Program-made: the position numbers and the translations under genes
Part shown: positions 1 through 64,000 of the stretch, one piece after another
Position numbering within the stretch: position 1 is the first letter of the stretch
How the letters are laid out: the number at the start of each line of letters is the position of its first letter
Notes under the pieces: generated by a model
What the model saw: the letters and a program-made list of their open reading frames with translations, nothing else
What the model was told of the DNA's origin: nothing
The model's database searches: none
NCBI RefSeq assembly: GCF_028641065.1
Contig: NC_073377.1
Location: 144,832,001 to 144,896,000 of the forward strand
DNA: 64,000 nucleotides
Source: Leucoraja erinacea
Taxonomy: Eukaryota
Reading direction: 5' to 3'

Positions 1-1448
1 TATGGTTCCGTCCATTGGGGAAAAAAAATCTTATTTATTGTGGCACTAATTGTATATAGAAGCACACCAACATCAGGGCACTCACTTAACTTTTTTTCCC
101 TGTTGCCAGCCGGGCAACTTAGGCAGCTTTTCAGGTTGCCAAATGACAGTTTAGGTGGTCAATTTAAGATGGCTTTCATGACGTGTGCGATAATGTGCTC
201 GAACGAAGTGTGTAGTTACCAGTCGTAATTATGCTCAATGAAGCATTCACATATTATTTCTGCTTCAAATAAAGTCACAAACTAAACATATTCACCAATA
301 AAGACATGATATATACCACAATGACATGCAGCAAAATTATAATAATCTCAACTCTTTTTACACATTGCAATTAATGCAATTTCTATTATTTCTTTTCACT
401 TCCCAACAAAAATGTGGTTGGATTATTCAGCGTATGATCAACCTGTGTCAATAAATCCTGGACCATGGTAACATATATGCTTAACCATGCACATTACCAT
501 GCACACGAAAATGATCATGACATGGCCATAGCATGGGTCGTTATTGCTATTGGAACAGAAACACTCTCGCTTCCAACATAATTTATCCACAACAAAATAT
601 ACAGGTTGCAAGGAAATTTCTATAGGCATTTTATGATAATAGCTGATAAAACCGACTATACCCATCTGACAGGTTACTAACATTACACTAACTGACAAGA
701 GATTGCCAAAGGACATAACTGCAGCAAATGTTCTTTTGGTAATATGTTTAAAGGTGCCAAAACGCCACATTACCAGACATTCAGATTAAATGTATGTGTT
801 GTGAACAGCAATGAAGATACCCAGTTTGTACGCACCAGTTTTAAAACAAATTATTGATAAACGCTATTTCCATCATTCCCACTACAGAATTAACTTTAAA
901 ATTTCAACTGAAATATCTCCTGACCAAATGTGTGATGTAAATGACCGACTGTAGATGTAAAACCTGGATAAATCCAATGTATAGTTGTGAATGTTGCTCA
1001 TTAAATAACTACAGTACTGATACTCCATATTAAAAGCATTGATTGGCCGTTAAAATGAATTCTGTATTAACGTGTCAACGGTAGCAGTGACAGTTGAACA
1101 CTGTGGTTTTAATGTTTCACGTGTTCACAATTTAATTAATCCATCTTTATGGATTAAAACAAATGATAACATTGGGATTTAAAACACATTTGATTGCATT
1201 CCGTTATCAAGCATAGTCAATTTTCGCTCACCCCACACCTTTGCTCCGCACCACGTCGTTGCCGCCAACACGAAACATCACGTTCCTTTTCTCCAGAGAT
1301 GCTGCCTGACCCGCTGAGTTACTCCATTATTTGTGTCTATCTTCAGAATAAACTAGTATCTGCAGTGCCAAATGACTCGGCAATTAGGTTGCCCGGCGGC
1401 ACTTTGGGTGGTCATTGGCACCCGGGCAACCGCTAATTTCGAGCCCTG
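1..1448. mobile_element. Right part of a hAT-like DNA transposon (left end outside the window)
   Basis: Terminus TAATTTCGAGCCCTG at 1434-1448 (rc CAGGGCTCGAAATTA). GTTGCC/GGCAAC subterminal motifs occur near 100-140 and 1388-1430. Confidence 0.55.
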
Positions 1449-2510
1449 AACATACCAACCAATTCCAGTAACCAAGAACATAGCCAGGTGTGTCAAGTTA
1501 GGAAACCCCACTGGGTCAATGAACTACAAAAGCCATGGATTCAATGCCCATATCAGACCACCAAAGATATGCGAGAAATATCATGTTAGATATATGAATA
1601 TAAAGAATGAACATGCGCATCTTCCAAACTCGCTTTTATAGAATACATTTTTCCCAGAGCCTGTCAGTAGTGCTGTTTGTTACAAATATAAGCTGGTTGA
1701 AACATAGAAACTGTTTGCGGATAATACAAAAATAGGTGGGGGGGGGGCAGATGGTGTGGAGAATGCAGGGACTCTGCAGAAGAACTTGGACAGGTTGGGA
1801 GACTGGGCAGAGAAGTGGCAGATGGAATATAGTAGCAGTATAGTAGATGGAATATAGTAGAATAAAGTGTGGAGTCATGCATTATGTCAGTAAACATAGA
1901 AAATAGGTGCACGGGTAGGCCATTCGGCCCTTTGAGCCAGCACCGCCATTCAATATGTTCATGGCTGATCACCCAGAATCAGGAACCCCTTTCCTGCTTT
2001 CTCCCCATATCCTTTGATTCTGTTAGACCCACAAACTATATCTAACTCTCTCTTCAAACATCCAGTGAATTGGCCTCCACTGCCTTCGGTGGCAGAGAAT
2101 TTCAGTGGTAGGTTAACTGGCCATCATTGGGTAAGTGCCAATGGGGAGTGAATGACCATGTGTGAGAGGGAATATATTGCAGGGATACAAGGGCGAAGGG
2201 AGTGAGACTGATGGAGTTGCTCAGCTAGAAGCAGACAAAAACCTTTTGAACTGATTAGCCCCCTTCCATGTCCTCATAAATAATCAAGATGCACCTTACC
2301 TCCAGTTAATATTCAAATAACAGATCAGCATTTTTGCTCCGACTTGGCAATTCTTTGGTCATCATCAAAAATTCAAGTCAGGGACTACATTTAAATTACT
2401 CAGAAAGAGAGTGTATTATTTTAAATTATGAGAGATCGGGTAATGTTGAAGCACGAAGGTCCCAGTAAAAACAAGTTACTGAAAGCCAGCATACAGGTAC
2501 ATCAAGACAT

Positions 2511-2605
2511 CTGAAGAAGGGTCTCGACCCGAAACATCACCCATTTCTTCTCTCCAGAGATGTTGCCTGTCCTGCTGAGTTACTCCAGCATTTTGCATCT
2601 ACCTT
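2511..2605 (+). mobile_element. Penelope-terminus-derived short element with hammerhead-like motif
   Basis: CTGAAGAAGGGTCTCGACCCGAAACATC followed by the family body (ttctctccagagatg...gctgagttactccagc). Confidence 0.7.
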
Positions 2606-3741
2606 CATTCCCTATCTCTTACTACAAAATTCATGAGGAAAGAGGAAAGGCTAAATCCATGCAAATACTCAAATCATGCTCTACCTGTCAGAGCACGAGC
2701 ACAGCTACATCAACTAAGCACAGTTTAAATCATCTGCCCATGAAAGTTGCAGTGAATGAATCAAAGAATAAAATCATAGCATGGGTTGGTCATAGTTACT
2801 AAAGGTTTGCTATTTTAGTATGATTTCCTTCTGCAACCATTTACTGGCGCGCATTCCATTCTGGAAAAAGTAAGACCAGGTCTGTAATTTATGTGTAATT
2901 TTTCAGCAGGACTGCAGTCCAGTGTGAAGCAAATTACAGCACGTCTGAGAATCTGTTCATAAATTACAATATAGCAATTGTAGTTTTACTCAGAAAAGAC
3001 AAATAGTAAGGTTGAAAGAAAGAGGGTAGAAGCAGCTTGTCAATGGCAGCTAATATGTCTGGAGATATAAATTCATTTCCAGCATCTGCAGCTTTTGATT
3101 TGCTCTTTGGTTACATTTAGAAAATGAAAGATTTGGCATCTGAAGGATTCAGAAACCAGAAAATGATCATCAAGATAACTTAGTAAAAACGCACACAGAG
3201 CAAAACTCTGCCAAATTGGAAAATCTGCAGTGATTTCTCATTCGGCTATTGTTCTGTTGTGCAAAATTTCATAAAAAGAGTTTGGATCATGAAAAATAAA
3301 CATCACTTATTTTCTTGATGTGCACACGTTCTCTGTAGTAACTGGTGTTTCAGACGTACATTCCTTTAGAGGCTTGGAAGGAGTAAGCAGTGAGGTAAAA
3401 TGTTTCCAATGTTGGCGAGTCCAGAACCAGGGGCCACAGTCTTAGAATAAAGCGGAGGCCGCTGCCTTTCGTTGTCTCTGTACTGTACACGGACAATGAC
3501 AATTAAAGTTGAATCTGAATCTGAATCTGAATCTAAAGACAAGCTGTGACCTTTACTGCCATTGACGGTATATAGTCAATGATGTGCGAGGACTTTGCAT
3601 GGCGGCAGATTGCAGCTGATGATGTAGCTCCATAACTGACTCCCTAATGAAATGGTCTGGGGTGACAGTTGTCTTCAGATAATCACAAACAGAGGTCTAT
3701 ATGAGGATCTGAAAAATGTGGCTGCATGGATAATGACCAGT

Positions 3742-3979
3742 TGTAGCGCCACCCGGTGGTTAGGCCACTTACTATGCGAACCCTCAGCAGTCGGGGGTAG
3801 TGTCAAGTGACTGGGTAATGGCGGGAAGGAGTTGTCATGAGGTTTAGGGGAGTGTCCTAGTATAAGTATTCAGCCCCGGGTCAACCTTCCCCCATTCACG
3901 TGTGTGTTGTTCCCTTTACTTCAGCAATAAAGATCTCTTTGATTTACCACGCGTGGCTTGCTTATTTGCCAACCATACA
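3742..3979 (+). mobile_element. Solo LTR (Gypsy-like)
   Basis: TGTAGCG...ATACA ends, TATA-like agtataag and AATAAA. Shares GGGAGTGTCCT with the LTR at 12343. No clear TSD. Confidence 0.55.
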
Positions 3980-4756
3980 GCTCTAGGGGCTAGCAGAATC
4001 AAGGGATATGGGGAGAAGGCAGGCACGGGTTATTGATCGGGGACGATCAGCCATATCACAATGAATGGCGATGCTGTGTTGAAGGGCTGAATGGACTCGC
4101 CAACATTGGAAACATTTTTCCTGCATCTAGCTTGTCCAGTCCTTTTATAATTGTATATGTTTTTATAAGAACCCCCTCATCCTTCTAAACTCCAGTGAAT
4201 TCAGTTCTTCCAGCAGTTCTTCATTTTTTTTTGAGTAAAAAAAGACAGGTTTACATTTATTTTCCAACTTTTCACAACATCAGCATGCTCCAAAGCATTT
4301 TTCAACCAATGAAGAACATCATTGGTGAATTTGATTAGCAGGTAGCTCTGGTGAGGATACGATATGATCAAACTTTATTTATCCCAGGAGGGAGATTGAT
4401 CTGCCAACAGTGATAAAACACAAGATACATGAAACATGAAATTAAAGTGGTGAGTGGAAAGGATTGGGGATGTGCAAAGATTGGGGTGGGGGGAGGGGAG
4501 TCAGTCTACCCCACGACAGAAGGGGGAAGAGTTGTACAGTTTGATAGCCACAGGGTAGAAGGATCTCCTGTGGAGTTCTGTGCTGCATCTTGGTGGAACC
4601 AGTCTGTTGGTGAAGGTGCTCCTCAGGTTACGATGGATATTTTATGTTCATTGAAAGACAGTACATTTGTTTAACCTCTCATCCAAAATATGCACCTCTG
4701 AGCAAAACATTCTTCCAGAATTGCACCAAAACATCACCCATTGTTGAGTTACATAT

Positions 4757-5290
4757 AAACATAGAAAATAGGTGCAGGAGGAGGCCATTCAGCCCTTCAA
4801 CACAGCACCGCCATTCATTGTGATATGGCTGATTGTCCCCGATCAATAACCCGTGCCTGCCTTCTCCCCATATCCCTTGATTCCTCTAGCCCCTAGAGCT
4901 CTGTCTAACTCTCTCTTAAATCCATCCAGTGATTTGGCCTCCACTGCCCTATGTGGCAGGGAATTTCACAAATTCGCAAATCTCTGGGTGAAAACGTTTT
5001 TCTCACCTCAGTCTTAAATGGCCTCCCTATTATACTAAGACTGTGGCCCCTGGTTCTGGACTCACCAACATTGGAAACATTTTTCCTGCATCTAGCTTGT
5101 CCAGTTCTTTTATAATTTTATATGTTTCTATAAGATCCCCCTCATCCTTCTAAACTCCAGTGAATACAAGCCTAGTCTTTTCAATCTTTCCACATATGAC
5201 AGTCCCGCCATCCCAGGGATCAATCTCGTGAACCTACGCTGCACTGCATCAATCACAAGGATGTCCTTCTTATCACAAGGATGTCCTTCC
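4757..5290 (-). mobile_element. CR1/HER1 LINE 3' fragment
   Basis: ORF 5128-5364 VQRRFTRLIPGMAGLSYVERLKRLGLYSLEFRRMRG, plus the CR1 3' tail (rc of aaacatagaaa). Confidence 0.9.
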
Positions 5291-5517
5291 TGTTCTATCA
5301 TTAGGCCAGAAGATTTAACCCCAAACCTTCCAACACAGATGTAATTACAATATCCAACATGCATAGCCTCTTCCTTCCAAAATTCTTTAATTCGTCATTT
5401 CCTTTGAAATCCAGTAGCCATTAATGCAGAAAACTAGGTTTTGGTGTTTTGTTTTTACCTACCGTAACCTACAGCTCTGGAAAGCATCACCAAGGCCGAA
5501 AATGAAATTGTCCATAA

Positions 5518-5820
5518 AGGGCCTGTCCCACTTACCGGAACCCGTGATAGGTCATCAAAATTTTCAACAATTCAGCGGTGACCAGAAAGACCAGGCTGTA
5601 TGGTCGTGAGAAGTCTCCTTTGGTCGTGAGAGGTCACCCATGACATGTCGCCAGGGGTCGCCTGTATGATCGAGAGACGTCTCCTATGGTCGTTAGAAGT
5701 CTCCAAAGAGTCGTAGCATCTTTCTGGACGCCGCTGAATTTTCAACATGTTGAAAATTTTGGCGACCTATCACGGGTGCCAGCAGGCACCTGTAAAGGTC
5801 AAGTAAGTGAGACAGGCCCT
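5518..5820. mobile_element. PIF/Harbinger-type MITE
   Basis: TIR AGGGCCTGTCCCACT.../...AGTGAGACAGGCCCT; TAA TSD on both sides. Confidence 0.8.
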
Positions 5821-5920
5821 TAAAAGGACTACTCTGCCTGAGATATTTCTTTCCCCTGTGAGAGCTGCAAGATCTGTAGAGCGGGATCTTTTTTTTCTCC
5901 TGAAAAAAGAACCCCAAGTA

Positions 5921-5958
5921 TGGTTCTGAAGAAGGGTGTCGACCCGAAACGTCACCCA
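5921..5958 (+). ncRNA. Minimal type-I hammerhead ribozyme motif (Penelope type)
   Basis: CTGAAGA-A-GGGT-GTCG-ACCC-GAAA-C-GTC: intact core, 4-bp stem II, palindromic ACGT stem III and GUC cleavage triplet. Activity is untested. Confidence 0.6.
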
Positions 5959-6110
5959 TTCTTTCTCTCCAGAGACGCTGCCCGTCCCGCTGATTTACTC
6001 CAGCATTTTGTGCCTATCTATGGTTCCATGGTACTTTATTGTTGCGAGTACCTACGCAGAGTGACATTCTTTTTCTGCATGCAGTTCAGTGACAACCCTG
6101 CAATGCATTA

Positions 6111-7015
6111 GGTAGACAGAAGTGCTGGAGAAACTCAGCGGGTGGGGCAGCATCTATGGAGCGAAGGAAATAGGCAACGTTTCGGATCAAGACCCTTCTT
6201 CAGACTGATGTGCAGATGGAGGAGGGGGGGGGGGGGGGGGGGGGGGGGTTAGGAAGAAAGAAAGAGCCAGAGGGCTGAGGGACAGCTGAGAAGGGGAGGA
6301 GGAGGTAGGGCCCCATCAACATATTAAGGACTCCCTGAAATTAGAGTAGTCAATGTTCATACCACTGGGGTGCAAACTGCCCAAGCGAAATATGAGGTAC
6401 TGCTCCTCCAATTTACAGTGGTCCTCACTCTGGCCATGGAGGTGGCCCAGGACAGAAAGGTCAGATTCAGAATGGGAGGGGGAGTTGAAGTGCTGAGCCA
6501 CTGGGAGATCAGGTTGGTTATTGCGAACCGAGCGGAGGTGTTGGGCGAAGCGATCGCCAAGCCCATGCTTGGTCTCACCGAAGTAGAGCAGGTGACATCT
6601 AGGGCAGCGCATGCAATAGATGAGGTTGGAGGAGGTGCAGGTGAACCTCTGCCGCACCTAGAAAGACTGCTTGGGTCCTTGAATGGAGTCAAGGGGGGAG
6701 GTAAAATGACAAGTGTAGCATTTCTTGCGGTTGCAAGGGAAAGTGCCCAAAGAGGGGATGGTCCGTGTGGGAAGGGACAAATTGACCATGGAGTTACGGA
6801 GAGAGCGGTCTCTGCGGAAAGCAGACAGGTGAGGGGATGGGAAGATGTGGCAAGTGGTGGGATCACGTTGGATGTAGTGAAAATGGTGGAGGATTATCTG
6901 TTGTATGTGACGGCTGGTAGGGTCGAAGTTGAGGACAAGGGGGACAGCCCTTGTTACGAGTGGGGGGATGGGGAGTGAGAGCAGAGTTACCTGGTATAGA
7001 AGAGACCCTGGTGTG
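6111..7015 (-). mobile_element. Penelope-like retroelement 3' part (GIY-YIG endonuclease + terminal repeat with hammerhead motif)
   Basis: ORF 6316-6657 NLIYCMRCPRCHLLYFGETK...RFAQHLRSV...VAQHFN is a GIY-YIG domain. Upstream ORF 6658-7062 has PCNRKKCYTC. Hammerhead motif at ~6175-6203. Confidence 0.9.
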
Positions 7016-7144
7016 AATATGACATTAGGCTCATTCACAACATTAGAATACATTAAGCACATTCACACTAAATTTAAGAGTGTAAGATAGTGGACCATGC
7101 TGAGTCCGTACACAAGAGCTGCAATGTTTTAGGCATCATCTTAA

Positions 7145-7146
<2 letters not shown>

Positions 7147-7180
<34 letters not shown>
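7147..7180. repeat. (TA)n microsatellite
   Basis: Direct reading. Confidence 0.95.
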
Positions 7181-7184
<4 letters not shown>

Positions 7185-7399
7185 GTTACTGGACAGATCC
7201 CACGTTAAGCATTAATCGTAACTGAAAATTAACAGCCAAGTTGGTCATCATCAATCTGATGCCAGGAACAACACTGTCGCTCTTTTCTTAAAGGTACACT
7301 TATCACTGATCATTGTATTCAGGTATCATATCAGACAGAACAAGCACGAGAGACACAAGAAACTGAACGTACTGGACACAAAGTGTTGGAGTAAGTTCA

Positions 7400-8215
7400 T
7401 ATCGTAGGAGCACAATTAGGCCATTCGGCCCATCAGATGTACTCCGCCTGATCTATCTTTCCCTTTCAACCCAATTTTTCTGCTTCTCCCCATAACCTTT
7501 ACCACCCTTATTGATCAAGATTCTGTTGATCTCTGCTTTAAAAATCCCCAAAGATATGGCCCCCACAGCTGTCTGTGGCAATGAATTCCATAGATTCACT
7601 ATCCTTTAGCTGAAGAAATTCCTCCTCGTCTCCTTCCTAAAGGTGCATCCTTTTATTCTGAGACTGTGCCCTCTGGTCCTAGACTTTTCCACTACTGGAA
7701 ACATCCTCTCCACATCCACTCTACCCAGGTCTTTCACTATTTAGTAAGTTTCAATGAGGTCCCCCATTCATACAGAGTACAGGCCCAGTGCCATCAAAGG
7801 CACATCATTTGTTAACCCAATCATCCATGGGATCATTGTTATAAACCTCCCCTGGACCATCTCCAATGCCAGCACATCCCTCCTCAGATATGGTGCCCAA
7901 AACTACTCACAATACTCCAAATGCTGCCTTATAAGTCTCAGTATTACATCCCTGCTTTTTAATGATAACATTTTAATAAAAATCTTACCAACAAATGATA
8001 TCCGGCTAACCAGCCTAGTTTACCCTCTTTAGCTACAGTCCCTTCCTAATCAGTGGAGTAACATTTGTAATTTTCCAGTCCTCTGGGACCACTTTTGACT
8101 CGACTGATTCTTGAAAGATCACTACTAATGCCTCCATAATCTCTAAAGCGACCTCTTTCAGAACCTTAAAGTGTAGTCCATCTGGTTCAGGTGACTTATC
8201 CATCTTCAGCCCTTT
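7400..8215 (-). mobile_element. CR1 LINE fragments
   Basis: CR1 3' end, plus ORF LKMDKSPEPDGLHFKVLKEVA...VPEDWKITNVTPL (CR1 ORF2). Confidence 0.85.
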
Positions 8216-8797
8216 CAAGCACCTTGCCCCTAATAATAACAATCCCACTAAGCTCTGCAGCCTGAATCTCTTGAATTGCTGGCACGTTGCTGGTGTCTTC
8301 GCTGTGAAGACCGACACAATAAAACTTATCCAATCATTTTCCAGCCATCCAATATCCACTCTTTTATATTATTGTCTGGCTTACCTTTATATTTCATCTG
8401 AGGCTAACTCAGCAGATCAAGCAGCATCTCCTGAAGACAGTCTGAAGGGTCCAACCCAAAACGTCATCTATCAAACTCCTCCAGAACCACTTTGTTATTC
8501 TAGTACTTTGTATTCTACAGAATAAGCACTCGGACTGCCCATGATAAGTAAATATTCCTTAATGTTTCCCACAATTTTTGGAATAAAATTCCTCTAAAGA
8601 AAAGCAGGCAACCTAATATTTTTGTTAGTTTCTTAGAATTAAACAACAAATTTGATACAACTTTTTAAAAAACTCTAATAACCCTTTTGATGCAACGATG
8701 ATTCAAATATATCCACAACAGAGATCTCCATAATGCTCTTGGACAATGCGCAGAGACCTACATATCGTTATTGAGCAGAATTGAATGTAAACAAAAT

Positions 8798-9117
8798 GGC
8801 GGGACGGTGGCGCAGAGGTGGAGTTGCTGCCTTACAGCGCTTGCAGCACAAGAGCCACCAGTTCGATCCCGACTATGGGTGCTCTCTGTACAGAGTTTGT
8901 ACATTCTCCCCGTGACCGCGTGGGTTTTCTCCGAGATCTTCGGTTTTCTCCCACACTCCAAAGACATACAGGTTTGTAGGTTAATTGGCTTGGTATAAGT
9001 GTTAATTGTCCCTAGTGTAGGATAGTGTTCATGTGTGAGTATTGCTGGTCAGTGCAGACTCGGTGGGCCGAAGGGCCTGTTTCCACGCTGTATCTCTAAA
9101 TTAAAACAAAACTAAAA
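8798..9117 (+). mobile_element. HE1-like tRNA-derived V-SINE
   Basis: A box GGTGGCGCAG, B box GTTCGATCC, V-domain (ctcccacactccaaagac) and CR1-like tail gggccgaagggcctgtttcc...(CTAAA)n. Confidence 0.85.
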
Positions 9118-9946
9118 TAATGAAACAAACCAGCTTCTTAAAAATTCAAGCTTTTAACTAACCTGAATTTGAATTTATATTCTTCGGTCCAGCATGTTCT
9201 TTTTTAAATATATTCATTTACTTCCATACACTATCACATTGCTGAACTCGGTCCCGCTGATAGATTTCTCCAGTCTCTCCGTCCACATTGTTTGCTTATT
9301 CTGTATTTTTATTTCTATATTGCACTATTACTACGGACTGACGCAAAACTGCATTTCGTTGTACCCATACTTGTATCTGTGCAATGACAATAAAGTTGAA
9401 TTGAATTGAATTGAATTAACCACATTTTCCTACTGCAGAAACTTACGAATGGAAATATACTGAGCAGTATCTTATATCATGACAACTCAACAATACACTA
9501 ATTGTTCGCTATTCCAACGACTAATGTTTCAAAGTGATCCTTGAAGACACAGATTGGATTCATAATATAAACTCGCATAAAAACATTTTGGGACAATTGG
9601 AATTAAGCCATTTTGTGATGGAGTTCCATGAATAGGTTTTCACACATGAATTGATCTCCCAAACACAAAAGGGATTATTTCCTGTAACCTCGTATACATT
9701 TCCCATTCTCTAATCATTTATGGTCTTCAAATCATAGAAACATAGAAAATAGGTGCAGGATTAGGCCATTCGGCCCTTCGAACCAGTACCGCCATTCAAT
9801 ATAATCATGGCTGATCATCCCAAATCAGTACCCCGTTCCTACCTTCTCCCCATATCCGTTGATCCCATTATCCTAAAGGGCTGACTAACTCTCTCTTGAA
9901 AACATCCAGTGAATTGGCCTCCACAGATAATTCCACAGATTCATAA

Positions 9947-10140
9947 AGGGGCTGTCCAACTTGGGTGACCTAATTGGCGAGTTTAGAAGAGTTTGAAAAA
10001 ATGACATGTAGAAGACCTCCTTCGACTATGTTGAAGACTAGCTTCGACTATGTTGAAGACTAGCTTCGACTAGCTACGACTAACTTCGGGAAAATTGGAC
10101 ATCGAATAGTGGAGAGTGAAGCCAACCTCCTTCGACCCCC
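9947..10140. mobile_element. Truncated Harbinger-type MITE
   Basis: One TIR (AGGGGCTGTCCAACTT); same body as the 34087-34547 element. Confidence 0.7.
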
Positions 10141-11589
10141 CCTCAATGTAGATTCACTGGCAGTATACTACCAGGGGGCGCCGCACAATGGCTGCCTCAC
10201 CAACTCATCTTTTCCTTCTTTTGTGTTTTTAGTTTGTTGTAAAATGTATGTTTTAGTTTATTTTTGGTTTTGTATTTGTGGGGAGGTGTTGGGGATGGAG
10301 GGGGGGGAACTTTTCTTGACTCTTTCCTCGACAGAGATGCGACTTTCTCCGTGTCATATCTCCGTAGGCGCTACGGCCTAACATCGTCGAGCTGGCGGCC
10401 TCTCATTTGGGACTACTAGGGCTCCAACCACGGAGGGGTAACGCTTTCACACAAAATTCAAGATTCAATTTTAATTGTCAAAAGAGTGGTGGGTAGGTGG
10501 AACAAGCTGTCAGAGGAGGTAGGAACAATCCCAACATTTAGGAAACAGTTAAGACACGTACATGGATAGGCCAGGTTTGGAGGGATATGGACCACATGCT
10601 GGCAGGTGGGATTAGTGTAGCTGGGACATGTTGGCCGGTGTGGGCAAGTTGGGCCGAAGGGCCTGTTTTCACGCTGCATCACTCTATGACTCCAAACCAA
10701 AATACTCTCCAGCAAAGTCCATGATTACTTTTTTCAGTGAGATGTCAAACACAAATCTATAATTGCATGTCAAGTAGTTGTATAAGATCTCATGGCACAA
10801 CTTGAAGAATAGCTGTGAGTTTGCCCGCGTTTCGATCAATAGTTACCCAACCAAATCCTCTACAATAACCGATTTATCCCCTTGTCACCCATAGTACTGC
10901 ACAGTACTTTACCAATAATGAAGTGCTTTTCTATATTCTGAGGTCATGGAAAATCCTTTATAAATATGCAATAGTTCTTTAATGACACTGATGAACAGAC
11001 CCAAGAACTGTCAATACAATTTACACATTAGCACTCTGATGATAATAGTACCTTAATATTATATTATGAACACAAAAGGGAAAAAATGTTTAAATTATCA
11101 AATGTGAAATATTACTTTTGCTTCATACGTATTCAATAAATGGAATTCAAGATAGTCACCAGTAGATTACAGAAAATTAATTTAATTCTCTATCCAGCAA
11201 TGTAATTACTTCCTTCACAAAGGCAGAAGATATGAAATTGCCTGAAGACTGACAAAGGCAAGTCAAGATCCCAATGCCAAAATAAAATTTCTGCCAGTCA
11301 AGTAGTTCCAATCATATCTTCTCTGCCAAATGTTTCTCATTCCTTCTCAAAGTATCTGCATATCAAAGAAATAACTTCTACTTAATATAATCTCTCATAG
11401 AGTCAATAAACTTCTTTAACTTAGAAATATTAGTTCCACTAATTTTGTCTTCCCCAAGAGGTTCACTCATTTTCAAATAACCGGCTATTTTTATTTCCCT
11501 TCACCATTTGCATAATCTCTTGTGAAACAGGTTGTATTAACGTGATTATAATATTTGTAATATTTTTATTACATATATATATATATATA

Positions 11590-12276
11590 CCTATCTATAT
11601 TACTAAAAGTCTGATCTGGACCGCTTTTGGCTCACTGTGGTGTGATTTCCGAGAGAACGCCGCCACCTACGGCCGTCATTTTTGGCCACCTCACTCAGAG
11701 TCCCCCTCCGCCCTCCAGGACAGGAGGATTTTTCCCATTGATGAAGGATCAGAGAGATATTAATGTTTTTAAAAAATTACTCATTCTCTCTGCTGCCCCC
11801 GCTGGCGGCAGGGAGGCGGGACTATAAAACCCGGAAGTGTAGTGCTCACTCAGTCTCTGCCAGACCCAGGAAGCGAGAGGATCACGGCTCTCTGAGCAGC
11901 GAATAACACCGAACGCACGTCTACTCCACGTTGAATCCCCTCAATGCAGCTGTAAGGTGGCTGCTGCCCAATTGTTTGCCTCGCCTTTTTAACGAGTTTG
12001 TGTTCACAAAATGAATTCTGGTTGTCGGGTGGCTGCAGCCAAATTGTTTGCCTTGGCTTGGCTTTTAACATCGTTGCAACAGTTGGCTGCCAGCCCAAGA
12101 ATCCATTCAGCCCACAATGTCTATACTAGCCCTCTGGAAACCAGTACCTTCGGCCTGCAACACCCATACTAGCGCAACAGAACCCCCCCCCGCCCCACTG
12201 GCGATCAATAGGAATATTGCGTTGGTGACGAGCCCTCCCATGTGATGCTGGGACGCAACGGGTCCCACTTCGTCTA

Positions 12277-12277
<1 letters not shown>
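11590..12277 (+). mobile_element. Non-autonomous Helitron (copy 1)
   Basis: 5' (T>C)CTATCTATATTACTAAAAG; 3' hairpin TGGGAC..GTCCCA then CTAG|T. Inserted in an (AT)n tract with no TSD. Confidence 0.85.

Positions 12278-12342
<65 letters not shown>
12278..12342. repeat. (TA)n microsatellite
   Basis: Direct reading. Confidence 0.95.
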
Positions 12343-12345
<3 letters not shown>

Positions 12346-12585
12346 GGCGTCAGCCTAAACAGGGCCACTCATGCTCAAACCCTCGTCAGGAGATACGACG
12401 CGGGCACGTGACGTCATGGCCTAGAGGGAGTGTCCTGATACAAAAGCTCTCTCACCACGAGACCTAGGAGACAACTGGCAGCTGAGCACGAGGGAACAAC
12501 CTCGCTCAGCTGCAACAACATTGTATTATAGTTAGCGCACCGGCCTGACGACTCATCTTTATTCGCCACGTATGGTGCCGCTACA
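12343..12585 (+). mobile_element. Solo LTR (Gypsy-like)
   Basis: TGTGGCG...CGCTACA inverted termini; ATAT 4-bp TSD at 12339-12342 and 12586-12589. Confidence 0.7.
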
Positions 12586-12609
12586 ATATAAAATATGTAT
12601 GATCATGTC

Positions 12610-13015
12610 ATGTGAAAGGAGTAGAATTAGGTTATTCGGCCCATCAAGAATTCGCTGCCATTCAATCATGGCTAATCCATCTCTCCCTCCTAACCCCATT
12701 CTCCTGCCCGTAACCTCTGACACCTGTATTAATCTAGATTCTATTTATCTCTGCCTTAAATATATCCACTGACTTTACCTCCACAGCCTTCTATGGCAAA
12801 GTTCCACAGATTCACCACTCTCCGCCTAAAGAAATTCCTCCTCATCTCCTTCCTAAAAGAACGTCCTTTCATTCTGAGGCTATGACCTCTAGTCCTAGAC
12901 TCTCCCAATAGTGGAAACATCCTGTTCACATCCACCCTATCCAAGCATTTCACTATTCTATATGTTTCAATGAGGTCCCATTCATTCTTCTTAACTCCAG
13001 CAAATATAGGCCCTA
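12610..13015 (-). mobile_element. CR1 LINE 3' fragment
   Basis: ORF 12756-13022 DLIETYRIVKCLDRVD...SRTRGHSL...FFRRRVVNLWN. Confidence 0.85.
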
Positions 13016-13049
13016 TGCTCATTGTGTGTGTGTGTGTGTGTGTGTGTCA

Positions 13050-13887
13050 ACGACTGTCAGTTTTGGCCGCCTCGCTCAGAGCCCCCCTCCGCCTTCTGGG
13101 ACCAAAGGATTTTTCCCATCGATGAAAAATCAGAGAAGTATTAATGTTTTTTTTAATTCCCCATTCTCTCTGCTGCCCCCGCTGGTGGTAGGGGGAGGTA
13201 CTATAAAACCATGAAGTGTAGTGCCTCACTCAGTCTCTGCCAGACCCAGGAAGCAAGAGGGTCATGGCTCGCTGAGCTGCGAATAACATTGAACGCACGT
13301 CTAGTCCACGGTGAGTCCCTCAATGCGGCTGTAAAATGGCTGCAGCCCAATTGTTTGCCTCGCCTTTTTAACAAGTTTGTGGTCACAAAATTAATATTGG
13401 TTGTCAGTGGCTGCAGCCCAATTGTTTGCCTTGCCTTTAACAAGTTTGTGTTCACAAAATGAATTTTGGTTGTCAGGTGGCTGCAGCCCAATTGTTTGCC
13501 TCGCCTTTTTTTAACAAGTTTGTGTTCACAAAATGAATTTTGGTTGTCAGGTGGCTGCAGCCCAATTGTTTGCCTCGGCTTTTGAATAGGTTTGTGTTCA
13601 CAAAATGAATTTTGGTTGTCCAGTGGCTGCAGCCCAAATGTTTGCCTTGGCTTGGCTTTTAAAATCGTTGCAACAGTTGGATGCCAGCCCAAGAATCCAT
13701 TTGGCCCACAATGTCTATACTAGCTCTCAAAACCAGTACCTTCGGCCTGCAACACCCATACTAGCGCAACAGACAGCCCCCCCCTCCACTGGCGAGCAAT
13801 ATTGGAATTGGTGGAGAGGTGGAATATTATGTTGGTGACCAGCCCTCCCATGTGATGCTGGGACCCAACGGGTCCCACTTAGTCTAG
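13050..13887 (+). mobile_element. Non-autonomous Helitron (copy 2, 5'-truncated, expanded internal tandem repeat)
   Basis: Homologous to 11590-12277. Perfect hairpin TGGGACCC-AAC-GGGTCCCA (13859-13877), then CTAG|T. Confidence 0.85.
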
Positions 13888-15389
13888 TATACATATAGAT
13901 ACACATAAATGTGTCAGCTTGTGTCATACACATATATATATATTTTACAAAAGGTTTTGCAACACAGGTCATTGTAATACACTTCTTGCTCCAGATCAGT
14001 GATATTTGTTGAAATGATTAGGATTTTGTGGCACGACATATTTCCTCCGGCCATGTGAAATATTGCCAGTAAAAGAATCCGTGTTAAAATTAAATTTGTG
14101 ATGTAAATATGGTGAGGTGGGTACAACTGGCAGAAAATATATATTTGTGCGTTTAGTACGAATGACAAATTCTGAGCACTAAAACAGCATTAATCATCTC
14201 TAGAATAATGTTTTAAAAAGACCATAAAAATTAAGCAATTGGACTAGCACCAGTTCAATAGGGAGAGGTGGGAGGCTAGGAATATCCTTTTCAAAAATGC
14301 TTTTTTGTTTCGCAAACACCAGACAGTAGAAATAGTACTTAGTGTAGGTATGTACCACCTTTCATCATAGCTCTGATATCGAGATATAGCTCTGAGGGGT
14401 TGCATTATAATACAGGCAGCCCATTTCAGTACTGTGAATTCAGATTAGTCTATCGTCGCATACACTAGGGCGCAATAAAATTTCTTGCTCACATGAAGCT
14501 GACATAGTGAACAGTATGTATGGTAATGATAGATATAACAATAAAGACAATGACAAAACAGCACATTTATGAAAAGACTATAGTGCAATCAGATGTAGGG
14601 GGAAAAAATAACTAAAGTGCAATTTCGGAATGACCGAATAACGTGGAGTTAAGATGAAGGGTACATGACAACTCCTCCAGGAAAGAGATGCAAAAACAAA
14701 TGATTGGTTCCAGAGTTGTCCCTGAGGACATAGGTTTAAGGTGAAGGGGGAATGATTTAATAGAAATCTGATGGGTAACTTTTTCACACAAAGGATGGTG
14801 GGTGTATGGAACAAGCTACCAGAGGAGGTAGTTGTGGCTGGGATTATCCCAACATTGCAGAAACAATTAGACAGATACATGGATTGAACAGTTTTAGAGG
14901 GATATGGGCCAAACATATGCAGTGTAGATTGGGCAGTGTGGGCAAGTTGGGCTGAAGAGCCTGTACCACGCTGTATGGCTCGGACTGTCAGTAGACACAG
15001 TGAGTTATTTGGGTCTAGGGACAGGGATGGTGATGCAAGGCTCACGGAACAAAAGGAACAAGAAAAAGGTTGGTTACCTAAAACTGGAGAAATCCAGTTG
15101 TAGCATAGGTTTAAGGCGAAGGGGGAAATATTTAATAGGAATCTGTAAGGTAACTGGTGAATCTGTGGAATTATTTGCCACAGAAGGCTGTGGAGGCCAA
15201 GTCAATGGATATTTTTAATGCAAAGATGGATAGATTCTTGATTAGTATGGGTGTCAGAGGTTATGGGGAGAAAGCAGAGAATGGGTTTAGGAGGGAGAGA
15301 TCAATCAGCCATGATTGAATGGCGGAGTAGACGTGACGGGCCGAATGGCCTAATACTGCTCCTCTCACTTACGATCTCATGACCTTAAG

Positions 15390-18300
15390 GTGGAAGAGAG
15401 AAAAATGATTGGCCAGGGTGGCAAGTGTGCTTGATGATATTTCCTGTCTTCCTGACACAATGCACTGTGAAGGTGGAAGATGATGAGCCTGTGATAGATT
15501 GGACTGTGTTCCCCATTCTCTGCAGATCCAGGTGTTCAACACATTCTATCAAGTATCAGTAGTTTAAGAGAATCCTTGTGGACATGCCAGATCTTCCCAG
15601 ATGCGGAAAGAAAGAAATGTGCTGATGTGCCTTCTTGATAGTGCATCAGTGTTAAGGGCCCGAGTAGATCGCTGGTGATATGGATGCCTAGGAACCTGAA
15701 GCTGCGTTGATGAGGACAGGTTGAATTAATCTTGCTGACGATAAGTGCTAGATTATTGTTCTGAGACCAAAAGACAACTGGCATCATGGTGGCGCAGCGG
15801 TAGAGTTGCTGCCTTAAACCAAATGCAGCGCTGGAGACCAGTGTTCGATCCGGACTACGGGTGTTGTCTGTATGGAGTTTGTACCTTCTCCCCGTGACCT
15901 GCACGGGTTTTCTCCGAGATCTTCAGTTTACTCCCACATTCCAAAGACGTACAGGTTTATAGGTTAATTGGCTTGGTTAATGTAAAAATTGTTCCTAGTG
16001 GGTGTAGGATGCTGTTAATCCATCGATGGTTGGCGCGGACCCGGTGGGTCGAAGGGCCTGTTTCCGCGCTGTATCTCTAAAACTAAAACAAGGTTCCTGA
16101 ACTCTTCCCGGTACTCCATGTCATCACTGCTGTTCATCTGGCCGATAAAAGTTGGTTTCAGCGATGAACTTAAAAGATGGAGTTGGCGCTGTACCTGGCC
16201 GCACAGTCATGGGTGTGATGGGGGTAGAGGAAGGGTCCAAGCACATAAACAGAGGAGCACCAGCGTTGATGGTCAGGGTGGAGGAATCTTATGACCATTT
16301 CTAACCAACCGAGGTCTGCAGTCATGAAGTCCAGAAGCCATTTGCAGATGGATACACCAAGGCACGTCACTGGAGTTTAGAGATGTGTTTATTCAGTATT
16401 ATGATGTTGAATACTGAGCTGTAGAAAGGAATAACATCTTGTCATAGATATTCTCTTTGATAAGATGACCCATGTTGTGCATGGGGAATGATGTCACCTG
16501 TAGACCTATTCCTGCTGTAAACAATTTGCAAAGGGTCTAGATTGTCCGTGAGTGGCACAAATGGGGTCTATTAACAATCTTTGAAAGTACTTTATTATGG
16601 TCGATGGCTAAAGCCACTGAGCAGTAATCATTAAAACAGGTCACTTTCTAGTTCTAGGGAAACTGGGATGATGAATGTTTTTTTTGAAGCAGATGGGGAC
16701 AGTAAATTGTTAAAGTCCCAGTGGATTGGGACACAATTTTAGAACCAGTCCATGAATTTCATCTAGATTAGCTGCTTTCTGAAAGTTTATCCTCATGAAA
16801 GTAAAGCTGACTTCTGCCACCAAGAGAAATGGGACAGAGCAAGCAGGGAGGGGGGGGGGGGGGGGGTTCCACCTTGTTGGTCCTTTGTTGCCTGTTCACA
16901 ACAGTTATAAAAAGGCATTGAGCTTATGCAGTAGAGGTGTGCCCTAGCCAGACTTCAGTCACTGTTTGGGATTGAAGACAGTGATGGTATTCAGGCCTTG
17001 CAACTGTTGCCTGACATCCACTTAACTGGATTCAGTTTTTAGCTTGTTCTGTATTTTCTCTTGACATTCCCAATAGTCTTACAGGAACTATACTTGATCT
17101 TCTTGTGCAGTGCGGGATGATACTTCTTAAAAGCCTCAGATATGGACTTTTGCAGAGAATGAATTCCGCTGTCTAGCAAGGAACTGCAGATGCTGGTTTA
17201 AACAGAAGAGACACAAAATGCTGGTGCAATTCAGCGGGACAGACAGCATCACTGGAGAGAAGGAACGAGTGATGTTTTGGGTCAAGATGCTTCTTCAGAA
17301 TGCTCCCACCCCACTGTTCATCCAGGTTTTCTGGTTAGGATAGACCCAAATTGCCTTTGTGGGAATGTGGTGAATCTCTGGAACTCTCTGCCACAGAGGG
17401 TAGTTGAGGCCAGTTCATTTGGCTATATTTAAGAGGGAGTTAGATGTGGCCCTTGTGGCCAAGGGGATCAGAGGGTATGGAGAGAAGGCAGGTACGGGAT
17501 ACCGAGTTGGATGATCAGCCATGATCATATTAAATGGCGGTGCAGGCTCGAAGGGCCGAATGGCCTACTCCTGCACCTAATTTCTATGTTTCTATGTACT
17601 ATGTGGTCATCAACCCATTTTTTGATTAACCCAATGATGACTGAAGTATACTCATTCATTCTAGATTAAGGGGTCTTTAACACAGTGCAGTCCACCGAGT
17701 CATGGCAGTCTTGATGAAGACCCTTGGCCTCCACGGCCAATGTTGCGTTACTTCCTTCACTGTTGCCTCATGCTTCAATCTGTCCGTAAGCAGGCAGATG
17801 GAGCACTGACATATGATTAGACTGGCTGAAATAAGGGCATGGGATGGTGCGATAAGCATACTTCATGGTGGTGAAGAGTGTTGAGATCCGGTGAGAGGCG
17901 GGAGGAGGAGAACAAAGGGGGAGCCGGCGTTCTTTGTAACTTTGCCAGCGCCGTAGGTGGCCGCTATTTGTATACCTTGGGTGTGCAAGCAAAGAGTTTC
18001 ACTGTGCTTAGTCACATGGGACAATAAAGCATTCCATGAGGTTTACATACTGGTGATGATGTTCAGCACATCAGGGTTTGCTATCTTAAGGGGAGTTGAC
18101 AGCCAAATATAATTTGTCCTGTGCCATCTCGGTATTGACTTGGGGCGGAACATAGACTGCCGCTTCGTTTCGCTCGTGTGTCAGACGATGTAGCTCGCTG
18201 TTGGCTTCTGTCATCGTCCAACATGTTGACAGAATTGTTGCCCGACATAGACTGGCAACAAGGTGGTAGAGGTGAATTCCTTCGGTGGCCAAAAGGGACA

Positions 18301-18460
18301 GCTATTTTAAGATCAGGTATTCCAAGTTAGGAGAGAAGATTTGAGCCTATACTGTCACATCAGTGCACCACAAAGTATTTGTCATAAAGCAGAGGTCACC
18401 ACCTGTCCCCCTTGCGGAAGGATTCCGTACAGTCCATGCAATAAATGGAGAAACCCTCAG
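15390..18460 (-). mobile_element. Decayed Rex1/Babar LINE with nested insertions
   Basis: Remnants CKWLLDFMT...LGPFLY..THDC (RT), FRFLGIHITSDL and AAVYVPPQ (endonuclease). Interrupted by a SINE (15781-16090), a Penelope-derived unit (~17177-17300) and a CR1 (~17365-17597). Confidence 0.65.
15781..16090 (+). mobile_element. HE1-like V-SINE
   Basis: Same A/B box, V-domain and tail as the 8798 copy. Confidence 0.85.
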
Positions 18461-18964
18461 ATTGTATACGATACAGTAGAACTTTATTTATCCCAGGAGA
18501 GAAATTGATCTGCCGACAGTCAAAAAAACACAACAAGAAATGAAAGTGACGAGTGCAAAGTCCAGGAATGGGGATGTGATAAGATTGGGGGGGAGAGGGG
18601 AGGGTAGGGGAGTCAGTCTACCCACGACAGAAGGAGGAAGAGTGCACAGTTTGATATCCACAGGGAAAAGGGATCTCCTGTGGTGTTCTGCATCTTGGTG
18701 GAACCATGAGCTGTATTGTCCAAGATACTCCGCAGTTTGAGGAGCATCCTCCCCTCCAAACCATCTGTACCAGAACTGGTGAGAAGGAAAAAACGCATGC
18801 TACACTGCTGGGATCAGGAGGTGGCAGAGCAGGAGACACTTCCCTGGATAAAACCTAAAGTTAAGAGTGTTTTATTGTAATTTGTCCAATGTACAACAAT
18901 TAAATTCTTACTTGCAACAGCACAGCAGAATACGTAAACAAAGTACACTGTAAACAATATAATA

Positions 18965-19137
18965 NNNNNNNNNNNNNNNNNNNNNNNNNNNNNNNNNNNN
19001 NNNNNNNNNNNNNNNNNNNNNNNNNNNNNNNNNNNNNNNNNNNNNNNNNNNNNNNNNNNNNNNNNNNNNNNNNNNNNNNNNNNNNNNNNNNNNNNNNNNN
19101 NNNNNNNNNNNNNNNNNNNNNNNNNNNNNNNNNNNNN
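18965..19137. other. Assembly gap (173 N)
   Basis: Run of N. Confidence 1.
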
Positions 19138-19334
19138 GGATGTTTGTGTCGTGGTCTTCTATTTTTTGTGCTTTTTAAAATCTGTATCACTGTAAGGAAA
19201 ATAGTATTTCGTTGTCTCTAGACAATGACAATAAATTGAATCCAATCCAATATGCACGAACACATGTACATATACACACATACATATACACACACATGAA
19301 AAACAAACAATAATGGTGCAATAATAACAATAAT

Positions 19335-19545
19335 TCAGAGCTTATTTGAGATTGTATTGTTTAATAGCCTGATGGCTGTAGGGAAGAAGCTGTTCCTGAA
19401 CCTAGATGTTACAGTTTTTGAAGCGTCTGTACCTTTTTCCTGGTGGCAGGGGTGAAATGAGTGAGTGGCCAGGATGGTGTGGATCTCTGGTGATCCAGGC
19501 TGCCTTTTTGAGGCAGCGACTGCAGTAAATCCCTTTGAAGGTGGG
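19335..19545 (-). mobile_element. Rex1/Babar LINE 3' end
   Basis: TSRFRNSFFPTAIRLLN C-terminal motif. Confidence 0.8.
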
Positions 19546-21126
19546 GAGTTATATGGCAGGAATGATCTATGGTGCATTACAGGGCATAGCACTTCCATAA
19601 CTGCCTGTCCATTTGTCAGTCTTCCAATGCAGCTTTTTTCCAGATATAAAAAGAGCAAAAGTCACCTTTACCCAAACATTGGATGTTCCAAACATGATCA
19701 GTGGAGCTCTTTTATTCCTGCAAATGCAGCAATGAGCAGCAGAATACCACATGCCATACATCGGACAAGAAAAGCTGCGGAGAGCCTGAAACAAGATTTA
19801 CGAGAGCAAAGGTCACCCTCCCTATCTTTGACTTTGAGAGTAGCGCAGCCGCTTTTGTGAACCAGCACTTCTGGTTCAAAGAGGTCAAAGACATTTCTCA
19901 AGTAAAATAATCAATGCTGATAGTATTATGTTGTGGACATTTAAGGATAATTCAGAGTTGTGAGGAAAGGTGAAGCAGATTTTTAGTGTCACTTATTTAG
20001 TCAGATGCCATTCTCCAGTTATCTTTTACATGGATACACATGGAAATGCTCTTCTGACATGTGCAACCACCTAATTTTGAGAGGAACCTGCTGGAACCAA
20101 TTGTGGGGCTGGGATCCCGTCTTGGATCTCAAAGTCATATTGTTCCACATGGGAAAATTGCCTTTCCATACAACTCATCAATGCTGATCATGGTGCCTTT
20201 CTGACTTTGTCCCATTTATCTGAATTTGACCCATATCCCTTTAAACCTTTAATTTACATTAACCCGTCCAAATGTATTTTAAATGTTATAATTGCACCCG
20301 TTTCTACCATTTCCGGTAACACCTCATTCCATACATCCACCATACATCACATACATACTCTCTATGTGAACAACTTGCCCCTTTACATTGTTCCCCTCTC
20401 ACCTTAAACAGATGCCCTCAAGGAAGCCCTGGGAAATAGTCTACGACCTTATCTATGACCCTTATGATGTTATAGGCTTGTTTTCCCTGGAGTGAAAATC
20501 ACCCTTCTCCTTCTGTGGCTCAAGGGAAAATGCTGCAAGCCTATCAATCTATTCCTTGCAATTCAAGCCCTCCATTCCTGGTAACATCCTTGCAAAACCA
20601 CTCTGCACCTTCTCCAGCTTAATTACACCCTTCCTCTAGCAGAACTGCACATGATACAAGTGCAATCTCACCAACATTTGTTACTGCTGTAACATGACAT
20701 CCCAACTCTTGTACTCATCTATGGGTGACGTTTTGGTTTGAGACCCTTCTTCAGACAGAAGAAGGGTCTGAAACAAGGTCTCGATACGAAACATCAGCCT
20801 TTCCTTCTCTCCAGAGATGCTGCCTGTCCCGCTGAGTTACTCCAGCTTTTTGTGTCTGCCTTAGATAAGATTCTTGATTAGTACAGGTGTCAGGGCTTAT
20901 GGGGAGAAGGCAGGAGAATGGGGTTAGGAGGGAGAGATAGATCAGTCGTGACTGAATAGCGGAGTAGACTTGATGAGCCAAATTGATTAATTCTACTATT
21001 GCTTTTGACCTTATGTCCCAGCAAACAGATAAAAATCACAATTGGTTGACATCTCCTCAACATGCAAGCAGCTTAAGCTTGGTGGTGAAGGCAAAATAAT
21101 GGCCTAGGTCAGTCTGAGAAGAGTTA

Positions 21127-21360
21127 ACGGCCTGTCCCTCCTGGCAAATTTTTCGGTGACTGCCGGCGTCATATCAGTGTCACCAAAAGATTTGGAATAT
21201 TTCAAAATCCAGCAGCGACAAAAGATATGTCGCGACACATGAAAAAACACCGCACGTCATACATCATCACGCCGCATCACATCGCAAATTTTTCGGTGAC
21301 CTGAAACTTCAGTCAATGATGTCAGCAGTCACCGAAAAAATGCCAAGTGGGACAGGCCTT
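21127..21360. mobile_element. PIF/Harbinger-type MITE
   Basis: ACGGCCTGTCCC...GGGACAGGCCTT with TTA TSD. Confidence 0.75.
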
Positions 21361-22463
21361 TTAGACATTCAGCGGGCATGACATTACACTCATTTAGAGG
21401 TTTAATCTCTGCATAGAGAAAATGATATGTTTGATTTTTAACTAATGCATTTTCTGATAAAAGTCTTTGGCTTTAAATAATAATCGTGTGTGTCTCTCTC
21501 TCCACACGTCCTGATATGTCTGACCTAGTAAGTGAGGGAGGTGGGGGGGACTTCATTGAAACTTACTGAATAATGAAAGGCATATATAGAATGGATGTGG
21601 AGAGGATGGTTCCACTGTGGGAGAGCCTAGGACCAGAGGTCATAGCCTCAGAATGAAAGGGCATTCTTTTAGAAATTAGGTGAGGTGGTGAGTGAGGAGT
21701 TAATCTGTGGAACTCATTGCCACAGAGGGCTGTGGAGGCCAAGTCAGTGGATATTTTTAATGCAGAGATAGACAAATTCTTGATTAGAACGAGTGTCAAG
21801 GGTTATGGGGAGAAGGTAGGAAAATGGGATTAGGAGGCAGAGATCAGCCATGATTGAATGGTGGAGTAAACTTGATGGGCCGAATGGCCTAATTCTACTG
21901 CGATAACTTGTGAATTTTTCAGTACTTTTTGTTTTAATTTCCGATTTCCAGCAACTGTTGCTTGTAGCTTCTGTTTATTGGTTTATTTATTTTTCTTGTT
22001 GGAGAAGAAAACAAAACACCAGGGAGGGGAAGGTAACCGCAGATGGCATTCGAGCTGTCACACAGCTGACAGATGCACAGGCAGTTCTGGAGAATACTGG
22101 AGTATCAACAGCCCTGACCCTCATAAATGAGGAGATGGATCCTCCCACTTAAATACAAGCTACCCGCATGTCAAGTTGCACACAGCCTCACTGATCCGAT
22201 TTCCACAACGAGTAAAATATGATTGGCTTCATAATGATCAGTTGCACCATTCTTACCCTGCCAGTACTTTTTATCTGTGACAAATGAACAGCAATTACAG
22301 CAAATAATGCAGATGATAATCCCACAGAGAAGTTAAATATCTCTAAGGGAGAATAGTGGCAGAACTCTGGCTAACAACGCACCAGCCGAGAAAATGCCTG
22401 GGACTAATGGAACACACAATTGGGTTACCAATTTGTAACACTTTGGCAACAGCGATAGAATTA

Positions 22464-22572
22464 AAAGACTAGATCAGAGATAGAGCCTTCTAAAGACTAG
22501 ATCAGAGATAGGGACCTCAAAGACCAGATTAGCGATAGGGACGTCAAAGACCGGATCAGAGATAGGGCCCTC
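22464..22572. repeat. Minisatellite, ~27 bp x4
   Basis: Consensus AAAGACYAGATCAGAGATAGGGMCCTC repeated four times with variation. Confidence 0.85.
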
Positions 22573-24010
22573 TCTCAGGTTTTGCCAGTTGGATCTTAGT
22601 GCTGTTAAAAATGAGAATCATTGTGTGTTCTCTACTGCTGTTCCATCTACTGGCAACCCTTCCATGCCTTCCCATAACAGAAGCAAAAAGTCTTGAGAAA
22701 ACAGCTCAAGGGATGGAGGCTGTTGTGGACCATCATGATGACATATACCTCCATGAACAAAGCAACAGTCTGTCACTTCTCTAATGCACTGTGATCCATC
22801 AGTTGAGAAATCCTCCCTTCTTCCTTCGACACACTTGACAGGAACTGAAGCAAAGACTCCGAGGGCTATGCTAACTTTGACAGCCACTGGAAATGAAAAG
22901 TCATCAGATCCAGCTGGCAGCTAACTTTCCAGCAGCAGTTTACAGATATTGAGCACCAGCAATGGATAGCCTGAATCTGCCAAAAGATTTTGCAAATAGC
23001 AAAGCCTGAAGTTTGTTTGTCATGGGTGGGTGTCATCTGCCAGAGTTCCTCGATATTAACCCACAGAACTGTAATGTGTCCAGGGGAGCTGTGAGTGTGG
23101 TGGGAGTATCTCGGGGGAGCTGCGCGTGTGGCAGGAGTGTACCGGGGAGCCACGCAGCCCGTAGAGACTGATGATTCGCCCACCCGGTGGGCCCGATTCA
23201 CCTGCCGAAGAACCGCAATGGGGACCGGAACCCGCCAGGTGGGCCGACCCATCTCCACAGGCCTTGCAGGAGGCCGCGGCGGCAGACGCCTCCCAGGAGG
23301 CCATGGAGAAACCGCGCGGTGATGCCGCGAGTCCACCTGTGGTCAGCGGTCAATGAGGGCGTGGGAAAATCACCATGCGGAGAACAATGGAGGAGCCAGA
23401 ACGTTGTAACTTGGTCAACACCGTAGGTGGTGACTATTTGTGTACTTTGGGTATGCAATTAAAGAACTTCTCTGTGACTTGTGACAATAAACTATTCCAT
23501 TACACTCCGTTATCTTAGTCCTCATCTTTGATCCAATCTAATATGATGGAATAAGCCCTGAAGAATGTTGCAAATAAGACCTCAACAAAAGTAGAGTAAT
23601 AGTCTTCCCTGCCATCAGCTGTTGTGAGTACCAAGTAATTATTATGATATTTAAACAACGTTTATTTAGTTCATTCCGTTTTGCTTAGTTCAAACTTTAT
23701 TTGTTCTTTTTTGTTGTTGAAATTTCCAGAAAGCCATAAATCCTGTGGGTCCAATGGGTAGAATGGAGAGGACTCTTTGCATTCTATGACTCTATGACAT
23801 ACTTGGTTGAAACAGGGATCATAGAGCTGAATTGTTGAGGTGACAGTGACATCAATGTACCATGTCTAAGTGTGCATCAAGGAATCTTAATTAAACTAGG
23901 CACAAGCAGAAAATAGCTCAATGATCAAATTTATACCTCATAGGTATGTATGATTGTGGTTGGCAGAGGCAATTCATCCCACATCACCTATTTCAGATGA
24001 AGATGATGAA

Positions 24011-27000
24011 TTTTACTTCGGAGTCACGTGAGTGACTACGTGAAGACCCCGCCAGCACGCATGCGCGACATATCGTCTCTCGCATTGCGCAAACGACAGG
24101 CTGTTGGAGCGCTGCTTCCAACAGCTCGGACCTGAAGGTAAGTTTTTAACTTTTTCAGGTCTCTTTTTTTACTGCAGGAAGCGTTCAGAGCTCCTGCTGG
24201 AGGTCCGAGGTCGGAACCCCAGCGCCACCCGGCTCCCTTCTACAGGGACCGCCGAGGGTGTGGGGGGGGGGGAATCCCGGCTGCGAATCGCGGGGATATC
24301 CGAAGCCGACCACAGAATCGCGGGGAAGCCCTTTATCGGGGACCGCGAGGGAAACCCCATTTACTAAGCCACGCCGGCTCGGGGGAAGCCCAAAACCAAG
24401 GGAGCATTCAAAGGGGAAATCCCGGCTCCCGACACCGCAAGGATCCCTGCTACAAGGTTCCATAGATGCTGCTGCACCCGCTGAGTTTCGCCAGCATTTT
24501 AGGTCCCAACTACAAGGGCCGTGGGGAATGCCGACCGCAGGGAGAAGCCTGGCTGCGGGGACCACGGAACCTCAGAAGACTGCAGGTAACCTGCCTTCCG
24601 GGACCAGAGGAAGACCGCGGGTAACCCGTTCTCCAAAACCGCGGGAAGACGGCGGGTAACCAGTTCTCTGAGACCGCGGGAAGACCACAGGTAACCCGAC
24701 TTTGGAGGCCACGGGAAAACCACAGGTAACCCAACTTCAGAGACCATGGGAAACCACGGATAACCCGACTTCAGAGACCACGGGAAAACCACGGGTAACC
24801 CAGCTTCAGGGACCGTGGGAAGACCACGTATAACCCAGCTTCGGGACCGTGGGAAGACTGGGGATAACCCAGCCTCGTGGACCGTGGAAAAACAGCGAAT
24901 AACCCAGTTTCAGGGACTGTGGGAAGACTGTGGATAACCAAGCTACAGGGACCTTGCGAAGAACACGGGTAGAACCGTGCTTGGGGGGAAACCTCAGCTA
25001 CGGGGACCGTGGAAGACCACGGGCAGAACCGTGCTTGGGGGAAACCTCAGCCACGGGGACCGTGCAAAAGCGGCGGGTAGATCTGTGCTTCGGGGAAACC
25101 TCAGCCACGGGGACCGTGTGGGAGACCGCGGGTAGAACCGTGCTTGGGGGACACCCCAGCTACGGGGACTGTGTGGAAGACATGGCTAGGACTGCAGAGG
25201 AGCGGGTAGCCAGCGGCAAATTCAGACTCCGCCTGCCCGAGGAGGGTAAGAGCTAAAACAGGAGTCTGAAAGGCCTAGACTGCAGTCAGGCCAGAAGGGT
25301 CCCCTCCGACATGGGTTCGTCCGAGTTAAACCCATCTTAATTTGCCAGGGAGGGCCATATCAGCGCAGGTCTCCTCGAGAGCCTGTGGCAGCACCCTTTT
25401 CTGGGCTGCCTACAAAACTCACTTCTGCGAAGGTGAGTGCGAGGAGTCAGTTGGCAACTGACTCTGAACTCGGAAGCATGTCCGAGGAACAGGTGCCGGC
25501 TGGGAGTTACCATGCACCTGGAAAGACATGGGTCCACATACACCAGCAGCCCTACACTCTAATCAAGGATGGAAATTGAACCCGCATCGAGAGCCTTTTG
25601 GGCTTACCATAAAACCACCGGTAGCCATGACGGTAGGTGGGTCTGGTTCTTTGCAAAATGTGGGGTTGTGGACTATTTACAAGAAGGTTGGATGAGATAG
25701 TTTATACTGCACAGTTCAAGCGAGACAATCTAGGAATATGCCTGGAGTTGCCTCTTTAGGCAGGCTCGCTATTATGACAAATGAGGTATGTTTATTATCA
25801 ACAAGCCCAACTCGCATGTGCAGTATAGACATTGAAACTTTGTGACCATTAATTCCCTTGGGGTCAGCTTCATTCACAGGGCACTGGAAATAACTGAAAT
25901 TTAACTGGATGGGGAAATGATAGTTAAAACATTGCAAAATAGGCTAACTTCAGTTTCCAGGTTATTTACAAAATGAGTGCTTCGGCTGCTCAGTTTTAAA
26001 AATATTGTTAAGAACTGTCTGGATGAGATTAAACAATGTATTTTGCTAAATTAGCTGTATCAGCCACAAAACCCATTTGAGAAATTGGGTTCTCATCTGT
26101 CCAGATAAATTTAAGTTGATACCAACTGAACTTATTGATAATTGGGATTACCTTTAACTCAATTTAATCGTCTGGGACTCCATCCTGAGGTAAGGGATTG
26201 GAATTAATTGAAGCCCGTAACAAAACTGATCAAGCAACCTTCTGTTCATCAAGTATAATTGGCTTACAGCTGTGCTATTTGGGCCTTTGCACAATCAGAA
26301 CTATACAGCATGCAAAAGAAGTAAGCACTCAAGTATCATGTGGTCATTGTTACCAGCTCTATGCTATTCCACTAAATCAGTAAATCTTCAGTTAAATTAC
26401 AAACTGATGCTATTGTTCAGGATGAGAAATTGCTCATGCCATCTAGTTACAGATGTGGATGGGAGAGTTACCAATTCCTCAGTTACATGGTATCAACTAC
26501 CTAGAGACACTGGGTGCATTCTGTGGATTAAAGGTTTATGCGAATATGCCTAATCTGCATGCTCTAGTCCAAGTTGATACACTTCGGTGGTGGTAAACAT
26601 TATTTACATGGGTGCAAACAAGTAAAAATATCCGGTGATAGTTTACCCAAACCTCATTACGGTACACAATATGGGTGTTGGATCACAAAGTATTAAAATA
26701 CATTGTGAACATTAAAGACCAAGAAGCTTGCATATTGGCTCAATCACCAGTGGAAAATATGTGGCATATCGGTAGCGTTGGTTACATTCTAGCTACATTA
26801 AGGAGGAATGTTCTTTTATGTCTTCCTCCATTTCTGCCTCATCAGACGGGTTTGCAAAATTCAGCAAGTTCCCGCCTCAAGAATTTTTATAGTGCCTGCC
26901 GGGCTTAGCCAGCCATGGTTCCCACTAATGTGGGGAATGATAGAACCTTATATGGTTATTCTAGACATAAGTATTGGTCTAGCCGTGACGCGGGAAACTG

Positions 27001-27745
27001 TCCTCAGCATGATATAATCAATTCTTTGACTTACAAAGACTGAGAAGCCCGTTCCTGTGGCTGGGGTTGTTAAACCAACCATGAACGTGCTCGCTGCATA
27101 TCGCAGGGATAGCACCAAAAAATATCAATATTTCCTCATAAGGAGATGAGAGGTATTTGTTTTATAATTATATTACATATTCGGCACGGATGACCGACGT
27201 CTTGTAGTTCAGGCTCATATGAGGGCTCGACAAATCATGATGTCTAAAGTGCCATCTACTATACCTAAGTGCTTCATCCTACTGGCTGGGAGGAGTAGAA
27301 TCCACTCTGGGGGGTCACCCTCTGAGCTCTAGATTATGAAGGAAATCTGCAACTCGAAAACTCCCAGGCCTAGGGACGCAGAGAAATGGGGTGTTAACGT
27401 TGTGCTAATTCGCTTCGCTGAAGGGCTCCAGCTACATCCCTGTCCTTGGGCTAACTCACATATAAGTGGTTATGCTCATAGCCCTGCATGCAGCACTACG
27501 GCTCCAGTTATTACATAAACGTTGACTGGATAGGATGATTATATCTGCAGGCTAAATAACACTTATGTTATGACTTAGTCAAGCAGTATAGACCAGGGGC
27601 ACCAGATCTCAAACTAGATGTTCACATATCCTTTGAACCTTCGATTGTGTATGGTCACACATCTACACCAGAATGTTAGATCACTAGAGCCTAGAGACTA
27701 TGAACTAGCAATATTGTTAGTTACATCTAGCGTCAAAAGAAGGTA
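24011..27745 (+). mobile_element. Degenerate DIRS-like tyrosine-recombinase retrotransposon, 3'-truncated
   Basis: Start TTTTACTTCGGAGTCACGTGAGTGACTACGTGAAG. RT remnant (Q)NRLTSVSRLFTK ~25935-25975. Methyltransferase-like remnant FYVFLHFCLIRRVCKIQQ...IVP..SQPWFP (26808-27017). YR N-terminal-like RDSTKKY ~27100. Many stops and frameshifts. Confidence 0.75.
24555..25195 (+). repeat. GC-rich tandem repeats inside DIRS (~33-38 bp units, then ~57 bp units)
   Basis: Recurrent GGGAAGACCACGGGTAACCCAGCTTC, then CGGGTAGAACCGTGCTTGGGGGAAACCTCAGCCACGGGGACCGTG. Confidence 0.85.
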
Positions 27746-28077
27746 TAGAAACATAAAAACATAGAAATTAGGTGCAGGAGTAGGCCATTCTGCCCTTCGA
27801 GCCTGCACCGCCATTCAATATGATCATGGCTGATCATACAACTCAGTATCCCGTACCTGCCTTCTCTCCATACCCTCTGATCCCCTTAGCCACTAGGGCC
27901 ACATATAACTCCCTCTTAAATATAGCCAATGAACTGGCCTCGACTACCCTCTGCGGCAGAGAGTTCCAGAGATTCACCACTCTCTGTGTGAAAAAAGTTC
28001 TTCTCATCTCGGTTTTAAAGGATTTCCCCCTTATCCTTAAGCTGTGACTCCTTGTCCTGGACTTCCCCAACATCGGC
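27746..28077 (-). mobile_element. Young CR1/HER1 3' fragment
   Basis: MLGKSRTRSHSLRIRG...FFTQRVVNLWNSLPQ; near-identical to the 37284 copy. Confidence 0.9.
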
Positions 28078-28309
28078 AGTAATCATCTAAATAGACTGAC
28101 AAACATCTAAACTAGGAAGGTTGTGGTATTTGAAGGCAGAAGCAAAGTGGAGGCCAAGATGGGATCAACCACGATCTAATAATTGTGGAGCAGGCTTTAA
28201 ATGTCAATTTGCCTAAACTTGCTCCTATTTTTCACATTCTATGTAGCATGATTCTATGTCACAGATCCCACTAAACAACAGATGGTACAGGAAAAAGTTG
28301 TAGAGTAAT

Positions 28310-28897
28310 ATGATGACACAAGGAATTGCAGATACTTAAATCTTAAACAAATAAACTGCTGCAATAAGTGAACGGGTCAGGCACTATCTCTAAAGAACAT
28401 GAATAAGGGAGAGGGGGGTGGGATAGTGGGAGAAAGGGGTGTGTACCCAGGTGCAGTACTGAGAAGGGAAAGGGAAGAAAAAAAGGAGGCTAGGGGGTCA
28501 TTGCTGGTTTGTTATCTAAAATTGGAGAATTCAGTATTCACACCATTGGGTTGTACAATGTGCTGTTCCTCCAGCTTGCTTGTGGCCTCACTTTGGCAAT
28601 GAAGGAACCCCTGGACAAGAAGATCGGAATGGGAAGGGGTGTTAAAATGGTTAGTAATTGGGAGATCGGGCAGGCCTTCATCCATACCCACCCTCTCCCC
28701 AATACATTCCCCTGCAACAGGAGGAGATGTAACATCGGTCCCTACACATCCTCCTTCACATGCAACCCCCATGCAACCTTTCCAGGTGAGAGGTGCACCT
28801 CCTCTAACTTCATCTACTGCATTTGGTGCTCTTACATCCGTAATGCCAGCAGACTAGACAACCGGTTCTGCCAAACATGCATGCTCAGTCTGCCAAG
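28310..28897. mobile_element. Penelope fragment with internal inversion
   Basis: GIY-YIG C-terminal half on - (28512-28678) and N-terminal half on + (28680-28897). Confidence 0.75.
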
Positions 28898-30045
28898 TTC
28901 TGACAACACTTAGCTGGTCAGCCTGCATTGGGGTGCCCCCTCTCATTGGTACGGAAAATTTGCATTTTTCAGCTTGAAATTGTGCAATATGGTGCATACT
29001 GTAGCGAGTCTTATAACTTACACTTGAATGCAATATATATGCTTTAAATTGTATTGGAGCGTTTTTGAAAGGGGGGAGACTGTGCGATCACTGATCACTG
29101 GCCTTGGGGGTACCCGGTGAGGGAGTGGAGCAACCGAGTGGGTAGAGGGTGTGGAAGAAGGGTGTGTCCCCCTCCCAGGGTAGGAACTTTTTGAAATTTG
29201 ATGTATTAAAATCATGTTTTAGTGCTCAGTAGAAGTATGATTTCAATGTTTTTTGTATGAAGTATTTTTAAGAGGTAACTTTTTAAGGGGTAATTTTATC
29301 CACGCAAATGGTGATGGGCGTATGGAAGAAGCTGCCAGAGGAGGTAGTTGAGGCAGGGACCATCCCAACATTTAAGAAAAAGTTAGACTGATACATGGAT
29401 AGGACAGGTTTGGAGGTATGGACCAAAAGCAGGTGGCGTAGCTGGGACATGTTGGCGGGTGTGGGCAAGTTGCACCGAAGGGCCTGTTTTCACACTGTAT
29501 CACTCTATGACTACATTATACCTCCACCATGCATGAATGCTTCAAAATCAGGTGATCGACTTTTATTGCCATATACTCAAGCATATAAACATAGAAAATA
29601 GGTGCAGGAATAGGCCATTTGGCCCTTCGAGCCTGCACTGCCATTCAATATTATCATGGCTATTCATCTAAAATCAGTACCTTTTTCCTGTTTTTTCCCC
29701 ATATCCCTTGATGTCATTAGCCCCAAGAACTAAATGTAACTCTCTCTTGAAAACATCCAGTGAATTGTCCTGCACTTCCTTCTGTGGCAGAGAATACCAC
29801 AGATTCACAACTCTCTGCATGAAGAAAGTTTGTTCTCCTCCCAGGCCTAACTCCCCCCCCCCCCCCCCCCGCCCCCTTTATTCTTAAACTGTGACCCATG
29901 GTTCTGAACGCCCCCAACATCGGGAACATTTTTCCTGCCGTTTACAGTAAGTGAAAATCTAGCAGGCAAGCAGGATGCTTTCACCAACCACCCCCATTTG
30001 AAGTCCACTATCTTTCATCGTATCTACCCAGTGCTTGGTACTTAC

Positions 30046-31221
30046 TTCCAGCAGCCACTGGTTGTCCTCCAGGATGCACCGAGCAGCAGCCTGATCCATA
30101 CCGGTCACCAGGGCAAATTCGACACAGAGACTCTCTCTCTCTCCCCCCTCTCTTCCTCCAGCGCCTACTCTCCTCACAGACACCCCCCCCCCCTCTCTCG
30201 CCCCTATCTCTCCCCCCCCCTCTCTTTCCCCTCTCTCTTTATCCTCCTCTCTGTCTCTCGTCTCACCCTCTCTCTCTCCCCGTCTCCCCCCTCTCACTCT
30301 CTCCCCTTCCCTCTCTTCTCTCTCTCCCCCCTCTCATCCCCCCCCTCTCTCCCCTCCCCCCCTCTCCCCTCTCTCCCTCCCCTTACTCTTCCCCCTCCTC
30401 TCTTGTCCCCTCCCTCTTACTCTTCCCCCTCTCGCTTGTCCCCTCTCCTCCCTCTCCATCTCTCTCCCCTCTCTTTCCCCTAAACTCTCTTTCCCCTAAC
30501 TCTCTCTCTCCCCCTCTCTTTCTTTCTCTCTCTCTCTCCCTCTTCTCTCTTCCCCCTCGCTTCCCCCCCCCCCAACTCTTTCTCCCTCCCTCTATCTCTC
30601 CCCCTATCTCTCCCTCTCCACACACTCTCCCCTCTCTCTCTGTCTCTCCTCTCTCCTCTCTCTCCTCCTCTCTTCCCCATTTCTCCCTCCTACCTTACCC
30701 TCTCTCTCTCCCCTCCTCTCTCTCTCTCCCCTCTCTTCCACGTTCCCTCTCTCCCCCTCTCTTTGTCTCTATCTCTCTTTTTCTTTGCTCCCCTATCTCT
30801 CTCTTTCCCCCTCTCCCCCCTCTCTCTTTACCATCTCCCTCTCTCTCCCCATTCTCTCCTACCCTCTCCACCTCCTCTCTCTCTTGTCCCTCTTAAAATC
30901 TTTCTTCCCTCTCACCCCCTCTCATCCACTCCCCCCCTCTCCCACCACACTCTCCCCTGCAACTCTCTCCCCCTACACTCTCTCTCCACATCCCCCCTCT
31001 CCCTTTCCTCTCTCTCTCCATTCACTCCCCCCCTCTCTCCCCTCTCTCTCCTCTCACCCCCCACTCTCTCCCCACTGTCTCCCTGTCTCCTTCCCCTCTC
31101 TCTCTCTCTCCACCTCCCTTTGAGAGTCTGTCCCTTCGGCACAGAGACTCTCGCGGCAGCGGCAGCGGTGCGCTTCCGACGCCCCCAACGCCCGGGACAT
31201 TCACTGTCCGGAGCGCTCCAT
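30046..31221 (-). pseudogene. TDP2: TDP2 exon-1-like fragment (UBA-like N-terminus) with retained splice donor, split by a ~1 kb CT-rich insertion
   Basis: 31221-31135 reads MERSGQ*MSRALGASEAHRCRCRESLCAE. 30135-30046 reads ESLCVEFALVTGMDQAAARCILEDNQWLLE followed by GTAAGT. This resembles human TDP2 LLCVEFASVASCDAAVAQCFLAENDWEME. No further TDP2 exons seen. Confidence 0.75.
30136..31134. repeat. CT-rich polypyrimidine low-complexity tract (~1 kb)
   Basis: Direct reading; flanked by an 18-bp near-perfect direct repeat. Confidence 0.95.
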
Positions 31222-31359
31222 GGCCAGAGCTGCAGCGAGCGACACGCCGGCCCCGGCAAACACTCGTCCGTCCCGGCTCCCCGCATCTGTTCCGCCGCTG
31301 GTTCTGCTCCCATCCCTCCCGCAGCCCCGGCTCTCCAACACCCGCGGACCACGCAGTTT

Positions 31360-31495
31360 ATCCGAGTTTTGAAATTTTCGTTGATCACAAAATTTCTCCC
31401 CACTGAGCGTGAGAAATTTCTGATGAGCGTGAGGGCGTGAGAGTTTGCTTGAGGGCGTGAGTCTCACGCTCAAAGCGTGAGAGTTGGCAGCCCTG
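31360..31495. mobile_element. hAT-type transposon terminus with subterminal repeats
   Basis: GAGTTGGCAGCCCTG at 31481-31495 (rc CAGGGCTGCCAACTC); six GCGTGAG/CTCACGC motifs in 31407-31481. Confidence 0.65.
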
Positions 31496-31786
31496 CAAGA
31501 GCAATATGAGAGTAATTACAGATATGGCTGGAACAATCACAGAATTTTGTCTCCCCCCCCCAAGGGTTGCAAGTATAAACATTTATCAGGGCAAGAATAT
31601 CTGTACGCAGATAATCCATCTGCAGAACAAGGTAAAGTGAATTAGTGCACAGAAATATGATGGTAGATTACAGTTTCCCTATAAAGTTATTAAGCAATCT
31701 GCCAAAACACTTTGCCTATGGCACACATTGAAATTATATTCAATGCAAACAAGTGGGATATGTTTCAAAATAAGAAACACACTTAA

Positions 31787-32056
31787 GATAGAAACAAAGT
31801 GCTGGAGTAACTCAGTGGGTCAAGCAGCATCTCTGGAGGTGACGTTTCGGGTTAGGACCCTTGTGTCAGACTGAAGATAGGGGGGTGTTACAGGGGATGC
31901 TGATGGCAAAGAGAAAAGTTCAGAAGCACTCAGGGCTAGCACCTCAGACAGGGAGATACCCTGGTTGTTGGCTCGGAAATGTGTGATCTCAAGAGGGATA
32001 CAAGGTGGTGAACTGTGCAACTGGTTTATATGACTAGGGTGGAGGAGTGGGGCAAG

Positions 32057-32093
<37 letters not shown>

Positions 32094-33900
32094 GGGGAGG
32101 GAGGGGAGTGTAAATAGAGATAATTCGAGAATTCATCATTCATACCACTGGGTTTGGAGCTACCCAAGGGGAAAATGAGGTGATGTTCTTCCAATTTGTG
32201 TGTGGCCTCACTCTGGTAAAGGATGAGGCACTGGACAGAAAGGTCAGTAAGGGAATGGGAAGTGGAGTAAAAATGTTTAGCAAACAGGAGATCCCTTAAG
32301 TCTCAAGGGACCAAATGTAAGTAGTTAATGAAACAGTCAACGAGTCTATGTTTGATTTCACCGATATATTGGAACCCACTTTGGGAATACCAGATTCAGT
32401 AGATGAGTAGAGAGGAGATACTTGTGAACCTCTGTCAAAACTGAAACAAAATACTGTAAAATTCTGAAAATCCTGAATTTTAAGGAATACCATGATGCTG
32501 GTCTGGCAGATTTCATGAATATGTCATTAGCACAGAATTAGGCCAGTCGGCCCAACGAGTCGACTCCACTGTTCAATCATGGCTGATTTATCTTTTCCTC
32601 TCAACCCCATTCTCCTGCCATCTTCCCATTATCTTTGACACCCTTACTTATCAAGAAAATATCAATCTCGGCTTTAAAAATACCCAATTGTGTGGCCTCA
32701 GATTCACCACCCTCCGGCTAAAGAAACTCCTCCTCATCTCCTTTCTAAAGATATGTCCTTTTATCTGAGGCTGTGCCCTCTGGTCCTAGACTCCCCCACT
32801 AGTGGAAACATCCTCTCCGTATTCTCTCAATCTTGGCCTTTCACTGCTGGGTAACTTCAATCTTTCTAAACTCCAGCGAGTACAAGCCCAGAGCCATAAA
32901 ATGCATGTTAAACCAATTTTAATTTACAGGTTGCAGGGGAGTATAATACATTTTATAGTGCTTTGGGTGAATTAAAAAAAAAGAGCTTGTTAAATGAAAC
33001 CCCATGAGTTTAAAAGGAGTGTAGGAAATGAGACCGAGGTGAATTATTGGGAGCATGGAGACAGGGCCCTGATGAATATAAAGGCTGAGTGAGAAACAGG
33101 GTCCCAAAGTGTTAAAGGAAACACAGGAATCAGGTCACCCCTGAGTTTAAAGGGAGTTCAGGATGCAGAACAAGATGAGCCGGATGCTAAAGCATTACTA
33201 TTTACATTAAAGGGGCTGTCCCACTTGGGCGACCTAATTGGCGAGTTTAGAAGAGTTTGAAAAAAATGACATGTTGAAGACCTCCTTCAACTATGTTGAA
33301 GACTAGCTTCGACTAGCTTCGACTAGCTACGGGAAAATTGAACACCGAATAGCGGAGAGTGAAGACTACCTCCTTCGATCTCCTTCGACCTCCCTTCAAC
33401 TATAATGAAGACTATCTACGACTACCTTGGAGTCGAGGGAAGAGGTACAAGGATAGGTGTTGCATCTTCTGCAGTTACTGGGGAACGTATCTGGGGAGGT
33501 GGTGGTTTGGGTGGGAAAGGATGAGTGAACCAAGGATTTGCAGAGGGAGCGGACCGGCAGAAGGTTAAAAGGGGTTGAGTTGGTATGCAGTTATTAGTGG
33601 TGGGATCCCATGGATGGTGAGGGAAATGTTGGAGGATAGCATGTTGGATGCAGAGGCTGGTGGGGTGAAAGATGAGGAGCAGGGGAACAGTCCTGGTTAC
33701 ATCTGGGGGGAGGGGGAGCGAGAGCAGAGCTATGGGACACAGAGGAGATACTTGTGAGGGCCTCATCTATGACAGAGGGGAGAAACCCACGCTCCTTGAA
33801 GAATGCTGATATCTCAGATGTCTTAGTACGGAACACCTCATTTTGAGAGCAGATGCGGCAGAGACAGAAGTATTGAGAATAGGGAACAGCATCTTTGCAT
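31787..33900 (-). mobile_element. Penelope element interrupted by an inverted duplication (32444-33428)
   Basis: EEHHLIFPLGSSKPSGMN (GIY-YIG end) on the left. FFKERGF...IDEAL and VPLLLIFHPTSL on the right of the insertion. Confidence 0.8.
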
Positions 33901-35343
33901 CTTTAGAATAGCATATTTTCTATAAGGAACATACTCAGTGGGCATCTGTGCTGTCAACCTGTGAGGTGGGCGCAGGTTTGAGTAATATATATCACATGAT
34001 TGTGATACAAGGGCAGAATTAATGAAATTGAGAAGAGAGCATTTTGAGAAATATTCCACTGACAACTCTGATAGCTATCCGACTTAAGGGCCTGTCCCAC
34101 TTGGGCGACCTAATCCGCGAGTTCTGGCCACTTTGCTCTCAGCTCATATTCGCAGCATGGTTGACATGAGGTCGTAGGAGGTCTTCGTAACTCTCCTTCA
34201 TGTTCAAGAGTGGTCTCCGCGTACTCGAGGCTTCAGCTAGGTCGCCATGGAAAAAATCAATACTTTTTTTACTTGTAGGTTTAGTCGTAGTAGGTTGTAG
34301 TAGATTGATATGTTAGTCATAGGTAATCGACGGTAGTCGAAGGTAGTCGTAGATAGTCTTCATCATAGTTGAAGGGAGGTCGAAGGAGATCGAAGGAGGT
34401 AGTCTTCACTCTCCGCTATTCGGTGTCCAATTTTCCCGTAGCTAGTCGAAGCTAGTCTTCAACATAGTCGAAGGAGGTCTTCAACATGTCATTTTTTTCA
34501 AACTCTTCTAAACTCACCAATTAGGTCGCCCAAGTGGGACAGCCCCTTTAATGTAAATAGCAATGCTTTAGCATCCGGCTCATCTTGTTCTGCATCCTGA
34601 ACTCCCTTTAAACTCAGGGGTGACGTGATTCCTGTGTTTCCTTTAACACTTTGGGACCCTGTTTCTCACTCAGCCTTTATATTCATCAGAGCCCTGTCTC
34701 CATGCTCCCAATAATTCACCTCGGTCTCATTTCCTACACTCCTTTTAAACTCATGGGGTTTCATTTAACAAGTTCTTTTTTTTTAAATTCACCCAAAGCA
34801 CTATAAAATGTATTATACTCCCCTGCAACCTGTAAATTAAAATTGGTTTAACATGCATTTTATGGCTCTGGGCTTGTACTCGCTGGAGTTTAGAAAGATT
34901 GAAGTTACCCAGCAGTGAAAGGCCAAGATTGAGAGAATACGGAGAGGATGTTTCCACTAGTGGGGGAGTCTAGGACCAGAGGGCACAGCCTCAGATAAAA
35001 GGACATACCTTTAGAAAGGAGATGAGGAGGAATTTCTTTAGCCAGAGGGTGGTGAATCTGTGGAATTCATTGCCATAGACAGCTCTGGAGGCCACACAAT
35101 TGGGTATTTTTAAAGCCGAGATTGATATTTTCTTGATAAGTAAGGGTGTCAAAGATAATGGGGAGATGGCAGGAGAATGGGGTTGAGGAGAAAAGATAAA
35201 TCAGCCATGATTGAACGGTGGAGTCGACTCGTTGGGCCGACTGGCCTAATTCTGTGCTAATGACATATTCATGAAATCTGCCAGACCAGCATCATGGTAT
35301 TCCTTAAAATTCAGGATTATCAGAATTTTACAGTATTTTGTTT
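32444..35343. repeat. Inverted duplication: arms 32444-33428 and 34340-35343
   Basis: The arms read as near-exact reverse complements, including non-TE sequence. Confidence 0.92.
34087..34547. mobile_element. PIF/Harbinger-type MITE
   Basis: AGGGCCTGTCCCACTTGGGCGACCTAAT...ATTAGGTCGCCCAAGTGGGACAGCCCCT; TTA TSD. Confidence 0.85.
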
Positions 35344-35916
35344 TGCGGACAAAAAAAGTTTTATATATAGTAAAAAATCAAATGGGATTATCATAGAACC
35401 CATTGATATGATAATAGGTAATAGAATAATAGAATTGTGCCTGTGCTGAAAGAACTATCCAATTAATCCTCCTTGCCTGCTATGTTCCCATATATTGTGA
35501 AGACAAGAATCATTCTTTTAACTAATCCTTTCCTTCAGAGGTTACTGGTGTAAACTGCTTCCACCCAGCCTTTTTGACAGTTCATTTAATTCACAGCAAT
35601 TCATTGATTTAAAAAAATAAACCCCTTATGTTGTTTCAAGTTGTTTTGTCAATCACATTGTTTCTTTTAACCTTCTTTCCTCCAAAAATAACCTTAGAAT
35701 TTCTAAGCCTTGATGCTGCCAAGCATTAAGTTAACCTCATTAATGCAATTTTTAATCATCAGATGAGCAGTACTCCTAGTAACGAATCAAAGGAGACTTT
35801 TAGTCATTTAAAAATAGCCACTCACTATTAAACTTTGATTTCTGTGGCTCAGACAATTTTCTATCCATATAGCCAATGTTTCATTGTTCTAGATCATGAG
35901 ATGTGGACATCATGAA

Positions 35917-36240
35917 GGCGGCACGGTGGCGCAGCGTTAGAGTTGCTGCCTTACAGCTCCTTGCAATGCTGGAGACGCGGGTTCAATCCCGACTACGGGT
36001 GCTGTCTGTACGGAGTTTGTACGTTCTCCCCGTGACCACGTGCGTTTTTCTCCGGGATCTTCGGTTTCTTCGCACATTCCAAAGATACAGGTTTGTAGGT
36101 TAATTGGCTTGGTATAAGTGTAACTTGTCCCAAGTGCGTGTAGGGTACTGTTAATGTGTGGGTATCGCTGGTCGGTGTGGATTTGGTGGGCCGAAGGGCC
36201 TGTTTCCGCATTGTATCTCTAAACTCAACACTAAACTAAA
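35917..36240 (+). mobile_element. HE1-like V-SINE
   Basis: A/B boxes, V-domain and (CTAAA)n tail. Confidence 0.85.
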
Positions 36241-36626
36241 TCGTTGGCTTGGTCTCCAAGAATAAATGGCTGGGACAATTCATAGGACAGTTAGAGTCGT
36301 CAATATTGATACAGAATGAAGCAGATGGCAGAATTCCTTCCTTTAAAGCTCAGAATGCCAACCAACAATCCCTGCTCATTATCAGAGTTTTACTGTAGGT
36401 AGATCTGAATTCATCTGAAGTTCTGGAGCAACTCAGTGGTTTAGGCAACATATCTGGAGGAAAAGGGTGGGTGCCTTTTTGTGTTATGACCCTTCCGAGT
36501 CTGAAGAAGGGTCCTAACTTGAAACGTCACTTTTTTTTTTTCTCCAGAGATACTGCCTGACCTGCTGAGTTACTCCAGCACTTTGTGTCTATCTTTGAGA
36601 TAAACCAGCTGTTTCAGATCTGCTTA

Positions 36627-37001
36627 CAGTAAAACTCTGATAATCTGTTTAAAATTCTCAGAATTCCCATTAGTTTGGGCTCACCATGTAAGACTTGCTG
36701 CATTCCCTTCCACTCACCTGTCTTCCCACACTTCTGTCAACTCAACCGGAGTCCCAGTATTCACACATCCTTCCACTCACCTATCCCTTCCGATTAACTG
36801 GTGCCTCAATTATTGCCCTCTCTTCCACTCACCCAGCCCCACTTTCCATGCTCGCTTTAAATTGACCAAGTTCACTGGGAAAGTGTAACGTCTAAATATG
36901 GGCAATTAAAACATGTTGGAATATTTACAGAGAATAACTTCTTACACACAGTTCAGAATTGACCAAAGTCCTGAGAGTGCAGATTATCAAAGTTTTACTT
37001 G
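36627..37001. mobile_element. Tc1/mariner (Tigger/pogo-like) MITE
   Basis: TA|CAGTAAAACTCTGATAATCTG ... CAGATTATCAAAGTTTTACTTG imperfect TIRs. Confidence 0.55.
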
Positions 37002-37283
37002 CATTAATCTTTTCTTATTTACTTGTTTTCCCCGAGTCAAAATGGCTTGGTACAAACTTCCCTCTTTTGACAGTTTCAGATAGAACAGCATATAAAGTAA
37101 TGCAACAAATTTAGCCAACTCCAACCAAGTTTGGTATTCTTGAACACATAATCAAAGAGGTTCTCCTGGAGCCATGTTTAACATTTGATCCTTAACAAAA
37201 AGAAGACATTAAACTCTGTTATTTCTGAAACACTGCTGTGCACACATTGGGTACCAAGTCCGCTTACGCAGCAACAATGAGTA

Positions 37284-38305
37284 ACATAGAAACATAGAAA
37301 TTAGGTGCAGGAGTAGGCCATTCGGCCCTTCGAGCCTGCACCGCCATTCAATATGATCATGGCTGATTATCCAACTCAGTATCCCGTACCTGCCTTCTCT
37401 CCATACCCTCTGATCCCCTTAGCCACAAGGGCCACATCTAACTCCCTCTTAAATATAGCCAATGAACTGGCCTCAACTACCCTCTGTGGCAGAGAGTTCC
37501 AGAGATTCACCACTCTCTGTGTGAAAAAAGTTCTTCTCATCTCGGTTTTAAAGGATTTTTCCCCCTTATCCTTAAGCTGTGACCCCTTGTCCAGGACTTC
37601 CCCAACATCGGGAACAATCTTCCTGCATCTAGCCTGTCCAACCCCTTAAGTATTTTGTAAGTTTCTATAAGATCCCCTCTCAATCTCCTAAATTCTAGAG
37701 AGTATAAACCAAGTCTATCCACTTTCTTCATAAGACAGTCCTGACATCCTAGGAATCAGTCTGGTGAATCTTCTCTGCACTCCCTCCATGGCAATAATGT
37801 CCTTCCTCAGATTTGGAGACCAAAACTGTACGCAATACTCCAGGTGTGGTCTCACCAAAGACCCTGTACAACTGCAGTAGAACCTCCCTGCTCCTATACT
37901 CAAATCCTTTTGCTATGAAAGCCAACATACCATTCGCTTTCTTTACTGCCTGCTGCACCTGCATGCCTACTTTCAATGACTGGTGTACCATGACACCCAG
38001 GTCTCGCTGCATCTCCCCCTTTCCCAATCGGCCACCATTTAGATAATAGTCTGCTTTCCTGTTTTTGCCACCAAAATGGATAACCTCAAATTTATCTACA
38101 TTATACTGCATCTGCCAAACATTTGCCCCCTCACCCAGCCTATCCAAGTCACCTTGCAGTCTCCTAGCATCCTCCTCACAGCTAACATTGCCCCCCCCCA
38201 GCTTAGTGTCATCCACAAACTTGGAGATATTGCCTTCAATTCCCTCATCCAGATCATTAATATATATTGTAAATAGCTGGGGTCCCAGCACTGAGCCTTG
38301 CACTG
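37284..38305 (-). mobile_element. CR1/HER1 LINE, 5'-truncated, frameshifted RT
   Basis: QGSVLGPQLFTIYINDLD...KFVDDTKLGG (RT motifs), RPHLEYCVQFW and the 3' tail. Confidence 0.95.
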
Positions 38306-38862
38306 AGCACTGAGTACACGTCACATACTTACTAGTTGCGAAACACTTTAAGAACACCAAAGGCAATGAGCTGCTATATACATCATTGGAATTAATACAA
38401 AATTAGTCAAGTATAAATGACATAATTTAATTTTTTTTAATTTTTGTTATTGGATAGAGGAATGAGAGTCTCACCACAAAACACACAAGGTAGTTTCTCG
38501 TAGTTTCGAGACAAAGTGATCCAACCAAGCTTGTTTCCACTGCAATTTACTAAACTGCAATTCACATTTATTGGTCTGCCCTAACATCAACAACAGCTGT
38601 TGGCATTCCAAATGCTTTGAATGACTTTACGGTACCTTTCTTTAACTTGGACCGGCCAATGAAGACAAGAGAGCTGACAAAGGAAGGAAAGTTGCTGCTT
38701 CAACTTTACTATCTGTTTAATCAGTCGAGGGAAAGCCAGAAATTCTAAATGAAGTGAAAATTCAAAAACGAAATACCGGTAACTAGTCAGGCACCCAATT
38801 TCATATTTGACAATTTTATAAGCAGGACACTCAAGCACTGGACTCAGTATTAAGATTAAGGG

Positions 38863-39128
38863 CCAGAGACCCGGGTTTGATCCTGACGACGGGCGCAGTC
38901 TGTACGAGTTTGTACGTTCTCCCCGTGACCTGCATTGATTTTCACCAGATACTCCGAATTCCTCCCACACTCTAAAGATGTACAGGTTTGTCGGCTAATT
39001 GGCTTGGCATAAATGTAAAATTGGCCCTAATGTGTGTAGGGTAGTGTTAGTGTGGGGGGGATCGTTGGTCGGTGCAGACTCGGTGGACCGAAGTGCCTTT
39101 TTCTGCGCTGTACCTATAAACTAAAACT
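38863..39128 (+). mobile_element. HE1-like V-SINE (5'-truncated)
   Basis: B box, V-domain and tail. Confidence 0.8.
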
Positions 39129-39954
39129 ACTGTTACTTGTTTGGTGGCAATACAATATCTCACAATTTAAATGATTCAAGGGGAAAGTGGCAATTAGATA
39201 CTTGATGTGAAAAAGTATCCCGTTTTCTATGAAGCACCTATTAATAGTGATCCTATTCTCCCCTCAATCATTCTGCTTCTGAAAACATTGTTGAGTAATA
39301 TGGCTGATTTTTAAATGTATAAATTGAAGCAATAGCGAATGAATTGTTGAAATCAAGGCCCTAGGTACAAGACCACTTCTTCAAAGCATTCATTCTAATG
39401 GCTTCCATTCACTTCTGTGGGATGAAAATAAAGCAGCAGATGTCTCTGACCTCATTTAAATCCAATTTGAATTTTTATGTCTGCCTCAGGCGAAAACAAT
39501 ACTGCTTCTTCCCCAGAGAAACCCCAGAAATCTCAATGCAACTCGGTCAAGACCAGGACCAGAATGACATACTTCGGAAAAAAGAGCTAAAGAATATGTA
39601 GCAGTTGAAGAATTATACATCATCACCATTCACTCTCTCACTATCTGTAAAAATACCCGATTGTAGCATGGAGGTAACTACTCGATCAACTGGTATAATT
39701 AAAAAAATTGTCAAGGTACCAATGTTTTTTTTAAAGTTTGGAATAATACCATGAAATTGTTCAGTGAAAGGATACCAAATTCTCAACTAGCATAGTGTTT
39801 TTTTATTTATGGGAACACTGCCTGCATAAAATCTGGTACTTGTCATCATTCAATAAACTTGCATGACATTGGTAACACTTAAGTTTCATACTTGTCCACT
39901 GAAGTCAACAGATTGTGTAATTGCTGTCAACAATATAGACAATGTCCAGACATA

Positions 39955-40267
39955 CAGTGGTACAGCGGTACAATGTCCAGACAGTGGTACCTTACAGAGC
40001 CAGAGACTTGGGTTCAATCCTGACTACGAATGCAGTCTGCACGGAGTTTGTATGTTCTCCTGGTGACCGTATCGGTTTTCCCTGGGAGCTGCAGTTTCCT
40101 CCCACACTCCAAAGACGTACAGGTTTGTAGGTTAATTGGCTTGGTATAAATGTAAATTTTCCCTAGTGTGTGTAGGATAGTGTTAGTGTGCGAAGAGCGT
40201 TGGTCGGTGCAGATTCAGTGGGTCGAAGAGCCTGTTTCCGCACTGTATCTCTAAACTAAACTAAACT
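39955..40267 (+). mobile_element. HE1-like V-SINE
   Basis: B box GTTCAATCC, V-domain and (CTAAA)n tail. Confidence 0.85.
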
Positions 40268-41684
40268 ATAGTAGAACTGTTCTGTTCCTATCTGTGCCAA
40301 TCACTCTTGCTTGCACCTGAAGTTGTGGCAGCTATTACAATTATCAGCTTCTTACAGCTGCAACAATGTCCGTTTTCTCCATTTAATGTTAAGCAGCAAC
40401 AATAAGACACATTGGAGATCTTACAATGAATTTTGACTTGAATTTTGTTAGACCTTCTTCCTGATATCACAATTTGTTGTTGAACTCAACCCCAGATCAG
40501 CTACACACACACAAAAGAGCATGTGTGAAAAACAAAAAGTGCCTCTGCAGCTACTAATGGAAAAGAACTGTACTTAAGCTAACTAATTCTGAATACAAAG
40601 CTAAATGATTAATCAATGTTTTTTTAAGAAGCTTATATTTCTTAAAACAGATCTTAAAAGCTTTTACTCCAAATCATAATTGACCATAAATACTGAATTG
40701 CTTTGTTCTCGTCAACCTTCAAATAAGTTTTTATATCAAGGCTTCATCGTGTCTTATAACTGCACAAGTTGCATGAAACAAAAACTTAAGAAGTTCAAAT
40801 CCAATATGTTTCAAAAGTGACGAGAAAAAAAAGATAAAACTTGCAGCGGGAGTATAGTTGCTATAATAAATAGCAATTAAAGCAGACTGAATTTCTTTTC
40901 CTCAGAACTATTAAAAGGACTTCAAGGGACTTACTCTTATCTGTTAAATATTCATCAATAAATTTCTCTAAATAAAGCAAAATGTTTTGATATCATAGGG
41001 CATTCTGAAAGTCATATTGCTTTTTGCAAACACTGATAAAAAGCTAAAGATCCCATTTTTATATTTAGACTTCCAAAATTGGATAGCAGCTCATTCTCTA
41101 TTATGAAATAAACAGTGAGGGATTATGATTATGCTTATTATCAATAGTTCAATTCTCATTCAATGAAGATTCAAGATGTGCTTAATTTTGTTTTCTTGTT
41201 ACTTAAGTGAGCATATATATCAGTACCATTATTTAATTGATTGAGCTAGAGTAACCAATAAATTACAAGTTCCTATCTTTCCAAGTTCAGTATAAAACAA
41301 AATTTGGTGGGAAAGGTTTTTTTTTTTTAAACTGCTTAATAATGTTTTTTAAAAAAACGATGTAAATTATGAACCTGTAACAAATTTGCTTTCTTTAAAT
41401 GGAAATGTCATAATTTAAGATTGTAACACATCTCAGAAACTTTTACTTCAAATCATAATTAACCGTAGTTACTGATTTGCTTTGTTTCTCTTCGGTCCTC
41501 AAGCAATCATGTATGTCTAGGCTTCATCACTTTTAATACCACGCAACCTGCGTTAAATGAAGCTTTAAGAAGTTCAACTTTCATTTGTTTCAGATGTACT
41601 TTAAGAAAACTGGAACTAGACAAAATTAGACCTTCAGTGCAGAATATTAGGGTGGCGGTGCACTCTAATGGCAAGTATAACATC

Positions 41685-42170
41685 AGGTTGATCTCCCGGT
41701 TGCCAAACTCTTTAATTCTCCTTCCAATTCCCAAGCTGACCATTCCGTCCTAGGCCTCCTCCATTGTCAGAGTGAGCCTAAAGGCAAATTGGAGGAACAG
41801 CATCTCATATTTAGCTTGGGCAGCTTACAGCCCAGTGGTTTGAAGATGATTTCTCTACATTCAAGTAACTCCTGCATTCCCTCTCTCTCCATCCCTCTTC
41901 AACCCAAGTTGCACCAGCTTCTCATTTTCACCTAGCAAATACCTAACAATGGCCTGCTTCCTTTATCATCATTACTTTTTTGCATATCATTCATTCATTT
42001 GTTCTACATCTCTCTGCATCCCTGTCTATATCTCACATTTCCTTTTCCCCCAACTCTGTCTGAAGATCTCGACCTGAAGCGTCACACATTCCTTCTCTCC
42101 AGAGATGCTGCCTGTCCCGCTGAGTTATTCCAACATTTTGTGTCTGTCTTCGGTTTAAACGGTTCCTTCA
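41685..42170 (+). mobile_element. Penelope 3' end plus terminal repeat
   Basis: DLPVA...KLEEQHLIF.LGSLQPSG remnant followed by a degenerate hammerhead unit at ~42060. Confidence 0.8.
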
Positions 42171-42487
42171 TACACATTTATCCAGAGATACGTTAGATGT
42201 CATTTCCTCACCATAATTGCAAGACATTTTTATGTCCCAGACTTCAATCTTTAACATAACAGCAAATTTTAACTACATTTTCTCATTTCACATTTATTGT
42301 GAAGCATGTGATACTGTTTAAAAAGAAGTTATACACAGTTAATGTTTATAATTATATATATTAAATATTTAATCTCAGAAGGGGATGGCAGATGAAGAGA
42401 AAATAAAATGGGTTCTCAACCTATTAGCTCTTACAAATGTTCTCTTTAATCCAAATGATTGCTTGGCATGTCGGTGCACTGAACTTA

Positions 42488-42796
42488 AGGGCCTGTCCCA
42501 CTGTACGAGGTAATTCAAGAGCTCTCCCGAGTTTAAAAAAAAATCAAACTCGTGGTAAGCACGAAGAATGCACGTAGCTGGTACGTCAGCGCTCGGGACA
42601 TCTCTTAGGGGCTCGTAATGCTAACGGCAGGTACTCGGGGAAACGCGGTAAGCTCGTGAAGACTAGTGAAGATTTTTCAACATGTTGAAAAATGTCCGCA
42701 AGAGCCTACGAGCGGCTAATAACGTAATTCTCCGAGTTCGAATCAGGGGAAACGCGGGAGAACTCCTGAATCACCTCGTACAGTGGGACATGCCCT
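42488..42796. mobile_element. PIF/Harbinger-type MITE
   Basis: AGGGCCTGTCCCACTGTACGAGGT...ACCTCGTACAGTGGGACATGCCCT; TTA TSD. Confidence 0.85.
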
Positions 42797-44781
42797 TTAG
42801 TGTTCCAGAGACGCATATTTGACCCTAACTTTGGACGCTGTCCATGTGGAATTTGCATGTTTTATACCATATCTGCATGGGTGTCACACGGAGGTTCTGG
42901 TTTTTCCAAAGTATCGCTAAGGCATTGGGTTGGGAAGCTGTTTGACTACTGTAACCTGCCCCTTGTGTTAGTGGATGACAAGGGGGAAAGCTAATGGGCA
43001 TGTGCAAGTTACTGGGAAATAATGCGGAGGTTGGGCTGAAGGAATGCTCTTGGAGCCGGCAATGTCACCAAGGGTTGAATGGTCTCAATCTATGATGTGA
43101 GAAATATGAAAATAACATTGCAACAGATGACTGAATTTTCATTCACTCATTTAAATGCACTTTAAATTATGGTCAATTGTTTGCAGTCATGAAGTGAGAG
43201 AGAAAATCAGTGTGAAGAAGGGTCTCGACCCGAAACGTCACCCATTCCTTCTCTCTAGAGATGCTGCCTGTCCCGCTCTGAAATGACATTCTCATCAGTA
43301 ACTAATAGGAAATCAACCCTGGTTTACAGACATGCAGTCTTTCATCAAAAAAATATTCACTCACTGTCGCATAATTAACTACCGGAATCAGTTATAAATT
43401 TGAAAGCTTTGAATTTGAACTGATGAATGAACAACGAGTTCTACTTTTGCTGGTTGAGGTTCAATGTCTTTGCTTGCTTTACCGCACACACCACGCAAAG
43501 GCTGGAGTTGTAGATAACCGTAGCAAACCATTTGCCTCAAGGGTTCGAAAAGAAATAATGCGTTCGTAATACCCAAAGGTCAATGATAAAGGCACGCTCC
43601 GCACAGCTGAGTTCACTTCTACAAATCAGCAATCTCAGAATGCAAAGTTGCCAACTGTATCTATGTTATTGTCTGCTTAGGCTACATTAATTTTAAAAAG
43701 GGAAGGCATTTTTCCAATTACTTCTGGTGAGCACTCATGCAGAATATCTTTTTTATGCAACATTAATGGGCACAGTTCTCTGTTCAACTCGCTGCTTAAA
43801 TCAATTAATGTGCATATTTCCATTAAAACCTGAAGCAAAGCACTGAACATTGATTGAAGCACAATCATGATTAAGAATTCCTTTTTAAAAAGTACCCTTT
43901 CCCTCTCAGGAGGCACAAATTCTATTTTTATCTGTTACTGCTGAAAGTATGCAACAAGCTCCAGTTTTCTTTGTTAAAAGGGTGGAAAAAATGATTATTT
44001 TGCAATAATCAGCTGGCAACTGAAGTATAGAAACGACACATACCGACTGCAGTTCAAAGTTATTTTGCAAATTTCTGTCTTTGGAACATAGGGAGAGGAA
44101 TAGGTCCCTTTGGCTTTGAGTGTTTCATTATTCAGTAAGATACACTCACACAGCATATGCGTACACACACAGACCCACTCACATCACATAGACATGTTAC
44201 AGAAACACGGAGCACTCTCACACATCCTTGGCATGCATGAAATAAAAACAACAAAAGATGGAAATATTAAGAAAATCACCCAGCATCTTTGCTGCCAATA
44301 AGTAGGTTGTCGACTGTAAACACAAACATTGTTTCGACAAATACTGCCTGACCTACGCAGTAATTCTAACATTTTCTATTTTTTCTGACTTTCGATATCT
44401 GCAATTTTTTTGCTCTCCTTAGCAAGTATTTTACTGTCTCATCTAGATTTGTTTTTGGAGGTAAAAATGTTAGTCCTCTTAATTGACACTTCTCCGTATG
44501 TTATTGAACAAGAAACTAAAATTATCAAATGAAGAACAAAACCAGAGTTATACATTTGTATCTCTCATAGTCCAAATATCTTACTTTGTGGATGACCATG
44601 AAGGCCAAGTGGATAATGTTACTAACAGAGTCCCACAAGTATCTGCACGAAGATAACTTCAGTTTATTTTTATCAGTGGTCTGGAGCTAAATGTCACAAG
44701 TATAGTGGTCACAATTATATCAAACTAATGATGATGCTTACAGTAAGTACGAGCAGGTTAGCCGCAGGAGCTCTCCAATAT

Positions 44782-45623
44782 AGGGTGATTTATCGAAAGG
44801 TCACTGGATCATAGATCCTCACCCACGTGGACGCAAAATTTAACTGGGGTACAAACGTCACTTCCGGTACATGTTATTGATCCTGGAAACGTGTACTTTC
44901 ACACCCGTTAAAAACCGCGAAAACGGCCCGTTTTTGAGCTGTAAATAACTGTGCCAGTCGGGGTGACCGCGAGTCGGGGTGACAGCCGTTAATTGGACAA
45001 AATCAGGACATTTTATTATTATTATCCAATTAACAGCTAACAATTATCCCATTCCTTAGCTTGCATCTGAGTAAAATTCATTTCAAAACGCATTTATGGT
45101 TTACGATTATTTAAATGGTAAATGTAGCTTCAGAAGCATTTTCTTTTTGCATTTTAAAACCCACCTGAGAACCATGGAAGATTTTGCAATTTTAATGATG
45201 GATTTTTCACTTTTAAAACTTTTTATATAACAAATTAATAAAGATAAAACATAATGCCTTACTTTTGATGAAATGCAGTGAGCAAACGCGATAATTCCCG
45301 ATATTTTCCATCTTTATATCTCCACGGCCAATGTTTGCTAACCACTTCCGCTGTTTTTGCCCATTCAGCTCCCTCTTGTCTTTACCTTCGTTTTTCTTTA
45401 TCTTCTGGACTCTAAAGTAAGATAACTGTGCCTCATGGTCACCCCGACTGGCACAGCTATTTACAGCTCAAAAACGTGCCATTTTTGCGGTTTTTAACGG
45501 GTGTGAAAGTACGCGTTTCCAGGAACAATAACATGTACCAGAAGTGACATTTGTACCCCAGTTAAATTTTGCGTCCACGTGGGCGAGGATCTATGATCCA
45601 GTGACCTTTCGTGAAATCACCCT
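44782..45623. mobile_element. Non-autonomous long-TIR DNA transposon (ISL2EU/PIF-like) containing a THAP pseudo-exon
   Basis: ~190-bp TIRs (44782-44973 / 45432-45623) with flanks AT|AGGGTG...CACCCT|AT; THAP remnant inside. Confidence 0.8.
45263..45482 (-). pseudogene. THAP zinc-finger exon of a transposon protein (stop at first Cys position)
   Basis: MARF*AVNSCASRGDHEAQLSYFRVQKIKKNEGKDKRELNGQKQRKWLANIGRGDIKMENIGNYRVCSLHFIK, then a GTAAGG donor. Confidence 0.8.
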
Positions 45624-46519
45624 ATACTTGTAGATTACATTCATGATACAGCAGTTAGTTTTCAAGATAGAGTTAGACTTAGCTCTTGGGGCTAAGGGAA
45701 TCAAGGGATAGATAGACTATAGGTGCAGGAGTAGGCCATTCGGCCCTTCGAGTAAACACCGTCATTCCATGTGATCATGGCTGATCATCTCCAATCAGTA
45801 TACCGTTCCTGCCTTCTCCCCATATCCACCGACTCCTCTATCTGTAAGAGCCCTATCTGCTCTCTCTTGAAAGTATCCAGAGAATTGGCCTCCACCACCC
45901 TCCGAGGCAGATATGGGGAAATAGTAGGAACAGGGTACTGATTTTAGATGATCAGCCATGATCATATCGAAGGGCTGAAAGGCTTACTCCTGCACCGATT
46001 TTTCTATGTTTCTAGAACAAAATGCTCTACATAGTGGACAAAAAAATCATGAAGGGACTTACTTAAGTGGAAAGGAAAATAATGGCATAGAAAATAAATG
46101 ATTTGAGAATAAGAGGGCCCATGGAATGAAGCTCTCACAATACCAGCGTGTCAGTAATCATATCAGATTATATTCAGGGTTCTATTAAAAAGGTCAACAT
46201 TTTGCTGAAATACTAAGATGTTGTGCAGTTGCTTGAAGAAAACTGTGTAGTCTTGATCAGTACATCTATTAAGGACACCTTAACAACTGAATAGTTACAA
46301 TAGAGACAAACTACAATGGAATGGTTTGATTGTGAGCAGCCAATATGTAAATTGGTGAACTCTTCATAGATAACAGAAGGCTGCTAAGTAATATAATTAT
46401 CATTTTCCAAATGACCTGGGTAATGGAGAACAAACCTAATCTTTTCACCTCATCAAATAGCAGGACATGACTAGTATTTAAAATAGTCCAATATTATAGT
46501 AGTGCAAGCAATTTAGTCA

Positions 46520-47075
46520 TCAAGTGATAACAGCGTGGAAACAGGCCCTTTGGCCCTACTTGCCCACACCGGCAAACATGTCCCAGCTACACAAGTCCCA
46601 CCTGCTTTGCCCACTAGTCCCAAACGTTGGGATAGTCCCAGCCTCAACTACCTCCTTTGGCAGCTTGTTCCATCCACCCACCACCCTTTGTGTGAAAAAG
46701 TTACCCGTCAGATTCCTATCAAATCTTTTCTACTTCACCATGAACCTATGTCCTCTGGTCCTCGATTTCTCCACTCTGGGCAAGAGATTCTGTGCATCTA
46801 CCCGATTTATTCCTCTCATGATTGTATACACCTCTATAAGATCTCCCCTCATCCTCCTGCGCTCCAAGGAATAGAGACCCAGCCTACTCAACCTCTCCCT
46901 ATAGCTCAGACCCTCTAGTCCAGACAACATCCTCGTAAATCTTCTCTGAACCCTTTCAAGCTTGACAATATCTTTCCTATAACATGGTGCCCAGAACTGA
47001 ACACAGTACTCTAAATACTGTCTCACCAACATCTCATACAACAGCAACATGACCTGCCAACCTCTATATTCAACT
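46520..47075 (-). mobile_element. CR1 LINE 3' fragment
   Basis: LEYCVQFWAPCYRKDIVKLERVQRRFTRML...RTRGH. Confidence 0.9.
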
Positions 47076-47880
47076 TATGGGCAACTTTCTATTCACACAA
47101 TAAGGGGATGGTTATGTGGGCTTATTCTGGAAAATGCTTCAACAGATGATGCTGGAGTAGCCAGGCTGTCTGGCATAACCATGAATATTACATGTAATGA
47201 TACTCTATGACTGTAAAAGGAGGAAAAGAAAATATATAATACACAATTTGCGTTAACCATTCCAGAAATTCAAAAGATCAATGCTACAGATTTATTTTGC
47301 TTTTAATGTTGAAACCAAAATTTCAAAACACAATTTAATAGCAGACAGCATCAGACAGCAAACATTCCTTGCTCTCCAATGTCTGGAAGCTGAGTGGGTT
47401 ATTTTTCTCTATTCATCCTAAAAAAAAAACGATTTCAGCATTATCTAGAAATCTCTCAAGTTAACGCCACACGCCTCCCACAATAGTCATATCTAGGAGT
47501 GAGGCCACGGCAATGATGGAGTAATTCAAACATCCCTTACATCTGATTATGTCTTTGTTAGTTCTTTGAAAAAAAGCTCTTTGAAAATGCACTTAGAGTC
47601 TGCAAGAGATATCACAGGCTAGCTCCTGATATCACGTCCATTTACAAAAACTTTGCATCATTCCTTGGCGCCCAAGTTTGAGATGTGGCATTTGGGGAAA
47701 TCAAATCAGGACAGGACTTTCACAGTGAACGATAATATCTTTCCTATACCATGTGTAGGAAGGAATTGCAGATAGACACAAAATGCTGGAGTAACTCAAC
47801 GGGACAAGCAACATCTTTGGAGAGAAGGAATGGGTGACATTTCGGGTTGAGACCCTTCTTCAGACCTGATGTCCTCTAGT

Positions 47881-48830
47881 CAATAGACAATAGACAATAT
47901 GTGCAGGAGTAGGCCATTCGGCCCAAAGAGCCAGCACCTCCATGCAATGTGCTCATGGCTCATCACCCCTAATCAATACCCCGTTCCTGCCTTCTCCCCT
48001 TTTCCCCTGACTCCGCTATCTTTAAGCGCCCTATCTAGCTCTCTCTTGAAAGTATCCAGAGAACCAACCTCCACCACCCTCTGAGGCAGAGAATTCCATA
48101 GACTCACAACTCTCTATGTGAAGAAGTGTTTCCTTGTCTCCGTTCTAAATGGCTTACCCCTTATTCTTAATAACTGTGGCCCCTGGTTCTGGACTCCCCC
48201 AATGTCGGAAACATGTCTCCTGCATGTCCCAACCCTTAATAATCTTATATGTTTCAATAAGATCTCCTCTCATCCTTCTCAATTCCAGAGTATACAGGCC
48301 CAGCCGCTCCATTCTCTCAGCATATGACAGTCCCGCCATCTCGGGAATTAACTTTCATAGTCTGATGAACAAGTACTCCCAGATCCCTTTTCCCAACGAC
48401 GCCATTTAGATAGTAATCTGCCTTCCTGTTTTTGCTACCAAAGTGGATAACCTCACATTTCTCCACATTAAACGTCATCTGCCATGCACCCGCCCACTCC
48501 CCCAACCTGTCCAAGTCACCCTGCATTCTCATAGCATCCTCCTCACAGTTCACACTGCCACCCAGCTTTGTGTCATCTGCAAATTTGCTAATGTTACTTT
48601 GAATTCCTTCATCCAAATCATTGATGTATATTGTAAATAGCTGTGGTCTCAGCATCGAGCCTTGCAGTATCCCACTAGTCACTGCCTGCCATTCTGAAAG
48701 GGACCCGTTAATCCCTACTCTTTGTTTCCTGTCTGCCAACCACTTCTCTATCCATGTCAGCACTGTATCCCCAATACCATGTGCCCTAATTTTGTCCACA
48801 ATTGTCCTATGTGGGACCTTATCAAATGCC
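47881..48830 (-). mobile_element. CR1 LINE with internal deletion
   Basis: WIEKWLADRKQRVGING...FADDTKLGG RT, plus the 3' end. Confidence 0.92.
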
Positions 48831-49901
48831 TTGTCAGTCTGGGTTCAGTACTGGGGATAATCCTGGTTATTTCTATTAGTTCCACAGAAAATACAATTAT
48901 TTATTTATTTGTGTTATTTTAATTGAATTTTTCATGCAGGTACAGCTTCAACATTATCACTTCACTTTGCTGTCACTGCATTGCATTTCTCATTTGAGAC
49001 ATAAAACATTTTTATTTTCTTCATTAGACTATCTGCAAGCAAGCAGGCTGGATTGAAATGCTTCTCAGATCACTGACACTAATCACAGTTAGAGAATGAT
49101 TAATATTCAGAATTTATCATTAATGAGCTATTACCTAAAATATGTACACAAAATATTTTGAGCAATTATAAATAATGCAACATAAACTATGATGCTTCAA
49201 GCACTGAAAGTTAAAGTAATGATAGGTTGTACTGAGTATCGTAACATATTCCTCATTTTCTCCAATTTAATTAATTGAACAGACAAAAGTACCCTCAGGT
49301 AGAGTGAGGTTAATAATTACATTGTTGTAAAAAAACATAGATAAAGAAGCAACTCAGGAAAATTTATTGTAGACCAGTAAATAAGTGACTAGCCTACTCT
49401 AACTCCATCTGTATTCAATTTTATTGAATTTAAAAATTATATCTTGCCAATGAACATGTGCACATGATGGTTCATGGGGACAAGAGACATTTATTGTCAC
49501 ATGTATCAATTGATACAGTGAAATTTGTGGTCACCATACAGCCATACAAATAAAAAAGAGCACAGAACACGATAGTCTTTAACATAGACATCCCCACACA
49601 ACAGAATCAAAGTTTCCCACTGTGAGGGAAGGCACCAAAGTTCAGTCATCCTCCTCTGTTGTCCTCTGTTGTTCACCCGTGTTCGGGGGGCTCCCGATCC
49701 CCTCGCTGTCACCGCTACGGATAGCCCGATGTTCAGGCCCGCTCGCCGTATGATGGAACTCCGACGTCGGAACGGGAGAACATTCTCAGCGGCTTGGACT
49801 TCCGAATCGGCCACTTCTTGTGCCAGACTAGGGCCTGTGGGGAAAGTGATTTCCCTGCAAGAAGCCAGAAGCCTCGGGTGCATGATATAGGAGTGTTGAT
49901 T

Positions 49902-50156
49902 TGGCAGCCACGGTGGCACAGCGCTAGAGTTGCAGCCTTGCAGCCCCTGCAGGGTCAGAGACATGGTTTTGATCCTGACTACGGGCGCTGTCTGTACGGA
50001 GTTTGTAGGTTCTCCCCATGACCGCGTGGGTTTTCTTCAAAATCTTCAGTTTCCTCCCACACTCCAAAGATGTAGGTTAATTGGCTTGGTGTATGCATTA
50101 ATTGTTGGTCAGTGCAGGACCGAAGGGCCTGTTTCCGCGTTGTATCTCTAAACTAA
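49902..50156 (+). mobile_element. HE1-like V-SINE
   Basis: A/B boxes, V-domain and tail. Confidence 0.8.
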
Positions 50157-50189
50157 ATTCATATTTTAACTGCGTGTTCCTAAAGCAAT

Positions 50190-51055
50190 GGTTAGTAAGT
50201 TTGCAGATGACACCAAGATTGCTGGACTTACGGAGAGTGTGGAAAGCTGTCAAAGTAAACAGCTGGTTATAGAACCGCAGAAATAGGCTGAGAAATGGCA
50301 GATAGAGTTTACCCCGCGCAAGTGTGAGGTGTTGCACTTTGTGCTGTCAAATGTAATGGGAAGGTACATGGTAGACGGCTAAAGCCTTATCAATATTGAT
50401 GTGCTGAGAGATCTAAAGGTCCAGGTCCATAGTTCCTTGAAAGTGGCAACAAAAGTAGACAGTGGTAAAAATGTTGTATAGCCTGCTTATCTTCATTGGT
50501 TAGGACATTGAGTATACTAGTCAGGAAGACACAATGCAATTCTATAAGGTTTTAGTTAAGCCACATTTGGAGTATTGTGTGGTGTTCTGGTCACCCCATT
50601 ACAAGAAAGATGCAGATGCATTGGAGATGGTACAGAAGAGGTTGACCAGAATGTTACCTGGATTAGGGAATATTAGCCCCAAAGAGAGATTGGACAACTT
50701 CAATTGGTTTCGCTGGAATACAGGAGGTTGAGGGAAGTCCTCATAGAAATATATAAAATTATGAGAGACATAGACAAGAGATAGACAGTCAGATCCCTTT
50801 TCCCAGGGTGGAATTGTCAAAGACTAGAGGGCAGAGTTTTATGGCGAGTGAGGTAAAGTTTAAAGGAGATGTCTGGGCAACCCTTTATTTTTATACAGAG
50901 GATGCCCAGAGACAGATACAATAAAACAAAAGCTTAAGAGACTTTTACATATGCACATGAATATGCAGGTGGATGAGATTAGTTAATCTCAGTATCATGT
51001 CCAGCATGGATATCGTGGGTCGAAGGGCTTGTTGCAGGACTGTAAAGTTCTATGT
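50190..51055 (+). mobile_element. Older CR1 LINE fragment
   Basis: KFADDTKI; YKVLVKPHLEYCVVFWSPHYKKD. Confidence 0.85.
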
Positions 51056-52208
51056 TCAATGGTTCTCAAGCAGAACCCCTAGGGGAAGTTGGAGGATGAT
51101 TTTGGTGACCTGATGATAAGCACGTCAGGATACATATTAAAGTGAACTACCCATTTTTCTCATGCACATTTGTAATGGTTGTCTGGTCGTGAATGTCTGG
51201 AGTAAGGGCCAGACCACCAATACCATTCCTATTAACGAAATGAAGCTTTTGGTTTCATGCAAAACCTGCAAGATCCAAGAAATCTGGTCATTCAGGGCAC
51301 TGAATCCCTTGGGCGAACAACAAAATGCTGGAAGAACTCAGCAGGTCAGGGCAGCATCTGTGGAAGAAATGGCCAGATTATGTTTCAGGTCAAGACCTGT
51401 CTCCAAACTGAGTCAGAGTCTGAAGAAGGCTATTGACGAGAAACGTCATCTGGTCATTCCCTCCATAGAAGCTAGTTGAGTTCCTCCAGCTGTGACCCTG
51501 TTTGATCTGCTGGGCTCCTCCAGTAGTTTGTTTTTTTGTTGCCTGTTTTTCACTCTATTGCATTAGTATGTCAGTTTTATTTCCATATTTAATGCGCCCA
51601 TACCAATCTTGCAACTTACTTATGCAATACTTTCCTCGCAATGTCTATAGATGGCAGCACAAATCATCCTTGAAGTGCTTCTTCAGGTGAATGCTGTGTC
51701 TATGAACCAGTGCCAGGTGAACACTAAACCTTTTAGCTGTAAACTTGTTTTCTTAAATTATTTAAGTTCAAGATATAAATATTTAACTTATATTTAAAAA
51801 TAATTAGAAATATTTTTCAAACACATATTTGTGCTTGTCAACAGTTAAAACATTTCCATCAGACAGAAACTTTTCACCTGCAAAAGAATCACCAATCTAG
51901 TTTTGCTGTGTGGAAAAAAAAGAACACTTCCCCCAACGTTTCCATGGTTTCAGTTCCCAATGGTGCTATTACTAGTGAAGGACTTCTTCCTTCTCTTCCT
52001 AACAATTGCAATACAATACCATGTATATAAAAACTGACTCCCAATTCTAAATGTCCAAAATAAATTAATGACCCCATTCAACTTCAACAGCTAATGGGGC
52101 AGAGGTTAACATAACCTTTTTTGCTCTGCCCAATTTCAATTCAAATGTATCTATCTTTTCATATTTAATGCTAATTAAGGACACGGAATAAAAACTATTT
52201 TGTTCTAC

Positions 52209-52497
52209 GGGGCGGCACGGTGGCGCAGCTGTAGAGTTGCTGCCTTACAGTGCTTGCAGCACTGGAGATCCGGGTCCAATCCTGACTACGGATACAGAGT
52301 TTCTTCCCGTGACCGTGTGGGCTTTCTCCCAGAAATTCGGTTTCCTCCCCACACTCCAAAGACGTACAAGTATGTTGGTAATTTGGCTTGGTATAAGTGT
52401 AAATTGTCCCTAGTGTGTGTAGGATAGTGCGGGGATCGCAAGGTCGCTGCACACTCGGTGGGCCGAAGGTCATGTTTCCGCTCTAAACTAAACTAAA
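52209..52497 (+). mobile_element. HE1-like V-SINE
   Basis: A/B boxes, V-domain and tail. Confidence 0.85.
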
Positions 52498-54330
52498 TTA
52501 CTAACTGCATCCGACTCTAACTTTATGACCTCATCCCCCAGATTAGAAAGTCAAGTGGATATTTAAAACACAATCATATAGCATTAAAAATGATTGGGAA
52601 AGCCATTGCATTGATATTAAGTGATAAGTTCATTTGGAATGTGGGTCACCTACAAGGAGCACAATTGTCAAAAGCCAATATGGTTTCAGACAAAGATTGA
52701 GAAACCAAGGAGGAATTATTACACACAGGAGTCTTTGCTGGAAGAATGAGAACTGACGCTTAATCACCAGTAGAATAAGGAGATTGAGAGTCCAGGACCT
52801 AGGAACAAAATGACAAAACTATAATTCGAAAATACAAAGGAGAACAGATTAGAGGTAAAGGAATTATCAGAGTCCTTCACTGGTATTGCCAACAGTTTAT
52901 TTCAAAATTAAAGAACAGATTGGGAGACCAGGTTATTTTACCAGCTATGATTTCCATTGATTGGAAGATCCTAGGTTATCGAATCTGTCAGCTGATTATC
53001 GAACACACAGAAACATAGAAAATAGGTGCAGGAGTAGGCCATTCGGCCCTTCAAGCCAGTACCGCCATTCAATGTGATCATGGCTAATCAGCCAAAATCA
53101 GTACGTCGTTCCTGTTTTCTCCCCTAATATCCATTGATTCCGTCAGCTCTAAGATCTATATCTAACTTCCTCTTGAAAAAATACTCTTCCAGAGTCACTG
53201 AACTCAGCGTTGACCAGGAGCTGAATCTTTCTAGGTCCTTGCCCTCCCTCCGTCTTCCTTCCATTTTCTTCCTCCTCTCTCTGCTTCTGGAGAAAGAGCA
53301 TCCAATAGCTACATGTCAATCTTTGCTTCAACGTAGTCACTGCTGAATGCTGCAGCCAAGGAAAACTTGTGAAAGAGGCTAATAATGAACAGGCATTGTG
53401 TTGCACGATGTAGGAACTCCCGTGCAGTCCACAGATGTCCACAGAGGGAAGAAGATTGTGAAGTAAGTTTGTTAATTACAGCAGTCAATGGGGAACCAGA
53501 AGCAATCCCCACCGACTGCCAGATCCCAGCCATGTTGTCTTTTCTGGTCTGGGTTTTGACCTTTCTCAGTCAGGTGCCAGGTCAAATTATAAAGCAAATA
53601 GGGTATCTCATAACAATCTTGTAAGAACTTATTCCCCATTGAAATGAGAGATGTGGTGAATAAAACAAAGAGCTGTTTGCAAAGCTACCTCTCAGTGGCG
53701 GGACCAAGCACAACGTGTAAAACATTTAAAACAAATAAAACATCTAAACCGAACTGGATGCCTCAAATTTATCTGAAGGGTTTCGACCTGAAACGTTGCC
53801 TATTTTCTTCGCTCCATAGATGCTGCCTTACCCGCTGAGTTTCTCCAGCATTTTTGTCTACCTTGGATGTCTCAAATGTGTTTTATCCAGTGCCACTGTA
53901 ATAGAAAAATAACATTGAAGGTTTTGAAAGGTAAGGGTAGAGAACAGCGCCACCTACAAATAGAGATGAGGGATTGCAAGACTAAAGAGTAATAAAGAAA
54001 AGAAGAAAAGCAAAGAATATGACAGAAAAGTCCAATAGTCATTGTGTAGGTGCAAGAACTCAAAGACCATTTCACAAATACCTAACAGATGACACCAGAA
54101 GTTTTAAGAAGGAAGAGCTCATCGGCAAACCTATCAATGCAATTTCAGTTTTGCATGATTTTTTATAAAAAGCATTCATTACAATTAATATGCTGATATT
54201 ACACACATCAGCATCAAACATTGCAGTTATTTCACTCCTACATTTTCATAGAGTTACAAACTGGCCCTTCAACCAACCTCATCTATTCTGACCATGAAGT
54301 ATCCAGTTATACAAATCCCATTAATCAGCA

Positions 54331-54618
54331 CTTTAGTTTAGTTTAGAGATACAGCACGAAAACAGGCCCTTCAGCCCACCAAGTCCACGCCGACCAGTGA
54401 TCCCCGCACACTAACACTATCCTACACACACTCGGGACAATTTACATTTATACCAAGCCAATTAACTTACAAACCTGTACGTCTTTGGAGTGTGGGAGGA
54501 AACCGAAGATCTCGGAGAAAATCCACGCAGGTCACGGGGAGAACATATAAACACTGTACAGACAGCACACTTAGTCGGGATTGAACCCAGGTCTCCGGCG
54601 TTGCAAGTGCTGTAAGGC
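54331..54618 (-). mobile_element. HE1-like V-SINE
   Basis: Reverse complement of the same family. Confidence 0.85.
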
Positions 54619-54689
54619 AAAAGCACTTGATCCATGGTTTACTTTGCTTAGGTAATCCAAGTGCTAATCCAAATGCTTCTTAAATGTAT

Positions 54690-57600
54690 GTGTAGATACT
54701 CTACCAACTTCCCAGGTGATACATTCCAGATGCACCCATCCTCCAGGTGAAAATATTCTTCCTCAGATCCCCTTTAAAGCTCTTATTCCTCACATTAAAC
54801 CTATGCCAGAATCTGGAACAAAAAAGAGAATTGCTGGAGAAACTCGGCAGGTCTGATAAAGGTCACTGACCCAGAACACTGACTGTTTCTCTTTCCAGAA
54901 ATGCTGAGTTTTCCAGTCATCATAAATCCTCCTTCTCCATTCCAGGCAGTCACAAGTGACAGGCGAGAGGTTTGAGATCTTTTCTCTAAGTAATCCATGA
55001 AAGGGGAATCCAAGATGGGATGGGATGGGATGGGAGAAATGACTGCTGCCCAACAAACCATGAAATTTGTGCTGGGTTTAAAGCCTTAATCTTCCAACCC
55101 CCTTTTCCTTACTCCTGATGTGTTGAAAGTGATAACACATTTCCACATTTATGCCTGCCTCGACTACGAGATACCAACTAAAATATGGGAGTGTTTCAGC
55201 AGTGAGGAAGTACAACAGAGCTTATAAACAAAAGGAATCAGGCAACTGAACCATCCAATGGAACCACCAACTTGAGCTACTTTCTACCACATTAGAGGCC
55301 TTTGAACTATCTTTGATCGGACATTACTGGACTTTATCTTGCACTAAACGTTATTCCCTTTATCTTGTACACTGTGCAATCATGCTCGATTGTAATCATG
55401 CATTGTGTTTCCGCTGACTGGTTAGCATGCAACAAAAGCTTTTTACTGTGTAGGAAGGAACTGCAGATGCAGGTTTACTTCGAAGATGGACACAAAATCC
55501 TGGAGTAAATCAGCAGGACAGGCAGCATCTCTGGCTAGAAGGAATGGGTGAAGAAGGGTCTCGATCCGAAATGTCACCCAAAAGCTTTTTACTGTTCCTT
55601 GGTGCACACGACAATAAACTAAACTAAACAGGAAGACAACAATTTAGTCACATTTTCTGGTGGTAGGCAAGAAAACATTGCTTGTATCTAATTTATGGAC
55701 AGAGCAAAAAACCGGTCATAACTACAACATAACATCCTGCACAGTAGATCAGCTCTGAGCACTGAACCAGTTTATTCTTTCTTTTGGGTATTAATACTTT
55801 GTACAGAAAGGGGGAAAGCAGTTCATTGAATAGCACCATAGCTGAGAACCACATTTTTCCATGAATATATGTTTTTGATGTACTATGCCTCCATTTTAAG
55901 ATGTGAAACCAGAATACAGTATATCAGCACAATGTCAACAAAACATAATCGCTAGAGAGAGCATGTAGTGTGCCAATTTGTTGCCATGTTTTCCAAATTA
56001 AAAATAATGGCCTGAGTTAATTAACTGGATGTGTAAATTGTTTGAGGAATTCTGAAATGAACGTGAAAGGGCCTATATAAACGGTGAATATTTTATTGAA
56101 TGCATGGTTGGCTATGGATGAAGTTATTTCCTACTGCTACTAAAAAGAAAAGCAGTCATATGGATAAGAAGCATATAGAATCCCAACATTTAAGCAGATA
56201 GACAGGTACATGAATAGGACAGGTTTGTAGGGATATGGACCAAATGCTGGCAGGTGGGACTCGTGGAACTGGGACATGTTGGCCGGTGTGAGCAAGTTGG
56301 GCCGAAAGGCCTGTTTCCACACTATCACTCTATGACTCTATGAGAAAAGTGTGGTACAAAATCAACAGGAGTTGGCCTGTGAGGGAACAATTCAACGTCA
56401 AAGAAATTAAGCTGGGTTTACGTGGCAAGGAAGGTGTGTGATCATGGCATGGAGAGATCAGCATATGAGCAGGGTGTCAGAATGAGAGGATTAAGAGGGA
56501 GAAAATTTTAACATTTTGATATTTTGCCACCACTAATAACTAGATAAATTAATATTCTGAATACATGTGTCATAAGCAAAGTCTCATACGCTAACTAGCG
56601 TATCATAATTAGAGGCAAGGTAGTACAATCAGGTGTATTGTAAACAAATCTGAAAAAAAAGTCAATCTTTAAAAGATGGGAGTACAAGCAGCAGTAAAAG
56701 TTTAACGCACAAACCATAAGGGCCTAGATCCTAGATACATTTGAGCAGATATTCTATTTTAGTGATATTGCTTGAGATTTCCAAGGTCTTCTTTGATTGT
56801 TGCAAAGGGATTTTTTTTCCATCCCTGCTTTCCAATGCTTTGCAAAGAAAAGGGCATCTTTGACAATGACATAGTCCTAATTTCTACACTGAGGCATCAG
56901 TATATTTTATGTATTCAGATCCCTGGTGTGTTGTTTGAATTCTCATCAGGTCCCTGGCGTGTTGTTGGAATTTGATCTAGAGTCAACAGCAGGCTGACAT
57001 TATTGCAGCTATTATACAGGCGTGGGGTCAAAACACCACTCCAATGTTAAACTGGTGAAACCATTTGCAACAAAGGGCAGGAACGAAGTCAAACTTTTCA
57101 TAGTAAGTTCCTGTGGGTGTGGCTCAGTTTGGATTTCCTTTGCCCTTGATGAAGGGATCACTTCACAAAAAATTACTTCCCAAGTTACAAAAGAACATAA
57201 GATCAAGGGGAAAAAATTAGGCCATTCGGCCCCTCGTGTTTCTCTGCCATTCAATAAAATCATGTCTAATTTCTTAACCAGAAATTCCAGCTTCCCAACC
57301 TAGTAGCTCATGGCTGCTCTTTAGTTGGTGGTTCAGTTGCCTGATTCCTTTTGTTTATATGCTCTGTTGTACTTCCTCACTGCTGAACCACTTCCATATT
57401 TTAATTGGTATCTTGTAGTCAAGGCAGGCATAAATGTGGAAATGTGTTATCACTTTCAACATACCAGGACTGAGGAAAAGGGTGTTTGAAGATTAAGGCT
57501 TTAAACCCAGCAATAAGATCATGGTGTGTTGGGCAGCAGTCATTTCTCCCATCCCATCTTGGATTCCCCTTTCATGGATCACTTAGAGAAAAGATCACAA

Positions 57601-57830
57601 ACCTCTTGCCTGTCACGTGTGACTGCCTGGAGTGGAGGAGGAGGATTTATGATGACTGGAAAAACTCAGCATTTCTGGAAAGAGAAACAGTCAGTGTTCT
57701 GGGTCAGCGACCTTTGTCAGTTTAATGTGGGGAATAAGAGCTTTAAAGGGGATCTGAGGAAGAATATTTTCACCTGGAGGATGGGTGCATCTGGTATGTA
57801 TCACCTGGGAAGTTGGAAGAGTATCTACAC
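54690..57830. repeat. Inverted duplication: arms ~54690-55281 and ~57302-57830
   Basis: Reverse-complement match; the ORF track shows near-identical peptides on opposite strands (HLGFPFHG.LREKI). Confidence 0.9.
55450..55578. mobile_element. Penelope-derived hammerhead unit with 17-bp TSD
   Basis: CAAAAGCTTTTTACTGT at 55433-55449 and 55579-55595. Confidence 0.8.
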
Positions 57831-58205
57831 TTGTGTTTGGTCCATATCCCTCTAAATCTGTCCTATCCGTGTACCTGTCCAAATGTTTCGTAAACTTTGC
57901 GATAGTACCTGCCTCAACTACCTCCTCTGGCAGCTCATTCCATACACCTACCACCCTTTGCATGAAAAAGTAACCTCAGATTCCTATTAAATCTTTCCGC
58001 CCTCACCTTAAACCCATGTCCTCTTGTCCTCGATTCACATACTCTGGGCACAAATTCTGTGTGTCTACCTGATCTATTCCTCTAATAATTTTATACGCCT
58101 TTATAAGATTACCCCTCATCCTCTTGCTCTCCAAGGAATAGAGTCCTAGCTTGTTCAACCTCTTCCCATAGCTCAGGCCTCGAGTCTTGGCAACATCCTC
58201 GTAAA
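57831..58205 (-). mobile_element. CR1 LINE 3' fragment
   Basis: QRVVGVWNELPEEVVEAGTI. Confidence 0.85.
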
Positions 58206-58811
58206 AAATTAGCGACCATTATAATGCCATTCATTCTGGCAATAATGTCCACTGTCCCATGAGAAACTGATGAGGTTATATTTGCTGCAGAATTCTAAAA
58301 GACACTACTTTGCCCTTGAGAAAATAACAAAGTAACCTGGAGAGCAGCATCCAGAGACAGGTGAAGCAGTGCTGTACAAGTCAAAAGCAAACCAGCACAT
58401 TGGCACTGCTCTTTCATACATTGGGAAAGGAAATTGCTTTGTGCAAAAGCAAACTATTAAGACAAGGAGTGTCAAAGTAAAGAGGACAAAGGAACCTGGA
58501 AACATAATGGAGGTAGGAAGTTAGATCCATAAAACTGATACTGCATAAATCCACTAGTCCCATTTAATTTCCCCCTTTGTTTTCTATCTGCTAATCAGTT
58601 CTTGACCCATACTTGTACAATGCCCCCAATGTAACCTTGTTTATCCCATCTGCAAATAATATCCCATTATTTAAAGCCTTCCAAAAATCAAAATAAACCA
58701 CATCCCACTGATTCCCATTCATCTCCTCTATTTGTTCCATCTGGAATAAAAACTCCAACAGTTAACCACATTGACTCTGCTTAACCATAGTATTGTTTCT
58801 TGGTCGTGACC

Positions 58812-59200
58812 TCATCCTTCATCATCATCGGCAGTCACTCGAAACGAGTATGACTGTCCTCTTTTGTGAGGACGCCTGTGCGTGACTTTGTTTAACGTGG
58901 GGAGGCTGGTGCACAGACAGCCACCACACGGTCCTTGACAGATCTGGATCAGGATCCAGTGGCATGGAGTCCAAGACGACTGGGGACCCTTTTCTGCTGC
59001 AGCCTTCATCCGCCTTCCCTGCCGTTGTGATGCTCCACTAAAGTCAGCCATCATCCTCCGCCTGTTCCACCGTTGAGGTCTTGGTTGGATTGATCTTTGT
59101 CAGGGACCTCCCCTCGACCTTACCGCCATGGGTGGCTCTACCAGGAGCATAGATCCGGATAGCATCGCTCTCAGGATCTCAGGTCCACACAAGCTTCTCA
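58812..59200 (-). mobile_element. RTE-clade LINE derivative (5' UTR-like region joined to 3' end)
   Basis: (GAT)n tail with hairpin CACTCGAAACGAGT at the left; RTE 5'-UTR-like CTCCTGGTAGAGCCACCCATGG on the minus strand at the right. Confidence 0.55.
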
Positions 59201-61948
59201 TTGTATATTTAGTCTATCTGCCGTGTATTTCCTTACGTTCTCTCCAACCATTCTTAAAATCATGATGTTGCTTCTGCTAATTTCCTATCCACTGGGACGA
59301 TTCCAGAATCTACAATCCCATTGAAAATGCAAACTATACCATCCACTAACAGCTGTAGCCTCTGCAGAACCCATTGTCTCTAAACCTCTGGTCCCAGAGT
59401 TTTAAAGGTAGCCATGATAAACTCCAAGACCACCAAATCCCTGAGATGAATTCGTTTTCAGGTTCCTTGACATCTTAATTACATTTTAAACTTTTTTACT
59501 TAAGCTGGGCATTGGCCTCCAGTATTTCTGGGGTGATTTTCATGTCTTCTCTGAAGGCCAACACAAGGTTGTTGCTTAGTTTATCCGTTACATCCTAAAT
59601 ATCCACACCAGTCTCTGTCAGTAAGGGACCCACATTTACAATCTCTAGTCTTTCATTTCTAAATAGTTACGTAAGCTCTCACTGTCTGTTTTTTTTTTTA
59701 ATGTATCCATGAGTTCATTCTCATATTCTAATTTCCCAAGTAATATAGATTACTGGAATTGGCAGCAAACGCTATCTCAAGAAGGCAGCTGATATCAACG
59801 GCGACCCACTCCACCCTGGCTACACTCTATTGCTCCTAGCATCAGGAAGCAGGAACCCAAGAACCATTACCTTCAGATCCAAGAACAGTTCTTGCCGTCT
59901 CCCAACAGGTCCCTAAAGAACAATGAACAATGGAGGACCCGGTGTGGTGTGGCCGCAGTGAGGGAGGGAGAGGGGAGCAGAACAATAGATGACCAGGCAT
60001 GGACCTGGCGCAGATACCTTGTAATTTTGTGAGCGCCCTTTACATGGCAACTATTTGTAAACCTTGGGTATGCAAGCAAAGAATTTTACTGTGACTTGTC
60101 ACATGTGACCAGAAAGTATTCCATTCCATTCCAACCCAACACAATCCTAACCATAACCCTACCTAAGCACCTAAGCACTCCAGACTTTGCACCACTGTGG
60201 TTGCTCCACGTGCATTGCATTTTGCAGGATCGTGGACTGGTTTACAAAGAATAACTGATTATTTATTGCAAATTTATTGATGTTGTCACATCTCATGTGC
60301 CTGTAACGATGCACCAAAGTAAGAATTTCATTGTTCTGGTTCATATCCAGTGCACATGACAAAAACACTTGCCATTCCTGAGTTACCCTTAGTTTTAAAT
60401 AATACAACGAAATCACATTGAAAAATAATGTATCCATTTTTCAGTTCTGATGTCATCTCATTGAAACATTAAATGCTGCTTTCTTCGTACATGCTGCCTG
60501 ACCTTCTGTGTTTAATTTTCTGATATTTTCAGGGTTGCGTTCGTTTTGCACATCGACATTACAGTGTTTTAATTTGTTTTATTGTATTTTTTTTTACCAG
60601 TTAGATAACATTGATATTGCTTGATACGTAACAACATATAACAGATGAAAATTTAAAATCAAGGTTTGGGCTTTTGTCATTCGAGATAAGCATGAACTTC
60701 TGGTCTTATTTCACTTTGAAATAAAATAACTTTTCTGTACAAGTATCCGTTGTCAGAGTAGTTCCTGACAGATAAAATATATTGTAATTTGAAACAAAGC
60801 TATCTACCTCCAGATAAATCAGAAAGTACAACTTGCTGCCATATTTTATTCTTCGGTGCAGGCAGACTGATTTAGACCTTGAATCAGGCAGTACTGAGTA
60901 CGTATATAGAGCAGCAAGTCCGCCAACATAAATACATGAGAGCAGCGAGCAAAGTGGTTGTATTCACACACCTATGCTGTACTCAAGAAATCGCTGCATT
61001 TTTCTCTTCACCATAAATGTCCTTCAAACACACGTGCCATTTAGGCAGAGGCTGATGTTCATCGCTCTCCCTCACACGCGACGACTTTCTGATGTTTACT
61101 GCTTTCCACTGACTCAGAACTAATCTGCGAATCAAAACTGCACGCACCCTTGTTAAAATAGCTAAACACTTCGAGTCAAGTTGTTGTCACACCGTCGCTG
61201 AGTCTTTCAACGCCGCCTCGGTATTGCATAGCAGCGAAGAACATAGAGAAATCGCGCACGGGGCTTTTTCAGACAACGTTCACTGGTTTATTAATCTAAA
61301 TCCAAATGTCTGGAGCAAAGAAAATAAAATGATGACAGACTAGTCAATCTATTGAACTTAAGCAAACAAGTGTCCAGGGTCAAGTGAAGCCGAACACTGG
61401 CCACATTCAACGGCTTCGGCCGGGTCATTCCAGGAGAAATATTCGGTCCCAGTGTGTCCTCTGCCTCTTGTCTGCATTTGTACTCCTTGCCCACCCACTG
61501 AATCAAACACAGCACCTTCAGAGAAACAACAACCGCTAACTCCCAATGCACACACGGATGGATGTTTACAGACGCCAGACTAACTGTGCAGCAAAAACTA
61601 TTCGTAAAACAAAATCCTCTCAGGGTTCCGAAACCGGGCAAAGTCGCTCTCAAATCTTCCCCCCACCACACACACCCGGAAGATAAAGTTGAATGAAAGA
61701 TCCCATCCCTCGGATATGTTTGGAGTTTGCAAGCACCGCGGCCAAGCCAGGTGTGATAGGGAAGGGGTTGGTCGCCCTGAGTTCAGGCTGGACAGGGCGG
61801 GAGGGAAGGAAGGGAGGGAGGAAGGGAGGGAGGGTGGACGCCCGGAGCCGCCCGCTCTCTCTCTCTCTCTCACACACACAGCCTCCCCTCTTCCAAACAT
61901 CCCACGCAGGGCTGCACAAAAGAAAACAAACAATAAACAGGTACATAC

Positions 61949-62110
61949 GTCTCGAAATTTGTTCCAATGCCCGGGCTCCTTGTCGTACTGCGAGACGGTG
62001 GTCAGCCATTGTTTATCATCCAGAAAATTGCCGTTGTCCGCGGCTGCACGGTGCCTGCCTTCTATCTGCAAAAAGGCTACAGCAGCAACACAGAGCAGGA
62101 CCTTTAGCAT
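61949..62110 (-). CDS. SPOCK3: Testican-3 first coding exon (signal peptide + N-terminal testican region), 54 codons, phase-0 donor
   Basis: Translates MLKVLLCVAAVAFLQIEGRHRAAADNGNFLDDKQWLTTVSQYDKEPGHWNKFRD, matching the vertebrate SPOCK3 N-terminus as I recall it (MLKV...GNFLDDKQWLTTISQYDKEVGQWNKFRD). Polypyrimidine/AG acceptor (ttctccctttctcgtttgcag) directly before the ATG; GTATGT donor after the GAC codon. Confidence 0.93.
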
Positions 62111-62278
62111 CTGCAAACGAGAAAGGGAGAATTTGTTGTTTTTTTTTGTTTAAATGCATCCATTCCGGGGGAGTAGGGGACACAGTGTGTGTAAAGAAAA
62201 AAATTGTAGTGCATATTGAAATGACGGTGTGTTGAAATGTGAGGTTTGTAAGCGGTGGGTGTTGTGGAGGAGCTTCAC

Positions 62279-62473
62279 CTTGCTTCTCGCTGCAGCTGCT
62301 GCGATGAGAGCTCGGTGCAGCCTCGAGCCTCTCTCGCCGTGCACGCGACTGGCGGGCGGGCACGCGCGCAGTCTTGCGCGTGCACGGCGGCGGCGGCGAC
62401 GACAGCCCGGCGCGTTCCCGACACATGCACCAGCGCAGCACCCCCCACCCCCGGAGCAGCGCGGTGCCGCCGC
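62279..62473 (-). promoter_or_regulatory. Putative non-coding exon 1 / CpG-rich promoter of SPOCK3
   Basis: CpG/GC-rich stretch with (CGG)n. Donor AG|GTGAAG at 62279/62278 gives a 168-nt intron to the acceptor at 62111. The transcription start cannot be determined. Confidence 0.6.
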
Positions 62474-62489
62474 TCTGTAGATTTCATAT

Positions 62490-62698
62490 GTGTGTTGAAA
62501 AGGAACTGCAGAAGCTGGTTTACACCGAAGATAAGACACCAAAAGCTGGAGTAACTCAGCGGGACAGGCAGTATCTCTGGAGAGAAGGCATGGGTGACCT
62601 TTCGGGTCTAGAGAAGGGTCTCGGCCCGGAAAGTCACGCATTCTTTCTCCCCAGAGATGCTGCCTGTCCCGTGGAGTTACTCCAGCATTTTGTGTCTA
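62490..62698. mobile_element. Fold-back Penelope-derived hammerhead unit with 16-bp TSD
   Basis: Two inverted half-copies; TCTGTAGATTTCATAT at 62474-62489 and 62699-62714. Confidence 0.85.
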
Positions 62699-63413
62699 TC
62701 TGTAGATTTCATATACGGGGTTGCACATTACATTAATTGATGAAACACAATAACGCCTTTCGTATTTTAAGTTCGGACTTACATTGACTAAAAGGGCCAG
62801 TGAATGTTTGCTACCTTCTTCCCATTAAGCGTAGGGGAATTGCAAGGTTCTGTTAAGAACCTTGTAGGAAGGAACTGCGGATGCTGGTCTACACCGAAGA
62901 TAGACACAAAATGCTGGAGCAACTCAGCGGGACTGGAGACAGAGAAGGGTGTCGACTCGAAACGACACCCATCCCTCTCTCCAGAGATGCCGCCTGTCCC
63001 GCTGGGTTACTCCAGCATTTTGTGTCTATCTTCTCCCGGAATGATGTGGGCATTTAATCTGCATACTATTTTAATAGTACTAATAACATTTTAAATTATT
63101 TACTCGTTTATGTTAAATTTTCGACAATTTAACTGTCTTACTCTCGTCTTTGTGCAAAAGGATATGGGCATATTTTATATGTAGTAAGGAACTGCAGATG
63201 TTGGTTTAAACCGAAGATAGACACAAAAAGCTGGAGTAACTCAGCGGGACAGGCAGCACCTCCGGAGAGAAGGGAGTGGGTGACGTTTCGGGTCGAGACC
63301 CTTCTTGAGACTAAGCTTTTATGACGTGTGGAAATAGTGCCGAGCTTGAACAAGACAAAAATGCTGGATAAACTCAGCGGGTGCAGCAGCATCTATGGAG
63401 CGAAGGAAATAGG

Positions 63414-63442
63414 CAACGTTTCGGGCCGAAACCCTTCTTCAG
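63414..63442 (-). ncRNA. Minimal hammerhead ribozyme motif
   Basis: rc: CTGAAGA-A-GGGT-TTCG-GCCC-GAAA-C-GTT-G; intact core with a UUCG-capped stem II. Confidence 0.6.
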
Positions 63443-64000
63443 GCAGCTGAAGTGAGAGTAGTCAACTTGATCGTCGAATATTATTATTTGTTCCACGAAG
63501 GACGCGCAGTTGTAATAATTACAGTTCGAGAATGACTATCAACGCTGCATCCCAATTTCACTTGCACGCCTCTTGAAAACGTGCGTGTTCAGTGTTTTGG
63601 ACTCTGATCAGGAAACCAATAAAAGCGCTTTTCAAAGTAGCACAGGAACTGAAGCAATAAATTCCACTTTTTAATAGCGAATGTTTATATTTCAGGTGGT
63701 TTTTAATTATTTGAACGAAGAAGGTCGCAAAGGTTGGAGTTATGAAGGGCAGAAACTATGCGGTCATTTATTGAGGTCCGGAAGGAAATCAGCACGTCTC
63801 GACATTCCGTTTAGGACGCCTCATGAAAACGAGCCATTCTATACGCCGGTTGCACTCAAACACGCCCAGTCTACCTTTCTCTGCTAAATTTTCCTGCTAT
63901 GCATTCACAGCACTCGTCTTAAATAATAACCATTAACGTTCTACTGTAAATTTTAATTGTCGTTGCTGAATCTGAAATTGCTATTCATGCAATAATGCCA

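Follow-up and report, generated by a model that had tools for sequence, protein, structure and literature searches.

Short hammerhead-bearing repeats of a skate genome as probable ends of Neptune-type Penelope-like elements

A stretch of 64,000 nucleotides from the skate Leucoraja erinacea (contig NC_073377.1, positions 144,832,001 to 144,896,000; hereafter the window) is densely populated by short repeats that begin with a hammerhead ribozyme motif. The question raised by this locus is whether the ribozyme terminus of Penelope-like elements (PLEs) has spread here as a retrozyme- or SINE-like family of its own, as the initial annotation proposed. Our analysis argues with good confidence for another origin, namely, that the short elements (stubs) are the hammerhead-bearing ends of several Neptune-type PLE families, likely direct abortive reverse transcripts, and not a separate lineage. 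Both the minimal hammerheads of PLE termini and their dispersal in truncated copies were described as early as 2014, and the family is ordinary in this respect; its value is that of a data set on how PLEs form pseudo-LTRs (pLTRs), inverted ends, and tails. A literature search (Penelope hammerhead in skate, strong-stop/template switch/pseudo-LTR, twin priming) found neither the family nor the 5′-end hotspot described below; subscription papers, Repbase/Dfam, and preprint supplements were outside its scope and may describe the family.

Inventory of the copies

All 19 positions listed in the initial annotation bear a hammerhead-type motif or a recognizable remnant of it. A profile built from 11 window copies detected 26 copies, 13 per strand, recovering 18 of the 19 listed sites (8442 is too decayed) and adding those at 1266, 24459, 28353(-), 36418(-), 51320(-), 55484(-), 62533(-), and 62897(-). 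The features of the window are as follows (evidence in parentheses).

1266..1343, plus: stub starting within helix II, complete body (profile)
2510..2605, plus: A-type stub from the hammerhead edge, G16.2 gone through CpG decay (motif, profile)
5925..6019, plus: A-type stub, intact core, tail-less, 8-bp target site duplication (TSD) (descriptor)
6110..7012, minus: 5′-truncated Neptune-type PLE, family B, with thumb, CxxxxCxxC, broken GIY-YIG (6334-7012), pyrimidine-rich 3′ UTR, hammerhead (core intact, C3 at 6203), and body (tblastn, descriptor)
8442..8470, plus: decayed head remnant, profile-negative (motif)
17207..17299, minus: A-type stub, core decayed, then tail (motif, profile, alignment)
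20721..20862, both: head-to-head pair, minus arm 36 nt, plus arm full
24459..24505, plus: B-type body fragment without hammerhead (profile)
28353..28712, minus: older PLE 3′ fragment with GIY-YIG end, UTR, and partial body (tblastn)
31785..32446, minus: older PLE 3′ fragment, long UTR, hammerhead decayed (tblastn)
36418..36594, both: head-to-head pair, plus arm (36501) matching the minimal-core descriptor
41684..42150, plus: family A PLE 3′ fragment with GIY-YIG end, UTR of ~190 nt, hammerhead minus 4 nt, and body (tblastn)
43210..43277, plus: A-type stub, core C3G, shortened body (motif, profile)
47770..47865, minus: A-type stub, descriptor-positive core, U-G at 15.2/16.2 (profile, descriptor)
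51320..51491, both: head-to-head pair, old
53773..53863, plus: B-type stub, core deletion, 14-bp TSD (1 mismatch)
55450..55580, both: head-to-head pair in one ~17-bp TSD, minus arm tailed, plus arm 32 nt
62490..62701, both: head-to-head pair in one ~16-bp TSD (by eye), minus arm tailed, plus arm tail-less
62897..63032, both: head-to-head pair, minus arm tailed
63175..63311, minus: A-type stub with tail, core G5C (motif, profile)
63351..63444, minus: B-type stub, intact core (profile, descriptor)

Tail positions of 17207..17299(-) and 63175..63311(-) were read from the alignment. Six sites are head-to-head pairs, an arrangement absent from the initial annotation. The stub at 63351..63444(-) lies 133 bp upstream of the one at 63175..63311(-), whose core is broken, so the two make no intact dimer. 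The GIY-YIG-bearing Penelope copies noticed previously were confirmed by tblastn at 6334-7012(-), 32120-32446(-), and 41684-41848(+), with a further one at 28515-28712(-); the GIY-YIG pieces of the window fragments gave no match to Pfam, and an Rfam scan of the window gave no hammerhead match and no family at its gathering score. Not every copy is attached to a complete ~100-bp body: 20725(-) and 55548 are arms of ~32 to 36 nt in inverted pairs, and 43210 stops after ~68 nt. Nor is the body a single one, as its two main types, A and B, come from separate PLE families. The cores reported as intact at 5926, 6175, and 63414 are indeed kept, and the descriptor brings their number from three to five (5926+, 36501+, 63442-, 47863-, and 6203-).

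Genome-wide, 51,111 exact intact cores were counted, with zero matches for the reversed-pattern controls. Since the minimal-hammerhead descriptor also gave 30 matches in 800 kb of sampled genome (80 segments of 10 kb from contigs C1-C11) against none in 4 Mb of shuffled sequence, the motif is not a product of chance. Extrapolation leads to ~700,000 stubs and ~80,000 intact cores in the genome. Many of the intact cores are probably inside introns, and they make it possible to ask if minimal hammerheads stay inert in pre-mRNA. Near 62 kb of the window, a host coding exon bounded by AG/GT lies on the minus strand and presumably belongs to SPOCK3. There was no strand depletion in the window, where copies (13 plus, 13 minus) and intact cores (2 plus, 3 minus) form a small sample.

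Minimal hammerheads at the ends of Penelope-like elements

The motif fits, as first annotated, the minimal type I hammerhead of PLE pLTRs, with an extra A before G10.1, G10.1-C11.1, and a palindromic ACGU replacing helix III. The full set of minimal-core features (core boxes, extra base between 9 and 10.1, G10.1-C11.1, palindromic 15.2-16.2) was found in five window copies and in 30 of ~272 sampled matches but never in shuffled sequence, and helix I has 2 bp in 19 of the 30. Differences among families in helices I and II are one-sided, from U-A to U-G, and no compensatory double change was seen in these helices. In the predicted monomer folds the core pairs with downstream pyrimidines, and a dimer model restricted to helices II and III reaches -13 to -15 kcal/mol versus a minimum free energy of -29 to -31; predicted stability was not significant (z of -1.2 to +2.1). 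Conservation was 0.91 in the core and 0.93 in the body, so that the core does not exceed the body in this respect; in stubs, it decays neutrally.

The proposal that the body is a PLE terminus stands. Motif, body, and an optional ~35-bp tail make up the 3′ pLTR end of several Neptune-type families, the stub unit matches this terminus along its whole length, and the order ORF, 3′ UTR, hammerhead, body recurs in 49 library matches from at least three UTR families. One full-length element, L164, is a partial tandem with the unit at both ends and the tail at the 5′ copy only. Its ATG lies ~164 nt past C3, and its 754-aa frame has a long N-terminal region ahead of the reverse transcriptase (RT) part (RVT_1, E value of 5.7e-7) and a GIY-YIG match at 658-692 (E value of 0.0065, under the Pfam curated cut-off). 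A CxxxxCxxC motif precedes GIY-YIG in L164, L012, and the window (6658-7062). The skate elements display the partial tandem pLTR, the inverted 5′ copy, and the optional 30-to-40-bp tail, and an inverted partner accompanies 84 of 272 sampled matches. Placed by motif and host group, they would be endonuclease-bearing (EN+) PLEs of the Neptune/Nematis type, and the genome holds young, intact-looking elements.

Insertion signatures and a hotspot at the ribozyme edge

Among young solo stubs, 29 of 53 had a TSD of at least 9 bp, compared to 6 of 257 controls, and in 24 none was detected; lengths were about 9 to 17 bp, with 8 bp for the copy at 5925..6019. These duplications, taken by themselves, indicate that the short copies are likely direct insertions. 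Their 3′ junctions cluster at +86 to +97 and +125 to +131, the two PLE “tail” points ~35 nt apart. Within inverted pairs (56, of which 44 could be scored), 26 had one tail, 18 had no tail, and none had two; the young pairs had exactly one tail in 15 of 16 cases.

The 5′ ends were located with family profiles, which replaced an all-against-all BLAST that was too noisy. In the random sample, 134 of 267 family-assigned matches start at -15 to +10 of the core, and 49 extend past -40. The stop rate per nucleotide (n = 265) was 0.065 at -10 to +2, 0.0075 within the unit, 0.005 near the cleavage site, and 0.007 in the UTR, i.e., a hotspot of ~9-fold at the 5′ edge of the ribozyme, with ends not enriched at the cleavage site (+22 to +33, n = 265). 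In young copies the ends are not confined to one base but spread from about -6 to +2 with a mode at -2 (16 of 53). CAGT stands upstream of 10,833 of 19,527 B cores, exceeding what UTR-bearing copies explain. At position -4, the first 100 of 2,051 matches, counted by eye, gave ~34 G, 40 A, and 26 T, and a cap-derived G was not clear. The hotspot may mark the start of the element RNA, although the spread of the ends, the surplus of CAGT, and the unclear G weigh against this. In bulk RNA reads from raw runs labeled with this species, matches end mostly at -3, -2, -5, and -6 (689, 390, 287, and 279 reads) with unlike flanks; among the sites listed there is none where many molecules begin, and the read ends mirror the edges of genomic copies. 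Depth is ~2,300 over the unit versus about 0.2 to 33 in the ORF 5′ region, an excess expected from many cotranscribed stubs.

How the edge might arise

In our preferred reading, the PLE protein would nick the target and take full-length PLE RNA as its template, starting from either of two internal positions (+95 or +130 from C3) that lie shortly before the ORF. The cDNA would extend about 100 to 135 nt across the uncleaved hammerhead to an RNA 5′ end at the initiator-like TCAGTC, and microhomology or a few added bases would link it to the target. Head-to-head pairs with a single tail would arise when both nicked strands are primed, longer copies would come from template jumping or from read-through RNA, and inserted stubs would be passengers under neutral decay. 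For an anole element, in vitro work (PMC11167929) demonstrated a pair of internal RT start points that correspond to the tail, saw both strands extended, and found that uncleaved RNA is inserted, although this element is of the Poseidon clade and differs from the Neptune-type ones. In a bolder reading, which we consider less likely than not, the stubs are fossils of an initial, strong-stop-like step of Penelope retrotransposition. The RNA would start at the hammerhead edge, RT would prime 95 or 130 nt downstream and continue to the uncleaved 5′ end, longer copies and partial tandems would form only when RT switches template to the 3′ pLTR, and single-tail pairs would result from priming once on each strand, each time from a different start site. 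If this reading is true, the main role of the hammerhead would be to pair ends or bind protein, and the intermediate would be recorded at base resolution by several hundred thousand stubs. The stub ends allow sharp predictions to be tested, namely, that stops are 9-fold enriched at the edge of the ribozyme but not at its cleavage site and that no pair has two tails.

With the same direct origin of the stubs, the hotspot could instead reflect an RT block at the start of the pyrimidine/poly-C tract (about -7) or at a protein-bound structure on the 3′ pLTR, with microhomology trimming spreading the ends over -6 to +2. We consider this doubtful. A pyrimidine-rich tract does lie immediately upstream of the hammerhead in all parent families, few stubs reach beyond -6 to -9, and several starts defined by TSDs, at -4 to -6, precede the initiator-like A. 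However, the ends precede the tract instead of falling inside it, a structural stall is expected 3′ of hairpins, where the stop rate is low, and YCAGT is kept across families whose UTRs otherwise differ.

The Yn-CAG ahead of the core in all families also resembles a splice acceptor, and the intron of Drosophila virilis Penelope ends at helix I (PMC4209133, PMC2377424), so that stubs could have been copied from spliced RNA. This seems quite improbable, as no common exon-1 sequence is found between TSD and core (extra bases are short and heterogeneous), many stubs keep the AG or more of the acceptor, and no splice-type joint was present among the RNA joints listed.

Are the stubs a separate lineage?

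When short copies were compared with those continuing into the PLE 3′ UTR, the labels of nearest neighbors matched at 0.572 versus 0.568 after shuffling (P = 0.44, n = 193), a test that covers only ~95 nt and that small stub-derived subfamilies could escape. The main clusters mix both kinds (e.g., 49 plus 20 at a 6% cut), and two clusters of 4 and 3 stubs had no long copy at this cut. Stubs appear at similar rates in each parent family (50/94, 36/71, and 45/91). Tandems are nearly absent: 43 B-tail-to-head junctions were found genome-wide (a pattern that substitutes for a search for two intact tandem cores), most of the 12 inspected tail-to-head junctions join a B tail to an A unit, and no same-strand neighbors within 500 bp occur among the first 100 of the 51,111 cores. 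A same-strand match within 400 bp was seen for 25 of 272 sampled matches, and one locus (L099) has a local 42-nt trimer of the head. No promoter-bearing head unrelated to PLEs was found; the unit is PLE terminus throughout, and the window has no Rfam family at gathering score. An independent retrozyme or SINE family amplified through self-cleaved or circular RNAs could account for the very high copy number, discrete boundaries, TSDs, RNA reads over the unit, and the trimer, and a preprint (10.64898/2026.07.22.740005) traces tandem retrozymes to pLTRs, but it is largely refuted and very improbable given that there is no stub clade, that tail-to-head junctions are few and, among the 12 inspected, mostly put a B tail onto an A unit, that the ends miss the cleavage site, that conservation of the core does not exceed that of the body, that the hammerhead is minimal and not canonical, and that the anole PLE template requires ORF sequence past the tail (PMC11167929), which stubs lack.

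Comparison with known systems

Minimal type I hammerheads were described in the pLTRs of the metazoan PLEs Xena, Poseidon, and Neptune (Cervera and De la Pena 2014, PMC4209133). The skate motifs share with them the CUGANGA-N-helix II-GAAA-CG-UH core, the extra base before G10.1, and the palindromic 15.2/16.2, as well as the prevalence of lone dispersed motifs, ascribed there to truncated PLEs, with some opposite-strand pairs. Helix I has 2 bp, as in D. virilis, whereas helix II has 4 bp versus 7 to 8 bp in Schistosoma, and the 51,111 exact skate cores compare with about 4,000 to 9,000 in coelacanth and Xenopus by the descriptor of that study.

Non-LTR retrozymes (Cervera and de la Pena 2020, PMC7229834; Li et al., bioRxiv 10.64898/2026.07.22.740005) are likewise short, noncoding, and pLTR related and carry type I hammerheads, and the supplements of the preprint list one cartilaginous fish. 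However, they are tandem repeats with typically canonical hammerheads and circular RNAs, while the skate copies have minimal cores and occur as dispersed monomers or in head-to-head pairs.

The Poseidon element PAc of the green anole (Frangieh et al. 2024, PMC11167929) resembles the skate elements in having two 3′ ends one tail apart and a hammerhead near the pLTR-ORF junction, with cleavage-site ends not seen. PAc belongs to another clade, and its ORF starts at stem II, whereas that of the skate element starts downstream of the tail.

In architecture, the skate elements resemble Neptune/Nematis EN+ PLEs (Craig et al. 2021, PMC8557442; Arkhipova et al. 2013, PMC3846280), with RT, a CX2-5CxxC linker, C-terminal GIY-YIG, a partial tandem pLTR, common 5′ truncation, an inverted 5′ copy within one TSD, and an optional 30-to-40-bp tail on one arm. 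They differ from these by the long N-terminal region before RT in L164 and by the fact that about half of their insertions stop at one narrow spot, so that stubs of ~100 to 135 bp dominate.

Abundance of the hammerhead unit

The hammerhead motif is present at all 19 sites listed in the initial annotation, and a profile derived from 11 copies in the window recovered 26 matches there, 13 on each strand. The unit consists of this motif and a ~100-bp body, with an optional ~35-bp tail; in its numbering, C3 of CUGAAGA is position 0 and the predicted cut falls after +27. The profile matched 272 to 274 times in a sample of 80 stretches of 10 kb, spaced evenly over contigs C1 to C11; at this density of about 1 per 3 kb, the 2.19-Gb genome would contain roughly 700,000 units. 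Exact patterns of families A and B matched 19,264 and 19,527 times genome-wide (51,111 for both), with 0 matches for the reversed A, B and combined patterns. Five copies in the window and 30 of the sampled copies passed the minimal-hammerhead descriptor, with 0 passes in 4 Mb of shuffles. The repeats are real and abundant, and the interest of the family rests on its boundary statistics.

The window also contains the following features:

37749-38402, minus strand: LINE-type reverse transcriptase (RT) fragment (RVT_1, E 2.2e-6)
48317-48844, minus strand: LINE-type RT fragment
near 62 kb, minus strand: coding exon of a host gene, bounded by AG and GT and resembling testican-3/SPOCK3

The 64-kb window yielded no further exon motif of the host gene and therefore probably consists for the most part of a single large intron.

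The parent element

Window frame 6661-6960, used as a protein query of the genome, returned 40,835 first-look candidates. Candidate loci carry, in order on one strand, RT (YIDD), thumb, CxxxxCxxC, GIY-YIG, stop, pyrimidine-rich UTR, YCAGT, hammerhead and body, bearing out the proposal that the body is the terminus of GIY-YIG Penelope copies. UTR classes were ~85-150, ~190 and 200-330 nt among 49 library matches with an ORF end. Many frames of 750-880 aa turned up when the N-terminal region served as the query; L153-L172, including L164, represent a young Penelope-like element (PLE) family with many such open frames. One of 20 fetched long-frame loci was a full partial tandem:

G000:C4:106336001-106343000: L164, partial tandem PLE

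Its 5' part runs through ORF end, UTR, hammerhead, body and tail to an ATG at ~+164, and its 3' part through two long frames, which overlap and are shifted relative to each other in a C-rich tract, to UTR, hammerhead and tail-less body (Pfam RVT_1, E 5.7e-7; GIY-YIG, E 0.0065). The linker motif suggests a Neptune or Nematis element (PMC8557442). L158, L165 and L168 share with L164 the second long frame, upstream of and overlapping the main one; the offset reflects either a homopolymer error in the assembly or a genuine frameshift. The overlapping frames would imply a ~1,250-aa protein whose long N-terminal region had no Pfam match.

At the family A UTR end (e.g., L075, L015 and L007), the hammerhead is closely preceded by one vertebrate telomere-repeat complement. 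Telomere repeats and hammerheads occur together in telomeric PLEs (PMC8557442); this complement is a single unit and may be of chance origin.

Boundaries of the copies

With family profiles, 134 of 267 family-assigned matches start at -15 to +10, a hotspot at the hammerhead 5' edge, and 49 start beyond -40. Stop rates per base (n = 265) were 0.065 at -10 to +2, 0.012 at -11 to -40 and 0.007 at -41 to -80; inside the unit they were 0.0075 at +11 to +40 and 0.005 at +22 to +33, values lowered because very short stubs are under-detected. The excess of edge starts was found in A (50/94), B (36/71) and the old group (45/91) and was absent from the small group C (1/9). Upstream pyrimidine content separated edge-starting from long copies cleanly, reaching at least 0.75 in only 2 of 134 edge copies.

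A set of 100 young copies, drawn from the first-listed C1 matches to the A and B exact patterns, comprised 53 solo stubs, 16 inverted copies and 31 UTR-bearing copies; inverted pairs are under-counted because 15 listed rows were skipped (8 B, close opposite-strand pairs, and 7 A). Target-site duplications (TSDs) of 9 to 17 bp flanked 29 of the 53 solo stubs (control, 6/257), about three assignments being doubtful, with the match lying within the tail or another repeat. The 5' junctions of TSD-bearing stubs show microhomology or a few extra bases, and exact upstream match to the parent had a mode of 2 nt (16/53 young solo stubs; spread, 0 to 9). Young stubs have two 3' ends, clustered at +86 to +97 and +125 to +131. 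At L164:6472-6613 (minus strand), tail and body have ~8 to 9 bp of complementarity, in both families, enclosing a small conserved hairpin. This predicted fold, whose z-score at that site was not significant, may be a candidate determinant of the two RT start sites.

A head-to-head partner accompanied 84 of 272 sampled matches. Two window pairs have both arms in one TSD:

55450-55580: head-to-head pair
62490-62701: head-to-head pair

Among 44 scoreable of 56 pairs, 26 had one tail, 18 none (some through decay) and 0 two, an absence with p ~0.02 if arms are independent. Exactly one tail was present in 15 of 16 young pairs, and 12 of the 13 pairs that were typed had both arms from one subfamily. 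In L159, L171 and L154 the head-to-head PLE structures are long and their arms carry ORF sequence, a large version of the stub pairs.

Origin of the short copies

The short copies are probably direct PLE stubs. Priming would be internal on full-length PLE RNA, with head-to-head pairs arising from double priming, and the cDNA would run off at the RNA 5' end, at TCAGTC, which we take to be initiator-like from the initiator consensus. Within this reading, the RNA 5' end is a plausible though tentative source of the hotspot, and an RT block at the same place a less likely one. RNA from three raw runs and one contig set, mapped on L164:5900-6900, had a bulk depth of ~2,300 on the unit in each direction versus 0.2 to 33 on the ORF 5' region, and 93% of mapped reads continue into unlike sequence, with loose ends at unit edges. 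What this pattern shows is that many stubs are transcribed passively; it does not mark a start site. The 15 joints listed, of 56 in all, included no splice-type joint.

The initial annotation had instead proposed that the hammerhead terminus spread as an independent retrozyme/SINE family. However, among 193 units (133 edge and 60 UTR-bearing), nearest neighbors shared the short or long label no more than by chance (0.572 versus 0.568, p = 0.44), and large sequence clusters mixed both types. B-tail-to-head junctions number only 43 genome-wide, 13 of them flush; in most of the 12 inspected, a B tail meets an A unit, the arrangement expected from nested insertion or template jump, and 2 of the 12 have no tailed unit upstream. 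At L263-L274, B-family tails are joined flush to heads of A-family units, which may reflect an endonuclease preference for existing PLE pseudo-LTR (pLTR) heads as targets.

Nor was the core better conserved than the body: across 135 sampled copies, conservation was 0.91 at ten non-CpG core positions and 0.93 at the 26 body positions that do not vary between families (p = 0.44), with G12, C15.2 and G16.2, within CpG, down to 0.68-0.75. The core is identical in all parent families and loop 2 is variable, consistent with selection acting in active PLEs; much of the body, however, shows the same constancy. The stubs are not a new retrozyme family. Separately, in L099:5020-5200 the hammerhead head, with no other part of the unit, is repeated three times in tandem as 42-nt copies; such a trimer could seed a retrozyme-like array.

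Comparison with known systems

Sequence features agree with the minimal hammerhead of PMC4209133, supporting the original identification; helix I has 2 bp, and predicted folds pair the core with downstream pyrimidines. That paper reports no activity for the monomer and low activity for the dimer, and PMC11167929 describes a hammerhead that cleaves only when protein is present, and insertion that uses uncleaved RNA. Isolated stubs are likely inert. An internal Inr/DPE-type promoter lies in the Drosophila virilis pLTR (PMC2377424), and inverted pLTRs in one TSD, with the tail on one arm, have already been described (PMC3846280).

Follow-up and report, generated by a model that had tools for sequence, protein, structure and literature searches.

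A TDP2 first exon in a SPOCK3 intron of the little skate, probably carried there by a nested, high-copy cut-and-paste transposon

The element at 28931-31495 of the window (the whole 64,000-nucleotide stretch of Leucoraja erinacea DNA that was analysed) is very probably a damaged copy of a cut-and-paste transposon that is non-autonomous and has the TDP2 leader, exon 1, splice donor and beginning of intron 1 on board at hundreds of sites; its cargo is likely a neutrally decaying passenger. An earlier note on this DNA, made from the letters alone, had proposed a captured TDP2 first exon. The capture is borne out, but the note missed the vehicle, which consists of two nested TIR transposons, as well as the hundreds of sites and the broken reading frame. 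The parts of the copy and the host exon are as follows.

28931-31495, minus strand: whole element copy, a non-autonomous TIR element of type B
31483-31495, minus strand: outer left TIR, CAGGGCTGCCAAC; 18 of 19 other copies begin no more than 7 bases from 31495, and GTTGGCAGCCCTG mirrors it at the right end of full copies
31354-31482, minus strand: outer left subterminal arm with CTCACG repeats, common to the nested copy L257 and to TDP2-less sister elements
31342-31353, minus strand: relic of the inner left end, CATGGGCCGCGG type, intact in free inner and early nested copies
31222-31341, minus strand: captured CpG-rich TDP2 5' leader, aligning to the parent upstream of the ATG; CpG observed/expected ratio (o/e) about 1
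31135-31221, minus strand: TDP2 exon 1, 5' portion beginning at the parental ATG, by alignment to the parent; stop at codon 7
31113-31134, minus strand: linker forming an imperfect fold-back hairpin with the exon end, a marker of the young B and C subfamilies; its junction 24-mer occurs 294 times
30136-31112, minus strand: GA-rich low-complexity tract (CT on the plus strand), differing in length among copies
30046-30135, minus strand: 3' part of TDP2 exon 1, 81 of 90 bases identical to the parent
30040-30045, minus strand: splice donor GTAAGT, phase 0; GTAGGT in the parent
29940-30039, minus strand: unique start of TDP2 intron 1, 77 of 86 bases identical to the parent
29286-29939, minus strand: further TDP2 intron 1 with retro-element fragments, in continuous alignment to C2:37570330-37569498
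29056-29276, minus strand: inner right arm with its terminal bases gone, matching the free inner copy L133
28931-29055, minus strand: truncated outer right arm; the last 90 bp or so, the right TIR and the target duplication are absent
61949-62110, minus strand: first coding exon of SPOCK3 (testican-3), ending in phase 0; the element lies in the following intron on the same strand

The placement inside a SPOCK3 intron, as first proposed, is correct: the element follows the first coding exon on the same strand, and later SPOCK3 exons lie 100-370 kb further on, at C1:144.73-144.46 Mb. The next short SPOCK3 exon was not found in the window or in the 10 kb beyond it. At least four family members lie within the span of the SPOCK3 gene (G000:C1:144496011, 144589312, 144780091 and the window copy), two on each strand.

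Positions 30046-30138 of the minus strand read RESLCVEFALVTGMDQAAARCILEDNQWLLE, with GTAAGT directly 3' at 30045-30040, in agreement with the UBA-like peptide ending at a donor that was described before. The top PDB match of this peptide is the UBA domain of TDP2 (6q00_B, E 2.5e-5, residues 4-34 of 45), ahead of the C. elegans-type TDP2 4f1i (E 0.26) and NSFL1C p47 (E 1.0). The Pfam UBA_4 score is slightly below the cut-off (E 2.7e-4, 21.1 bits against 21.8), and the top named protein is little-skate TDP2, P0002. TDP2 thus scores above NSFL1C and other UBA genes, any of which would have spoken against the identification.

A search with P0002 gives one complete TDP2 gene, at C2:37548389-37570402. 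Its exon 1 ends in ...NQWLLE followed by GTAGGT, and exon 2 starts with RALN after AG. In human TDP2, exon 1 ends at the homologous ...NDWEME codon. Leader, exon 1, donor and the beginning of the intron in the window copy all have their counterparts in the parent, in the same order, as expected of the locus from which the piece came: window 31346-31135 has 165 of 205 aligned bases identical to the parental leader and 5' exon 1, and window 30135-29286 has 706 of 818 aligned bases identical to the remainder of parental exon 1, its donor and roughly 740 bp of intron 1. TDP2 exons beyond exon 1 are carried by no part of the element and are found only at the C2 locus, so the window does not hold the real gene. 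No element ends were found around parental TDP2 within a 40-kb alignment; like the cargo of a Pack-TIR element, the captured piece has an identifiable host parent free of flanking element. As the element carries no catalytic exon, the idea that TDP2 chemistry took part in the capture was abandoned.

These comparisons show that the cargo was captured from TDP2 at the DNA level and not as a retrocopy, since the exon-intron junction is kept together with intronic repeats in their parental order; the retro-element fragments in the intron part of the window copy follow each other as in parental intron 1. The earlier note had drawn the same distinction from the donor and intron. A processed or partly processed retrocopy, or an L1/CR1-type transduction amplified through RNA, would account for retro-element fragments and a purine tract within the element. 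Those fragments belong to the parental intron, however, while exon 2 and a poly(A) end are missing. The retained intron and the inverted-repeat ends refute this explanation, whose probability is practically nil.

The leader at 31135-31360 is as CpG-rich as had been claimed (GC 0.70, 28 CpG, o/e 1.08, against o/e 0.45 for the whole window). In the window copy the TDP2 start codon at 31221 opens the frame MERSGQ* with its stop at codon 7, and the captured exon covers only the first two-thirds of the UBA domain. The in-frame N-terminus that was read after removal of the CT tract does exist as a frame, MSRAL...CAE, but it begins at a non-parental ATG. Likewise, the tract does interrupt the exon, but rejoining the halves also requires removal of the 22-bp linker and of one of two 18-bp junction copies. 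The roughly 105 bp of non-repeat sequence noted after the donor are present, but the homology to TDP2 runs on for about 650 bp into repeat-derived intron. Read directly, the sense strand is rich in purines throughout the tract ahead of the 3' half-exon, and a good acceptor for inclusion of this half-exon into SPOCK3 is therefore not apparent.

The TDP2 piece is dispersed through the genome, as the earlier note had thought possible. The 211-bp exon/intron stretch gives 1,640 first-look candidates, 40 of which were scored and are 95-100% identical. A 27-mer across exon and donor occurs exactly 787 times, the parent included (reversed control 0), and there are therefore at least 786 copies; the candidate counts lead to an estimated total of one to two thousand. 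At the right boundary 16 of 19 other copies reach 28930-28948. The TIRs of full copies are 13 bp long, with an outer end that we take to resemble Blackjack ends. An inverted-repeat scan was restricted to the window and is dominated by the GA tract.

Target duplications were compared in 39 non-redundant two-ended copies, a convenience sample to which the window copy, with its left end only, does not belong. The duplication is exact in 26 of the 39 (5 bp in two, 6 bp in 13, 7 bp in nine and 8 bp in two), has one mismatch in nine and is absent in four, while only 1 of 1,482 mismatched flank pairs reaches 5 bp. TIRs at both ends and duplications that differ from copy to copy are thus found across this sample, as in Pack-TIR elements. 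Helitrons lack TIRs, make no target duplication and have TC...CTRR ends; Helitron gene capture is ruled out by the TIRs and target duplications seen here. A rival explanation has the TDP2 5' end spread by segmental duplication or gene conversion, the transposon ends having been picked up by chance; this would fit a cargo of genomic DNA with intronic repeats. It does not explain sharp TIR ends, distinct duplications, many contigs and unrelated flanks; the target duplications refute it, and its probability is negligible.

The exact outer left end occurs 1,305 times, and of the first 30 occurrences by position 10 carry TDP2 and 20 are sister elements. Seven sister elements (L098, L104, L105, L109, L116, L121 and L124) have the same outer TIR around a different CpG-rich interior, which resembles the 5' end of another gene or a promoter belonging to the element itself. 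The long outer element interior at L139:2360-2610, and also in L241, contains an acceptor-flanked exon-like stretch with an upstream CpG-bearing ATG region, which may represent another captured gene or what is left of a transposase. This stretch has no match in Pfam, PDB or the word index, and a full HMMER search returns a single unnamed protein of 55 amino acids (93%), probably another copy.

The TDP2 piece belongs to a second, inner element. Eighty exact left ends were found for the inner family, and 30 inner loci were examined, with the TDP2 leader in 16 and without it in 14. Among free inner loci with a recognised right end, 5 of 7 have a 5-bp duplication. L133 is a complete free loaded inner copy of 1.9 kb with a 5-bp duplication; 977 of 1,122 bases are identical to the parent, judged by eye, its cargo begins some 260 bp upstream of the ATG, and it extends deeper into the intron than the window copy does. 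Versions free of cargo, as known for Pack-TIR elements, are thus seen at 14 of 30 inner loci, at 20 of 30 outer left ends and at the empty site L241.

The inner element holding the TDP2 piece sits inside the outer element at a duplicated GTTCA. When the outer arm just upstream of the inner end was used as query, 30 loci were obtained with the anchor in 29; 28 of these go on into the inner element, whereas in L241 the arm passes uninterrupted into outer interior. L241 could be an excision product instead of the original empty site. GTTCA flanks the inner element on both sides in L230, and on its left in L240, with a one-base variant in L237; in most early nested copies the left GTTCA is gone. 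Long nested forms of 3.1-3.3 kb keep 6-bp duplications, and shorter forms have lost the interior and both inner ends. In the early nested copies L172 and L166 a further, incomplete TDP2 unit precedes the inner element on its upstream side, which is another type of duplication.

Recombination or template switching might instead have brought the outer and inner parts together from two element families, with no true nested insertion. The missing left-hand duplication in most early nested copies would fit this, as would the CA-G/TGG-C type of ends present in both families. Against it, GTTCA is seen on both sides in L230 and, on the left, in L240 and in variant form in L237, its 5 bp are the inner family's own duplication length, and L241 provides the uninterrupted site. 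Such a joining appears quite improbable, and a true nested insertion is the preferred reading. Free loaded inner element, nested element with duplication, empty site and trimmed or rearranged derivatives are all kept in one genome, which makes the route of capture and hand-over directly readable.

Subfamilies were counted in 48 of the first 53 position-ordered C1 copies, five being left out for short flanks. Type A, with one intact exon, makes up 16 of the 48. Type C (13) has a 5' half-exon followed by the fold-back linker, the GA tract and one more left arm, whose exon is intact, and in type B (11) the GA tract runs straight into the exon; three are free inner copies, one is early nested and four are unclassified. 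Type B junctions fall at two exon positions, at about -66 in eight copies including the window and at about -9 in four. These two positions fit deletions out of type C, and the 18-bp repeat of the window would then, with B derived from C, be the overlap of two exon copies and no target duplication. In a tree of 40 of the 123 rows, eight B and six C rows group together on short branches, with support of 96/95. The parent is placed near the free inner copies with weak support; the bootstrap is unsettled and the deep order weakly supported. B and C copies diverge from their own majority by a median of 3.6% (18 rows, one outlier dropped), and we infer the subfamily order A to C to B.

The course of events may be reconstructed as follows. 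The inner element would have acquired TDP2 DNA through gap filling or template switching and, thus loaded, would then have transposed into the outer element. The composite might have spread on the outer ends with a transposase acting in trans, probably from the hAT Blackjack/hAT5/hAT6 side, while internal deletions trimmed both inner ends. Duplication of the left part with the fold-back linker and GA tract could have produced type C; type B, to which the window copy belongs, would have followed through deletions reaching from the GA tract into the second of the two exon copies. Finally, the right TIR would have been lost here. Having neither a right TIR nor a matching duplication, the window copy would be immobile, and the SPOCK3 copy is in itself an ordinary, broken one.

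No transposase was found with either end pair in 20 widened loci or in the 30 best PF05699 loci, out of 150 that were scored among 1,468 candidates, and no transposase-like long frame occurs among the matches listed for the 20 widened sister loci. Mechanism and superfamily are therefore read from the ends and duplications, on which the element family is provisionally filed as hAT-like. The fixed 8-bp duplication of canonical hAT elements is not seen, as only 2 of the 26 exact outer duplications have 8 bp and the inner family has 5 bp. The 5-bp duplication of hAT5 is found for the inner element, in 5 of 7 free loci and in L133. According to the accessible text of Kojima 2025 (PMC12730594), hAT families with 5-bp and 6-bp duplications occur in the lineage that includes Blackjack. 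The skate elements resemble the hAT5, hAT6 and Blackjack families described there in the 5-bp inner and mostly 6-7-bp outer duplications, but differ in that the outer duplication varies between 5 and 8 bp within one family and that no transposase is linked to it. This variable duplication points to a transposase yet to be identified. A distinct hAT element of 3.4 kb lies at L272:3462-6903; its ends are different, its duplication measures 8 bp and its copies are about 97% identical.

Selection on the exon was assessed with rates taken from the intron and with shared alleles counted per copy. In each class the exon has diverged from the parent about as much as the unique intron has (in B, for instance, the values are 0.894 and 0.904, respectively). 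In 32 copies chosen by their ends or arm, 136 non-synonymous changes stand against 53 synonymous ones (ratio 0.9, p 0.51), and these least-biased copies look neutral. The 39 window-like copies (13 synonymous, 9 non-synonymous, ratio 0.25, p 0.0025) and the 45 protein-selected copies (45 synonymous, 63 non-synonymous, ratio 0.48, p 0.0004) are not neutral-looking, though both sets were picked on the exon. A crude ratio of 0.37 was dropped, as it mixed subfamilies and protein-selected copies. The cargo is not a functional UBA-domain gene, given the partial domain, the stop at codon 7 and the ratio of 0.9 in the least biased set; it is likely an inert passenger.

RNA matching the intact-exon unit L017 amounts to 125 of 12.9 million reads in a poly(A) bulk run and 373 of 17.6 million in a single-cell run. 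Most of these reads are 90-95% identical and so come from many copies. Read depth is nearly unchanged across the donor, and the bulk-run reads lie in both directions. Six bulk poly(A) reads depart from the unit precisely at the donor, and the consensus beyond it is mixed (agreement 0.53) and not TDP2 exon 2 throughout, while contigs of two older RNA runs leave at the donor into TDP2 exon 2. The six reads, which may include parent reads, give hints that copy donors are in use.

The family might therefore be thought of as a mobile first-exon cassette, in which some leaders and donors start transcripts spliced to host exons and so yield N-terminally replaced proteins or truncated RNAs. The CpG-rich leader, ATG and phase-0 donor do travel as one, the frame from ATG to donor is open in 13 of 48 position-ordered copies (the donor being fixed by the search pattern), reads come from many divergent copies, and the six that exit exactly at the donor are unlike TDP2 exon 2. 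A bat Helitron with NUBPL exon 1 is also reported by Thomas et al. 2014 (PMC4224331) to be fused to an SGSM3 transcript. On the other hand, flat depth over the donor and bidirectional bulk reads are what intronic read-through predicts, the donor-exit reads are possibly partly parental, the exon is only part of a UBA domain (residues 4-34 of 45) and the unbiased copies look neutral. Use of the family as such a cassette is unlikely, and even then the window copy would not act so as a protein. It is equally doubtful that one to two thousand leader/ATG/phase-0-donor cassettes lie scattered with a few hundred of them open and some serving as host first exons, the CpG-rich cargo having favoured the loaded over the empty form. 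The inert passenger is the preferred reading; nevertheless, hundreds of copies with one first exon and donor offer a test bed for whether captured 5' ends aid spread or make chimeric transcripts.

A public predicted protein, P0001, with 112 amino acids corresponds to unspliced read-through from the exon of an intact copy into the intron. Such copies can be mis-annotated as UBA genes, of which P0001 is an instance.

The family is a high-copy, nested variant of the Pack-TIR elements. Tan et al. 2021 report 370 Pack-TIRs in 100 animals, four of them multicopy; the accessible parts of that paper include no skate and give 0 Pack-TIRs for the elephant shark, TDP2 is absent from the supplements available, and the text searched for 'nested' does not describe two-step nesting (PMC8277862). 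Pack-hAT-N8_XT is one of the multicopy elements and carries the CAPSL 5' UTR in three copies. It resembles the skate family in having host 5' sequence between TIRs, a parent on another chromosome, distinct duplications per copy and a non-autonomous nature, but differs from it in number, with three copies against at least 786 (PMC8277862). Plant Pack-MULEs, as far as they are treated in the same source, likewise hold DNA-level gene fragments in non-autonomous TIR elements and are often multicopy (PMC8277862). They have long TIRs and 9-10-bp duplications, compared with the 13-bp TIRs and 5-8-bp duplications of the skate family.

Gene 5' ends are reported at higher copy numbers in the available text of Thomas et al. 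2014, where the bat Helitron HelibatN3 carries the NUBPL promoter, 5' UTR, exon 1 and part of intron 1 in about a thousand copies (PMC4224331). Cargo anatomy and order of copy number are the same in the skate family. HelibatN3 is a rolling-circle element without TIRs, however, whereas the TIRs and target duplications of the skate family point to cut-and-paste. Vertebrate cut-and-paste gene capture is described in the accessible parts of Tan et al. as rare and nearly always single-copy (PMC8277862), and the skate family thus represents cut-and-paste gene capture at Helitron scale. No paper describing a TDP2-carrying skate transposon was found; Repbase, Dfam and subscription literature were outside this search, and the family may therefore be catalogued there as a repeat.

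Elsewhere in the window, GC-rich tandem arrays with units of 35 and 54 bp lie at 24595-25181 beside a CpG-rich stretch, and a tandem array at 13330-13653 has about 4.4 copies of 72-74-bp units that are 88-91% alike.
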